The position numbers and the translations under genes were made by a program. The notes beneath the pieces were generated by a model. The model saw nothing but the letters and a program-made list of their open reading frames with translations. It made no database searches and was not told the origin of the DNA. From Malacoraja senta (lineage: Eukaryota), in contig CM075994.1 in the NCBI GenBank assembly GCA_038087875.1, forward strand, positions 3,164,001-3,228,000: a stretch of 64,000 nucleotides of DNA, read 5' to 3'. Below are positions 1 through 64,000 of this stretch, one piece after another (position 1 is the stretch's first letter; the number at the start of each line of letters is the position of its first letter).

Positions 1-175
1 TCCCCTGGATGCACGACGATCCTCGCCTGAAGCCGTCCCCTTCCTCCGGCTATAGAACGCTGCCGCCGTTGCGTTCCGGGAACAGGTGCGTGGGGGAATT
101 TTGCATTGCGAAATGGGTTGCGTTGGGGGATCAGGCCTCCCGTGTGACTGGGACCCCACGGGTCCCACTGAGTAA
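1..175 (+). mobile_element. Helitron-like 3' terminal remnant
   Basis: TGGGACCC-cac-GGGTCCCA hairpin at 149-167. The hairpin and its upstream sequence (ggggatcaggcctcccgtgtga) resemble the Helitron 3' end at 58100-58158. The terminal CTAG is absent. Confidence 0.6.
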
Positions 176-309
176 TTTAATTCTATAACATGGACGATTG
201 CTCTGTGTAAATTTCATGTTGTTTCAACCTTTCAGTCTGAAGGAAGTTATAGCAAAGTCTCAATCAATAATTTATTGTAACAGTTGGTTCTTTTCATGTT
301 TCTTTTCAG

Positions 310-345
310 AAATTAAACGATTGGAAGAACGTGTAAAGGATGCAG
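310..345 (+). CDS. Candidate micro-exon, 36 nt, phase 1-1, xIKRLEERVKDA
   Basis: Long pyrimidine tract plus ttttcag acceptor; CAG/gttaga donor; open frame giving a coiled-coil-like peptide. Confidence 0.6.
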
Positions 346-658
346 GTTAGACTAAAAACATGTGTACTGTTTTCGGTCACTAAGAAATCCACCAGAATGT
401 TCGATACACGTGGGCGGGCATGCAACTCTATGTGCACGAAACACATAAACTTATATGGACTTTTATTTATTTATTTGTGCACAAAGGGCCAACATTAATA
501 CAAACATCATACTCCTTTCATACAAACATCATGCGTCGGTCACTAGATGCGTTTACATTATGTTACATGTCGTGCCTGTTGCTTGAGACACATCGGGTTG
601 AAGGAAACTGGGCTCGCCTTCGCTTTGCGGCTTTACGCTACTGGCATATCTGGCACAC

Positions 659-858
659 NNNNNNNNNNNNNNNNNNNNNNNNNNNNNNNNNNNNNNNNNN
701 NNNNNNNNNNNNNNNNNNNNNNNNNNNNNNNNNNNNNNNNNNNNNNNNNNNNNNNNNNNNNNNNNNNNNNNNNNNNNNNNNNNNNNNNNNNNNNNNNNNN
801 NNNNNNNNNNNNNNNNNNNNNNNNNNNNNNNNNNNNNNNNNNNNNNNNNNNNNNNNNN
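659..858. other. Assembly gap (200 N)
   Basis: Run of N. Confidence 1.
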
Positions 859-1028
859 AAATGGCAAACCCAGAAATCTTTTCCAGAGGGCCTGTACATA
901 ATCTGTGGATATGATCTCGTATTAAAGGGGAGAGAAATGCTCATCTGTCTACTGTTTTCTCATGTCATATATTTTGTTGTTTTTCTACCAATTTGAAAAC
1001 TTTGCATTGCTTTGGTTGCATTGTACAG

Positions 1029-1055
1029 AAGAAGAACGAATGCTGCAAAAAACAG
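1029..1055 (+). CDS. Candidate micro-exon, 27 nt, phase 1-1, EEERMLQKT
   Basis: ttgtacag acceptor; CAG/gtaacg donor; purine-rich open frame. Confidence 0.6.
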
Positions 1056-1149
1056 GTAACGGGAGAAACCAAGCTTACTATGTTTTCTTTAAAGGCAAAA
1101 AAAGGCAATGTTTATTTTAAAAGCAAATAAAGACAGAACATTAGAAATG

Positions 1150-4100
1150 CGTGCAATCAAGGTAAACAGTTATAATGGGTGACTTCAATCTACATATAGG
1201 TTGGGTGAATCAAATTGGCTGGGGTGCTGAGGAAGATGATTTCTTGGAATGTATGCGGGATAGTTTTCTAAACCAACATGTAGAGGAAACAACGAGAGAA
1301 CAGGCTATTCTAGACTGGGTATTGACTAATGAGGAAGGGTTAGTTAGCAGTCTTGTTCTGCGTGGCCCCTTGGGCAAGAGTGACCATAATATGGTTGAGT
1401 TCATCATTAGGATGGAGAGTGACATTGTTAATTCAGAAACAAGGGTTCTGAACTTAAAGAAAGGTAACTTTGAGAGTATGAGACGTAAATTGGACAAGAT
1501 TGACTGGCAATTGATTCTTAAATGGTTGACGGTGGATATGCAATGGAAGGCAGTTAAAGACTGCATGGATGAACTACAACAATTGTTCCTCCAAGTTTGG
1601 CAAAAGAATGAATCAGGGAAGGTAGTGCATCCGTGGATAACAAGGGAAATCGGGGATAGTATCAAAACAAAAGATGATATGTAAAAATTAACCAGAAAAA
1701 GCAGCCCACCAGAGAACTGGTAGAAATTAAGAGTCCAGCAGAGGAGGACAAAGGGGTTACTAAGGAAAGGGAAAATAGATTATGAAAGAACACTGGCAGG
1801 GAACATAAAAATTGACAGCAAAAGTTGTTATAGATATGTGAAGAAAAAGAGATTAGTTAAAACAAATGTAGGTCCCTTGCAGTCAGCAACAGGTGAATTG
1901 ATCATGGGGAGCAAGGACATGGCAGACCAATTGAATAACTACTTTGGTTCTGTCTTCACTGTGGAAGACATAAATAATCTGCCGGAAATAGCAGGGGACC
2001 GCGGGTCAGATGAGATGGAGGTACTGAGTGAAATCCAGGTTAGCCGGGAAGTGGTGTTAGGTAAATTGAATGGATTAATGACCGATAAATCCCCAGGGCC
2101 AGATAGGATGCATCCCAGAGTACTTAAGTAAGTAGCCCCAGAAATAGTGGATGCATTAGTGATAATTTTTCAAAACTTCTTAGATTCTGGAGTAGTTCCT
2201 GAGGATTGGAGGGTAGCTAATTTAACCCCACTTTTAAAAAAGGGAGGGAGAGAGAAAACGAGGAAGTACAGACCAGTTAGTCTAACATCGGTAGTGGGGA
2301 AACTGCTAGAGTCAGTTATTAAAGATGGGATAGCAGCACATTTGGAAAGTGGTGAAATCATTGGACAATATCAGCATAGATTTACGAAAGGTAAATCATG
2401 TCTGACGAATCTGCTAGAATTTTTCGCGCATGTAAATAGTAGATTGGATAAGGAGAACCAGTGGATGTGTTATACCTGGACTTTCAGAAGGCTTTCGACA
2501 AGGTCCCACATAAGAGATTAGTATACAAACTTAAAGCACACTGTATTGGGGGTTCAGTATTGATGTGGATAGAAAACTGGCTGGCAAACAGGAAGCAAAG
2601 AGTATTTTCAGAATGGCAGGCAGTGACTAGTGGTGTACCGCAAGGCTCAGTGCTGGGACCCCAGCTATTTACAATATATATTAATGATTTGGACGAGGGA
2701 ATTGAATGCAAGATCTCCAAGTTTGCGGATGACACGAAGCTGGAGGGCAGTGTTAGCTGTGAGGAGGATGCTAGGAGGCTGGAAGGTGACTTGGATAGGC
2801 TGGGTGAGTGGACAAATGCATGTCAGGTGCAGTATAATGTGGATAAATGTGAGCTTATACACTTTGGTGGCAAAAACGGGAAAGTAGACTATTATCTAAA
2901 TGGTGGCCGATTAGGAAAAGGGGAGATGCAACGAGACCTGGGTGTCATGGTACACCAGTCATTGAAAGTAGGCAGGTACACAAAAATGCTGGAGAAACTC
3001 TTCTATGGAGCGAAGGAAATAGGCAACGTTTCGGGCCGAAACCCTTCTTCAGACTGATAGGGGGTGGGGAGAAGAAAGGAAAAAAGGAAAAAGGCGGAGG
3101 AGGAGCCCGAGGGCTGGGGGAGGGGAGGAGACAACCAGAGGGCTGATGGAGGGGAGGGGACAGCAAGGGCTAGCAGAATTGGGGGAATTCAATGTTCAAG
3201 CCCCCAGGATGTAGACTGCCCAAGCGGAATATGATGTGCATTTCCTCCAATTTACGGTGTTGCTCGCTGTGGCGATGGAGGAGACCCAGGACAGAGAGGT
3301 CAGATACGGAATGGGAGGGAGAGTTGAAGTGCTGAGCCACCGAGAGGTCAGGTTGGTTATTGCGGACCGACGGGAGGTGTTCGGCGAAACGATCGCCAAG
3401 CCTCCGCTTGGTCTCACCGATGTAGATCAGCTGGCATCTAGAGCAGCGGATGCAATAGATGAGGTTGGAGGAGATGCAGGTGAAAGTAGGCATGCAGGTG
3501 CAGCAGGCAGTGAAGTAAACGAATGGTATGTTAGAATTCATAGCAAAAGGATTTGAGTATCGGAGCAGGGAGGTTCTAGCGCAGTTGTACAGCGTCTTGG
3601 TGAGACCACACCTGGAGTATTGCGTACAGTGTTGGCCTCCAAATCTGAGGAAATACATTATTCCCATAGAGGGAGTACAGAGAAGGTTCACCAGACTGAT
3701 TCCCGGGATGTCAGGACTTTCATATGAAGAAAGACTGGATAGACTCGGCTTGTACTCGCTAGAATTTAGAGGATTGAGGGGGAATCTTATAGAAACTTAC
3801 AACATTCTTAAGGGGTTGGACAAGCTAGATGCAGGAAGATTGTTCCCGATGTTGGGGAAGTCCAGGACAAGGGGTCACAGTTTAACTGTAAAGGGGAAAT
3901 CCTTTAAGACCGAGATGAAAAAATCATTTTCACACAGAGAGTGATGAATCTCTGGAACTCTCTGCCACAGAAGGTAGTTGAGGCCAGTTCATTGGCTATA
4001 TTTAAGAGGGAGTTAGATGTGGCCCTTGTGGCTAAAGGGATCAGGGGGTATGGAGAGAAGGCAGGTACAGGATACTGAGTTGGGTGATCAGGCATGATCA

Positions 4101-4175
4101 TATTGAATGGTGGTGCAGGCTCAAATGGCCGAATGGCCTACTCCTGCACCTATAATCTATGTTTCTATGTTTCTA
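1150..4175 (+). mobile_element. 5'-truncated CR1 LINE (end of APE endonuclease plus RT), disrupted and interrupted by a Penelope fragment
   Basis: ORF fragments MGDFN..., [46 protein letters not shown]; in-frame stops; (CTATGTTT)n 3' tail. Confidence 0.95.
2975..3480 (-). mobile_element. 5'-truncated Penelope-like fragment (GIY-YIG plus 3' pseudo-LTR) inserted in CR1
   Basis: CISSNLIYCIRCSRCQLIYIGETKRRL...; matches the 3' end of the 26.5-36.3 kb array; flanked by direct repeat TGAAAGTAGGCA (2963-2974, 3481-3492). Confidence 0.93.
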
Positions 4176-4179
4176 AAAG

Positions 4180-4270
4180 CAGACCGTGAGGGTACTCAGT
4201 GGGTCAGGCTGTATCCATGGAGGGAAATGGACAGTGCACGTCGAGGCGATTATTCAGACTGCTGAAGGTG
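4180..4270 (-). repeat. Degenerate Penelope pseudo-LTR-derived short repeat
   Basis: actcagtgggtcaggc...ttcagactg resembles the reverse complement of the pLTR/hammerhead region. Confidence 0.5.
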
Positions 4271-4974
4271 AGGAGAGGTATTTGTTGAAAGCGGTGACGG
4301 GAGGGGCTGACAACATAAACAAATAGTGAATCCTTACAGAAATACAGCGAAACGCATGAAATATTCGCCATTGTGAAGAAGAGCCATAATTCCGGACAGC
4401 TGCACGTGGAATTTTAACGAGGATCGTATTTTGTTGTGAAGTATGATAAACTTACTCATCGGCAGATTTCGAGCCGAGTAAAATATGGAATTGGATGATT
4501 ACCAAATATTATGCTCTGCTGTGGGACAGCATGCACAATCAATGCACGACTCAATTAATAACATACGACTTACTGCCGCCAAAGCGAAACTTGGCCCACA
4601 GGCTGAGCCCTGCGGAATTGCCATCGCTTTATTGTAGACATCCGACGAGACACACTGTGGGCTCCACGGTCTTCATGTATAAGCACTGATTTCCCATCTG
4701 ATAATTTTCTTTCATGAAAATTGCAAGAAACTGTGGCAATTGAAAGTGGGCAATGTGTTGACAACCATCCCTCTGTAAGTGCACGCGTTCTACTATTCAT
4801 ACAATATTGCAGTCATTGATTGTTTATAGAATTGAATAGTAAAACGATTTTCCAAAAGGAAAGTATAATTCAAAACACATGAATAACCAATGGAAAATTC
4901 GTTCCAATAAGAATAAGTTAAATCAATGGTGAGAAAAATAAAACATACTTTCTGATTCATCTTCGAATCTTTTT

Positions 4975-5180
4975 TCCACGAATGAATGGGTGTTCGTAAT
5001 ACGCGCTTAGTAATTAAAAAAAATTACACTTTTTTAATTGTTAATCATTTTTAATCAATTCAGATTCAATGGAAGTGAAATGAGGGAGATATTAATATGA
5101 GAGAGATTGGGTAGTAATTTAATAAAAAGTGTAATTTTAAATTACTAAGCGTGTATTATGAACCCCAGTTCATTCGTAGA
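4975..5180. mobile_element. MITE-like foldback element
   Basis: ~60-bp imperfect inverted arms (cgaatgaatggg...cttagtaatt...aaattacacttttt / aaaaagtgtaatttt...aattactaag...ttcattcg). Confidence 0.6.
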
Positions 5181-5184
5181 ATGA

Positions 5185-5305
5185 GTCATAGTCATAGTCA
5201 TACAGTGTGGAAACACGCCCGTCGGCCCATTCTGCCCACACCATGCAACATGCCCCATTTACAATAGACCTCCCTGCCTGCATTTGGTTCACATCCCTCT
5301 AAACC
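5185..5305 (-). mobile_element. CR1 3' tail fragment
   Basis: (GTCATA)n followed by tggaaacacgcccgtcggccca, similar to the CR1 tail at 6415. Confidence 0.65.
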
Positions 5306-5328
5306 TAAAATGTTGTTTTTATATATAG

Positions 5329-5355
5329 ATGTTGATCTTTGTCGCAAGAGATGCA
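5329..5355 (+). CDS. Candidate micro-exon, 27 nt, phase 1-1, DVDLCRKRC
   Basis: gttgtttttatatatag acceptor; consensus gtaagt donor; open frame. Confidence 0.5.
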
Positions 5356-5974
5356 GTAAGTTTTTTTTTCCGATTTCATTTTGGCGTATGTTTGTAGCAA
5401 ATCAATGTTCCGCACGTTCGACACGCCTTTAAAATGATTTTTTAACGTAAAATATATGCTCAATTTTTAATACACCACATACTGTCCTGTCGACTAAATT
5501 TTGTTTTCTTTGTTCATTTTAATCAGGTCGCTCATATAGAAACAGATTATTCGCAGATCCGTCATATCCATTGAGGCAATTGCAATGAAACACCAATTAG
5601 AACATATGCTATTCGCGTGACCACTGCACACTACCGTATGTTGATTCGTTATACAATTAATTGGCATGGTTGATCTTTGAAGTGGGGAATCAGTTGTTAG
5701 CATTCGTTTCTATGTAACAGCACTCAATTAAGAACATAAAATATAATGTTGCTATCATACAACCAAGATGGGGGGTTTTCCATCGGAAAACTCAAACGCA
5801 TCATTAAAAATATATGACGACACAGCATTTTCCCAACTGCCATTAACGATAATAGTTTGTATTCTTATATATCATTGAAATTCTATCGCCCAATGGAAGT
5901 AGTTCCACACAATATCACGACTCTCGAAATAAGATGTCAAACAATTCAGCATGTCAACAATACAGAGCAATAGA

Positions 5975-6410
5975 AATGAAGGCAGTGAAAAGGCAGATGA
6001 AGCTTAATGTGAATACGTGTCAGATGTTGCTTTGGGAAGTCAAATGTAAGAGGTAAGTACGCACGAACTGGCCGGACACTCAGTAGCATTGGCGTACAAA
6101 AGGGTCTTGGAAATAAGGTCATGAGGTCAAACGTGATAGGAATGGGAATTAGGCCATTCGGCCCATCCACTCCGCATTCAATAATGGTTGGTCTATCTCT
6201 CCATCCGAACCCCATTCTCTGGTCTTCTCCCCATAACTTCTGACATATGTACTAATCAAGAAGCTACCTACCTCTGCCAAAAATATATCCACTGACGGCC
6301 TCCAGAGCCTTCTGTGGCAAAGAAATCCACAGATTCACCATCCTCCGACTGAAGAAATGTCTCAACATCTCTGTCCTAAAAGAACGTCCTTTAATTCTAA
6401 GGCCACGATC
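5975..6410. mobile_element. Two decayed CR1 fragments (+ strand RT piece ~5975-6110; - strand 3' end ~6115-6410)
   Basis: Decayed QMKLNV...FGKSN on +; on -, LRIKGRSFRTEM...VNLWISLPQKA plus 3' UTR. Confidence 0.7.
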
Positions 6411-6414
6411 TCGA

Positions 6415-9040
6415 GTCATCGAGTCATAGAGCGATACAGTCTGGAAACAGGCCCTTCGGCCCATCTCGCCCACACCGGCCAACAATGTCCCAGCTACACT
6501 TGTCCCACTTGCCTACGCTTGGTCTATATCCCTCCAAACCGGTCTTATCCATGTAACAAAAGAAATAACTGTGGACTTCAGGAAGAAACAGACAGCACAC
6601 ACCCCACTCACCATAAATGGCAGTGCAGTGGAGTCTGTGAAAAGCACCAAGTTCCTGGGAGTGCACATCACAGATGATCAGACATGGTCCACCAACACCA
6701 TCTCCCTAGTCAAGAAAGCACAGCAACGCCTCCACTTCCTTCGACGGATGAGGAGAGCCGACCTCCCCCCTTCTGCACTCACCACTTTTTACAGGGGTGC
6801 CCTTGAGAGCATTCTTACCAGCAGTCTCTCATTCTGGTATGGCAGTTGCTCTGCTGCTGACCAGAAGGCCCTACAGAGAGTGGTGAGGACAGCGGAGAAG
6901 ATCGCTAGATCACTCCAACCAGCAATCCAGGACTTATACCCATCTCGCTGTCGCAAGAGAGCAACCAATATCATCAAAGACACCACCCACCCAGCACAAA
7001 AACTGTTCACCCTCCTACCATCCGGCAAGCGCTACCGCAGCATGCGGAGCAAAACCACCAGATTCAAAAACAGCTTTTTGCCTCAGGCCATCAGACTACT
7101 CAACACACTCAAGAAAATTCCATGAACATTACACAAACAAAGACCAACTGACTGTCAAATTAACTTTAACTCAATGTCTGCAGTATGCTATTTGCACTTT
7201 TCTATATTGCACCTTTTATTATTGCACCTTAATAACATACCTCAACATGTTACTACACTCTGGCACACTGTGAATATTTTATATAATGTATATGTCCATT
7301 GTCTATCTTTATTGGTATATTGTCTGTCTATGTTATAAATATTACTTGCACATTGGAGTATGGGGAAACGCAATTTCAATCCTCTGTGTAACTGCTTGTT
7401 GCATTATTTGAATTGACAATAAAGTTTACTTTTACATTACTTTACCTGCCTAACAGTTTTTAATGGATGGCATCGCCCCAGCTCCTCTGGCGGCTTGTTC
7501 CATACACCCACCGCCCTTCGTTGGGAGAATTTAGCCCAGGGATTCCTACTAAATCTATACCCCTTCACCATGAATCTATGTTCCCTGGTCCGCGATTCCT
7601 CTACTCTGGGCAAAAGACACTGTGCATCCACCCGATTTATTCCTCTGATGCTTTTCTATATATCTGTAAGATCAGCCCTGATCCTCCTGCGCTCCAAGGA
7701 ATAAATACCCAGCTTACTCAACCTCTCCGTATAGCCTACATCCTATAGTCCTGGCAATATCCTTGTAAATTTTCTCTGAACCCTTTCAAGCTTGACAATA
7801 TATTTCATATTGTCAGGTGCCTGAACTGAACACAACATTTTAATGCGGTCACACCAACGTCTTATGCAACTGCATCATGAGTTCTCAACGTCTATACTCA
7901 ATATTTTGTCTGATGAAGGCTAAAGTGCCAAAAGCCTTTTTGAGCACCTTACAGTATCTACCTGCGACTCGACCTTCAAGGAACCATGCACCTGTATTCC
8001 TGGATCCCTCTGTTCCACAATTCTACCCGGAGGCCTACCATTTACTGTGCAGGACTTGCCCTTGTTCGACGACCCTAATTGCAACACCTCACACTTTTCT
8101 GTATTAGAACCCATCAATCATTATTCCGATCACCTGGCCAATAGACCCAGATCCTGCTGCAATATTTCACAACCATATTCACTATCTGCAAAACCACTAT
8201 TTTTTCATCATTAACAAACTTGCTAATCTTGCCTTGTATGTCCTCATCCAAATCAATGATGTAGAAGACAAACAGTAATATGCCTAACACTGGACCCTGG
8301 GGCACACTACACGTCACAGGCCCACAGTCCGAGAAGCAATCTTCCACAATCGCCCTCTGCTTCCCTCCATGGAGTCAATTTGCTATCCGTTCAGCTATCC
8401 CGCCTTGGATCCCATGCGACCTAACGTTCCAGAGCACCCTACCATGCGGAACCTTGTAGATGTACACAACATCTACAGCTCTGCCCTCATCAACCTTTTT
8501 GGTCACGTCTTCAAAAACATCAATCAGATTTGTGAGACACGACCTCCCACATACAAAACCATGCTGATGATCCCTAAACAGCCTTTGCCCATCCAAATGC
8601 CTGTATAACCTATCCCTCAGAATACTATACAGTAACTTACCAAGTACAGATGTTAAGCTCAGCGGCCTATACTTCCCAGGATTTCCCTGCAGCCCTTCTT
8701 GAAAAGGGATACAACATTTGCCACCCTCCAGTCTTCCCCCACATCTCCTTTATTTAAGAAAGACATGTAAATTTCAACCAGGGCTCCCGCAATTTCCTCT
8801 CTATTTTCCCACCTTGTCCTCGGATATATATCATCGGGCTTAAGAGATTAATTTACCTTCCAACATGACAGTACGTTCAGTACTTATTCGATGGTAACCC
8901 TGACTTCTCTCAAGACTGTGACTGCTTCCTGTGACTGCTCCAATATCCTCCGCCCTATTGTCTTTATTTTCGATGAATACATAAGAGAAATACTTGATCA
9001 GTACCTTGCCCATCTCCTGTGGCTCCACACAGAAGTGACC
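6415..9040 (-). mobile_element. Decayed CR1 LINE interrupted by a Rex/Babar fragment in its 3' UTR
   Basis: Fragments QHGFVCGRSCLTNL, VPQGPVLG, CEVLQLG; the 3' UTR is split at ~6552/7441. Confidence 0.88.
6553..7440 (+). mobile_element. Rex1/Babar-type LINE 3' portion
   Basis: Open ORF 6571-7125 with KFLGVHIT..W..N..LVKKAQQRLHFLRR..TFYR..ESIL..WYG..LPSGKRYRS; 3' UTR ending aataaa plus short-repeat tail. Confidence 0.85.
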
Positions 9041-9049
9041 GCTTTGATT

Positions 9050-9665
9050 CCTAGACTCTCCCCTATTGGAAACATTATCTTCGCATCCACTCCATGCAAG
9101 ACTTTCACTCTCATGTATGTTTCAATTAGGTGCCCCCTCATTCTTCTAAACTCCAGCGAGTACAGGCCCAGTACGCACAAACGCCCATCATAGGTTAACC
9201 AACCCATTTCTGGAATTATTCTTGTAAACCGCCTCTGGACCTTCCCAAGAGCCAACATATCCATTGTGTAGTTCCATGCCTGCCTAGAATTTTCATCACA
9301 GTGGCAAAGAAGGCATGTGGCATATATCCCTCCATCCGTCAGGTTTTGCGTATAACAAAGGAAAGCCACGTTACAGCTCTTTTCCATTTTGAATGAGCTA
9401 CATCAAGAGCACTGCTGCATTTATGGTCACCACAATACCGAATGTACTGTCGGTATCATCGAGGGTGCAGAGAATGTTTCCCGCGTTTGTTCCTGGTACA
9501 GAAAATATTAAATACAAGGAGAGTTTAGATAACCTTGGTGTATTAAATGGAGCGTCAGATGCTGAGAGCAGACTTACTATAAGACTATAATATAAAAGAG
9601 GCGTAGATTCGTCCAGGTGAAATGGTTAATTCAACATGGCGTACTTGTATTGTGAGAGGGAAGAC
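9050..9665. mobile_element. Old CR1 fragments (- strand ~9050-9270; + strand ~9460-9665)
   Basis: VQRRFTRIIPEM...LGLYSLEFRRMRG on -; degenerate VQRMF...YKESLDNLG on +. Confidence 0.6.
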
Positions 9666-10024
9666 AGTTTAAAGGTCGTTAATGAGGGATAGAGAGATTG
9701 GAGGGTCCGACAACACGTATGTTGATGGTGCTGGAATATGTTGTGTCGAAGTTATGGATTTTGGAGCATGAGATCAGATCGTCAGTATCTTTCAAGATGT
9801 GAACAACGAACCCATGGAGGGCATTTTCCATAGCTTGGCCATGAAGTCTCCGGTTAGAGTTCAGTTCATGACGGCCCAGTAGTTCCTTTCGAAATTATAA
9901 ATGTACCAATCAGAAAGAATGCACACTGAAATGAAGTCAAATATTTGGGGCTGCATTTCATACAGAGCCACAAACACCAGCTAGTAATTCAGTCTAATAG
10001 TATTTTGTGGTTATATTTTTATAG

Positions 10025-10051
10025 GAGAACAAACCCGTACTAAGGACACAG
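10025..10051 (+). CDS. Candidate micro-exon, 27 nt, phase 1-1, xEQTRTKDT
   Basis: atatttttatag acceptor; CAG/gtaata donor; open frame. Confidence 0.6.
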
Positions 10052-10669
10052 GTAATACTATTGCCAGTGCTGTTCGTGGAGAAACACTAATCGTAAATGC
10101 GTTAAAATCAAAATGTCTGCTACCCAATAACCGGTTCCTCCAGTGGATGGGAATGGTGATAAGATACTTGTGTTGCGATATCAATTAGTTACCTATAAAA
10201 TCACTCAGATATCACTCGCTTTGACAACTTCCACACCAACATTAATTTCAAATTAAACGCGATCCCTTATATAATAAGCGAGAACTCTCAATCTTAATTA
10301 CACAGTGATATAATTAAATAACGCTACCTTATATCTGCTTGACTAGGCTAAAACAAGTTAATTTACCGTTTACTCATCATGTATTACTTTATCTCTGTTT
10401 AATTCTAATTATTCACATTTTGTAGGTGTACTATGAAATTATTTACGATAATAATAGCACGTGGCAAAACTTGCTTTAGCAGTCCAGCAAAATGTTATTC
10501 TGGAAAACATATATAGCATTTCAAACATTTAACATGGAGCTAAAGATATTGATGATCAAAATAAATTTATGAAATCGATACTCGAGATCAATCAATTTTT
10601 TAATATCTTTTTAAAGTAATGTTTATTAGTAAAAACTAAAATAAATGTTATCTTGTTTACCGCTTCCAG

Positions 10670-10705
10670 AACTGGCATCACTTAACGAGACTGTTCAACT
10701 TTTGG
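10670..10705 (+). CDS. Candidate micro-exon, 36 nt, phase 1-1, ELASLNETVQLL
   Basis: tcttgtttaccgcttccag acceptor; G/gtgaga donor; open, amphipathic frame. Confidence 0.6.
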
Positions 10706-10924
10706 GTGAGAAAACTTTAGTGATGTTTGCACTTATTATCACTTTCACCAGTACATCGGTAAATCGATTATTTTACTTCGATTTTCTCTTTTTTGTTACC
10801 AACAAAAGTGATGCATATACTATTACGAAAGACAGCAGTTGAACATACGGGGGTCAATGCGGGAATTCTGCCCGCATTGTAGCAAGCAGCGAACTCCCTC
10901 AATCATCGAAACGGTATGTTCCAT

Positions 10925-12622
10925 TCCATAACCATATAACCATATAACCATATAACCATTACAGCACGGAAACAGGCCATCTCGGCCCTTCAAGTCCGTG
11001 CCGAACATTTTTTTAAATTTAATTATTATTATTGTTTTTAAATAAATACTTCCCCCTAGTCCCATCTACCTGCACTCAGACCATAACCCTCCATTCCTTT
11101 CCCGTCCATATACAATCCAATCTATTTTTAAAGGGTAAAATCGAACCAGCCTACACCACTTCCACTGGAAGCTCATTCCACACAGCTACCATTAAGAAGT
11201 TCCCCCTAATGTTACCCCTAAATTTCTGTCCCTTAATTCTCAAGTTATGTTCCCTTGTTTGAATCTTCCATACTCTCAATGGAAAAAGCGTATCCACGTC
11301 AACTCTGTCTAACCCGCTCATAATTGTAAAGACCTCTATCAAGTCCCCTCTTAACCTTCTGCGCTCCAAAGAATAAAGACCTAACTTAGTTGCTGAAACC
11401 CAGGCCACATTCTAGTAAATCTCCTCTGTACTCTCTCTATTTTGTTGACATCCTTCCTATAATTAGGCGACCAAAATTGTACTCCATACTCCAGAATTGG
11501 CCTCACCAATGCCTTGTACAATTTTAACATTACATCCCAACTTCTATATTCAATGCTCTTATTTATAAAAGCCAGCACCCCAAAAGCTTTCTTTACCACC
11601 CTATCTACATGAGATTCCACCTTCAGGGAACGATGCACAGTTATTCCTAGATCCCTCTGTTCAACTGCATTCCTCAATTCTCTACCATTTACCATGTACG
11701 TCCTATTTTGATTTGTCCTGCCGAGATGTAGTACCTCACATTTATCAGCATTAAACTCCATCTGCCATCTTTCAGCCCACTCTTCCAAATGGCCCAAATC
11801 TCTCTGTAGACTTTGAAAATCTACTTCATTATCCACCACACCACCTATCTTAGTATCAACTGCATACTTACTAATCCAATTTTCCACACCATCATCCAGA
11901 TCATTGATGTACATGACAAACAACAGTGGACCCAACACAGACCCCTGAGGCACCGCACTAGTCACTGGCCTCCAACCTGACAAACAGCCATCCACCTTTA
12001 CTCTCTGGCATCTCCCATTCAGTCACTGTTGAATCCATCTTGCAATTGAATCTTCTTAACCAACCTTCCACGAGGAACCTTGTCAAAGGCCTCGTGGAAT
12101 TGGCCATATAGACAACATCCACTGTTTACCCTCATCAATTTCCCTAGTAACCTCTTCGACAAATTCTAGAAGATTAGTCAAACATGACCTTCCAGGCACA
12201 AATCCATGTTTACTGTTCCTTACCAGACCCTGCTTATCCAGATGCTTATATATATATTATCTTTAAGTATCCTTTCCATTAATTTTCCCACCACTGACGT
12301 CAAACTAACAGGTCTATAATTGCTAGGTTTACGCTTAGAACCCCTTTTAAACAACGGAACAACATGCGCAGTACGACAATTCTCCGGCACTATTCCCGTT
12401 TCTAATGAAATTTGAAATATTTCTGTCATAGCCCCTGCTATTTCTACACTAACTTCCCTCAATGTCCTCGGGAATATCCTGTCAGGACCTGGAGACTTAT
12501 ACGTTTTCATATTTTTCAAAAGTGTCCGCACCTCCTCTTCTTTGAATCTCATAGTTTCCATTGCTACTCTGCTTGTTTCCCTTACCTCACATAATTCCAT
12601 ATCCTTCTCCTTGGTGAATACC
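10925..12622 (-). mobile_element. 5'-truncated CR1 LINE (RT) with internal deletions
   Basis: ORFs 12220-12624, 11381-11995 and 11151-11408 with CR1 RT motifs; (ACCATATA)n tail; same subfamily as 47866-49584. Confidence 0.93.
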
Positions 12623-13614
12623 ATACATTCCAGTAAAATTGTCAGGCAGATTCATCGTTATTCTGATATTTCGAATTATTCTAGAAAGTATTATTCACTC
12701 TTCTAAAGAACCTCATATTTTCCGCAAGCATTGCATTATATAAACGCACCGCACAGGATTATTTTGCGAAAAAACTCCCAGCTGATCACACACAACCAGC
12801 GGCATTGCCGATTTCAATCCCTCAGAATCAAAGCTGAGCAAGCGTCATTGCAGATGGTTCCGCTTCCAGACACAATGTGCAACGTATATGCAAGATATCC
12901 CTTCGAATAGATGTTTCAGAAGGAACTGTAAATGCTGGAAAATCGAAGGTAGACAATTATGCTGGAGAGACTCAGGTGGTGAGACAACATCTATGGAGCG
13001 TAGGAAATTGGCCACGCTTCGTGTCGAGACCCTTCTTCAGACTGATGACGAGGTGGGAGGGGGCGGATAGAAGAAAGGAAGAGGTGGAGATAGTGGGCTG
13101 TGAGATAGCTGGGAAGGGGAGGCGATAGAGGAAGAAAGCAGGGAGTACCTGAAATTGGAGGCCAATGTTCATACCGCTGGGGAGTAAACTGTCCAAGCAA
13201 CATATGAGGTTCTACTCCTCCAAATTACGGCGGGCCTCACTCTGGCCATGGAGGAGGCTCAGGACAGAAATGTCGGATTCGGAATGGGAGGGGAGAGTTG
13301 AAGTGCTGAGCCACCGGGAGATCAGGTAGGTTATTGCGAACCGAACGGAGGTGATTGGCGAAGCGATCGCCAAGCCTGGTAGAGCAGCTGACAATTAGAG
13401 CAGCGGATGCAAGAGTTGTGGTTGGAGGAGGTGCAGGTGAACCTCTGCGGCACCTGAAAGGACTGCTTAGGTACGTGGAAGGAGTCAAGAGGAAAGGTAA
13501 AGCGATAAGTGTAGCATTTCCTGCGGTTGCAAGGGAAGGTACCAGGAGAGGGTGTGTTTGGGTGGCTTTTACCAGGGAAGGGATGAATTGACCAGGGAGT
13601 ATCGGAGGGAGCGG

Positions 13615-13830
13615 TGTAAAGGAGTTAAGTCTGACTCACTTGTAGCTTTACTTAACGTTTAATAATAAGACAGGTTAAACACTTTCCAGCACTGACTGCA
13701 CCCAGTCTATCATCATGCTGGAACCAAGGGAGGAGCACACGGGAGATAGAGTTCTTATACTTGATAACTAAGGCGTGGTTAGTGGTACTGAGGCAGCTAT
13801 ATTATTGGTTGCATGCACAAACCATCTACA
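13615..13830 (-). repeat. Gypsy 3' LTR
   Basis: Direct repeat of 18071-18286; preceded on the - strand by the polypurine tract. Confidence 0.95.
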
Positions 13831-13898
13831 CCCTTCCCCTTACAATCAAATGCACATGGAGGCAATCAGGATAGCGCTATTACAATAAACATGCGAAT

Positions 13899-16800
13899 TT
13901 AGACAAAGTCGCCGTAACGAACAGGCGGCTTAACAATGCGACCCGAACGCGTACGTACAGCACCTTCCCCCCTCCCGTCAGAAAGAAGAGAAGCCGTAGC
14001 GGAGGCAGGCAGGAAAGGCAAGGGAGGGGGAGATGCAGCCAGAGCGGGAGCGGGAGAGATAGGCGGGGAAGGACGTGCAGGAGGTGACAGCGGCCGGCCA
14101 AGACCAGGAGGCAGCGAAACAGGACACCGCAATAAGCGAGGGGATTGGGGCATGCATGGAGCAGCAGGGTGATCAGCGGCAGCAGTTGGAAACGACAACG
14201 GAGGAGCATAAGGAGTCGCAGGAGGAGGCTTTGGCTCGTTGACGGCCAACAGGTGCTGACGGCTGCGTCGGTAGGTAGTCCCTTCGTAATCCAATAGGTA
14301 CGATCTTGGAGAGTCGTCCACGCCAGTCACCATCGCGAGGCGGGAGTAGCCGGTGGCGGTCCGCATCCGAACGACCTGCCCGGGTAGCAGAGGCAGCAGA
14401 GGGCGGCAGGACTTGTCGTGGGAACGCCGTTGAACTTCATGTTTATGATCGATCCGTCTCTGGACGGTGGCAGGATCGAACACTTTGGGTATCAGGGACT
14501 GCTGGGCGATGGGTATGGGTTGTCTTGTCACTCTGGACATCAGACGTTGGGCAGGGGAACCCATAAGCGGGTCCCGTGAAACGTTACGTAAGTTTAGTAA
14601 GTCCAGGTAAATATCGCTGTTTGACAGGCGGGACCGCTCCAACAGGCCCTTAGCACTCCGCACGGCCCGTTCGGCCAGGCCGTTACTCTGAGGGTACTCC
14701 GGCCTGCTGGTGTAGTGAAGGAAGTTCCACCTTGCAGGGAAAGCTTTGAACTCGGCACTTGTGAATTGCGGACCATTGTCGGTCTGTAACCGGACAGGGA
14801 CGCCGTGGTCGCAGAAATGCTGCCGCATCTTTGCGATGACCCTCCCGGAGGTGGCGGATGGAAGGTGGTCAATGTCGAACCAATTGGAGAATGAGTCCAC
14901 CAGGACGAGAAAGAGCTTACCCCGCCATTCGAATATGTCAGCAGCCAGCGATGTCCAAGCCATGGCAGGCGCCGGCTGCTGCAGAAGAGGTTGACGCTGC
15001 TGGTGTGGGGTAAGGTTGTTACAGGAGGCACAGGAGGACACCCGGTTCCTGATGTAGTATAGATCGTATAGAGAGGCTGGGACCACAACTTTGTGGCCTT
15101 TGACGATAACCCCATCCTGGATCACCAGCTCCTCGCGGTCCAGGAAGAACGGTTGTGCGCCCGATGGCAAATTGGTACGTTTGACGGGCCACCCGCGCTT
15201 GATGATGGCAGCCAGCTGCTGCAGTGCGGGTCCGCGGCGGTGTGCTCGATCAGGCTCTGTAGCTGCTTGGTTGAAACAAAGTTGACATTAAGCACGAGTA
15301 GGTTTTCCTGCTCGTAAGGGTGGCGGTCACAGGATGCCCGTGGGGCGCGAGAAAGTGTGTCAGCAACATGCATCTCCGTTCCCTTCTTGTATGTGATTTC
15401 AAAATCAAAACGCTGGAGTTGCAGCATCATACGTTGTAATCTGGCAGGGGCAACATGTATAGGTTTGTTAAAAATGGTTCCCAGTGGCTGGTGGTCCGTC
15501 TCGACTGTGAATCTACAGCCAAAGAGAAAGTCTTTGAATTTGGAACAAGCAAACACCACAGCCAGGAGCTCCTTCTCGATCTGAGCATATCGTTGCTCCG
15601 TGTCGGTCATGGTCCGAGAGGCATACGAGACCGGTACCCGTCGCCGTAAAGCTGCAGGCAAGCAGCACCCAGTCCAAAACGAGAGGCATCACAGGTGACA
15701 ACAATGGGACGGCGTTGGTCGAAGAATTTGAGTGTTGGGGTGCTGATCAGCTTAGACTTCAGACATTCGAAAGCCTGCTGGTGTTGTGGAAACCAGGACC
15801 AGGCGATGCCTTTCTTAGTTAGTTGTCTCAGGGATGAGCTCAGCTCACTGAGATTCGGTACAAACTTCCCGAGGTAGTTGACCATGCCCAAGAATCGTTG
15901 GAGACCAAGCACGTCAGTTGGGGCTGGCATTTCGGATATAGCGATAGTCTTTTGCGGGTCGGGTTTCAGCCCCTTGGAAGTGAAGATGTGCCCGACGTAC
16001 GGCACCTCTGAGACCCGGAACCGGCATTTATTCTTGTTCAGTTTTAAGTTCATCTGCCGGGCACGGTCCAGGACTCTGCGGAGGTTCTTATCATGTTCGA
16101 GTGCATTCTCCCCATAAACTAGGATGTCGTCAACGATGATGGCGCAAGGCATGTCAGCGAACAGCTGTTCCATGGTTCGCTGAAACACTTCACTGGCAGA
16201 GTTAATACCGAATGGCATTCGTAGAAACTTAAACCTGCCATAAGGAGTGGAAAAAGTTGTCAGATCGGAGGAGCGCTTATCGAGTGGTATTTGCCAGAAA
16301 GAGCTTTTTGCATCAAGGACAGAAAACACCGTAGCCTGACCGACCTGAGCGGCGACGTCCTCTACGGTTCTCATGGGGTAGTGTGGCCGCCTAATCGCTA
16401 GGTTCAGGTCTTTGGGGTTGATACACACCCGTATCTCGTTTTTGTCCTTTTTCAGGGTAGCAACCATGGTGGAGACCCAGTCGGTGGGCTCGCTCACTGC
16501 TTCCAGCACCCCCATTGTAACCATGCTCTTCAGCATCGCCTCCACTTTATCCTTTAAAGCGAGGGATACTCTGTGTGGTGCTCGGACCACTGGCACCACT
16601 TTGTGGTCGGTGACAATCTTGTAGACAAGGGGCAGTTTGCCCAGTTCATTATCAAACAGGTCCGGGTACTCGGATAACGGATCCATTAGCAAACGTATTT
16701 CGTGGACAGTACGATCGAAGGACACTAGTCCCAGGTCTTGGCACGCCTGGTTGCCCAACAGAGTCACACAATCAGAATCCAGAACATAAAACATGAGGGG

Positions 16801-17300
16801 CCGCGATGACTTCTGCAGCACACAATTAAAAGTTGCCTTTCCCACAGGTTTCAGTACCTCGCCCCAATAGGCACATAAGGTGGAACGGTCTGAAGTCAGT
16901 GGTTCATTGTGTCTAATCTTTCGGAACAGGTTTGTTGACATAACATTGACTTTCGCCCCCGTGTCGAGTTTAGCTGTCAACGGACAGTTGTTGACGGTAA
17001 CGAGAACCGATGGATCGGGGAGGCGAGCAGGTGCATGTAGGAGTGTAAATATACTAGCATCTCCTTGAGAACTAATTGCCTCAGAGTCGGGGGCAGTGTC
17101 GAGCGAGGACTGGGAACCAAAATCGCTATCAACTTGTGCTACGTTGTTTAATGCTTGTCTAGGAAAAGGTGGCAGGTTCTCACGAGAACGGCAAACCGCC
17201 GAGAAGTGATTCAATCTCTTGCAGAAATTACATGCTTTACCATAAGCCGGACACTGCGATTGCATTGAATGTATATAGTTACAATTAGGGCACCTTTTTG
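13899..17300 (-). pseudogene. Gypsy zinc knuckle plus pol (protease, RT, RNase H, integrase) broken by frameshifts
   Basis: CNFCKRLNHFSAVC; LDTGA; VLDAKSSFWQI; IIVDDILV; TCDAS; YAQIEKELLA; TDHQPL; LVDSFS..TDNGPQF..SNGLAERAV. Confidence 0.93.
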
Positions 17301-17348
17301 ATCACCGGTCCCCCGGGGCCATAACCTGCCCGCGGCGCGGGTTTAGCG

Positions 17349-17981
17349 TTATCTATTTTGGGGACGTGGTCTGCTGAGACCAGTTAAATTGACCGATCGG
17401 CCATCAGTGCCCCTTTGTCCGAACAACGGGTCAACGACTTCAGCCAACCTGCATGCATGCATAGCGTCCGTCAGGGTAAGATCCGGCCTCCTCTGTAGCT
17501 CGGATCGCAGTTTCTGATCCAGCATACCTGTCACTAAAATGTCCCTGGTTAGCTGGTCAGTCATGTTTTCAAAACGGCAACGCTGCGCGCGATAGCGCAG
17601 ATCCGCAATAAAGCATTCAACAGGTTCGTCGGGCTGTTGCTTTCTCGTGAAAATCTTCGCACGCTGTAAAATACGGTTAGAGGGCAAGTCGCAAATTTCG
17701 GCAAATTTTCGCAATAGACACACTGAGTCGTTAGCAGACTCAGCAGGTACCTGAACCAGGTCGTTCCCATCCCGGACCTCGGGATCATAGGCAAAGGCTC
17801 GCGCTCTCCTCATGGCGTCTGGACCCGCAAGGTTCAGTAGGAGAGAAGCTTTAACAATATCAGGATCGTTGCGATGCACGCTATTGATGTAGTGAGTGAA
17901 GTCCATTTCAAAAGTCGCCCAGCGTTCAGCTATGTCAGCATCAAAGACCAGGGGCGAGGCCTTGCGGCACGAGGATGCCAT
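17349..17981 (-). CDS. Gypsy gag-like ORF (210 aa, premature stop before the zinc knuckle)
   Basis: Lies just after the PBS; RKQQPDEPVECFIADLR..C.F and LRSEL..LTL gag motifs. Confidence 0.85.
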   Translation of the reverse strand: MASSCRKASPLVFDADIAERWATFEMDFTHYINSVHRNDPDIVKASLLLNLAGPDAMRRARAFAYDPEVRDGNDLVQVPAESANDSVCLLRKFAEICDLPSNRILQRAKIFTRKQQPDEPVECFIADLRYRAQRCRFENMTDQLTRDILVTGMLDQKLRSELQRRPDLTLTDAMHACRLAEVVDPLFGQRGTDGRSVNLTGLSRPRPQNR

Positions 17982-18070
17982 AGCAAAATCACAAAACTCC
18001 GATAAAGCAACACTTATAAAGAAAAAAAAACACGATATACAGGAGGCGCGCGTTTATCTTGCTAACACCA

Positions 18071-18286
18071 TGTAAAGGAGTTTTTTCTGACTTACTTGTA
18101 GCTTTACTTAACGTTTAATAATAAGACAGGTTAAACACTTTCCAGCACTGACTGCCCCCAGTCTATCATCATGCTGGAACCAAGGGAGGAGCACATGGGA
18201 GATAGAGATCTTATACTTGATAACTAAGGCGTGGTTAGTGGTACTGAGGTAGCTATATTATTGGTTGCATGCATAAACCATATACA
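18071..18286 (-). repeat. Gypsy 5' LTR
   Basis: Direct repeat of 13615-13830 with about 10 substitutions by eye; followed on - by the PBS. Confidence 0.95.
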
Positions 18287-18720
18287 AGCGGTGTCTACGG
18301 AAAGCCGAAAGGGGAGGAGATGGGAGATGTGGCCAGTGGTAGGATCCCGTTGGAGGTGGCGAAAATGTTGGAGGATTATCTGTTGTATGTGACGGCTGGT
18401 AGGGTGGAAGGTGAGGACAATGGGAAATCTGCCCTTGTTACGAGTGGGGGGATGGGGAGAAAGCGCAGAGTTGTGGGGTATAGAAGAGACCTTGGTGAGA
18501 GCCTCATCTATAGCAGAAGAGGGGAATCCCCGTTCCCTAATGAATGAGGACATCTCCGATGCTCTGGTTTGGAACACCTCATCCTGGGTGAAGATGCGGC
18601 GTAGGCGAGGGAATTTGGAGTAGGGGTTGGAGTCTTTACAGGAAGCAGGGTGGGAAGAAGTGCAGTCCAAATAGCCATGGGAGTCAGTGGGTTTACAATA
18701 GACGTCGGTCAGTAGTATGT

Positions 18721-19856
18721 CATAGAAACATAGAAACATAGAAATTAGGTGCAGGAGTAGGCTATTCGGCCCTTCGAGCCTGCACCGCCATTCAATATGA
18801 TCATGGCTGATCATCCAACTCAGTATCCCGTACCTGCCTTCTCTCCATACCCTCTGATCCCTTTAGCCACAAGGGCCACATCTAGCTCCCTCTTAAATAT
18901 AGCCAATGAACTGGCCTCGACTACCCTCTGTGGCAGAGAGTTCCAGAGATTCACCACTCTCTGTGTGAAAAAAGTTCTTCTCATCTCGGTTTTAAAGGAT
19001 TTCCCCCTTATCCTTAAGCTGTGACCCCTTGTCCTGGACTTCCCCAACATCGGGAGCAATCTTCCTGCATCTAGCCTGTCCAACCCCTTAAGAATTTTGT
19101 AAGTTTCTATAAGATCCCCTCTCAATCTCCTAAATTCTAGAGAGTATAAACCAAGTCTATCCAGTCTTTCTTCATAAGACAGTCCTGACATCCCAGGAAT
19201 CAGTCTGGTGAACCTTCTCTGCACTCCCTCTATGGCAATAATGTCCTTCCTCAGATTTGGAGACCAAAACTGTACGCAATACTCCAGGTGTGGTCTCACC
19301 AAGACCCTGTACAACTGCAGTAGAACCTCCCTGCTCCTATACTCAAATCCTTTTGCTATGAAAGCTAACATACCATTCGCTTTCTTCACTGCCTGCTGCA
19401 CCTGCATGCCTACTTTCAATGACTGGTGTACCATGACACCCAGGTCTCGCTGCATCTCCCCTTTTCCTAGTCGGCCACCATTTAGAAAATAGTCTGCTTT
19501 CCTGTTTTTGCCACCAAAATGGATAACCTCACATTTATCCACATTATACTGCATCTGCCAAACATTTGCCCACTCACCCAGCCTATCCAAGTCACCTTGC
19601 AGTCTCCTAGCATCCTCCTCACAGCTAACACAGCCCCCCAGCTTAGTGTCATCCGCAAACTTGGAGATATTGCCTTCAATTCCCTCATCCAGGTCATTAA
19701 TATATATTGTAAATAGCTGGGGTCCCAGCACTGAGCCTTGCGGTACCCCACTAGTCACTGCCTGCCATTGTGAAAAGGACCCGTTTACTCCTACTCTTTG
19801 CTTCCTGTTTGCCAGCCAGTTCTCTATCCACATCAATACTGAACCCCCAATGCCGA
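18721..19856 (-). mobile_element. Young 5'-truncated CR1 LINE inserted in Penelope
   Basis: Uninterrupted 338-aa RT C-terminal ORF 18820-19836; (CATAGAAA)n tail. Confidence 0.96.
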
Positions 19857-20120
19857 TGGAGATAGTGAGTTCGAGAAACGGTAGGGAGATGACTGAAATG
19901 GTCCAGGTGTATTTGAGTGCCGGATGGAAGTTAGTGGTGAAATGGATGAAGTCAGTGAGTTATGTATGGGTGCAGGATTTTAGCACCAATGCAGCCGTGG
20001 ATGTAGCAGACGTAGAGTTCGCGGATAGGGCCACGGTACGCATCGAACAAGGATTTTTCGACGTAACCTACAAAGAGGCAGGCATAGCTTGGGCTCATGC
20101 GCGTGTCCATAGCTATGCCT

Positions 20121-20740
20121 TGTCAAGTCAAGTCACATTTATTTATATAGCACATTTAAAAAACAACTCTCGTTGGCCAAAGTGCTTTACATTTGTTATA
20201 AGAATAGCATAAACAAAACAAACTACATACATATATACATGTAGCCCTCACTCAGAGGACGTCAGGGAAGGCTTGGGAGTATAGATAAGTTTTTAGTCTT
20301 GACTTAAAAGAGTCGATGGAGGGGGCAGTTCTGATGGGAAAGGGGATGCTGTTCCACAGTCTAGGGGCTGCAACCGCAAAGGCGCGGTCGCCCCTGAGCT
20401 TATGGCTAGACCGTGGGATATTCAGCAACCCCAAGTCGGCCGATCTGAGGGGCCTGGAGGTGGAGTGGTGGGTGAGAAGACTTTTTATGTAGGTGGGGGC
20501 AAGCCCATTGATGGCTTTGTAGACATGGAAGAGGATCTTGAAGTTTATAGGGAACCGCACAGGGAGCCAGTGGAGAGAGGCCAGGATCGGGGTGATGTGA
20601 TCCCTTTTTCGGGTGCCCGTCAGGAGTCTCGCTGCGGCGTTTTGGACCAGTTGCGGGAGGGACAGGGAAGATTGGCTGATGCCAGTGTAAAGGGAGTTGC
20701 AGTAATCTAGGTGGGAGGAGATGAATGTGTGGATGATCTT
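20121..20740 (-). mobile_element. L2-type LINE 3' fragment
   Basis: INFKIL..VYKAINGLAPTYI..LRS...GDRAFAVAAPRLWNSIP..FKSRLKTYLY; 3' end aaataaatg plus (TGACT)n. Confidence 0.88.
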
Positions 20741-21725
20741 TTCGACGTACCCTAAAAAGAGGCGGGAATAGCTTGTTCGACGTACCCTACAAAGAGGCAG
20801 ACATAGCTTGTTCGACGTACCCTACAAAGAGGCGTAGCTATCGGCACGCGCATGAGCCCAAGCTATGCCTGCCTCTTTGTAGTGTATGTCGAACACAAGG
20901 CGTAGCTATGGACACGCGCATGGGCCCAAGCTATGCCTTCCTCTATGTAGGGTACGTCGAATAATCCTTGTTCGAGGCGTACCGTGGCCATATTCCCGAA
21001 CGCGACCTCCGCTACATCGACGACTGCGTTGGAGCTACCTCGTGCACGCATACAGAACACACTGACGTCATCCATTTCACCACTAACTTCCATCCGGCAC
21101 TCAAATACACCTGGACCATTTCCGGCATCTCCCTGCCGTTTCCAGACCTCACTATCTCAATCGCAGGTACAGACTACTGACCGACGTCTACTATCAACCC
21201 ACTGACTCCCATGGCTATCTGTACTACACTTCTTCCCACCCTGCTTCCTGTAAGGACTCTATCCCCTACTCCCAATTCATCCGTCTATGCCCCATTTACA
21301 CGCAGGATGAGGTGTTCCAAAGCAGGGCATCGGAGATGTCCTCATTCATTAGGGAACGGGGGTTCCCCTCTTCTACTAGAGATGAGGCTCTCACCAGGGT
21401 TTCTTCTATACCCCGCAACTCCGCAATCTCTCCCAATCCCCCCACTCCTATCAAGGGTCGAGTCTACTTGGGTAGATTACACCGCAGCGGTATGAACAAT
21501 GCCTTCTCCAATTTCTGGTAGCCCCTGCTTTCTCCATCTTTCCCCTCCCCTTCCCAACTCTCCCACAGCCCAATGCTCCCGCCTCTTCCTTTCTTCTTCC
21601 CACCACCCCCCCCACTCCCACATCAGTCTGAAAAAGGGTCTCGACACGAAACGTCGCCTATTTCCTTCGCTCCATAGATGCTTCCTCACCCGCTGAGTTT
21701 CTCCAGCATGTTTGTTTCCCTTCGA
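20741..21725 (+). mobile_element. Decayed Penelope-like fragment, head-to-head with the - strand copy, with a stuttered 5' junction and an internal deletion
   Basis: QGVAMDTRMGPSYA, LRYIDDC, FTTNFHPALKYTW; jumps near 21462 to the element 3' end; pLTR ctgaaaaagggtctcgacacgaaacgtc. Confidence 0.88.
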
Positions 21726-21874
21726 AGAGACATCTTATTATGGTCGTTTAAGAGTCAAGAGTCAAGTGCGTTTTATCGTCATGTGTCCCAGATAGGACAA
21801 TGAAATGTATTATTCAGAAGGATTAAATTAGGTTGTATTCTGCGTCACTGTGCAGATTTGCAGGTATTATATAT

Positions 21875-23320
21875 AGAAACATAGAAACATAGAAAATAGG
21901 TGCAGGAGAAGGCCATTCGGCCCCTCGAGCCAGCACAGCCATTCATTGTGATCATGGCTGATCATCCCCTATCAATAACCCGTGCCTGCCTTCTCCCCAT
22001 ATCCCTTGACTCCACTAGCCCCTAGAGCTCTACCTAACACTCTCTTAAATCCATCCATGACTTGGCCTCCACTGCCCTCTGTGGCAGGGAATTCCATAAA
22101 TTCACAACTCTCTGGGTGAAAAAGTGTTTTCTCAACTCAGTCTTAAATGACCTCCCCTTTATTCTAAGACTGTGGCCCCTGGTTCTGGACTCGTCCAACA
22201 TTGGGAACATTTTTCCTGCATCTAGCTTGTCCAGTCCTTTTATAATTGTATATGTTTCTATAAGACCCCCCCCCCCCACATCCTTCTAAACTCCAATGAA
22301 TACAAGCCTAGTCCATTTAATCTTTCCTCATATGACAGTCCCACCATCCCAGGGATCAATCTCGTTAACCTACGCTGCACTGCTTCAATCACAAGGATGC
22401 CCTTCCTCAAATTACGAGACCAAAACTGTACACAATACTCGAGATGTGGTCTCACCCGTGCCCGATACAACTGCAGAAGAACCGCTTTACTCCTACACTG
22501 AAATCCTCTTGTTATGAAGGCCAACATTCCATTAGCTTTCTTCACTGCCTGCTGTACCTGTAAGCCAACTTTTAGTGACCGGTGTACAAAGACGCCCAGG
22601 TCGCGCTGCACCTCCCCCTCTCCTAATCTAACCCCATTGAGATAATAATTTGCCCCCTTGTTTTTGCCACCAAAGTGGATAACCTCACATTTATCTGTAT
22701 TACACTGCATCTGCCACGCATCTGCCCACTCACTAAACCTGTCCAGGTCTACCTGCAACCTCCTAACATCCTCTTCACAGCTCACAATGCCACGCAGCTT
22801 TGTGTTATCCGCATACTTGCTAGTGTTCCTCCTAATTCCCTCTTCCAAAGCATTAATATATATGGTAAACCGTTGCGGCCCCAACACCGAGCCTTGCGGC
22901 ACTCCACTCGCCACTGCCTGTCATTCTGAAAATGACCCGTTCACTCCTACTCTTTGTTTCCGGTCTGCCAACCAATGTTCTATCCATGTCAACACCCTAC
23001 CGCCAATACCATGTGCTCTAATTTTAGTCGCCAGTCTCGCGTGCGGGACCTTATCAAAGGCTTTCTGAAAGTCTAGATACACTACATCCACTGGCACCCC
23101 TTCATCCATTTTACTTGTAACATGCTCAAAAATTTCCAGAAGATTAGTCATGCATGATTTCCCTTTCATAAATCCATGTTGACTTGGACTAATCATTTTA
23201 CTGCTATCCAAATGCCCCATTATTACCTCTTTAATAATTGACTCCAGCATCTTTCCCACCACCGAAGCCAGACTAACTGGTCTGTAATTCCCCGTTTTCT
23301 CTCTCGCTCCTTTCTTGAAT
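21875..23320 (-). mobile_element. 5'-truncated CR1 LINE
   Basis: RT ORF fragments 22921-23262, 22258-22914 and 22034-22279; (CATAGAAA)n tail. Confidence 0.93.
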
Positions 23321-24427
23321 AGTGAGAGTATATAATGGTAGAATAACGGAGCAAATCCAAACGGAGTTGATTTTGGCAGAATGCAAACGATCCCTGGATT
23401 TCAAGGAGCCTGTAAGGTTTGGGTAAAAATTGGCATTCCATAATGTTCTCTTACGGACACATTGTGTTTACATGCACAGTTTGTTTCAATTAGAGTCAGC
23501 CAAAGTTATTGAAGGCATTTCAACAACAAAAACACAGTACATGAAGAATAAAATAATTTCACGGGGATAAAGCCCGATCAAATATCCTCTCGGCTTCTTT
23601 CAATGTTAACTCAATTTCAATAAGTGCAATTGGGCATTGTCTCAATTAGTAACCCGTTTAATGAAAGCCTCGTACCGTGCGGCATTAGTCAGCTCAGAAG
23701 AACGATTATGTTTGGAATATTAAGTTGACTTTCAAATACGAAAAGCACAGCGTTCCATTGAGATTTCCCATTAAAATATCCCACCATTTGCTCTTCTTAT
23801 ACTCCATATTCAATGATGCCTTCTTATCATTGAATCTGCGCACCGCAATGCAGAGGTATGTAGCGGAAGGTAATGGCAGGACACACTTGATTTGCTTTCC
23901 CCTCCCTAGGACTCGGGGTTGAGAACGAAGGTCATATAACCTGAAATGACTCGAGGTGGAAAGGCACTTCCCATGCATTTCTCAGCTTTAAGCTACCTTG
24001 CTTATATAGCTACCGTATGAGTGGGGCTGTTCGATCCGGATGGGAGGCTTACTTTAGTGATCGATACTTTATACGAACATGTTATGAACATTTTATCAAT
24101 TAAGCCGAAAGCATGCACGTAAAAATGCTGTTCTTTTTTTTCTGTATAAACATATTGTATTCGTTCTTACGTTGAAATGTATTTATCCTATTTATCGCCA
24201 TGGTAATAAATTCTACAACAAGTTCTTTGTTTCTCGTGATGGTGCCGAATATACACGCCAAGAGGCATCGTGCACAGAGAGCACGACCCAGCCGGCCGCT
24301 TCAGCACCACGGCTTCATTAGAGTGACAAAACAAATTCGCTTTTGATAAAGTGTTGCAAGAGTCCAATAAAAGCTAACGGTCCTCCACAGCAAGGCAACA
24401 AATTTGATGATTTCAGCAATTGAATTT

Positions 24428-24590
24428 GGGGCGGCACGGTGGCGCAGCGGTAGAGTTGCTGAATTACATCGCTGCAGCGCCGGAGACCTGGGATCGATCA
24501 CGACTACGGGTGTTGCATGTCCGGAGGTCTCCCTATGACCTCGTGCGTTTTCTCCGAGATTTCCTCTCGAATTCCAAACACGTACAGACA
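24428..24590 (+). mobile_element. tRNA-derived SINE (V-SINE/HE1-like), decayed
   Basis: ggggcggcacggtggcgcagcggtagag A-box-like head; gggatcgatc B-box-like motif; ctccctatgacctcgtgcgttttctccg core. Confidence 0.7.
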
Positions 24591-26036
24591 TATCTAAACC
24601 ACACGAATCTAACTAAATGAAATTTACATCGGTATAATTGTGCATTGTTATCTAGCGTTCTGCGATGTAAATGTCATTTATCCTCATGTTTGCACCACCC
24701 ATCAAATATTTCGTAGATGTTATAGATAATCTGCATTATTTTTAAAATATATTATTAAAAGAAACACGGATCTGCAGTTATTGCCCCCTTTGCTGAATCA
24801 AAACGAAATATAACCACCGTGGTCATCTTCGGCTACAATTATAGCCATTAAATGGAATGTCAGGGGAGGGAGAAAATTCGGAATCTGTGTTGCAACATAC
24901 GGGAAACAGATCGAAATGTCACGATGTTTAAAATGTTACTTCATCTCTTTCACTTTATTATTATCATAGCTGACTATTTACATTTACTAATATTGGCCGT
25001 TCATAATTTTCCTTCAAAATCGCACATGGAAAAGAATCTGGTAAGTGCATTATCGCTTTAAGACGGTTATTATATATTTTTTCTCCATGCATCGAAACGA
25101 CGTGTACTTTTGCATTGCTCCACGAGTCCAACAACTACCGATTTTGTATTTAGCATATTTTCCTGTTCCTGTACATTTCATGCGGGGGCTAAATTTTTTT
25201 TTTCATAGTGCACTAGCATAAAATAAAAACAATAAAATGCCTGGAAAGTTCTAAAGATCAAGAGCAATTCCCTTCGTTTAAACAAGTAAAACAGATTCGA
25301 AAGCGTTAAATTCAACATTTCGCAAATTAAGTTTTCCATGTTGTCACTACTTCAGTCTATTTGCAATTCTGGCATCGATATTTGTATGTAGCCACAATTC
25401 CCGTGTGTTCGTTCTACAAAGAACCGAAAAGATATTCATCAATTCCCCAATGCACAGAACATCAAGTTCGCACATTTATATATAAAAAAAACAGGCGGCC
25501 GTTAAAATATATTAAGAATTCCTCTAAAATCCATTTTCGCCCAGTCCTCCATTGTCCTGTCCAGCATTAGACCAAGACGGCGAAAGACATGAATGGCGTA
25601 CATTAATTATCTAACAATTTAACGCTGTGCTCTGTTCTGCGCAAATATTTAATCATTCTGTGAATTAAAGAACATCAATAGAAATAAACCATTAAAAGAC
25701 AAAATAAAAAACAATCGATGTCTTGAAAACTGAAAAGAAAAAAATAAACTACGTATGTTATATGCGTGTCAAACAGCATCGCGGAACTCTCTTTTCCCAG
25801 TGACTACTTTGCACATTTAGATTAACACCACAGATTCAATAGAGTACTTAGTTTTCCTCAGGATAAATTGTTTATGGCAGCTCTCGCCCATTAAGCCAGA
25901 ACAATAATCATAGAAATTACTGAAAATTACTTGATACACTTAACGTAATTTTACGCAGATGTTATTTTAAAGTATCTTTCTCTGCAAGTCAAAGTTATTT
26001 CACTTCACAGAAATTGACTTTAATATCACTTTGCAG

Positions 26037-26067
26037 AAAACGAGAAACTGGAAGAAAGCTGTGCGCG
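26037..26067 (+). CDS. Candidate short exon, 31 nt, phase uncertain (ENEKLEESCA or KTRNWKKAVR)
   Basis: cactttgcag acceptor; G/gtaggt donor; purine-rich; not symmetric. Confidence 0.4.
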
Positions 26068-28170
26068 GTAGGTCAACTGCATTGAGTTTCGCCATTGGAC
26101 AACTTGAGATCCTTGTGACAATACCGATCTGTGAACAAAGTATTTCTTCCTTATTGTTGATGGAGACATGAGGAAGCTATATTATAGATTAAACTGATAG
26201 CCGTTCATATTCAAATTAGTGACAAGTTTTACTTCCATGACTGATTGGAAACGGCTGCAAAATGACTCGGGCAAACTATGAAACTATTGCGATTTTTTTT
26301 TTCCGATTGCAATACTTCATCACTTTTCGAAAGGGAAGGATCAACGGATACTGTATATAATGGTTATCTCGGCTGCCATGCCTCCCGTACATAATTAGAA
26401 GGTATTTGCTCCCCATCTCCCCGTGACCGGTTGCCCTCAATGCTACTGTACTTTGTTAAGCCACCAAATGGCTCAATTGAGCTCACAACCTTAATTATTT
26501 CGTTTTAGAACGATCTATGAGGAGTTGTGATGTTCTCTACCTTTGAACACAACTTACCTGACTCTCCCGGTAGACCCATTGTCTCTGCCTGTTCGTGCCC
26601 CACCGAACTCATCTCCACCTACCTCGACTCCATCCTATCCCCCTTGGTTAAATCCCTCCCTACCTATGTTCAAGACACCTCAGACACTCTCCGTCGTCTC
26701 CGCGCATTCCACTCTCTAGGCCCTCACCCCCTCATCTTCACCATGGACGTCCAGTCATTGTACACCTCCATCCCCCACCAGGATGGTCTCCAAGCCCTCC
26801 GTTTTTTCCTCGACCGTAGAAGCAACCTATACCCGGCCACTGACACCCTCCTCCGCCTAGCGGAGCTGGTCCTTACACTTAATACCTTTTCATTTGACTC
26901 CTCCCATTTCCTCCAAATACAAGGCGTAGCTATGGGCACACGCATGGGCCCCAGCTACGCCTGCCTCTTTGTCGGGTACGTAGAACAATCCTTGTTCAAT
27001 GCGTACCAGGGCCCCATCCCCGACCTCTACCTCCGCTACATCGTTGATTGTTTTGGTGCCACATCCTGCACGCACACACAACTGACTGATTTCATCCGCT
27101 TCACCACCAACTTCCATCCGGCACTCAAATACACCTAGACCATTTCCGACACTTCCCTACCATTCCTTGACCTCACTATCTCCATCGAAGATGATAGACT
27201 CCTTACCGACATCCACTACAACCCCACCGACTCCCATGGCTATCTGGACTACACTTCTTCCCACCCTGCTTCCTGTAAGGACTCCATCCCCCACACCCAA
27301 TTTCCTCCGTCTACGCCGCCTCTGCTCCCAGGATAAGGCGTTCCACACCAGGGCATCTGAAATGTCCTCATTCTTCAGGGAACGGGGGTTCCCCTCCTCC
27401 ACCATAGATGAGGATCGCACCCAGGGTCTCTGCCATACCCCGCAACACTGCTCTCTCTCCCCATCCCCCCACTCACAACAAGGGCAGAGTCCCCTAGTCC
27501 TCACCTTTCACCCCACCAGCCGTCACATACAAGTGATCCTCCGTCAGTTTCGCCACCTCCAACGTGACCCCACCACTCGCCACATCTTCCCATCTCCCCC
27601 CATGCCTGCCTTCCGCAAAGACCGCTCCCTCCGTAACTCCCTTGTCAATTCTTCCCTTCCATCCCATACCACCCCCTCCCCTGGTACTTTCCCTTGCAAC
27701 CGCAACAGATGCAACACTTGTCCCTTCACCTCCCCCCTCGACCATTCAAGGACCCAAGCAGTCGTTCCAGGTGCGACAGAGGTTCACTAGATGCCAGCTG
27801 ATCTACATCGGTGAGACCAAGCGGAGGGTTGGCGGTCGTTTCGCCGAACACCTCCGGTCGGTCCGCAATAACCAACCTGACCTCCCGGTGGCTCAGCACT
27901 TCAACTCCCCCTCCCATTCCGTATCTGACCTCTCTGTCCTAGGTCTCCTCCATGGCCACAGCGAGCAACACCGTAAATTGGAGGGAATGCACCTCATATT
28001 CCGCTTGGGCAGTCTACATCCTGGGGGCTTGAACATTGAATTCTCCCAATTCTGCTAGCCCTTTCTGTCCCCTCCCCATCATCAGCCCTCTGGTTGTCTC
28101 CTCCCCTCCCCCAGCCCTCGGGCTCCTCCTCCGCCTTTTTCCTTTTTTTCCTTTCTTCTCCCCCACCCCC

Positions 28171-28212
28171 TATCAGTCTGAAGAAGGGTTTCGGCCGAAA
28201 ACGTTGCCTATT
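28171..28212 (+). ncRNA. Minimal type-I hammerhead ribozyme-like motif in Penelope pLTR (copy A)
   Basis: CTGAAGA-agggtttcggcc-GAAAacgtt. Confidence 0.6.
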
Positions 28213-29081
28213 TCCTTCGCTCCATAGATGCTGCTGCACCCGCTGAGTTTCTCCAGCATTTTGTGTACCTTCGATTTTCCAGCATCTGCAGTTCCTTCTT
28301 TAACACTTTTGTCTACTCCACTGCGAAATCTCGTCAAGGTATGCCTACTTTGAAGAAGTTCTCCTCCTCTCTCCGGAGACTGTTCCACAACCAACTCTCT
28401 AACTGCCTCATCTCTGTGATCCCCCCTGCCCTCCAACTCTACGACCACATCCTTACCCAAACTCGATACCATAGCCACACCTGCTTCCTCGGGGTATGCC
28501 TGCGCCTCCATCTCATACCTCATGGCTTCCAGCTCCAGTTCCCTCCCTCCCAGTTCGGACCCCAGCCGGACTATCGGTACCGACTGGCTATCTACCGGCA
28601 TACCCAACAATTCTCCACCCGGGCACTGAGATCCACTCTGACTGCGATGCGCCGGCACCAGCAGGACCTCGCATTCACCCTCCCGGAACTTCGGGCATCA
28701 CTCACCCAGACCTGCAACGGTCCTCAACTATATTTTATCCGCCGGAAGATCCACCTCTTCAATAAAAGATTCCTGGCCCACCTCAACTCCACCAAGGACC
28801 TTAAATTAGCCCACCTCCAGGCCGCTCCGCCGCCGACTCTCCGCGACTCGACCGCCCGCAGGCTCCGCGCCCCAACTCCGGCTGCATCGCCTGCCCGAGT
28901 CTCGCGACGCCATCTTGGCCACGAGGAGCGCCTCCAGTGCTCACAAGGACGCCGCCTTCACCGACCTCCACGTCGATGCTGCCGCCGACCTTCACCTGCC
29001 TACCGATGACGCCCAGCCTCGCCGCTTCTACGGTAACTCGGACTTCCTCCCCCTCGCCGATTCCTCCGAATCTCGCCGCCA

Positions 29082-29250
29082 CCCGGGACCTCCCAACATC
29101 ATAGCCGCACCGGGCCCATCCGACATCGCCGTCGCACTGGGCCCACCGAACATCACAGCCGCACCCGGTCCTCCTAACATCGCCGCCGGACCGGGCCCAT
29201 CCAGCATCGCCGCCGGACCGGGCCTACTCTACACGGCCGCCGGACCGGGG
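29082..29250 (+). repeat. 27-bp coding minisatellite (PGPxxIxAx) x6 in the Penelope N-terminal region; duplicated at ~33121-33289
   Basis: PGPPNIIAA PGPSDIAVA LGPPNITAA PGPPNIAAG PGPSSIAAG PGLLYTAAG. Confidence 0.85.
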
Positions 29251-30366
29251 CTCCCCGAACATGGCCGCCGCACCGCACCCTACTCACCCCCGTCGCCTCA
29301 CCTGGCTGGTCGAACCGCGCCGCCCCACCGACCATCCGCCTACCGGGACCTCGCAAGCATCGCCCGTGGACCCCGACTCTACTGCCGACGGACCCCGACC
29401 ATCGGGTCCGCCGACCCTCGCCACTGCAACGCCCCCCAGCCCCGCCGACCCCGACTCTACCACCCGCGGACTCCCACTATCGGGTCCCGCCGGCCCACAC
29501 CCTCCAGCCCCCCCGACCCCCTCCAGCCCCCCCCGCCCTCCAGCCCTGCAACGCCTTCCAGCCCCCCCCGACCCCCGACTCCACTGCCCGAGGACTCCTA
29601 TCGTCGGATCCGCCGACCCTCGCCACTGCACCGCCCTCCAGCAGCCCGCAGCCGACGCCCCACCTGCGAACTGGACTCTGCACTGGGCTTGAAGCCTCCA
29701 CGCTGCTCACTCCCACTCTCCTGGGTTTGACTCCACTGTGTCCTAGCGCTAGTCTGCCTAGGCCTGGTTACCTCAGTGGCAGTTCCACTGATTCTTCCCC
29801 ATCCCTCTCCAACTATGGGACCACTTCTCTTCCACACCCACACTACAGCCCTCTCACCCCCCCACCCCCTGAACACCTACCACCCCCCCACCACACATCG
29901 CTTCGTCCCCATTCCACCCACCTGCGGTCCTCCGGCCACAACCCCCATCCCTGCCGGGTGTTCACAATCCCCTCCGACCTCCCCCTCTCCGACATCGAAC
30001 GGTCTGTCCTCAGCAGAGGTCTTACCTTTGTCCCCCTCCGTCCCCACCTCAATGAGTTCCGTGCCCTCCATGACTTGGAACGCTTCTACCGTCGCCTCCG
30101 CCTCACAGCTCACTTCCATGAGAAGGAGTCCTCGCTCCCCACTGATGACCCCTTTTCCCGTCTCCAACGCACCCCCTCCTCAAGGAACCCCCTCGTAGCC
30201 TTCCGGCTTTAGAACTCTTCATTCAAAACTGCCGCCGTGACATCGACCGCCTCATCTTATCCACTCCCCTGTCTCACTCCAATCTCTCCCCACTGAACGC
30301 ACTGCCATTGACTCACTCCGCTACAACCTAGATTGGGTTATCAAACCCGCCGACAAGGGAGGTGCC

Positions 30367-32095
30367 GTGGTAGTCTGGCGCGTCGATCTCTACAAAGCTG
30401 AGGCCACGCGCCAACTCTCGGACACCTCCTCCTACATAACCCTGGACCATGACCCCACTGACGAGCACCAGGCCACCATCTCCAGCACCATCACCGACTT
30501 CATCCACTCCCACGCCCTGCCCGACCGAGCCTCCAACCTCATCGTTCCCCAGCCCCGCACAGCCCGCTTTTACCTTCTCCCCAAAATCCACAAACCTGAC
30601 TGTCCCGGTAGACCCATTGTCTCTGCCTGTTCGTGCCCCACCGAACTCATCTCCACCTACCTCGACTCCATCCTATCCCCCTTGGTTAAATCCCTCCCTA
30701 CCTATGTTCAAGACACCTCAGACACTCTCCGTCGTCTCCGCGCATTCCACTCTCTAGGCCCTCACCCCCTCATCTTCACCATGGACCGCCAGTCATTGTA
30801 CACCTCCATCCCCCACCAGGATGGTCTCGAAGCCCTCCGTTTTTTCCTCGAGCGTAGAAGCAACCTATACCCCGCCACTGACACCCTCCTCCGCCTAGCG
30901 GAGCTGGTCCTTACACTTAATAACTTTTCATTTGACTCCTCCCATTTCCTCCAAATACAAGGCGTAGCTATGGGCACACGCATGGGCCCCAGCTACGCCT
31001 GCCTGTTTGTCGGGTACGTAGAACAATCCTTGTTCAATGCGTACCAGGGCCCCATGCCCGACCTCTACCTCCGCTACATCGATGATTGTTTTGGTGCCAC
31101 ATCCTGCACCCACACACAACTGACTGACTTCATCCGCTTCACCACCAACTTCCATCCGGCACTCAAATACACCTGGACCATTTCCGACACTTCTCTACCA
31201 TTCCTTGACCTCACTATCTCCATCGAAGATGATAGACTCCTTACCGACATCCACTACAACCCCACCGACTCCCATGGCTATCTGGACTACACTTCTTCCC
31301 ACCCTGCTTCCTGTAAGGACTCCATCCCCCACACCCAATTCCTCCGTCTACGCCGCCTCTGCTCCCAGGATAAGGCGTTCCACACCAGGGCATCTGAAAT
31401 GTCCTCATTCTTCAGGGAACGGGGGTTCCCCTCCTCCACCATAGATGAGGATCGCACCAGGGTCTCTGCCATACCCCGCAACACTGCTCTCTCTCCCCAC
31501 CCCCCCACTCACAACAAGGGCAGAGTCCCCCTAGTCCTCACCTTTCACCCCACCAGCCGTCACATACAAGTGATCCTCCGTCAGTTTCGCCACCTCCAAC
31601 GTGACCCCACCACTCGCCACATCTTCCCATCTCCCCCCATGCCTGCCTTCCGCAAAGACCGCTCCCTCCGTAACTCCCTTGTCAATTCTTCCCTTCCATC
31701 CCATACCACCCCCTCCCCTGGTACTTTCCCTTGCAACCGCAACAGATGCAACACTTGTCCCTTCACCTCCCCCCTCGACCATTCAAGGACCCAAGCAGTC
31801 GTTCCAGGTGCGACAGAGGTTCACTAGATGCCAGCTGATCTACATCGGTGAGACCAAGCGGAGGGTTGGCGGTCGTTTCGCCGAACACCTCCGGTCGGTC
31901 CGCAATAACCAACCTGACCTCCCGGTGGCTCAGCACTTCAACTCCCCCTCCCATTCCGTATCTGACCTCTCTGTCCTAGGTCTCCTCCATGGCCACAGCG
32001 AGCAACACCGTAAATTGGAGGGAATGCACCTCATATTCCGCTTGGGCAGTCTACATCCTGGGGGCTTGAACATTGAATTCTCCCAATTCTGCTAG
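30367..32095 (+). pseudogene. Penelope RT plus GIY-YIG of copy B, frameshifted and partly deleted in the linker/endonuclease
   Basis: 486-aa RT ORF; frameshift near 31780; the CISSNLIYCIRCS segment is deleted. Confidence 0.9.
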
Positions 32096-32206
32096 CCCTT
32101 TCTGTCCCCTCCCCATCATCAGCCCTCTGGTTGTCTCCTCCCCTCCCCCAGCCCTCGGGCTCCTCCTCCGCCTTTTTCCTTTTTTTCCTTTCTTCTCCCC
32201 ACCCCC

Positions 32207-32248
32207 TATCAGTCTGAAGAAGGGTTTCGGCCCGAAACGTTGCCTATT
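32207..32248 (+). ncRNA. Minimal type-I hammerhead ribozyme-like motif (copy B)
   Basis: CTGAAGA-a-GGG-tttcgg-CCC-GAAA-cg-tt; palindromic AACGTT helix III. Confidence 0.65.
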
Positions 32249-32376
32249 TCCTTCGCTCCATAGATGCTGCTGCACCCGCTGAGTTTCTCCAGCATTTTTG
32301 TGTATCTTCGATTTTCCAGCATCTGCAGTTCCTTCTTTAACACTTTGTCTACTCCACTGCGAAATCTCGTCAAGGT

Positions 32377-33684
32377 ATGCCTACTTTGAAGAAGTTCTCC
32401 TCCTCTCTCCGGAGACTGTTCCACAACCAACTCTCTAACTGCCTCATCTCTGTGATCCCCCCTGCCCTCCAACTCTACGACCACATCCTTACCCAAACTC
32501 GATACCATAGCCACACCTGCTTCCTCGGGGTATGCCTGCGCCTCCATCTCATACCTCATGGCTTCCAGCTCCAGTTCCCTCCCTCCCAGTTCGGACCCCA
32601 GCCGGACTATCGGTACCGACTGGCTATCTACCGGCATACCCAACAATTCTCCACCCGGGCACTGAGATCCACTCTGACTGCGATGCGCCGGCACCAGCAG
32701 GACCTCGCATTGACCCTCCCGGAACTTCGGGCCTCACTCACCCAGACCTGCAACGGTCCTCAACTATATTTTATCCGCCGGAAGATCCACCTCTTCAATA
32801 AAAGATTCCTGGCCCACCTCAACTCCACCAAGGACGTTAAATTAGCCCACCTCCAGGCCGCTCCCGCCGCCGACTCTCCGCGACTCGACCGCCCGCAGGC
32901 TCCGCGCCCCAACTCCGGCCTGCATCGCCTGCCCGAGTCTCGCGACGCCATCTTGGCCACGAGGAGCGCCTCCAGTGCTCACAAGCACGCCGCCTTCACC
33001 GACCTCCACGTCGATGCTGCCGCCGACCTTCACCTGCCTACCGATGACGCCCAGCCTCGCCGCTTCTACGGTAACTCGGACTTCCTCCCCCTCGCCGATT
33101 CCTCCGAATCTCGCCGCCACCCGGGACCTCCCAACATCATAGCCGCACCGGGCCCATCCGACATCGCCGTCGCACTGGGCCCACCGAACATCACAGCCGC
33201 ACCCGGTCCTCCTAACATCGCCGCCGGACCGGGCCCATCCAGCATCGCCGCCGGACCGGGCCTACTCTACACGGCCGCCGGACCGGGGCTCCCCGAACAT
33301 GGCCGCCGCACCGCACCCTACTCACCCCGTCGCCTCACCTGGCTGGTCGAACCGCGCCGCCCCATCGACCATCCGCCTACCGGGACCTCGCAAGCATCGC
33401 CCGTGGACCCCGACTCTACTGCCGACGGACCCCGACCATCGGGTCCGCCGACCCTCGCCACTGCAACGCCCCCCAGCCCCGCCGACCCCGACTCTACCAC
33501 CCGCGGACTCCCACTATCGGGTCCGCCGGCCCACACCACTGCAACGCCCTCCAGCCCCCCCGACCCCCGACTCCACTGCCCGAGGACTCCTATCGTCGGA
33601 TCCGCCGACCCTCGCCACTGCACCGCCCTCCAGCAGCCCGCAGCCGACGCCCCACCTGCAAACTGGACTCTGCACTGGGCTTGA
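32377..33684 (+). CDS. Penelope N-terminal region (basic helical domain plus Pro/Ala-rich linker), copy C; runs out of frame relative to the RT
   Basis: MPTLKK...RYHSHTCFLGVCLRLHLIPHGF; duplicated at 28341; lies between the pLTR and the RT. Confidence 0.7.
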   Translation: MPTLKKFSSSLRRLFHNQLSNCLISVIPPALQLYDHILTQTRYHSHTCFLGVCLRLHLIPHGFQLQFPPSQFGPQPDYRYRLAIYRHTQQFSTRALRSTLTAMRRHQQDLALTLPELRASLTQTCNGPQLYFIRRKIHLFNKRFLAHLNSTKDVKLAHLQAAPAADSPRLDRPQAPRPNSGLHRLPESRDAILATRSASSAHKHAAFTDLHVDAAADLHLPTDDAQPRRFYGNSDFLPLADSSESRRHPGPPNIIAAPGPSDIAVALGPPNITAAPGPPNIAAGPGPSSIAAGPGLLYTAAGPGLPEHGRRTAPYSPRRLTWLVEPRRPIDHPPTGTSQASPVDPDSTADGPRPSGPPTLATATPPSPADPDSTTRGLPLSGPPAHTTATPSSPPDPRLHCPRTPIVGSADPRHCTALQQPAADAPPANWTLHWA

Positions 33685-34358
33685 AGCCTCCACGCTGCTC
33701 ACTCCCACTCTCCTGGGTTTGACTCCACTGTGTCCTAGCGCTAGTCTGCCTAGGCCTGGTTACCTCAGTGGCAGTTCCACTGATTCTTCCCCATCCCTCT
33801 CCAACTATGGGACCACTTATCTTCCACACCCACACTACAGCCCTCTCACCCCCCCACCCCCTGAACACCTACCACCCCCCCACCACACATCGCTTCGTCC
33901 CCATTCCACCCACCTGCGGTCCTCCGGCCCCAACCCCCATCCCTGCCGGGTGTTCACAATCCCCTCCGACCTCCCCCTCTCCGACATCGAACGGTCTGTC
34001 CTCAGCAGAGGTCTTACCTTTGTCCCCCTCCGTCCCCACCTCAATGAGTTCCGTGCCCTCCATGACTTGGAACGCTTCTACCGTCGCCTCCGCCTCACAG
34101 CTCACTTCCATGAGAAGGAGTCCTCGCTCCCCACTGATGACCCCTTTTCCCGTCTCCAACGCACCCCCTCCTCAAGGAACCCCCTCGTAGCCTTCCGGCT
34201 TTAGAACTCTTCATTCAAAACTGCCGCCGTGACATCGACCGCCTCATCTTCTCCACTCCCCTGTCTCACTCCAATCTCTCCCCACTGAACGCACTGCCAT
34301 TGACTCACTCCGCTACAACCTAGATTGGGTTATCAAACCCGCCGACAAGGGAGGTGCC

Positions 34359-36131
34359 GTGGTAGTCTGGCGCGTCGATCTCTACAAAGCTGAGGCCACG
34401 CGCCAACTCTCGGACACCTCCTCCTACATAACCCTGGACCATGACCCCACTGACGAGCACCAGGCCACCATCTCCAGCACCATCACCGACTTCATCCACT
34501 CCCACGCCCTGCCCGACCGAGCCTCCAACCTCATCGTTCCCCAGCCCCGCACAGCCCGCTTTTACCTTCTCCCCAAAATCCACAAACCTGACTGTCCCGG
34601 TAGACCCATTGTCTCTGCCTGTTCGTGCCCCACCGAACTCATCTCCACCTACCTCGACTCCATCCTATCCCCCTTGGTTAAATCCCTCCCTACCTATGTT
34701 CAAGACACCTCAGACACTCTCCGTCGTCTCCGCGCATTCCACTCTCTAGGCCCTCACCCCCTCATCTTCACCATGGACCGCCAGTCATTGTACACCTCCA
34801 TCCCCCACCAGGATGGTCTCGAAGCCCTCCGTTTTTTCCTCGAGCGTAGAAGCAACCTATACCCCGCCACTGACACCCTCCTCCGCCTAGCGGAGCTGGT
34901 CCTTACACTTAATAACTTTTCATTTGACTCCTCCCATTTCCTCCAAATACAAGGCGTAGCTATGGGCACACGCATGGGCCCCAGCTACGCCTGCCTGTTT
35001 GTCGGGTACGTAGAACAATCCTTGTTCAATGCGTACCAGGGCCCCATGCCCGACCTCTACCTCCGCTACATCGATGATTGTTTTGGTGCCACATCCTGCA
35101 CCCACACACAACTGACTGACTTCATCCGCTTCACCACCAACTTCCATCCGGCACTCAAATACACCTGGACCATTTCCGACACTTCTCTACCATTCCTTGA
35201 CCTCACTATCTCCATCGAAGGTGATAGACTCCTTACCGACATCCACTACAAATCCACCGACTCCCATGGCTATCTGGACTACACTTCTTCCCACCCTGAT
35301 TCCTGTAAGGACCCCATCCCCCACTCCCAATTCCTCCGTCTACGCCGCATCTGCTCCCAGGATGAGGCGTTCCACACCAGGGCATCTGAAATGTCCTCAT
35401 TCTTCAGGGAACGGGGGTTCTCCTCCTCCACCATAGATGAGGCTCGCACCAGGGTCTCTGCCATACCCCGCAACACTGCTCTCTCTCCCCATCCCACCAC
35501 TCACAACAAGGGCAGAGTCCCCCTAGTCCTCACCTTTCACCCCACCAGCCGTGACATACGACAAGTGATCCTCCGTCAGTTTCGCCACCTCCAACGTGAC
35601 CCCACCACTCGCCACATCTTCCCATCTCCCCCCATGTCTGCCTTCCGCAAAGACCGCTCCCTCCGTAACTCCCTTGTCAATTCTTCCCTTCCCTCCCTTA
35701 CCACCCCCTCCCCTGGTACTTTCCCTTGCAACCGCAAGAGATGCAACACTTGTCCCTTCACCTCCCCCCTCGACTCCATTCAAGGACCCAAGCAGTCTTT
35801 CCAGGTGCGACAGAGGTTCACCTGCATCTCCTCCAACCTCATCTATTGCATCCGCTGCTCTAGATGCCAGCTGATCTACATCGGTGAGACCAAGCGGAGG
35901 CTTGGCGATCGTTTCGCCGAACACCTCCGGTCGGTCCGCAATAACCAACCTGACCTCCCGGTGGCTCAGCACTTCAACTCCCCCTCCCATTCCGTATCTG
36001 ACCTCTCTGTCCTGGGTCTCCTCCATGGCCACAGCGAGCAACACCGTAAATTGGAGGAAATGCACCTCATATTCCGCTTGGGCAGTCTACATCCTGGGGG
36101 CTTGAACATTGAATTCTCCCAATTCTGCTAG
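34359..36131 (+). CDS. Penelope RT plus GIY-YIG endonuclease, copy C (590 aa uninterrupted)
   Basis: RT motifs with YIDD; FPCNRKRCNTCP; NLIYCIRCSRCQLIYIGETKR..RF.EH; GGLN. Confidence 0.95.
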   Translation: MVVWRVDLYKAEATRQLSDTSSYITLDHDPTDEHQATISSTITDFIHSHALPDRASNLIVPQPRTARFYLLPKIHKPDCPGRPIVSACSCPTELISTYLDSILSPLVKSLPTYVQDTSDTLRRLRAFHSLGPHPLIFTMDRQSLYTSIPHQDGLEALRFFLERRSNLYPATDTLLRLAELVLTLNNFSFDSSHFLQIQGVAMGTRMGPSYACLFVGYVEQSLFNAYQGPMPDLYLRYIDDCFGATSCTHTQLTDFIRFTTNFHPALKYTWTISDTSLPFLDLTISIEGDRLLTDIHYKSTDSHGYLDYTSSHPDSCKDPIPHSQFLRLRRICSQDEAFHTRASEMSSFFRERGFSSSTIDEARTRVSAIPRNTALSPHPTTHNKGRVPLVLTFHPTSRDIRQVILRQFRHLQRDPTTRHIFPSPPMSAFRKDRSLRNSLVNSSLPSLTTPSPGTFPCNRKRCNTCPFTSPLDSIQGPKQSFQVRQRFTCISSNLIYCIRCSRCQLIYIGETKRRLGDRFAEHLRSVRNNQPDLPVAQHFNSPSHSVSDLSVLGLLHGHSEQHRKLEEMHLIFRLGSLHPGGLNIEFSQFC

Positions 36132-36240
36132 CCCATGCTGTCCCCTCCCCTTCATCAGCCCTCTGGTTGTCTCCTCCCCTCCCCCAGCCCTCGGGCTCCT
36201 CCTCCGCCTTTTTCCTTTTTTCCTTTCTTCTCCCCACCCC

Positions 36241-36282
36241 TATCAGTCTGAAGAAGGGTTTCGGCTCGAAACGTTGCCTATT
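36241..36282 (+). ncRNA. Minimal type-I hammerhead ribozyme-like motif (copy C)
   Basis: CTGAAGA-agggtttcggctc-GAAAcgtt. Confidence 0.6.
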
Positions 36283-36521
36283 TCCTTCGCTCCATGGATG
36301 CTGCTGCACCCGCTGAGTTTCTCCAGCATTTTTGTGTACAAACGATTAGATATAATTGAAATATTATTAGAAGGGAACAGTACAGCGCAGGAACAATGAA
36401 TTCGGCAAACGTCATGTGTGCCGAACATGATGCCAAGTTATACCAATGACTACTGCTTGAACGCGATGCCGCACATATTGATGAACCAGTCAACAAGCAT
36501 TTGCTGCACATGCTGGTTTAA

Positions 36522-36628
36522 AACGAAGATAGACAACTACATGCTGGAGGGACTCGTCGGGAAAGACACGTATCTCTAGAGAGAAGGAATGCGTGACGTT
36601 TCGGGTCGAGCCCATTCCTCCGTCTGAA
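36522..36628 (-). repeat. Degenerate pLTR/hammerhead-derived short repeat
   Basis: atgctggagggactc...gtgacgtttcgggtcgagcccattc. Confidence 0.65.
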
Positions 36629-37270
36629 CTCCACCCTCTGCAGCATCCTGTACAGAAGCACCTATGACTAAAATCGTGAAAACGTTCAACACATTTACTT
36701 TATATGGCTGCTCATAATTTTCAACATGTTGCATACCTTCCTTTTGGTCGCAAACTATTGCCTCCATCCGATAATACCCCAAGTTGTTTAATGCTTCATG
36801 TGCATGTCTTTCCATACATGGTCTGAGATAGTTACATTTGTTTCATACGATATATTATATTATACACTGTGTGTTTTCGGATATATATTGCAACTGTTCA
36901 ATTCTATCTCAACTGAAAATAATTTAATGTTAATTAGAATGTTTCATGACATCACCTCGCGACAATTTGTATCACTAAATCATTTGTCTTGGTCTGAAAA
37001 TAAGAACCCCTTTGGTTTAATTCTTAACACTTTCCATCATGTGAAGGAGCGCTAAGGCTTAACCTTTTCTTTTTTCAATTCAGATTTGATAACCCTCATA
37101 TTCAGGGGGGACGATTTGATGTACTGTTCCATTTTGCATTACTTTACATCCTGATATTGCAACTAGAGTAGATAATTTCACCAAAGGAGCTAACAACTGC
37201 AATACACATTCGTCCGACTTATTACCAAGGACTAACTTATGACTTCTGCAATATCATTAATTTATATTAG

Positions 37271-37297
37271 ATCTAAAATACCGTGATGCAGATTCAG
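37271..37297 (+). CDS. Candidate micro-exon, 27 nt, phase 1-1, DLKYRDADS
   Basis: tttatattag acceptor; CAG/gtatgt donor; open frame. Confidence 0.6.
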
Positions 37298-38507
37298 GTA
37301 TGTCACAATGCTATGAATTTATTTTCAAGTCTTGGGTGGATTCGATAAATGAATGTACTTTACATAATTGCGCAAATGCACACATGTACTTTGTGGTTGC
37401 ACATGTTTTCTTACGTTAAGTAGCGAGATAATAGGTCAGCGGATTTTCCTTCGGTGAGAACTGGAAATGAAGCAACATCTCTTTCGGTATAAGAAATTGC
37501 CGCTCAAGGGAAAACTATATAGACCTCGATTTAGCCATTATTCTAACAAAGAAGCGAGCGTGCTGACTCATTTTCACCACGGTTTCCTCGGGGGGGAATG
37601 CCACCCTAACTCGATGTCCGGAATATAACTTTTGAATGGTCTTAAATGGATGTGTTTAAAATTAGTCAACATTCTCTATGTAACGTCTTGTTATTGCTGA
37701 TTCTACTTCAAATGTTCATCTTCCGGTGATTCTTCGGAGCGATTTGTATTGGCTCATGCACAATTTGAAATGCCACGCCTCAAGGAAACTGAATAGATTC
37801 TGTGTCAAACCAGTATTTTATTTTTCCCAACACAGCCTCCTCTCAAATCCTAATGGATTCTACAGTTCAAGCAAGCTTGACTGGCATTAAACAAACTCAG
37901 ACAAACAACCCTTCCTGCGAAATGCAGAAAATGGCGTCGATTCCAATATACATGTTCGGACCCCAAACTACACTTACATCTCTTATTTGCGAATGGAAAA
38001 TACTGACCCATATATGAGCAATATTTAATCGTACATCATCAGGTGTGGAAATGTGAACAGTAGCTCATTAATTTCACAAATGCTTATTCAAGTCACTGGC
38101 ATTATTTCAACCTGTCTGACACTGCAGACATGAGCCTGGGTCTGTAAGATGCAGAAATGATCTATGTGATACATTTCGAATCGATCGCCGACGTTTATTC
38201 CAAGTAAAATTGAGGTTATGCATAACTGACAGGAATCCCACTTCAATACTATGTAAGTGAACGTTAATACCAATGTATTGAACTATCACTCTATCAATCT
38301 ATTACGCGGCTCCATAAAGAAAACAGTGCAAATACATATTTTACCATTTAATAATAGTATGGTTGCAACAGTTGTTAATTCAAGAAAGCAAACGGTGGAT
38401 TAAGAGCAAGGTGTTTCCTATCTGCTCCTCTTCTTTTCCGCAACTCTGAAACAGTGGTATTTAATCTCGGGGTCTGATTTGTCTCCAATCGGCAACTGCA
38501 CGTGCAG

Positions 38508-38534
38508 TCAATACGGATTTCTTTAGCCAGCATG
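38508..38534 (+). CDS. Candidate micro-exon, 27 nt, phase 1-1, VNTDFFSQH (an alternative acceptor gives 8 nt from 38527)
   Basis: Consensus ATG/gtgagt donor; gtgcag acceptor. Confidence 0.45.
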
Positions 38535-39324
38535 GTGAGTTGGACAAAGAAAAATCATGTTCCAAAAATAAACAAATACATTTGAGTAATGGCACGCTTA
38601 CATAATTTCAATGTATAAAGAACTAACAAGTTAAGATATCAGTTGCATCACATGTTGTTTATATTGCTTATGTAAATCATTTAAAGTGTGTGTTTAATAG
38701 GCCACTGTGGGCCCCTTTAAGAATATCAACGGTTTAAGTGTGCATTAAATATTTCGATTTTCTTCGAAAAGCGATAGTGACTAATGCCACAGAAGTACTG
38801 CAAACAAACTACCAAAGCAATTAACGTTTTACACTAAATCTATTCCGCAAGTAGGTAGGATATCATGAAGGGGAGCTTTCTTAGCATATTGTGGGCTTTT
38901 GTGTACAATAGTACATTGCTGCATTGTGGCGAATTTAATTTGGGCATTTTTGCATTCGAAATCCTTTGGATCGAATGAATACACGTGAATCTAAAAATGA
39001 ATAAAATTACAATTTTAAGCTTGGCGCAGATATTAACCAAAAATATCCCTCAGCAATAAAATAAAGTTTTCCATCATATGGAAGAAATCGTTAAAGAAAT
39101 AGGGAATACTGCACTTGGTAATAACGAGAGAACTCCCAAATTTATCGTGCAGAACATACTTACCAATTAATTTGCACATCGATTTCTGCTAAACAAATAT
39201 TTAATCTTCGCATTGGAATGCGAAACACACCTAGTATAGATAAAAGTTCGGCTTCGTGCTACTCTTCAGCATGTAACGAAATAATTTCTGACGTAACAAT
39301 TCCCATTAAAATGCTCTTTTTCAG

Positions 39325-39345
39325 ATGATACTGGATTGTGGAAAA
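39325..39345 (+). CDS. Candidate micro-exon, 21 nt, phase 1-1, DDTGLWK
   Basis: ctctttttcag acceptor; gtaaga donor. Confidence 0.6.
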
Positions 39346-39619
39346 GTAAGATTGCTTTAACTTCCCACCAAAACGCGTGTTTATTTTCATCATGGATGTT
39401 GGATATTTCTATTGACTAGCATCGCGAAACACATCCACCTTAGTTTTAATGAATAATTAATTATTCTCGTCATTTCTCAATGGGTTATTTTCTCCATTCA
39501 CAGTGGTTATTTGCAGTCGCACTAAACAAGATTATATATTGTCGAATGAAAAGCCTCAGTTATGTCTTCTTTACTGAAGGAGATTTTCTTTCGAGAGATT
39601 TGCATTAGTTGTGCCAATA

Positions 39620-42105
39620 ATAGAGTCTTTATAATTTGCCGAACCAGTCCCTGATACAACCAGTAAATTTGTTCTTTACTGTAAACCCGTAGACTTCAAA
39701 GCGTGTACTCATTGACAAACCGAATCTCCTCAAACCTCGAAGGAAGTAGAGGCGATGTTGGGCCTTCTTTATGATTGCATCAATGTGCTGCGTCCAGAAC
39801 AAATATTCAGCGATACGCAACCGCAGGAATTTGATGCGTTTGACACTCTGCACCGCCATCCTGTCAATGAAGACAGATTTGTCGAACCTCAACCTCCCTC
39901 TTCCAAAGTCTACAATCCGTTTAGTGATTTTACTGATATTGAGAACAAGTATGTTCTTTTGGCACCATTTGGATCCATCGATCTCCCTCCTATACACCGA
40001 CTAATCTCCATCTATAATTTGGTGGTGTCATCGACGAAATTGAAGATGGAGTTGGAGCAATGCCCCGCTACACAGTTGTGAATACAGAGTGAGTAGAGTA
40101 AAGGCTATGCTTGAAGCCTTGTGGTACTCATGTTCTAATGGATATCGAGGAGGATGTTTTGCGCGAATTCGTACAGATTGTGGTGCGCTGATGAGGAAGT
40201 AGACGATTCAGACGCAGAGGGATGCGCAGATACCCACTTTACTGCGCATGGTAACTAGTTTGGAGGGGTGAAAGGTGTTGAATGCCTCACTGTAGTCTAG
40301 AAGCAGCACACTGGCGTTTGTGTTTTTATTGTCGCAGTCGCCTAGTGATGAGTGGAGGGCCAGTATCATAGAAACATAGAAAATAGGTGCAGGAGCCTTC
40401 GAGCCTGCACCGCCATTCGACCCTTCGAGCCTGCACCGCCATTCGATATGATCATGGCTGATCATCCAACTCAGTATCCTGTACCTGCTTTCTCTCCATA
40501 CCCTCTGATCCCTTTAGCTACAAGGGCCACATCTAATTCCCTCTTAAATATAGCCAATGAACTGGCCTCAACTACCTTCTGTGGCAGAGAATTCCAGAGA
40601 TTCACCACTCTCTGTGTGAAAAAATGTTTTCCTCATCTCGGTCCTAAAATATTTCCCCGTTATCCTTAAACTGTGGCCCCTTGTTCTGGACTTCCCCAAC
40701 ATCGGGAACAATCTTCCTGCATCTAGCCTGTCCAACCCCTTAAGAATTTTGTACGTTTCTATAAGATCCCCCCTCAATCTTCTAAGTTCTAGCGAGTACA
40801 AACCGAGTCAATCCAGTCTATCTTCATATGAAAGTCCTGACATCCCAGGAATCAGTCTGGTGAACCTTCCCTGTACTCCCTCTATGGCAAGGATGTCTTT
40901 CCTCAGATTAGGAGACCAAAACTGTACGCAAACTCCAGTTGTGGTCTCACCAAGACCCTGTACAACTGCAGTAGAACCTCCCTGCTCCTATACTCAAATC
41001 CTTTTGCTATGAATGCTAACATACCATTCGCCTTCTTCACTGCCTGCTGCACCTGCATGCCTACTTTTAATGACTGGTGTACCATGACACCCAGGTCTCG
41101 CTTGCATCTCCCCTTTCCCTAATCGGCCACCATTCAGATAATAGTCTACTTTCCTGTGTTTGCCACCAAAGTGGATAACCTCACAATTATCCACATTATA
41201 CTGCATCTGCCATGCATTTGCCCACTCACCCAGCCTATCCAAGTCACCTTGCAGCCTCCGAGCATCCTCCTCACAGCTAACACTGCCCCCAGCTTCGTGT
41301 CATCCGCAAACTTGGAGATGTTGCATTCAGTTCCCTCGTCCAAATCATTAATATATATCGTAAATAGCTGGGGTCCCAGCACTGAGCCTTGCGGTACCCC
41401 ACTAATCACTGCCTGCCATTGTGAAAAGGACCCGTTTACTCCTACTCTTTGCTTCCTGTCTACCAGCCATTTCTCTATCCACATCAATACTGAACCCCCA
41501 ATACAGTGTGCTTTAAGTTTGTATACTAATCTCTTATGTGGGACCTTGTCGAAAGCCTTCTGAAAGTCCAGATATAACACATCCACTGGTTCTCCCTTGT
41601 CCACTCTACTAGTTACATCCTCGAAAAATTCTATAAGATTCGTCAGACATGATTTATCTTTCATAAAACCATGCTGATTTTGTCCAATGATTTCACCACT
41701 TTCCAAACGTGCTGCTATCCCATCTTTAATAATTGATTCTAGCAGTTTCCCCACTATCGACGTTAGACTAACTGGTCTGTAATTCCCCGTTTTCTCTCTC
41801 CCTCCCTTTTTAAAAAGTGGGGTTACATTAGATACCCTCCAATCCTCAGGAACTACTGCAGAATCTAAAGAGTTTTGAAAAAATTATCACTAATGCATCC
41901 ACTATTTCTGGGGCTACTTCCTTAAGTACTCTGGGATGCAGCCGATCTGGCCCTGGGGATTTATCGGCCTTTAATCCATTCAATGTATAATCCGTTGATC
42001 TTTTGCGGAAGTAGGCATCGTGTAGTGGGTCCAGATTCTTGTTGAGGTAGGAATGAATATGCGGCAATATCAATCGTTCAAAACACTTTGTGATCACGGA
42101 CGTTA
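39620..42105 (-). mobile_element. Old Rex/Babar-type LINE (39620-40365, 41986-42105) split by a CR1 insertion
   Basis: WTQHIDAIIKKAQHRLYFLR; LLDYSEAFNT; VAITSVITKCFERL...LDPL. Confidence 0.8.
40367..41985 (-). mobile_element. 5'-truncated CR1 LINE (same subfamily as 1150-4175)
   Basis: RT ORF fragments 41146-41754 and neighbours; (CATAGAAA)n tail; short internal duplication in the 3' UTR. Confidence 0.94.
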
Positions 42106-42508
42106 TTGCCACCAACGATAATGCTTCTTGAGAATTCTTCAGTATCAGGCATCAGTATCAGACGTCATGTAAGTCTGAATTTGCTCAGGGTTTTATTTCA
42201 CTTTTGCGGAATAAGAAAATGGTTGGATGTGAAACAACTCAAGTGCTTATTTGCAATGGCTCATAATGTTCGAAAAGTTCTAAGTACGGACGCCTTAAAA
42301 AACCACACCCAGATTCTGCTGGCTTGTAACGCATCACCAATCCCACAAATTCCGAAACAACTTTAATTATCTCACTGGATGAGGTAGATGTTCGCGAATT
42401 AAATCTTCAAATTCCAACAAAACTCGCAGATAGTTTACAGTATATTAGAGGGAAACCTCTATTTTCAAATTGCATTTTAGATCACCTAGCTCGTCCGTTT
42501 CTTCCCAG

Positions 42509-42529
42509 TCGACTCAGGACAATATATAG
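42509..42529 (+). CDS. Candidate micro-exon, 21 nt, phase 1-1, xDSGQYI
   Basis: gtttcttcccag acceptor; TAG/gtattt donor. Confidence 0.55.
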   Translation, partial: STQDNI

Positions 42530-43100
42530 GTATTTGGCTACAATTTGGCTTACATTTATTCTGTGTATATGCATTCGCCGAGAATACTTTAATTAGCGGG
42601 ATGTTGTTGCATTGGCCCGCACATCACCTATACCCCGTCGGAAAGTGCAATTTAATTGCGCCTGGTTTCTCAAGCAGCGCTAAACTACGTCCCAGCCAGG
42701 CATACCTCTCCGGCACGAATACACAAATCACTTTCAATGCTCCCAACGGATGGGAATATTGACATATTCAATATTGCATTAAAATATATGCACAAAAACA
42801 AAACTGGATAAAATTATTTAAAGAGATCGGTTGAATGCATACGCAAATCCATTCAGTTAGATTACAGTTAGTTGACCGGTTCTTCCGTTTCTTTTTCCAT
42901 TTTAAAGAACAGGTCATGTGTTGAGTGCTGGGTGGAATGTATATTCGCCTCCATAGGCTAGTCTGCAGCGACACTCTCTGAACGTATGCACGACTGCGAA
43001 CAGTACCTGCACGCAGTCCCGATTACATTTGGAATTATTGGTAATTGTTCACCTATTCCTGACAAATATATTCTGAACCGTTCAATTCTCGTTGCTACAG

Positions 43101-43127
43101 AAATAAAGCTGCGGTACCAGGAACGAG
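43101..43127 (+). CDS. Candidate micro-exon, 27 nt, phase 1-1, EIKLRYQER
   Basis: ttctcgttgctacag acceptor; GAG/gtaaaa donor. Confidence 0.6.
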
Positions 43128-43505
43128 GTAAAATACTCTACCGTTGACGTACAGTATTATATGCTCAGTAATAATGAAGTCGCCCGACTACTTTCCAGGT
43201 TTAAAGTGGGTGTGGGTCCATGGCGAATTAATAGTCATTTGGCACTGGCAATATGAAGCATCATACCTTTATCGAAAAGGGATAATGCGACGTTGGACAA
43301 AAATATCATTCAAATGGAATATGATCTGCAGACGATCAAGACCACTAAAATATTTAGTTCGCGTAAAATAATAATTTAAATGAATTATTCCTGACACAAT
43401 GAGGAAATCAGTGACGATTAAAGGTAATACGTTGTAAATGAAGACGGTACACGATTTCGATAGTACCCAACGGTCCTGATAATCTGACGGTTTGAGCAAT
43501 ACCCT

Positions 43506-43612
43506 TGAATGAATGAATGAATGAATGAATGAATGAATGAATGAATGAATGAATGAATGAATGAATGAATGAATGAATGAATAAATAATAATGAATGAAT
43601 GAATGAATGAAT
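43506..43612 (+). repeat. (GAAT)n microsatellite
   Basis: Directly visible tandem tetramer. Confidence 0.98.
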
Positions 43613-43686
43613 AATTTTCACGAAACGTTATTTCTCTACTGGCAGTGTGAACTGCTAGTAGAGAAATAACGTTTCGTGAAAATTAT
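43611..43686. repeat. Near-perfect 36-bp-arm inverted repeat
   Basis: ataattttcacgaaacgttatttctctactggcagt-gtga-actgctagtagagaaataacgtttcgtgaaaattat. Confidence 0.92.
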
Positions 43687-43849
43687 CTTAGCATGCTCCG
43701 TTTCAAATTGCATATATTTTTAATCGCTGAAGCCACATATTCCACGACTTTTCTGGGTATTCAATCGACCTGTTATCCACACTTAACAGTCACATCTTTA
43801 TTTGATGCAGATGTGGTCGGCCGCAAGATTACTCCAAGCTCTCCGAAAG

Positions 43850-43867
43850 AAGAGGATATATTGAACG
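43850..43867 (+). CDS. Candidate micro-exon, 18 nt, phase 1-1, EEDILN
   Basis: ctctccgaaag acceptor (weak); G/gtaatt donor. Confidence 0.45.
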
Positions 43868-44402
43868 GTAATTTACGATTTTCGCATTTACTGAGCCTGT
43901 ATGTACTCCATGCTATGAGCAATGTTCACTTCAGAATATGATTCATAACACTCACTATCTACTAACGTGTATTGTATGTGTACTATACATTGGTTGACTG
44001 GATTGTCGTGCACCACATTTCAGTCTGCTTGACGGGGAACTTGAGCTTATCTTCAGCCAGACGCACTAGTTGTAACAACCCAATCTGTAGCTGTCCTTCG
44101 TTCTCATTCAAATGGAAACGATGATGTAGACAGCGGAGAGTTTCAATAAAAATAGGAGAGTTTCAATTTTTGTCGTTGTATGCGCAGGTTCTTGATTATG
44201 TTTCGCTTTGCTTGCTTGCAAATTAATCAGATCCATACTAACGGAAACTAACCAACAAAATACGCACTACAACCGAAACACCTTCTAGCTGTTATGCTTC
44301 TTTACGTATGACCAAAAATGTGTTGTGGAGAAACATTATATAATTTTATGTGACTATTTCTACTTTCCATTATATTAATACGAACCATATGCCACTTTAC
44401 AG

Positions 44403-44423
44403 AAGAAGACGAACCAACGAAAG
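44403..44423 (+). CDS. Candidate micro-exon, 21 nt, phase 1-1, EEDEPTK
   Basis: cactttacag acceptor; consensus AAG/gtaagt donor. Confidence 0.65.
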
Positions 44424-44504
44424 GTAAGTTGTGTATCTCATTGCAATATTCATAATTTTTCAAAAATAAATCTGATGCTTTTGATAATAAATGCTTAGAT
44501 AGAA

Positions 44505-44770
44505 ACTTAGAAAATATAGACATAGAAAATAGGTGCAGGAGGAGGCCATTCGGCCTATCGAGCCAGCACCACCATTCATTGTGATCATGGATGATCGTCC
44601 CCAATCAATAATCCGGACCTGCCTTCTCCCCATATCCCTTGATCACACCAGCCACTAGAGCTCTATCTAACTATCTTTCAAAACCATCCAGTGATTTGGC
44701 CTCCACTGCCCACTCTGGCAGGGAATTCCGACAATTTCACAACTCTCTGGATGAAAAAGTTGTTCTCACA
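44505..44770 (-). mobile_element. CR1 3' end fragment
   Basis: catagaaaataggtgcagg tail and 3' UTR as in the other CR1 copies. Confidence 0.85.
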
Positions 44771-45075
44771 AATATACAAGCTAATTGACTACCTACTCAT
44801 GGAACACATAGTACGTCCCCCCTAACATACTTTAACTATAGAATTGTGCTAGACATACAATGTGTTAGCGGTCAGATGTTAGTTGCTCTCGCTCCTCGCT
44901 GGATTAATCCCAGCGTCAAAAAGCAAGTTATTTGCGTTGAGACGCTTAACATACATAACATCTCGGCCCTTTGTTTTATATAAGATGTGTCCAATAACGG
45001 CAATGGCACGTTCACAAAAAATCCACTCCATCCCCAGCACCACGTGGTAGAAGATATTAATCTATCCTACAACAG

Positions 45076-45096
45076 CTGAAGTTCAGGGAGACAATG
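45076..45096 (+). CDS. Candidate micro-exon, 21 nt, phase 1-1, AEVQGDN
   Basis: tctatcctacaacag acceptor; G/gttaaa donor (moderate). Confidence 0.45.
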
Positions 45097-45494
45097 GTTA
45101 AACGAACATCAGTAAATAACAGGCAACATCAGCTCAGGAATGGTACATCTTAACGATTATTGGGCTGCATTCTCTGTACAATAATATGATTCAAGCAGAT
45201 TATAAAATTCGTATTAACAATTCTGTTTACGAAAGAGAAATACGGCACAGACATCCGGAAGTTATGCATCATTCGCTGAATTAATTGACTGCTTGCAACC
45301 TACCTCCCATACGCACATGACCACATATTCTAGGGGAGGTTGTGAGGAATCTGACAGGATTGTTGGGAAGAAACCTGAATTATTGCACGGTTTATGTAAA
45401 AGTTAGAGCTTGGTGAGCTGTGAGCTGACTCAATGATGAAATAAAACTGCGTAATAGGATAGAACCGATTAATACTCTTCTTTAAACTCAAAAG

Positions 45495-45506
45495 ATGCAG
45501 ATCCCG
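45495..45506 (+). CDS. Candidate micro-exon, 12 nt, phase 1-1, DADP
   Basis: ctcttctttaaactcaaaag acceptor; G/gtgaga donor; resembles the end of exon 37271-37297. Confidence 0.4.
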
Positions 45507-45923
45507 GTGAGAAGACAGAATATTGAATTGAAGCACGTCTCCAGAAAAAAGGCAAAGGAAAAGAATCAAGACGAATCGGCGTCTTGATTTCTCCATGGAA
45601 TGACCTGCTTGAATTATGAAAATTGCTTCTGCAATATGTATAATCAACTGAGATATTTGCATTGGTATTATTTTTAAAAAATGAAATTCGCTATGCCAAC
45701 CTTCAAAATTGCGAACAAAATACAACGAGTTATAAGTAACCTGCATATGTTAACGTAATGCATTTTTCGTGTTTAAATGCAGATACATGCATTCTCTAAG
45801 ATATTAGCCATAAGATTCAAGCCCCCCAATATATTGGAATTTTCAGGCTCATTTACCTGAAATGAATTAACGACGAGGTGGCACAATTGGCACAGGTTCA
45901 AAGATATGATGATTTAATGCGCG

Positions 45924-45929
<6 letters not shown>

Positions 45930-45956
<27 letters not shown>

Positions 45957-46380
45957 GATTGTATTTTAAGGGCGCCCAATACCGAGGTCTCTAGGACACC
46001 TTACAATTTAAGAAACATATAAACATATAAACATATAATCAGAGTAAAATAAGTTGTAAAGACATCACCAATACATAAATTAAAAACAGAAATTTGATCC
46101 AAAAAAGACAACAACAAAATTCAGAAAACACACATGCAGGGAGAGCAGCGGCAGCGAAACCGCGCCAGCGTACACTTTCCCTTGCGACCGCCATGTTGGA
46201 CATAGACTAACACAGACTAACACAGACACTTAACACTACACACAAAATCATCCACCCACAGTGGTTACCACTGTGGGGGAAGGCACAATGTACAGTCCCC
46301 AACCCAGTTCTCCCCCAGAGTCAGGCCCATCGAGGCCGCCACAGTTGCCTCTAAGGAGGCCCGATGTTCCTGGCGGTCGG
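45930..46380 (-). mobile_element. Unclassified retroelement 3' fragment with (TAA)n tail
   Basis: (TAA)n run followed by an L2-like reversed 3' end and a GC-richer body. Confidence 0.4.
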
Positions 46381-46731
46381 GAGAGTCCTCGCAGCGGCAT
46401 ATGGGAGACAATTACGTGTATTGTCACTAAATTAATTCATTTTTTGAAATTTAAGGATTTTTATAAATGTTAAGATGTTTGCCACCAATTACACAATTAT
46501 GTTATTCACAACTTTGGTGTAACAAAATCGATGTCATTTCTGGAATTGATCTGTGCATTTCTGTTGAACTAAAACCCTACTCTACTTGCCTACTCTTGAA
46601 TTATCAGCCCCTGCCTGCAACATTGCATTAATTTGCATTATGTGTTACTGCCTTGCGGTCCACTATTCGGAAGCGCCTAAACGTTGCCATCCGTGTTCTA
46701 CATCCTGTTATGTTTTACGATCTCTTAAAAG

Positions 46732-46761
46732 AAACAGACGACGACTAAGCAGTCAACCAGG
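46732..46761 (+). other. Exon-like 30-nt segment with an in-frame TAA in phase 1 (ETDDD*AVNQ)
   Basis: tctcttaaaag acceptor; G/gtatgg donor. Confidence 0.35.
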
Positions 46762-47012
46762 GTATGGGAAATGGTTGAGCAGAATAATAAAAATATTTAC
46801 CCAAAACATGACTTACCCTCGCATTTTTTGGCTTTTACGTTTATTCAACGTAATAAATTTCCATCGTACAGATAATTTATTATTAGTATGTATGCAGTAA
46901 TATATCAATTCCGTAAATCCTTTACAAAGGGAAAACAAGTCCAATTATTCGTCGCCTTTGTTGATGATTTTAGTCTTTAGCTGCTTCACAAATGCCCCAT
47001 ATTTGATATAAG

Positions 47013-47041
47013 ATAATGAGGTGAAACATGAGGAATCTACG
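47013..47041 (+). CDS. Candidate exon, 29 nt, phase 1-0, DNEVKHEEST
   Basis: tttgatataag acceptor; ACG/gtaatt donor; frame-compatible with 50753-50792. Confidence 0.45.
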
Positions 47042-47509
47042 GTAATTTTTATAAAATGTTCAATTTCGTTTGCAACTCCTCAGCAAACGAAGTAATCTTG
47101 TCTCAGTGCTGCAAGACGGGGACAATTGTTAACGTTGGGGATTTAAACAGCACGCAACAGTGGTTACCATAGCACGCAACACGGATACGCTCGTCAATCT
47201 AAATCCAACAAATCGCCACCTTGATATTCTTCATATGACCTGGCGAGATTCCGCGTTGTGCAGGTCAATGTCGATATCTAGTAGACATAATCGTTCACCT
47301 AATGAAATATCAAAAATATCTCCATTCCCAGAGACACAATGCATAGTACGATTTTGGTGCTGTGACCGACTTGCTATTGTTCATTGTTGTTTCATGTATC
47401 GCGATGTGATTAAACAAAAACATCTGCTTTCCAATGAGATCACATGCATGAGTACAGTTAAAATATACGCAAGTACAACAGTTAGAACGAAGATAAAAAA
47501 TACTGGATA

Positions 47510-47735
47510 CAGGCCCGTACGAAGGTTTTTGAAAAAGGGGGGTGGCATGACGCGATTACAGTGAAATAGTGCGCGCACAGCACGCATCACGAGCGCGAAG
47601 CGCAAAGTCCCTTGCGGCCGTGGTCCAGGACCCGCTTAAGGGCCCTGGAAGCTCTGGGGTTTTAGAAGCTCTCGGGTGCATTCCGAGCCTTATTTGGAGC
47701 ATTTTTGCACGAATTGTATAACCAATATTTCAGAA
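47510..47735. mobile_element. Possible non-autonomous DNA transposon end fragment
   Basis: Abrupt GC-rich block starting CAGGCCCGTA in AT-rich DNA; no second TIR found. Confidence 0.3.
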
Positions 47736-49584
47736 ATTAACAGGAATCTAAGAGGTAGATGTTTCGCACAAATGGTGGTGGGTGTATGGAACGATCGGCC
47801 AGATCAGGTAGTTAAGGCTGGGATTATCCTAATGTTTAAGAGACATTTGGACACGTACATGGACATTTGTCAAGGAAGATATTACAGCAGTGCTTTGGCA
47901 GGATAGATTAGAGGGCTCGTCTAGGGAGGCTATTTGGGTGGAACTGAGAAATGGGAAAGGTGTAGCAACATTTATAGGGGTGTATTATAGACCGCCAAAT
48001 GGGGAGCGAGAATTGGAAGAGCAAATATGTAAGGAGATAGCAGATATTAGTAGTAAGCACAAGGTAGTGATTGTGGGAGATTTCAATTTTCCACACATAG
48101 ACTGGGAAACACATTCTGTAAAAGGGCTGGATGGTTTGGAGTTTGTAAAATGTGTGCAAGATAGTTTTTTGCAGCAATACATAGAGGTACCTACTAGAGA
48201 AGGGGGCAGTGCTGGACCTCCTGTTAGGAAATGAGACAGGGCAAGTGGCGGAGGTATGCGTCGGGGAGCACTTCGGGTCCAGTGATCACAATACCATTAG
48301 TTTCAATATAATTATGGAGAGGGTCAGAACTGGACCTAGGGTTGAGATTTTTGTTTGGAGAAAGGCTAACTTTGAGGAGATGCGAAAGGATTTAAAAGGA
48401 GTGAATTGGGACATGTTGTTTTATGGGAAGGATGTAGAAGAAAATGGAGGACATTTAAGGGTGAAATTTTAAGAGTACAGAATCTTTATGTCCCTGTTCG
48501 GTTGAAAGGAAATAGTAAAAAATGAAAAGAGCCATGGTTTTCAAGGGAAATTGGACACTTGGTTCGGAAAAAGAGAGAGATCTACAATACTTATAGGCAG
48601 CATGGAGTAAATGAGGTGCTTGAGGAGTATAAAGAATGTAAAAAGAATATTAAGAAAGAAATTAGAAAAGCTAAAAGAAGATATGAGGTTGCTTTGGCAA
48701 GTAAGGTGAAAGTAAATCCAAAGGGTTTCTACAGCTATATTAATAACAAGGAATAAAATCGGTCCATTAGAGAGTCAGAGTGGACAGCTATCTGCAGAGC
48801 CAAAAGAGATGGGGGAGATATTGAACAATTTCTTTTCTTCGGTATTCACGAAGGAGAAGGATATGGATTATGTGAGGTAAGGGAAACGAGCAGAGTAGCA
48901 ATGGAAACTGTGAGATTCAAAGAAGAGGAGGTGCGGACACTTTTGAAAAATATGAAAACGGATAAGTCTCCAGGTCCTGACAGGATATTCCCTAGGACAT
49001 TGAGGGAAGTTAGTGTAGAAATAGCAGGGGCTATGACAGAAATATTTCAAATGTCATTAGAAACGGGAATAGTGCCGGAGGATTGGCGTACTGCGCATGT
49101 TGTTCCGTTGTTTAAAAAGGGTTCGAAGAGTAAACCTAGCAATTATAGACCTGTTAGTTTGACGTCAGGGGTGGGCAATTAATGGAAAGGATACTTAAAG
49201 ATATAATATATATAAGCATCTGGATAAGCAGGGTCTGATTAGGAACAGTCAACATGGATTTGTGCCTGGAAGGTCATGCTTGACTAATCTTCTTGAATTT
49301 TTCGAAGAGGTTACTACGGAAATTGATGAGGGTAAAGCAGTGGATGTTGTCTATATGGACTTCAGTAAGGCCTTTGACAAGGTTCCTCATGGAAGGTTGG
49401 TTAAGAAGATTCAATTGTTGGGTATTAATGGTGGAGTAGCAAGATGGATACAACAGTGGCTGAATGGGAGATGCCAGAGAGTAATGGTGGATGGCTGTTT
49501 GTCAGGTTGGAGGCCGGTGACCAGTGGGGTGCCTCAGGGGTCTGTGTTGGGTCCACTGTTGTTTGTCATGTTACATCAATGATC
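47735..49584 (+). mobile_element. CR1 LINE (APE endonuclease part plus RT, 47866-49584) preceded by an older CR1 3' fragment; runs into the gap
   Basis: [57 protein letters not shown]. Confidence 0.93.
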
Positions 49585-49784
49585 NNNNNNNNNNNNNNNN
49601 NNNNNNNNNNNNNNNNNNNNNNNNNNNNNNNNNNNNNNNNNNNNNNNNNNNNNNNNNNNNNNNNNNNNNNNNNNNNNNNNNNNNNNNNNNNNNNNNNNNN
49701 NNNNNNNNNNNNNNNNNNNNNNNNNNNNNNNNNNNNNNNNNNNNNNNNNNNNNNNNNNNNNNNNNNNNNNNNNNNNNNNNNNNN
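49585..49784. other. Assembly gap (200 N)
   Basis: Run of N. Confidence 1.
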
Positions 49785-50070
49785 CCCGCTATTTTTAAGA
49801 GCCCTATCTAGCTCTTCCTTGAAAGCATCCAGACAACCTGCCTGCACCGCCCTCTGAGGCAGAGAATTCCACAGACTACCACTCTCTGGGAGAAAAAATG
49901 TGTTTCCTCGTCTCCGTTCTAGATGGCTTACTCCTTATTCTTAAACTGTGGCCTCTGGTTCTGGACTCCCCCCAACATCGGGAACACGTTTCCTGCCTCT
50001 AGCGTGTCCAAGCCTTAAACAATCTTATATGTCTCAATGAGATCCCCTCTCATCCTTCTAAACTCCAGAA
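49785..50070 (-). mobile_element. CR1 C-terminal fragment
   Basis: Matches the reverse of the CR1 ORF2 end (LDAFKEELDRAL). Confidence 0.8.
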
Positions 50071-50149
50071 TGTGCATGCGAGAGTTATGGGTAGAAAGGA
50101 AAATAGGAAAGGAGGGGGAGGGTGGGCGTGGGCAGATGTGTGAAGGGAA

Positions 50150-50310
50150 AATAGATACAAAGTGCTGGAATATCTCAGTGGGTCAGGCAGGATCTCTGGA
50201 GAACATGGATAGGTGACATTTCGCAGAGTGCTGGAGTAACTCAATGGGTCAGGCAGCATCTCTGGATAAAAGGTATAGATGATATTTCAGGTCTAGACCC
50301 TTCTTCACTA
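50150..50310 (-). repeat. Tandem dimer of a pLTR/hammerhead-derived short repeat
   Basis: agtgctgga..ctca.tgggtcaggcag..tctctgga occurs twice, then tttcaggtctagacccttcttca. Confidence 0.75.
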
Positions 50311-50752
50311 ATATTCATGATGTGGCATATGTAGACATTCCTGAATATTACCCAAAACATCGTGAGCTACTTTGTGACGGTGCTTGCCCTCTCCTGTAAA
50401 GTCTCTGCTGCCTTGGACGATGCGGCACAAGACACGAGCTTTGGGACACGGTGTGAAGCTGTTGCAATCTGTCCAAGCCTCGTAAAAGCCTAGATATAGT
50501 GGATGTGGAGAGGATGTTTACAGTGATTTTACATGTTTACACCGATTTTACAGTGAATATAGTTTTCAGGATTGTTGCGTAACAATCCAAGCGCAAACGT
50601 CCAATACTTTCCACATAGGTAGGTTGTACGATTGCTGGTATAGCCTAGATTATGGATGTGACCCAGCCTTCACAAACTCGCCACCATTCACAATTTTGAC
50701 TACATAGGAGAAGAGGTGGTACTCAATTTCAATTATTTTGTATCTTCTGTAG

Positions 50753-50792
50753 GACGGGAGCGGGGAAATGGGGAATAACCGAGATGAAAATG
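50753..50792 (+). CDS. Candidate exon, 40 nt, phase 0-1, DGSGEMGNNRDEN
   Basis: ttttgtatcttctgtag acceptor; ATG/gtaatt donor. Confidence 0.5.
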
Positions 50793-50979
50793 GTAATTGT
50801 CCATGTTGGCTGCTTTACGAGACAGTGTGAAATATATATGTGATCAGTGTTGAGAAGCTGGCAAATCTGAAAATTCGACAGACCCATTCCCAAACAAAGG
50901 TGCGTCGTAATCCCGGAGTATGATTTCTAAGGCTCTCTGTGCGAGTTTGCAAGGGAATTTGCCGAGTTTCCTTTTCATC

Positions 50980-51560
50980 TCGTGAGGTCGCGGAGCGATT
51001 AGTGTACGTTTGTCACTGTATTTGCAGTGTGGTTTTCGTTTCAGAACAGATTATTGTCAACTTCGGACCCGTGATGCTGATAGGCGCACGTACTCCACCA
51101 CGATTTCTGAAGTCAATAACTAGCTCCTTTGTCTTGCTGATATGACACCATGTTACTAATCTTTCTATCTCCTTACTGTACAACGGTCGTCATTGTTCCA
51201 GATCTGTACCACGGTGTTATCATTTACAAATTTCTAGATGGATTCATCGGTGTAGCAAAGGGTTGAGGAACTATCCTTGGGAGACACAGGTTTTAAGAAT
51301 TGTTGCGGAGAATGTGTTTTTGTCCTTCATCACAAATTGTGATCTAAGGGTAAAAAAATCGAGGATCCAGTCGCAGTGGACTGCGTTAACTCCCTGGTCC
51401 ATGGGGTGCAAAAGTGTCTGCATATGATAATGGTATGGAAGACAGCGCTAGAATAAGCAAATTGGAATCTGTCGTAAGTGTCTTTTTTATCTACGTATTC
51501 AAGTAATGATGGTAGGACCAGGAAAATGGTGCTGCCGTGGAAATATTCGGACGTTTTGCA
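50980..51560 (-). mobile_element. Highly decayed Rex/Babar-like RT fragment
   Basis: Reverse strand shows ISKTKELVIDFR and C.WILDF remnants. Confidence 0.55.
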
Positions 51561-52593
51561 AATTATGGTGGATCATGGCTCTGTGAGAGACTGAGCCTTA
51601 CAGGTGACACGTAGAGCGTACCTCCAATCGCATGGTTGAATGTCCGGGTGGGATCAGTCTTATATAACTCTCAAGGAGCTTGCTCCAAAGTACATCGCCA
51701 GAATGAAAGTCCATCATCCACGCAGAGCACACATTCTTTCCACGTCTGGGCATTAGATATTCCATGGATGTGATATTAGCTTCTGACGCCTGGTGGCTAG
51801 CGGTGACCCGAATATATCTTATCATCGCCGGTCGACTGCAGCAGTGGCGGTCACAGAATGCAGGTGATCGTGGGACTGATAGACATGATTAGTACAGTCA
51901 CGCGGATACCATGGTGTTCAACATTTAGGCAGATATCGATAAACCACTTGTCTCAGAATTTCAAAATTCGGAATAATCTGGTTGCATCACCTCTGATTAT
52001 TGCAGTTGTTCAATTAAACATTGGCTGATGTATATAACTCTTGATGTACTATAACACAATCCAATCTCTCCATTCGCCTGATTTTAATTTAATTCTTCTG
52101 CGGGTTAGCTAACATTTCGCTTTTACTGTACATTATAGGTTGTTAGTAAGCTTGAAAACGTGGAATCCGTGAGATCTTGGGCTTTCTCCCTTACGGTTGG
52201 TCAGTGTGATCTCAGTGGTGAAGCAAGATGTACCGCAGTAGCAGAAACTAGACTGGTGATTTGGCCCTTCTACCTCACAATTTCACAGACGCGAAGTATG
52301 CTACCGTCGAAGTAATTTAGAAAAAACACAAATAACTGCTGTAAAATGCTACGTAAGTTGCATCTATTAATGTGCAAAAATATATTTTAAATGAGTTGTA
52401 ATGTACGATATTCTTCAATATAAGCCCTCAGTAAAATGCGTTCTTATAACAAATGCACTTCCCTAGATAAAACCTGCTTCTTGTTTAAATGCAATGCAAG
52501 TGGCTTTCATGTTATCAACCGTCACTAAATTGACAACAAACGAAATAGGCAATTCAGCAATCATGATGTTTCACTGGATAAAGTTAAATTCAG

Positions 52594-52620
52594 TCGGGAC
52601 TATACTTTCCAGGCTACATG
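52594..52620 (+). CDS. Candidate micro-exon, 27 nt, phase 1-1, VGTILSRLH (an alternative acceptor gives 8 nt from 52613)
   Basis: ATG/gtaaga donor; aattcag or tttccag acceptor. Confidence 0.4.
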
Positions 52621-52622
52621 GT

Positions 52623-52712
52623 AAGAAGGGTCTCGACCCGAAACGACAGCCATTCCTTCTCTACAGAGACGCTGCCTATCCAGCCAGTTACTCCAGCTTG
52701 CTGTGTCTACCT
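52623..52712 (+). repeat. pLTR/hammerhead-derived short repeat
   Basis: aagaagggtctcgacccgaaacg...gctgcct...agttactccagc; a similar degenerate copy lies at ~53070-53200. Confidence 0.75.
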
Positions 52713-53498
52713 GGAAGTTATATTCGTCAAGTGAATTTTGAACTTGGTCATTCTAAATAACGGGGCAAATAATAGTTAACAATCAACAATCAACGGTCCG
52801 AGTGCTCCTTTAATTTCTAATATCCGTAACTGATGCCTAAACAAACACATAATAAGACATCGCTCTAGCTTTGCCATCCGCAAAACGAGCTGAATATATT
52901 CTGTTGCAAATAATATGAGGATAATTAAAAATAAACTGACCACATGCTCCTTCTATTCATTAACACGGTGAACTGGTATCTTATACTCAACAGTACCAAT
53001 CATTCTCAAGAAAAACAACAGCTGAGGACGCTCCGTGTGTTTTTATCCAATACAGTTTACTTCAGATTCAGAATCTGGACATACATCGCAACCCGAAACG
53101 TCACCTGTCCATTTTCTCCACTGATGCGTCATGTCCCATTGTGTTACTCCAGAACTTCCTCTTTGCTGAATACTCCAGCATCGGCAGTTCCTTGTATCTC
53201 CTTTCTTCTCCTTCACTTTGACAGAAAGATGATCAGGAATATCTGAAATCCGACCTCAATATATTAATTATCTATATTAATAAAAGTAAGATCTTGACAG
53301 CTTTTGGCTCGCTGTGCTTTGATTTTCGAGAGAACGCCGCCAACTACGGTCGTCATTTTTGGCCACGGCGCTCAGAGCCCCCCTCCGCCGGACAGGACCG
53401 GAGGATTTTTCCCTTCGATGAAAAATCAGAGATATATTAATGTTTTTTTTTTAATTCGCCATTCTCTCTGCTCCCCCGCTGGCGGCAGGAGGAGGGAC

Positions 53499-53620
53499 TA
53501 TAAAACCCGAAAGTCTCGTGCCTCACTCAGTCTCTGCCAGACGGAGGAAGCGAGAGGGTCACGGCTCACGGCTCTCCGAGCTTCGAATAACACTGAACGC
53601 ACGGCTACTCCACGGTGAGT
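53499..53620 (+). promoter_or_regulatory. Putative TATA-Inr core promoter, short first exon and splice donor inside the Helitron 5' end
   Basis: TATAAAA at 53499; TCAGTCT with its A at 53529 (30 nt downstream); ACG/gtgagt at 53615. Confidence 0.4.
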
Positions 53621-53629
53621 CCCCGAGAT

Positions 53630-54058
53630 GTGGTTTTCAGCAAACGAATGTGTTTTGTCGGTTTCGTCAATGTTTTTCCCCAATTGCCCGGCTTTTGTAA
53701 AGTGCTTTCAGCAGACGAATGTGTTTAGTCGGCTTGCTCAGTGTATTTCCCCAATTACCTGGCTTTTTTAAAGTGCTTTCAGCAGACGAATGTGTTTTGT
53801 CGGCTCGCTCAGTGTTTTTCCGCAATTGCCTGGCTTTTATTAAAGTGCTTTCAGCAGACGAATGTATTTTGTCGGCTTGCTCATTGGTTTTGCCCAATTG
53901 CGTGGCTTTGGTAAAGTGCTTTCAGCAGACGAATGTGTTTTGTCGGCTTGCTCAGTGTTTTCCCCCCAATTGCCTGCCTTTTTTGAAGTGCTTTCAGCAG
54001 ACGAATGTGTTTTGATGGCTTGCTCAGTGTTTTTCCCCAATTGCCTGGCTTTTTAAAG
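53630..54058 (+). repeat. ~72-bp minisatellite, ~6 units
   Basis: Repeated aaagtgctttcagcagacgaatgtgttttgtcggcttgctcagtgtttttccccaattgcctggctttt. Confidence 0.95.
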
Positions 54059-54450
54059 GGCTTGCTTGCAACGGTTTTCGGATGGATAAAGTGAATAAAC
54101 ATTTTATTAGATCAGTACTGTGTTTAATTTCAAAATTGGCGCTCATTCTGTGATTTTCGCTTAGTTGCAAGATGGCGCCGATTACGTCATTTCCGGTTAG
54201 CGGCCTGCTGGCTCTGAGTGCATAATTTCCGGTTCGTGGCAAGCAGCGAGAGGGTGACGTCAAGATGGCGCCAAGTGCAGGCGCCGTTGAATAATTCAGG
54301 AGCTTACTGCTCTGTCTATTGTGTGTGCGTTTGTTAGATGTTATTTAAAGCATGATTTTGCTTCAGCAGCTGCCTGTACAGCAGGCTTTAAAGATTCGTT
54401 TTACACACTGTATATTCAACACGTTCTGAAGTTACTTGGCATTTTAATAT

Positions 54451-54495
54451 TGTGTGTGTGTGTGTGAGTGAATGAGTCTGTGTGAGTGTGTGTCT

Positions 54496-54526
<31 letters not shown>

Positions 54527-54537
54527 AGTGTTAATGG

Positions 54538-54629
<92 letters not shown>

Positions 54630-54761
54630 ATGAGTCTGTGTTTGTATGTGTGAATGAGTCTGTGTGTGTGTATATATAAGTGTGTGTTTGTGTATATACG
54701 TGTTTGTGTGTGTATATGAGTTTGTGTGTGTGTGTGTGTGAATGAGAGTGTGTGTGTGAAT

Positions 54762-54803
<42 letters not shown>

Positions 54804-55468
54804 GAATGAGTGTGCGTGTGAATGTGTAAATTAGTTTGTGTGTGTATGTGTGAATGAGTCTGTGTGTATGTGTGAATGAATGTGTTTGTGTGTGTGTGTG
54901 TGTGAATGAGTATGTGTGTATGTGTGAATGCGTCTGTGTGAGTGTGTGTGTATATATGAGTGTGTGTGTGTATGTAAGAGTCTGTGTGTGTACATATGAG
55001 TCTGTGTGTGTGTGAATGCGTCTGTGTGTCTGTGTGTGAGTCTGTGTCTGTGTGTGTGTGTGTGTATGTGTGTGTGTGTGTGTGTGAATGAGTATGTGTG
55101 TGTGAATGAGTCTATGTGTGTGAATGAGTTTGTGTGTGTGAATGAGTCTGTGTGTGTCAATGAGTCTGTGTGTGTGGCTGTGTATGTGTGCGTGTGAATG
55201 TGTGTGTGTGTTTGTGTGAATGAGTCTGTGTGTGTGTGAATGAGTGTGAGTGTGTGTCTGTGTGTGTGAATGAGTCTGTTTGTGCGTGTGAATGCGTCTG
55301 TATGTCTGTGTATGTGTGTGTGAATGGGTCTGTGTGTGTGTGAATGAGTGTGTGTGTGAATGAGTCTGTGTGTGTGTGTGTGTTTGTGTGTGAATGAGTG
55401 TGTGTGTGTGAATGAGTCTGTGTGTGTGTGTGTTAATGAGTCTGTGTGTGTGTGTGGCTGTGTGTGAA

Positions 55469-55517
<49 letters not shown>

Positions 55518-55527
55518 GTGTGTGTGT

Positions 55528-55567
<40 letters not shown>

Positions 55568-55670
55568 GTGTGTGTGTGTGTGAATGAGTCTGTGTGTATG
55601 TGTGTGAATGAGTCTGTGTGTGTGAGAGAGAGTCTGTGTGAGAGTCTGTGAGGTGGAGGGTGTGTGTGAT
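54451..55670 (+). repeat. Compound (TG)n / TGAATGAGTC microsatellite, ~1.2 kb
   Basis: Directly visible. Confidence 0.98.
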
Positions 55671-56214
55671 CAACAAATAACAAATAGTTCAATTAATAAA
55701 ATATTTCGTAGTTCAGAGCCTATTTGTTATGTTTAATAGCCTGATGGCTGCCAGGAAGAAGCTGTTCCTCAATACGGATGTTACAGTTTTCAGTTTACAA
55801 AAGTCGTACGTGACGCCAGAAGTCGGGCGTCAGTCAGTCCATAAGCCGTGAGTCAGTCAGTCAGTCCATAGGCCACGAGTTAATCCCAAGGTAGTGAATG
55901 AGTCCAGAGGCCATGAGTAAGTCGCTCACCGCCCCCCCCCACCCCCCCCCCCCCCCCGACATCCCCCAACTCAAGACGCTGCACTCCGCCTGGCTATAGG
56001 GTGCGCCCCCTCCTGCCATCTACTAAAGCCGCCCACATCCCCCGCTGGAGGACACCGCCCCTTTCTCGTCAGCTCACGAGAGCCCCCACCTGAAGCTGTC
56101 CCCCTCCCTAGGCTGCATGATGTTTGCCACCCCTCAGCCCACCCTGACTGCCCCCGCCTCAAAAAAATAATTTGCACAAATTCTTCAGTGTTCATTAACA
56201 ACTGAAATTGTCTT

Positions 56215-57432
56215 TAGGCTGCTTTTTCGACATCATGTCAGGAAACGTTAGAGGTCAAGTTGATGTGGCTATTGCCGTAGCATACTATGGGATAGCAGCT
56301 ACATTAATGCCTGGTGGAAGAATTGCACATTCTCGATTCAACCCATCTAAGTGGCCGAGGATACATTCTGCAACATCGAGAATAAATCTAAGACTGCACA
56401 TTTCATGAGGCAAGTCAAAGTCATTGTTTGGGATGAATGTCCAATGATTAGGCGAGAAAGCGATGAATCGGTGGACAGAACTCTTCAAGATGTCTGCAGC
56501 AACACAAAGCCTTTTGGCGACATTCTTATCGTTTGTTGTGGCGATTTTCGACAACTGCTTGCTGTGTTGAAAGGGGGAAATGATGCTGATGTTGAAAATG
56601 CCTGCATCAAGAAATCCTACTTGTGGAGACTTTTCACCAAGATTCAATTGCACACAAATATGTGATTGACAGAGGGAGAAGGCGACTATTCTCAATGTTT
56701 GTTGAAAGTTGGAGAAGACAAGATTTTAAAGAATGAAGACGAGGAAATTGAAATTCCACAAGACATGCTTCTATCAGCAGAAACACTGGAGGATCGTATT
56801 GATTTCATCTATCCCACATTTGACTACCCTGCAGAATTATTCTCCAACAATTGTATCTTGGTTCCTCACAACGATACCATGAGAAGCATCAATTCTACAC
56901 GCATCAGACGCTTGCCTGGAATCGTTAAGGAGTACTTTTCTTTCAATGCTGTCACTGACGGAACTCGTGATACTCACTTCCCAACAGAATTCGTCGATTC
57001 ACTCGAGCTCTCTGGATTGCCGCCACACAAATTGGAGTTGAAAAAAGGATCTCCAATCATATTATTGAGAAACTTGGAGCCACCAAAGCTATGCAATGGA
57101 ACGTGGATGATTGTGAAGAGCTACACCATAATCTGATCGTTGCAAGAATCAACATGGGAGCCTTCAAAGTTATCATTCCTAGCATAGCACTCATTTTGAC
57201 ACATTCCCCTTCAGCGGACCCAATTCCCCATTCAATCAAGTTTTGCTATGACGATCCATAAAGCACAAGGACAAACAATTCAGAAGGTGTTGATCTACCT
57301 CGACAAACCGTTATTTCACCATTGACGAATATATGTGGCTCTTAGCCGAGGAAGATGATGGGAAATGTCAAAGTTTTCCTGAAGAATGGAACATTGACCA
57401 AGAATTTTGTCATTAAAAGCGTGCTTCGTTGA
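56215..57432 (+). pseudogene. Decayed Helitron PIF1-like SF1 helicase (C-terminal part of RepHel)
   Basis: GIAATLMPGGRIAHSRF; IVWDECPM; KPFG...GDFRQLL; GLPPHKLELKKGSPIILLRNL..LCNGT; FAMTIHKAQGQT; YVALSR; frameshifts and stops. Confidence 0.92.
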
Positions 57433-58533
57433 ATTATGACTTCTGAGATAAATTCTCAGATTTTCTTTCTTAAAATTTGACCGCTGAATCTCTCTATATT
57501 AAAATTGTCTCTTTTTATCAACAGGAAATAGTCATCAAGAGGCAGTGAGCAACAGAACACAACAAGAGACACAACAAGAAAGAACTTAATAATTCTCATC
57601 TTTAACATTTAAATTGTTCTTATATTTTAAGAATCATTCACATTTTAAACTTTAATAAATCCTTTTTGCACTTTTAATGCCTGTTTGTTCTTCATCACAA
57701 TGGGAACCTAATGGGCAGAAATGGCTGCTCTGTGGGAGAGCCACTAAGAGTGAATGGGGAGAGGTTGTGGGGAGATGCACTGAATGTGTGGGGGAGAGGG
57801 GAATGGCAAGGAATAGAGTGGGGGGGGTGAAGGGAGGAGGGGTGACTGAGTGAAATGCCAGTGTACCAGGCGTGAGTGACTGCACTGCCAGCCCACGAGC
57901 ATTGAGTAAGTGAACTGCCAGCCCACCAGCCGTAAGTGACTGAACTGCCAGCCCAAGAATCCATTCGGCCTACAAACTCCATACTAGGCCTCTGGAAACC
58001 AGTACCTTCGGCCAACAACACCCATACTAGCGCAACAGAAAGCGCCCCCCCCCCCCCACTGGCCAGCAATATTGGATTTGGTGGAGTGGTGGAATATAGC
58101 GTTGGGTGACCAGCCCTCCCGTGTGAAGCTGGGACCCAACGTGTCCCACTTAGTCTAGTATATACTAAATGACAACCGAAGTGTTCAGCGACTTAATCTG
58201 CACTGTCTATTTCGAGTTTCCTATCTGTAAAGTCGGAAATGGAATAGATACACCATTGGATTAAATAATTGAATGGAAAGGTAATAATATGGTAATGATA
58301 AAAGGAGGGATTTCGCATATTTATCTGCCCAGCAATGGCTAGTTACCAATGCAACGCTGTGACAAAACACATAGTTGCCAATCGTCCAACGAATGCGTGT
58401 GCTTATGCATTGATAAATATTAAAAACATTTGACAAGTATTTCACCTGATGAATAACAAAAGATGCCATCAACACCATCAGTATATTCAAGTAGAATAAC
58501 TTAGTAAATTGTAGCTGCTCATTTCCATGAAAG

Positions 58534-58566
58534 AAATTAGCGACGTGTTCTCGGCTGCCAAAAACG
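58534..58566 (+). CDS. Candidate micro-exon, 33 nt, phase 1-1, EISDVFSAAKN
   Basis: ctcatttccatgaaag acceptor; ACG/gttcgt donor. Confidence 0.4.
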
Positions 58567-59064
58567 GTTCGTACTTCACCAACAATGTGTCCGCCGACAT
58601 TCTGATCTCTACCAAGTGTAAACCACAGCCTGTAGAGAAAAAACACAGAATCATCTGCAAATACATTCGTGATCTCGGAGAAAGGAAGCAAGTGCACATA
58701 ATATCGAGGCTACCTGCATCTACTTGTGAAGGATGGAAGTTACCGGGTGCCGCCGCGGCGGCGCAGAATGGAAGCTCCCGCGAGACGCCTCGGAGCCGTG
58801 CAAGAGCGGACCGGGCTGCCAAAGCAGATCCGTGCTGGTACGGTCCAGATAGCCTACTCAGAGCCATGCAAGAGCGTGACCGGCGACCGGCCGAAAATAT
58901 GGACCGGGCGGCCGCTGAGAACGAATTGGCGGCACGCGGCGGGCCTGGTTCACCACTGCGGACACGGGTACGGCGGGCCACTGCATGCAGGGGCAAGGTC
59001 GAAATCCACGAATACCCGAGAGTCGATGAGGGAGCCGCTAGCGGCGGATGCATGGAGTGGACCG

Positions 59065-61070
59065 GTAGACAATAAACAATAGACAATAGGTGCAGGAGTT
59101 AGCCATTGGGCCCTTCAAACCAGCACCGCCATTCATTGTGATCATGGTTGTGATCCACAATCAGTACCCCGTTCCTGCCTTCTCCCTATATCCCTTGATT
59201 CCGCTATCTTTAAGAGCTCTATCGAATTATCTCCTGAAAGCATCCAGAGAATCGGCTTCCATTGCATTCAGAGGCAGAGAATTCCACAGATTCACAACTC
59301 TATGGGTGAAAACCTTTTTCCTCATCTCCGTTCTAAATGGCCTACCCCTTATTGTTAAACTGTTGCCCTGGTTCTGACTTGCCCAACATCCATACATGTT
59401 TCCTGCCACCAGCGTGTCCGATCCTTTATTAATCTTACATGTTTCAATAAGATACCCTCTCATCCTTCTACATTCAAGTGTATATAAGCCCAGTCGCTCC
59501 GTTCATTAAACATACGATTGTCCCACTATCCCGGAAATTAACCTCGTGAACCTACGCTCCACTCCTTCAATAGCACGAATGTCCTTCCTCAAATTTGGAG
59601 ACCAAAACTGCGCACAATACTCCAGGTTTGGTCTGACCAGGGCCCTATACACTGCAGAAGTACATCGTTGCGTCTATACTCAAATAATTTTGTTATGACG
59701 GCAGCTATCTGCACTGTCTCCTGTACCTGCATGCTTAGTTTCAGTGACAGTGTACAAGAACACCCAGATCACGTTCTAATTCCCCTTTTCCTAACTTGAC
59801 ACTATTCAAATAATAATCTGCCTTCCTGTTATTGCCACCAAAGTGGATAACCTCATATTTATCCACATTAAACTGCATCATCCATGCATGTTCCCACTCA
59901 CCCATCATCTCCATGTCACCCTGCATCCTCCAAGCATCCTCCTCACAGTTCACAGTTCACACTGGAACCCAGCTTTGTGTCATTTGCAAATTTGCTTATG
60001 TTACTTTTAATCCCATCATCTAAATCATTACTGTTTATTGTAAATAGCTGCCATCCGTCCACCGAGTCTTGCGGAACCCCACTGGCCACTGCCATTCTGA
60101 AAGGAACTCATTAATCCCTATTCTTTGCTTCCTGTCTGCCAACCAATTTTCTATCCTTATCAGCACCCTACCCCCAATACCACATGCTTTAATTTTGCCC
60201 ACAACTCTCCTATGTGGGAAATAGCCAAATGCTTTCTGAGAGTCCAGGTGACACCCACTGACTCTTCCTTGTCCATTTTCCTCGTTACTTCCCCAGAAAA
60301 TCCCTGGAGATTAGTCAAGCATGATCTCCCCTTCATAAATCGATGCTAACTCGGACCGATCCTCATAATGCTATCCAAATGTGCCGCTGTTTCATATTTT
60401 ATAATTGACTCCAGCATCTTCCCTACCACTGATATCAGGCTAGCTGGTCTGTAATTCCCTATTTTCACGCTCCCTCACTTCTTAACGTGTTAAATGACAT
60501 TAAATACACTCTAATCAACAAGAACTGATCCTGAATCTATAGAACATTGGAAAATGATCACCAATACGTCCACAATTTCTAGCACCACCTCCTTAATACC
60601 ATGGGATGCAGATTATCAGGCGATGGGGATTTATCAGCCTTCAGTCCCATCAGTCTATCCAACACCATTTCCAGCCTAATGTGACATTCCTTCAAATTAT
60701 CCGTCAACTTTGGCCGCTAGCACACCTGGGAGCTTGCTTGTGTCTTCCTTGGTGAAGGCGAATCCAAAGTACCTGCTCAACCCCTCTGTCATTTAATTGC
60801 TGCCCATAATAAATTCACCTGTGTCTGTCATCAAGGGACCCACACTTGTCTTAACTATTTTTTCCTCTTCACACACCTAAAGAAACTTTTACTGTCTTCC
60901 GTTATAATTTTGGCTATCTTACCTGCGTACCTCATCATTTTCCCCCGTATTGCCATTTTAGTTTAAAATGTTCCCAATCATCTGGCTTCCTGCTGATCTT
61001 GCTATGTTATACTTCTTCGCTTTTATTTTTATACTGTCCTTGACTTTCCTTGTCAACCACGATCGCATCT
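59065..61070 (-). mobile_element. Decayed CR1 LINE
   Basis: (ACAATAG)n tail; RT remnants (MQFNVDKYEVIHFGG, VVNLWNSLP). Confidence 0.9.
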
Positions 61071-61239
61071 TTGTAGGACAGGGACTTATGTAGGACAGGG
61101 ACCGGCTTATTGCATCCAGCGCCTTCAAAGACGGCTGCTGGAAGCGTCCCCCGGGACACAGTGGCTGTCAGGCGAAGAAAGGGGTGTCGGGACGTCGGCC
61201 TGCAGCAGACTTGGGCTTACTTAGACTTACTGTAAAATT

Positions 61240-61335
61240 CCTTCACTCCATGGATGCTGCCTCATCCGCTGAGTTTATCCAGCATTTTTGTCTCACTACG
61301 ATTTTCCAGCATCTGCAGTTCCATCTTAAACACAC
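61240..61335 (+). repeat. Penelope pLTR 3' remnant
   Basis: ttccttcactccatggatgctgc...cgattttccagcatctgcagttcc matches 28212-28300. Confidence 0.8.
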
Positions 61336-62149
61336 CAGATAGAAAGTCAACAAGCATTCATTTTTTCAAAACAGAAAACGTGCCGCTGTTCTCTTTTAAA
61401 GTTTACAATAAATGCTGGTAACTCACAAATATCACCCAGACAAGCAAAGGTTTGCATATTGGGCAATGCCCACGATTGTTCATCAAGCCGTGAGTATCAG
61501 TTTATTCTTTGGTGTGAGAAGAATTATATTATCTTACTTATCTTTTCCTATGACAATGATCTTCAATTCTACACTCATTTCTTTCGATTTTGGTATTTTA
61601 CTTTTACTATTATTTGAGCATTCATTCCCTCATTAAATAATTTTGAAAATTGCGTGCAAGCTGTGAAATAGCGATTCTTTTCACAAACATGGATCATCCA
61701 TCGACGTAAATAACTTCACACACGTTTCAACAGAAAACAGGTCGATATACTTTCTAATCCAAACATGTCGCCGTGCAAATCCAGAAAAAATAAACGATTT
61801 ACGACAACGAAAAGTTAATTATCAATAGAGCAATAGTACAGAAGTTAAGTAATCATCTCATGCCAAAGAACAGTCTTTCCAACATTCAATATATATATAT
61901 ATATATATAAATACAACGTATTTTTATGCAAATTTGGAGGAAATCATTGTATGTCACATTGTTCATTCTCAGAAGATTAAAGAAATAGACATTCCATAAA
62001 TAACACGATTGATATTACAAAATGGCGATGGAGTATGTGTTAACGAAATCCCAAAAAGACAAATAAAGTAAATATGTTTAATATTCTTCGGTGGAACATC
62101 AATGGCAGGAATTTGTGGGCATAATCCAGAAGGTGCAGGATCATTTCAT

Positions 62150-63797
62150 TCCAAACAGGAAGTACGATACAAAGGGGACTTAGAGGCAACCGTGGCTGTC
62201 AAGAGAAGTTAGGGATGGTTGGAGTAAAACTAAAAGAAAAGTTGTATAACATAACTGAGAGTTTCGGGAAGCCAGAGGATTGGGAAACGTTCAAGGCCAA
62301 CAGAAGGAACAAAAAGAGCAATACGGGGTGAAAAGATGAAGTACGAGAGTAAGCTGGCCAAGAATATATAGAAGGATTGTAAACGCTTCTTCATGTAGGT
62401 TAAGAGAGGAAGATTAGTAAGGACAATGTGCGTACCCTAAAGGCAGAAAGAGGTGAAGAAATTATGGGGAACAAGTTAATGACAGAAGAGTTGAACAGGC
62501 ACTTTGGTTCTGTCTTCACAGAAGGAAGACACAGACAATCTCCCAGATGTACTAGAAGGGAACGGAAATAAATTTGCATTAGCCAAGAAGTAGTAACGGG
62601 TAGACTGATGAGACTGAAGGCTGATGAATTTCCATGGCCTGATGGTCTGCATCCCAGGGTACTGCAGGAGGTGACTCTCGCAATCGTGGACGCATTGGTG
62701 ATAATTTTCCAATATCCTATAGATTCAGGATCAGTTCCGGTGAGTTGGAGGGTAACTAATGTTAACCCATTTTCAAGAAAGGAGCGAGAGAGAAAACGAT
62801 AAATTATAGACCAGCTAGCCTGATATCAGTGGTGGGGCAGATGCTGGAGTTATTTGTTGAAGAACTAATAACGGCGCATTTGATTAGCAGTAAAAGGATT
62901 GGACCAATTCAGCATGGATTTATGGGGGAAATCCTGTTTCACTAATCTTCTGGAATTTGTTGCAGATGCAGTGTAGTATAGATGAATGTGGGGTTATCCA
63001 CTTTGGCGGCATGAACAAGGAGGCAGATAATTATCTCAATGGTGTCAGATTAGGAAAAGGGGAAGTGCAACGAGACCTGGGTGTCCGCGTGCACCTGTCA
63101 TTGAATGTCTACATGCAGGTACAGCAGGCAGTGAAGAAAGCTGATGGCATATTGCTCTTTATAATGAGAGGATGTATGTATTGGAGTAAATAGGTCCTTC
63201 TGCAGTTGTACAAGACTCTGGTGAGACCACATCGGGAGTATTGCCTGTAGTTTTGGTCTCCTCATTTGAATACGAACATTCTTATTATTATTATTATTCT
63301 TGCTATTGGGGCAGTGCAGTGTAGGTTCACGAGGGTAATCCCCGAGATGGCGGGACTGTCATATGATGAAAGATTGGAATGTATGGGCATTTATACAATG
63401 GAATTTACAAGGATGAGCGGGGATCTTACAGAAAAATACAAAATTATAAAAGGACACGACAAGCCAGGTGCAGGAAAATGTCCCCAATGTTCGCGCACTC
63501 CAGAACCAGGGGGCCGCAGTCCAAGAATAAAGGGGAGGCCATTTAAAACTGAGACGATGAAAAACGTTTTAACCCAGAGAGTTGTAAATTCTCTGCCACA
63601 GAAGGCAGTAGAGCCAATTCACTAGATTAATTTAAAAGATAGTTGGTTAGAGCTCAGGAGGCTAGCGGAATCAATTGATATGGGGAGAAAGCGGGCACGG
63701 GTTACTGATTGTGGATGATCAGCCATGAACACAATGCTTGCTCGAAGAGCCAAATGCCCCCCCCCCCCTGCACTTATTTTCTATGTTTCTATGTTTC
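62150..63797 (+). mobile_element. Decayed CR1 LINE with a large internal deletion near 62958
   Basis: PDGLHPRVL; CGVIHFGG; 3' tail ctatgtttctatgttt. Confidence 0.9.
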
Positions 63798-63890
63798 AAT
63801 ATCAAATCCTTAGATTTAACGTATTAAAATGAAATTAGAGGAAGAAATGTGTCAGCATTTCAAGTTCTTTCTGTTCTCCATTTGCAACAG

Positions 63891-63901
63891 AAGAGAAGTG
63901 A
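63891..63901 (+). CDS. Candidate terminal coding exon start (EEK*)
   Basis: Strong acceptor ttctttctgttctccatttgcaacag; the phase-1 frame reaches TGA at 63899-63901. Confidence 0.3.
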
Positions 63902-64000
63902 CCATGAATGTTACCGTTCATCCTTTGATACAGTTAATACATTACTTCCTGGCAAATGCGAACCTTTTACGTCAAATATGTTGCAAATTAGATTCGTATC

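Follow-up and report, generated by a model that had tools for sequence, protein, structure and literature searches.

Micro-exons in the window

The window (the whole stretch of 64,000 nt that was analysed) carries short + strand coding segments that are very likely the 3' (last) exons of a gene of roughly 240 kb. Positions given with + or − are counted on the window scale, with window position 1 as the origin. The sequence-only reading had claimed about 20 micro-exons; its exon list holds 18, and each of these was preceded by AG, followed by GT and open in the phase assigned to it. With an untrained splice matrix, the summed acceptor and donor score reached at least 10 bits in 13 of the 18 segments and was weak at 43850 (4.6 bits), 45076 (4.1), 47013 (5.6), 52594 (0.8) and 58534 (6.0).

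At the 5' end of the window, a 36-nt phase-1 exon of the coiled-coil class (310..345, +) was solid by its splice sites and shared 72–78% nucleotide identity with exons of equal length at −28515, +334625 and +978292. It was followed on the same strand by 27-nt phase-1 exons at 1029..1055 (solid, trained score 25), 5329..5355 (likely, 13) and 10025..10051 (solid, 22) and by a 36-nt phase-1 exon at 10670..10705 (solid, 24). An assembly gap of 200 N, whose true size is unknown, lies at 659..858.

The tail region begins with a 27-nt exon at 37271..37297, which was considered likely on a strong donor and a weak acceptor. Further likely exons were found at 38508..38534 (27 nt, without a paralogue), 39325..39345 and 42509..42529 (both 21 nt, with supporting splice sites), and solid ones at 43101..43127 (27 nt, trained score 24) and 44403..44423 (21 nt, acidic, trained score 22). 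All six are + strand phase-1 exons and belong to the enriched tail set described below. The segment originally read as 18 nt at 43850 probably forms just the 3' part of a longer phase-1 exon of 57 nt (43811..43867, +), as the acceptor scored 6.8 at 43811 versus −1.6 at 43850. The remaining + strand candidates were a 21-nt segment with a weak donor (45076..45096; 3.8 + 0.3 bits), a possible 12-nt exon (45495..45506; 1.8 + 9.2 bits), a 27-nt segment with a very weak acceptor (52594..52620; −7.7 + 8.5 bits) and a 33-nt segment with a weak donor (58534..58566), which, as an alternative, may extend to 59072 as a terminal exon. A weak 29-nt candidate (47013..47041, +) runs from phase 1 to phase 0, and the phase is restored only with a 40-nt candidate with strong sites (50753..50792, +, phase 0 to 1). 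These two are separated by a second assembly gap within the tail region (200 N, 49585..49784), of unknown true size and possibly containing missing exons. Overall, five coiled-coil exons of the window are solid, support for its acidic tail is mixed and four exons are weak.

At the 3' edge, an exon with a conserved acceptor and an early phase-1 stop (63891..64000, +) matched a copy at +758 kb with 85% identity over 127 nt, and both copies keep the acceptor and the stop. This exon was duplicated along with the next gene; it either closes the window's gene as its stop exon or belongs among the 5' exons of the neighbour. A signal-like frame inside it lacks a good phase-1 donor.

Strand, length and phase enrichment

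Within the window alone, the expected + strand and 3n-length enrichment failed to appear in an untrained strand test (3n pairs 15/34 on + versus 10/24 on −, P = 1). Bases 1–11,000 contained five phase-1-open pairs of 21/24/27/36 nt versus 0.54 expected from decoys, and the region 36,300–59,100 contained six versus 1.6 expected (P = 0.006). When all 3n lengths were counted, the tail enrichment was not significant (8 versus 5.0 expected, P = 0.14). From −175 kb to +380 kb, the same strand comparison was decisive: 159 of 496 pairs fell into the 24/27/36-nt classes on + versus 34 of 356 on − (P = 1e-15), and 153 of these 159 + strand pairs were open in phase 1, versus 74 and 86 in the other phases. 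The window by itself is weak evidence, and its surroundings are decisive. A trained exon model gave 200 versus 17 at scores above 13; because its training set consisted of + strand exons of the same region, it is no independent test. The independent tests of the exon signal are the untrained strand, length and phase test and the comparison of the neighbouring gene with its duplicate.

The window's gene and its neighbours

The gene model extends from about −174.5 kb to +59/+64 kb, with both start and end uncertain. Exons of 27 nt (42/80), 36 nt (22/80) and 24 nt (8/80) predominated. In an 84-exon model, from which seven upstream candidates were omitted by eye as repeat-derived or off-pattern, the exons joined without a stop and kept heptad order, having been chosen for being open. 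The commonest junction residues were E (46) and D (13), in line with the Glu/Asp junction codons noted earlier. Heptad power at period 3.5 was 22.9 in natural order versus 8.9 ± 2.0 with exons shuffled; two other gene models gave 19.3 and 21.6 versus about 11 and 10. The sequence-only reading was thus partly supported: it was right about a hidden protein-coding gene of symmetric phase-1 micro-exons and about a product that is helical first and acidic later. The gene extends well beyond the window and belongs to a family. A forkhead gene at −215 kb closes the space upstream, and the interval also adjoins an RBM4-like gene.

The + strand phase-1 exons of 27, 36 and 24 nt continue over ~1.2 Mb, with 431 candidates in at least six genes of 33–137 exons each, and a further such array was found on contig C5. 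The window's gene is collinear with the next gene over the latter's 3' half. Across 18 exon pairs picked by hand between these two paralogues, 41, 25 and 75 of 154 codon positions 1, 2 and 3 were substituted, and the flanks were near random. The next gene itself has a duplicate. This pair shared 134 conserved AG..GT pairs on + versus 16 on −, and 102 symmetric exons open in both copies on + versus 0 on −. Its dN/dS was 0.38 (95% 0.30–0.46, 810 codons), a value that describes the neighbour pair and not the window's gene, and its terminal stop exon was conserved.

These data bear on whether the window's gene is a decaying duplicate whose acidic tail consists, in part or entirely, of AG/GT pairs that occur by chance. 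The weak sites of the five listed exons point that way, as do a tail for which neither paralogue nor homologue was found and a tail enrichment that hinges on the length classes chosen. However, the stop-free joining and heptad order of the 84 exons, even if these were selected as open, the third-position excess relative to the neighbour gene and the six tail pairs versus 1.6 expected make decay improbable.

A 120-nt exon at +64.9 kb (+64899) is symmetric in phase 1 and has a conserved acceptor. If the window's gene spliced on into it, a single 550-kb gene of ~190 exons and ~1,900 residues would result; a firm terminal exon of the window's gene was not found, and Callorhinchus has an annotated family member of 1,697 residues. 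Yet the stretch between +61.3 kb and +378 kb was duplicated as one block that left out the window's exons, which fits a separate gene. In both copies, the 120-nt exon opens with a Met in good context, and a similar 109–132-nt ATG exon starts two other members. We therefore regard one 550-kb gene as unlikely. In a comparison for RNA evidence, contigs from four runs of three other organisms (two of the four flagged as probably DNA) matched +58.4 to +66.9 kb in repeats only and in 0 exons, an uninformative result.

B30.2 sister gene and annotated homologues

A single B30.2 frame was present within 1.46 Mb, at +569.6 kb (Pfam SPRY, E 1e-11), where it forms the phase-1 terminal exon of a sister gene spanning +478 to +570 kb. 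No B30.2 exon was found after the window's gene, which appears to lack this domain, with a small doubt left by the two assembly gaps, in which exons, even one for B30.2, might lie. The sister gene aligned with the electric ray Narcine XP_069775384 (score 292, shuffled maximum 164) and catshark XP_038672306 (240, shuffled maximum 116), and 13 of its 33 exons were placed in order on RefSeq homologue proteins (Spearman 0.95). Both of these proteins are orthologous to the sister gene.

The annotated homologues carry automatic RefSeq names that imply domains absent from the proteins: 'zinc-binding protein A33-like' in Narcine bancroftii (XP_069775384-90), 'TRIM39-like' in Scyliorhinus canicula (XP_038672306-10), 'nuclear-pore anchor-like' (XP_042192744) and 'TRIM58' (XP_042191566-8) in Callorhinchus milii, and 'TRIM69-like' in Leucoraja erinacea (XP_055510696). 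In each of six homologues, SPRY was the sole domain that Pfam detected. Nine B30.2 domains of the family formed one clade among 60 sequences (FastTree 1.0), separate from six TRIM-cluster-type copies of the window's genome included in the tree. The parallel with butyrophilin and BG drawn earlier is supported by a genuine connection to the B30.2 superfamily, to which both belong. Leucoraja XP_055510696 and Callorhinchus XP_042192744 have a hydrophobic stretch at the start, so family members are not necessarily all cytoplasmic.

The rod of the window's gene scored within the exon-shuffled maximum against ray, shark and chimaera rods (138 versus 152, 94 versus 96 and 229 versus 252). One three-exon module (−151333, −147647, −147294) matched catshark and the sister gene, with 74% nucleotide identity for −147647. 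Family membership thus rests on exon classes, this module, location and neighbour paralogy. Like the window's gene, the RefSeq homologues have a coiled-coil rod and no RING, B-box or Ig domain, and their B30.2 domains fall into one clade. The window's gene differs in having no B30.2 in the assembly, a longer rod that is not significantly alignable and an acidic tail. Neither a profile of eleven 36-nt exons nor the 120-nt exon had a match among proteins of about 75–2000 residues, the ESM Atlas gave low scores only, and Pfam had no match for three candidate exons.

Search for receptor or secretion exons

The segments could also encode the cytoplasmic tail of a receptor of BG or butyrophilin type, with signal, Ig-V and transmembrane exons upstream. 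The architecture resembles chicken BG (PMC4046983), and the sister gene carries B30.2. However, motif and hydrophobicity scans of 400 kb upstream revealed no Ig motif or transmembrane exon, other genes, such as the forkhead gene, close the space, Pfam detected an Ig domain in 0/6 homologues, and exon lengths are 27/36 nt rather than 21. A receptor tail is thus very improbable. RING and B-box before the coiled coil were likewise absent from regex scans and from Pfam results for the six homologues, and no signal exon was found ahead of the window's gene.

Three candidates were rejected. An Ig-like stretch at +74.4 kb was judged to be transposon sequence that also occurs on contig C4876, a signal-like exon at +183028 has no counterpart in the duplicate gene, and another at +446 kb looked by eye like antisense transposon sequence.

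Exon skipping and heptad register

Symmetric exons would permit combinatorial skipping, and the sequence-only reading had suggested a possible splice-diversified protein system. As in schistosome micro-exon genes (MEGs), this would yield many rod variants. Every exon was indeed symmetric in phase 1, and RefSeq isoforms of the homologues do lack single exons. Isoforms of Narcine (X2 and X3), catshark (X2) and chimaera (X2) differed by a single internal block, 6 or 9 residues long (18 or 27 nt); the 9-residue Narcine block matches the exon at +530983. The Narcine protein is also without many exons predicted in its orthologue in the window's genome. In contrast, the isoform sets comprised only 3–5 forms each, and only 9 of 421 family exons were multiples of 21 nt (246 of 27 nt, 105 of 36 nt). 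In the regular run of the window's gene, dropping one exon reduced whole-run heptad power from 2.5 to 0–1.0, whereas dropping a 27+36 pair left it at 2.1–2.5, values that are arithmetic and not expression data. Exons of 36 nt shunned adjacency in three of five genes (0 versus 5.8 expected in the window's gene). Since the register of 9- and 12-residue exons was kept only in natural order and periodicity was lost on shuffling, free combinatorial skipping is doubtful, and we consider a splice-diversified system rather unlikely.

Proposed organization of the family

With a probability of about 0.65, the joint reading is that of a ~240-kb gene encoding a predicted cytoplasmic coiled-coil rod of 800 residues with an acidic tail, likely a B30.2-less member of the family. 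Symmetric phase-1 exons, each encoding 9, 12 or 8 residues, would make up its rod. As a 9+12 pair amounts to exactly three heptads, tandem duplication of exon pairs would extend the rod with frame and register intact, as the exon pattern suggests. The ancestral form was likely a short rod ending in B30.2, like the sister gene and the ray, shark and chimaera homologues. Long B30.2-less paralogues might serve as dimeric spacers, scaffolds or partners of B30.2-bearing members, a role we infer. Most exons are likely constitutive and in order, with occasional skipping of single exons.

More tentatively, the cluster may represent an undescribed family of giant genes in cartilaginous fish, some with far more than 100 exons of 24–36 nt over 250–500 kb. 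Rod length could differ between paralogues through duplication of 9+12 pairs and be adjusted inside a gene by skipping, so that B30.2 sensors would sit on stalks of differing reach alongside partners devoid of B30.2, the window's gene among them. The family spans ray, shark and chimaera, has a B30.2 clade of its own, lacks RING, B-box and Ig, and, with >430 micro-exons in 1.25 Mb, is visible in annotation only as misnamed fragments. In a literature search that left most subscription papers outside its reach, no paper on a cartilaginous-fish micro-exon family with coiled coil and B30.2 was found. Such genes offer a natural test of how the splicing of dozens of consecutive 27–36-nt exons, set in introns of several kb, is achieved, and of whether the length of the rod is relevant to B30.2 proteins.

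Comparison with known systems

Triadin and troponin T contain runs of small symmetric exons. The window's gene differs from them in having no transmembrane exon and other neighbours, and no sequence link was found. Schistosoma MEGs encode small secreted proteins and share with the window's gene a coding sequence mostly in very short symmetric exons; here, by contrast, long acidic coiled coils are predicted, a signal exon was not detected and register constraints apply. TRIM proteins with B30.2 and butyrophilins resemble the sister gene, in which a coiled coil is followed by a phase-1 terminal B30.2 exon. Unlike these TRIMs, the family has no RING or B-box, a separate B30.2 clade and a micro-exon rod.

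Chicken BG genes, which belong to the butyrophilin/B7 family and include the zipper protein, share a coiled coil built from many tiny exons and a multigene cluster prone to expansion and contraction (PMC4046983). BG genes have signal, Ig-V and transmembrane exons and 13–36 exons of 21 (sometimes 24) nt, each coding for one heptad. The genes described here are without such 5' exons and have 33–137 exons, mainly of 27/36 nt. They would add a third exon scheme for encoding a coiled coil, with three heptads per two exons versus one per exon in BG.

Candidate exons in the window

All 18 plus-strand segments listed by the sequence-only reading (starts 310 to 58534) of the window (G000:C18:3164001-3228000, part of a 1.94-Gb assembly) had AG/GT ends and were open in the phase assigned to them. 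With generic splice matrices, 13 of the 18 scored at least 10 bits and five were weak. The 18-nt segment at 43850 had plus-strand AG/GT ends and an open frame but is better taken as the 3' end of a 57-nt exon starting at 43811. The expected plus-strand excess of lengths divisible by three did not appear in a blind strand test of the window only (15/34 versus 10/24). Within the length classes of the family, five candidates were found in the first 11 kb versus 0.54 expected, and six in the tail (36,300-59,100) versus 1.6 expected (P = 0.006); over all lengths divisible by three, enrichment in the tail was not significant. An additional 57-nt phase-1 candidate exon, absent from the earlier list, lay in a unique island at 26011-26067.

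Micro-exon arrays beyond the window

The reality of the micro-exons is decided by the surroundings, not by the window alone. The region from -400 kb to +1,064 kb (window coordinates, negative upstream) was analysed, with repeats masked by self-BLAST. Plus-strand lengths peaked at 27 nt (95 versus 17 on the minus strand) and 36 nt (48 versus 23) in 864 kb scanned, and both peaks were limited to about -172 to +377 kb. Within this interval, pairs of 24, 27 or 36 nt made up 159 of 496 on the plus strand versus 34 of 356 on the minus strand (P = 1e-15), and 153 of these 159 were open in phase 1. A second array extended from +478 kb to beyond +1,062 kb. Candidates scoring >14 numbered 431 (80, 112, 92, 137 and 9 in five blocks, plus one between), and decoys above this score 13, 11 and 8 in three scans. 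The feature is real and much larger than the sequence-only reading saw.

Two short patterns identified further members on C18 (5.08, 5.23 and 5.80 Mb) and contigs C4876, C4996 and C5. On C5, minus-strand candidates were present in 13 of 14 sampled stretches of 15.40-15.75 Mb (two of these weak), and the following 180 kb contained 45 on the minus versus 7 on the plus strand, the array start lying beyond. This minus-strand array (G000:C5:15.40-15.92 Mb), in which 27- and 36(39)-nt exons alternate across no less than 520 kb, is possibly the largest family member. A cysteine-rich exon upstream of a family member on C4876 (position 14700, L165) resembles a somatomedin-B motif.

Gene models and purifying selection

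Gene A, which contains the window's exons, was placed on the plus strand from -174.5 kb to +59/+64 kb; its model joined 84 exons into 809 residues with no stop. The next gene on this strand, gene 2, opened with an ATG exon of 120 nt at +64.9 kb and closed with a stop exon at +376.5 kb; its 3' half was collinear with gene A. In 18 hand-chosen exon pairs of these genes, changes at codon positions 1, 2 and 3 were 41, 25 and 75 of 154.

A whole-gene copy of gene 2 was located at +756 to +1,020 kb. Between the two copies, 134 AG..GT pairs were conserved on the plus versus 16 on the minus strand, 102 versus 0 were symmetric and open in both, dN/dS was 0.38 (0.30-0.46), and the stop exon was retained. 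The micro-exons are therefore protein-coding and under purifying selection, as measured on this pair, and coding micro-exons are real in the family. The exon at 63891 was duplicated along with gene 2, its acceptor and early stop conserved, and may be the last exon of gene A or one of the 5' exons of gene 2. Gene A's acidic tail exons had no counterpart in any other copy.

Predicted protein

E, K, R, D, Q and L made up about 62-68% of the protein models, and Pro plus Gly about 3%. The models have a heptad order: a hydrophobic period of 3.5 was present only with the natural exon order (power in gene A 22.9, versus 8.9 ± 2.0 exon-shuffled). Among 421 exons, 246 were 27 nt and 105 were 36 nt, the latter alternating with 27-nt exons, and only nine were multiples of 21 nt. 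One such pair (9 + 12 residues) equals three heptads; therefore, pair duplication preserves the register, and skipping a single exon breaks it. Motif and hydrophobicity scans turned up no signal exon and no motif of the Ig, transmembrane, RING or B-box type.

B30.2 sister gene and homologues

A profile made from 30 SPRY loci of the same genome detected one B30.2 frame in 1.46 Mb, at +569.6 kb (Pfam SPRY, E = 1e-11), and none after gene A or either copy of gene 2. This frame is a phase-1 terminal exon that closes a sister gene (+478 to +570 kb). It matched proteins of the electric ray Narcine bancroftii (XP_069775384-90; orthologue 65% identical), catshark, chimaera, little skate and basking shark. 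The electric-ray orthologue and the repeats of the assembly point to a ray or skate as the source organism. The sister gene's exons were collinear with the Narcine protein (13/33 placed at score ≥21, Spearman 0.95; alignment 292 versus a shuffled maximum of 164), and this in-order mapping means that the exon calls agree with an independent annotation. RefSeq models of this kind are usually based on RNA alignments. The RefSeq isoforms of the homologues differed in a single internal block, 6 or 9 residues long, and six homologues had SPRY as their sole Pfam domain. Nine family domains formed one clade in a midpoint-rooted B30.2 tree of 60 sequences, 45 of them picked at random from the remaining matches. 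Two results count against our interpretation: alignment of the gene A rod with the homologue proteins did not exceed shuffled controls, and two homologues begin with hydrophobic stretches.

Gene A is probably expressed, and its product would be cytoplasmic and dimeric. It may derive from a rod-plus-B30.2 ancestor, the B30.2 having since been lost, and could act as a spacer, scaffold or partner. The closest known systems are chicken BG genes and B30.2 TRIMs, and gene A falls outside both by their defining tests. BG genes are described in PMC4046983 as carrying signal, Ig-V and transmembrane exons together with 13-36 exons that measure 21 or 24 nt. The portion of PMC10789856 covering forkhead synteny does not name the present micro-exon genes, and a literature search found no description of a micro-exon coiled-coil/B30.2 family.

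Genome-wide, at least 150 SPRY matches were obtained among 696 candidates, many clustered on the same contig (C18, 4.56 Mb and 6.5-11.6 Mb), with others on many small contigs. A large B30.2 expansion adjoins the micro-exon family.

Genomic setting and mobile elements

Pfam placed a forkhead gene 215 kb and a death-domain frame 327 kb upstream of the window start, and a zinc-knuckle frame at +392 kb; from translations, we take the neighbours to be FoxG, EDARADD-like, RBM4-like, AHNAK-like and HYLS1-like. At -198.4 kb and -184 kb (L002-L003), in the interval separating the forkhead gene from gene A, the minus strand carried acidic exon-like frames that had no Pfam match. In the fifth block, the first exon (L143:2793-2921) recurred with 100% identity at a distance of 51.5 kb (L186), and the presumed RBM4-like gene was likewise doubled, its copies 28 kb apart; these doublings reflect either recent duplication or an assembly artefact. 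In low-copy DNA of equal G+C, CpG observed/expected was 0.81-0.89 across the micro-exon genes (the window and all five blocks, between -175 kb and +1,017 kb) versus 0.49-0.57 in three flanking stretches. These long CpG-rich domains may have escaped germline methylation.

Within the window, a minus-strand Gypsy-like LTR retrotransposon with both terminal repeats (13600-18300) was nested in another repeat. A C-rich reverse-transcriptase element, Penelope-like by eye, occupied 26500-36300 in near-identical head-to-tail copies about 4 kb apart. At 53300-58150, a 71-bp minisatellite and a 1.1-kb TG tract accompanied a broken helicase-like frame in an element judged Helitron-like by eye.
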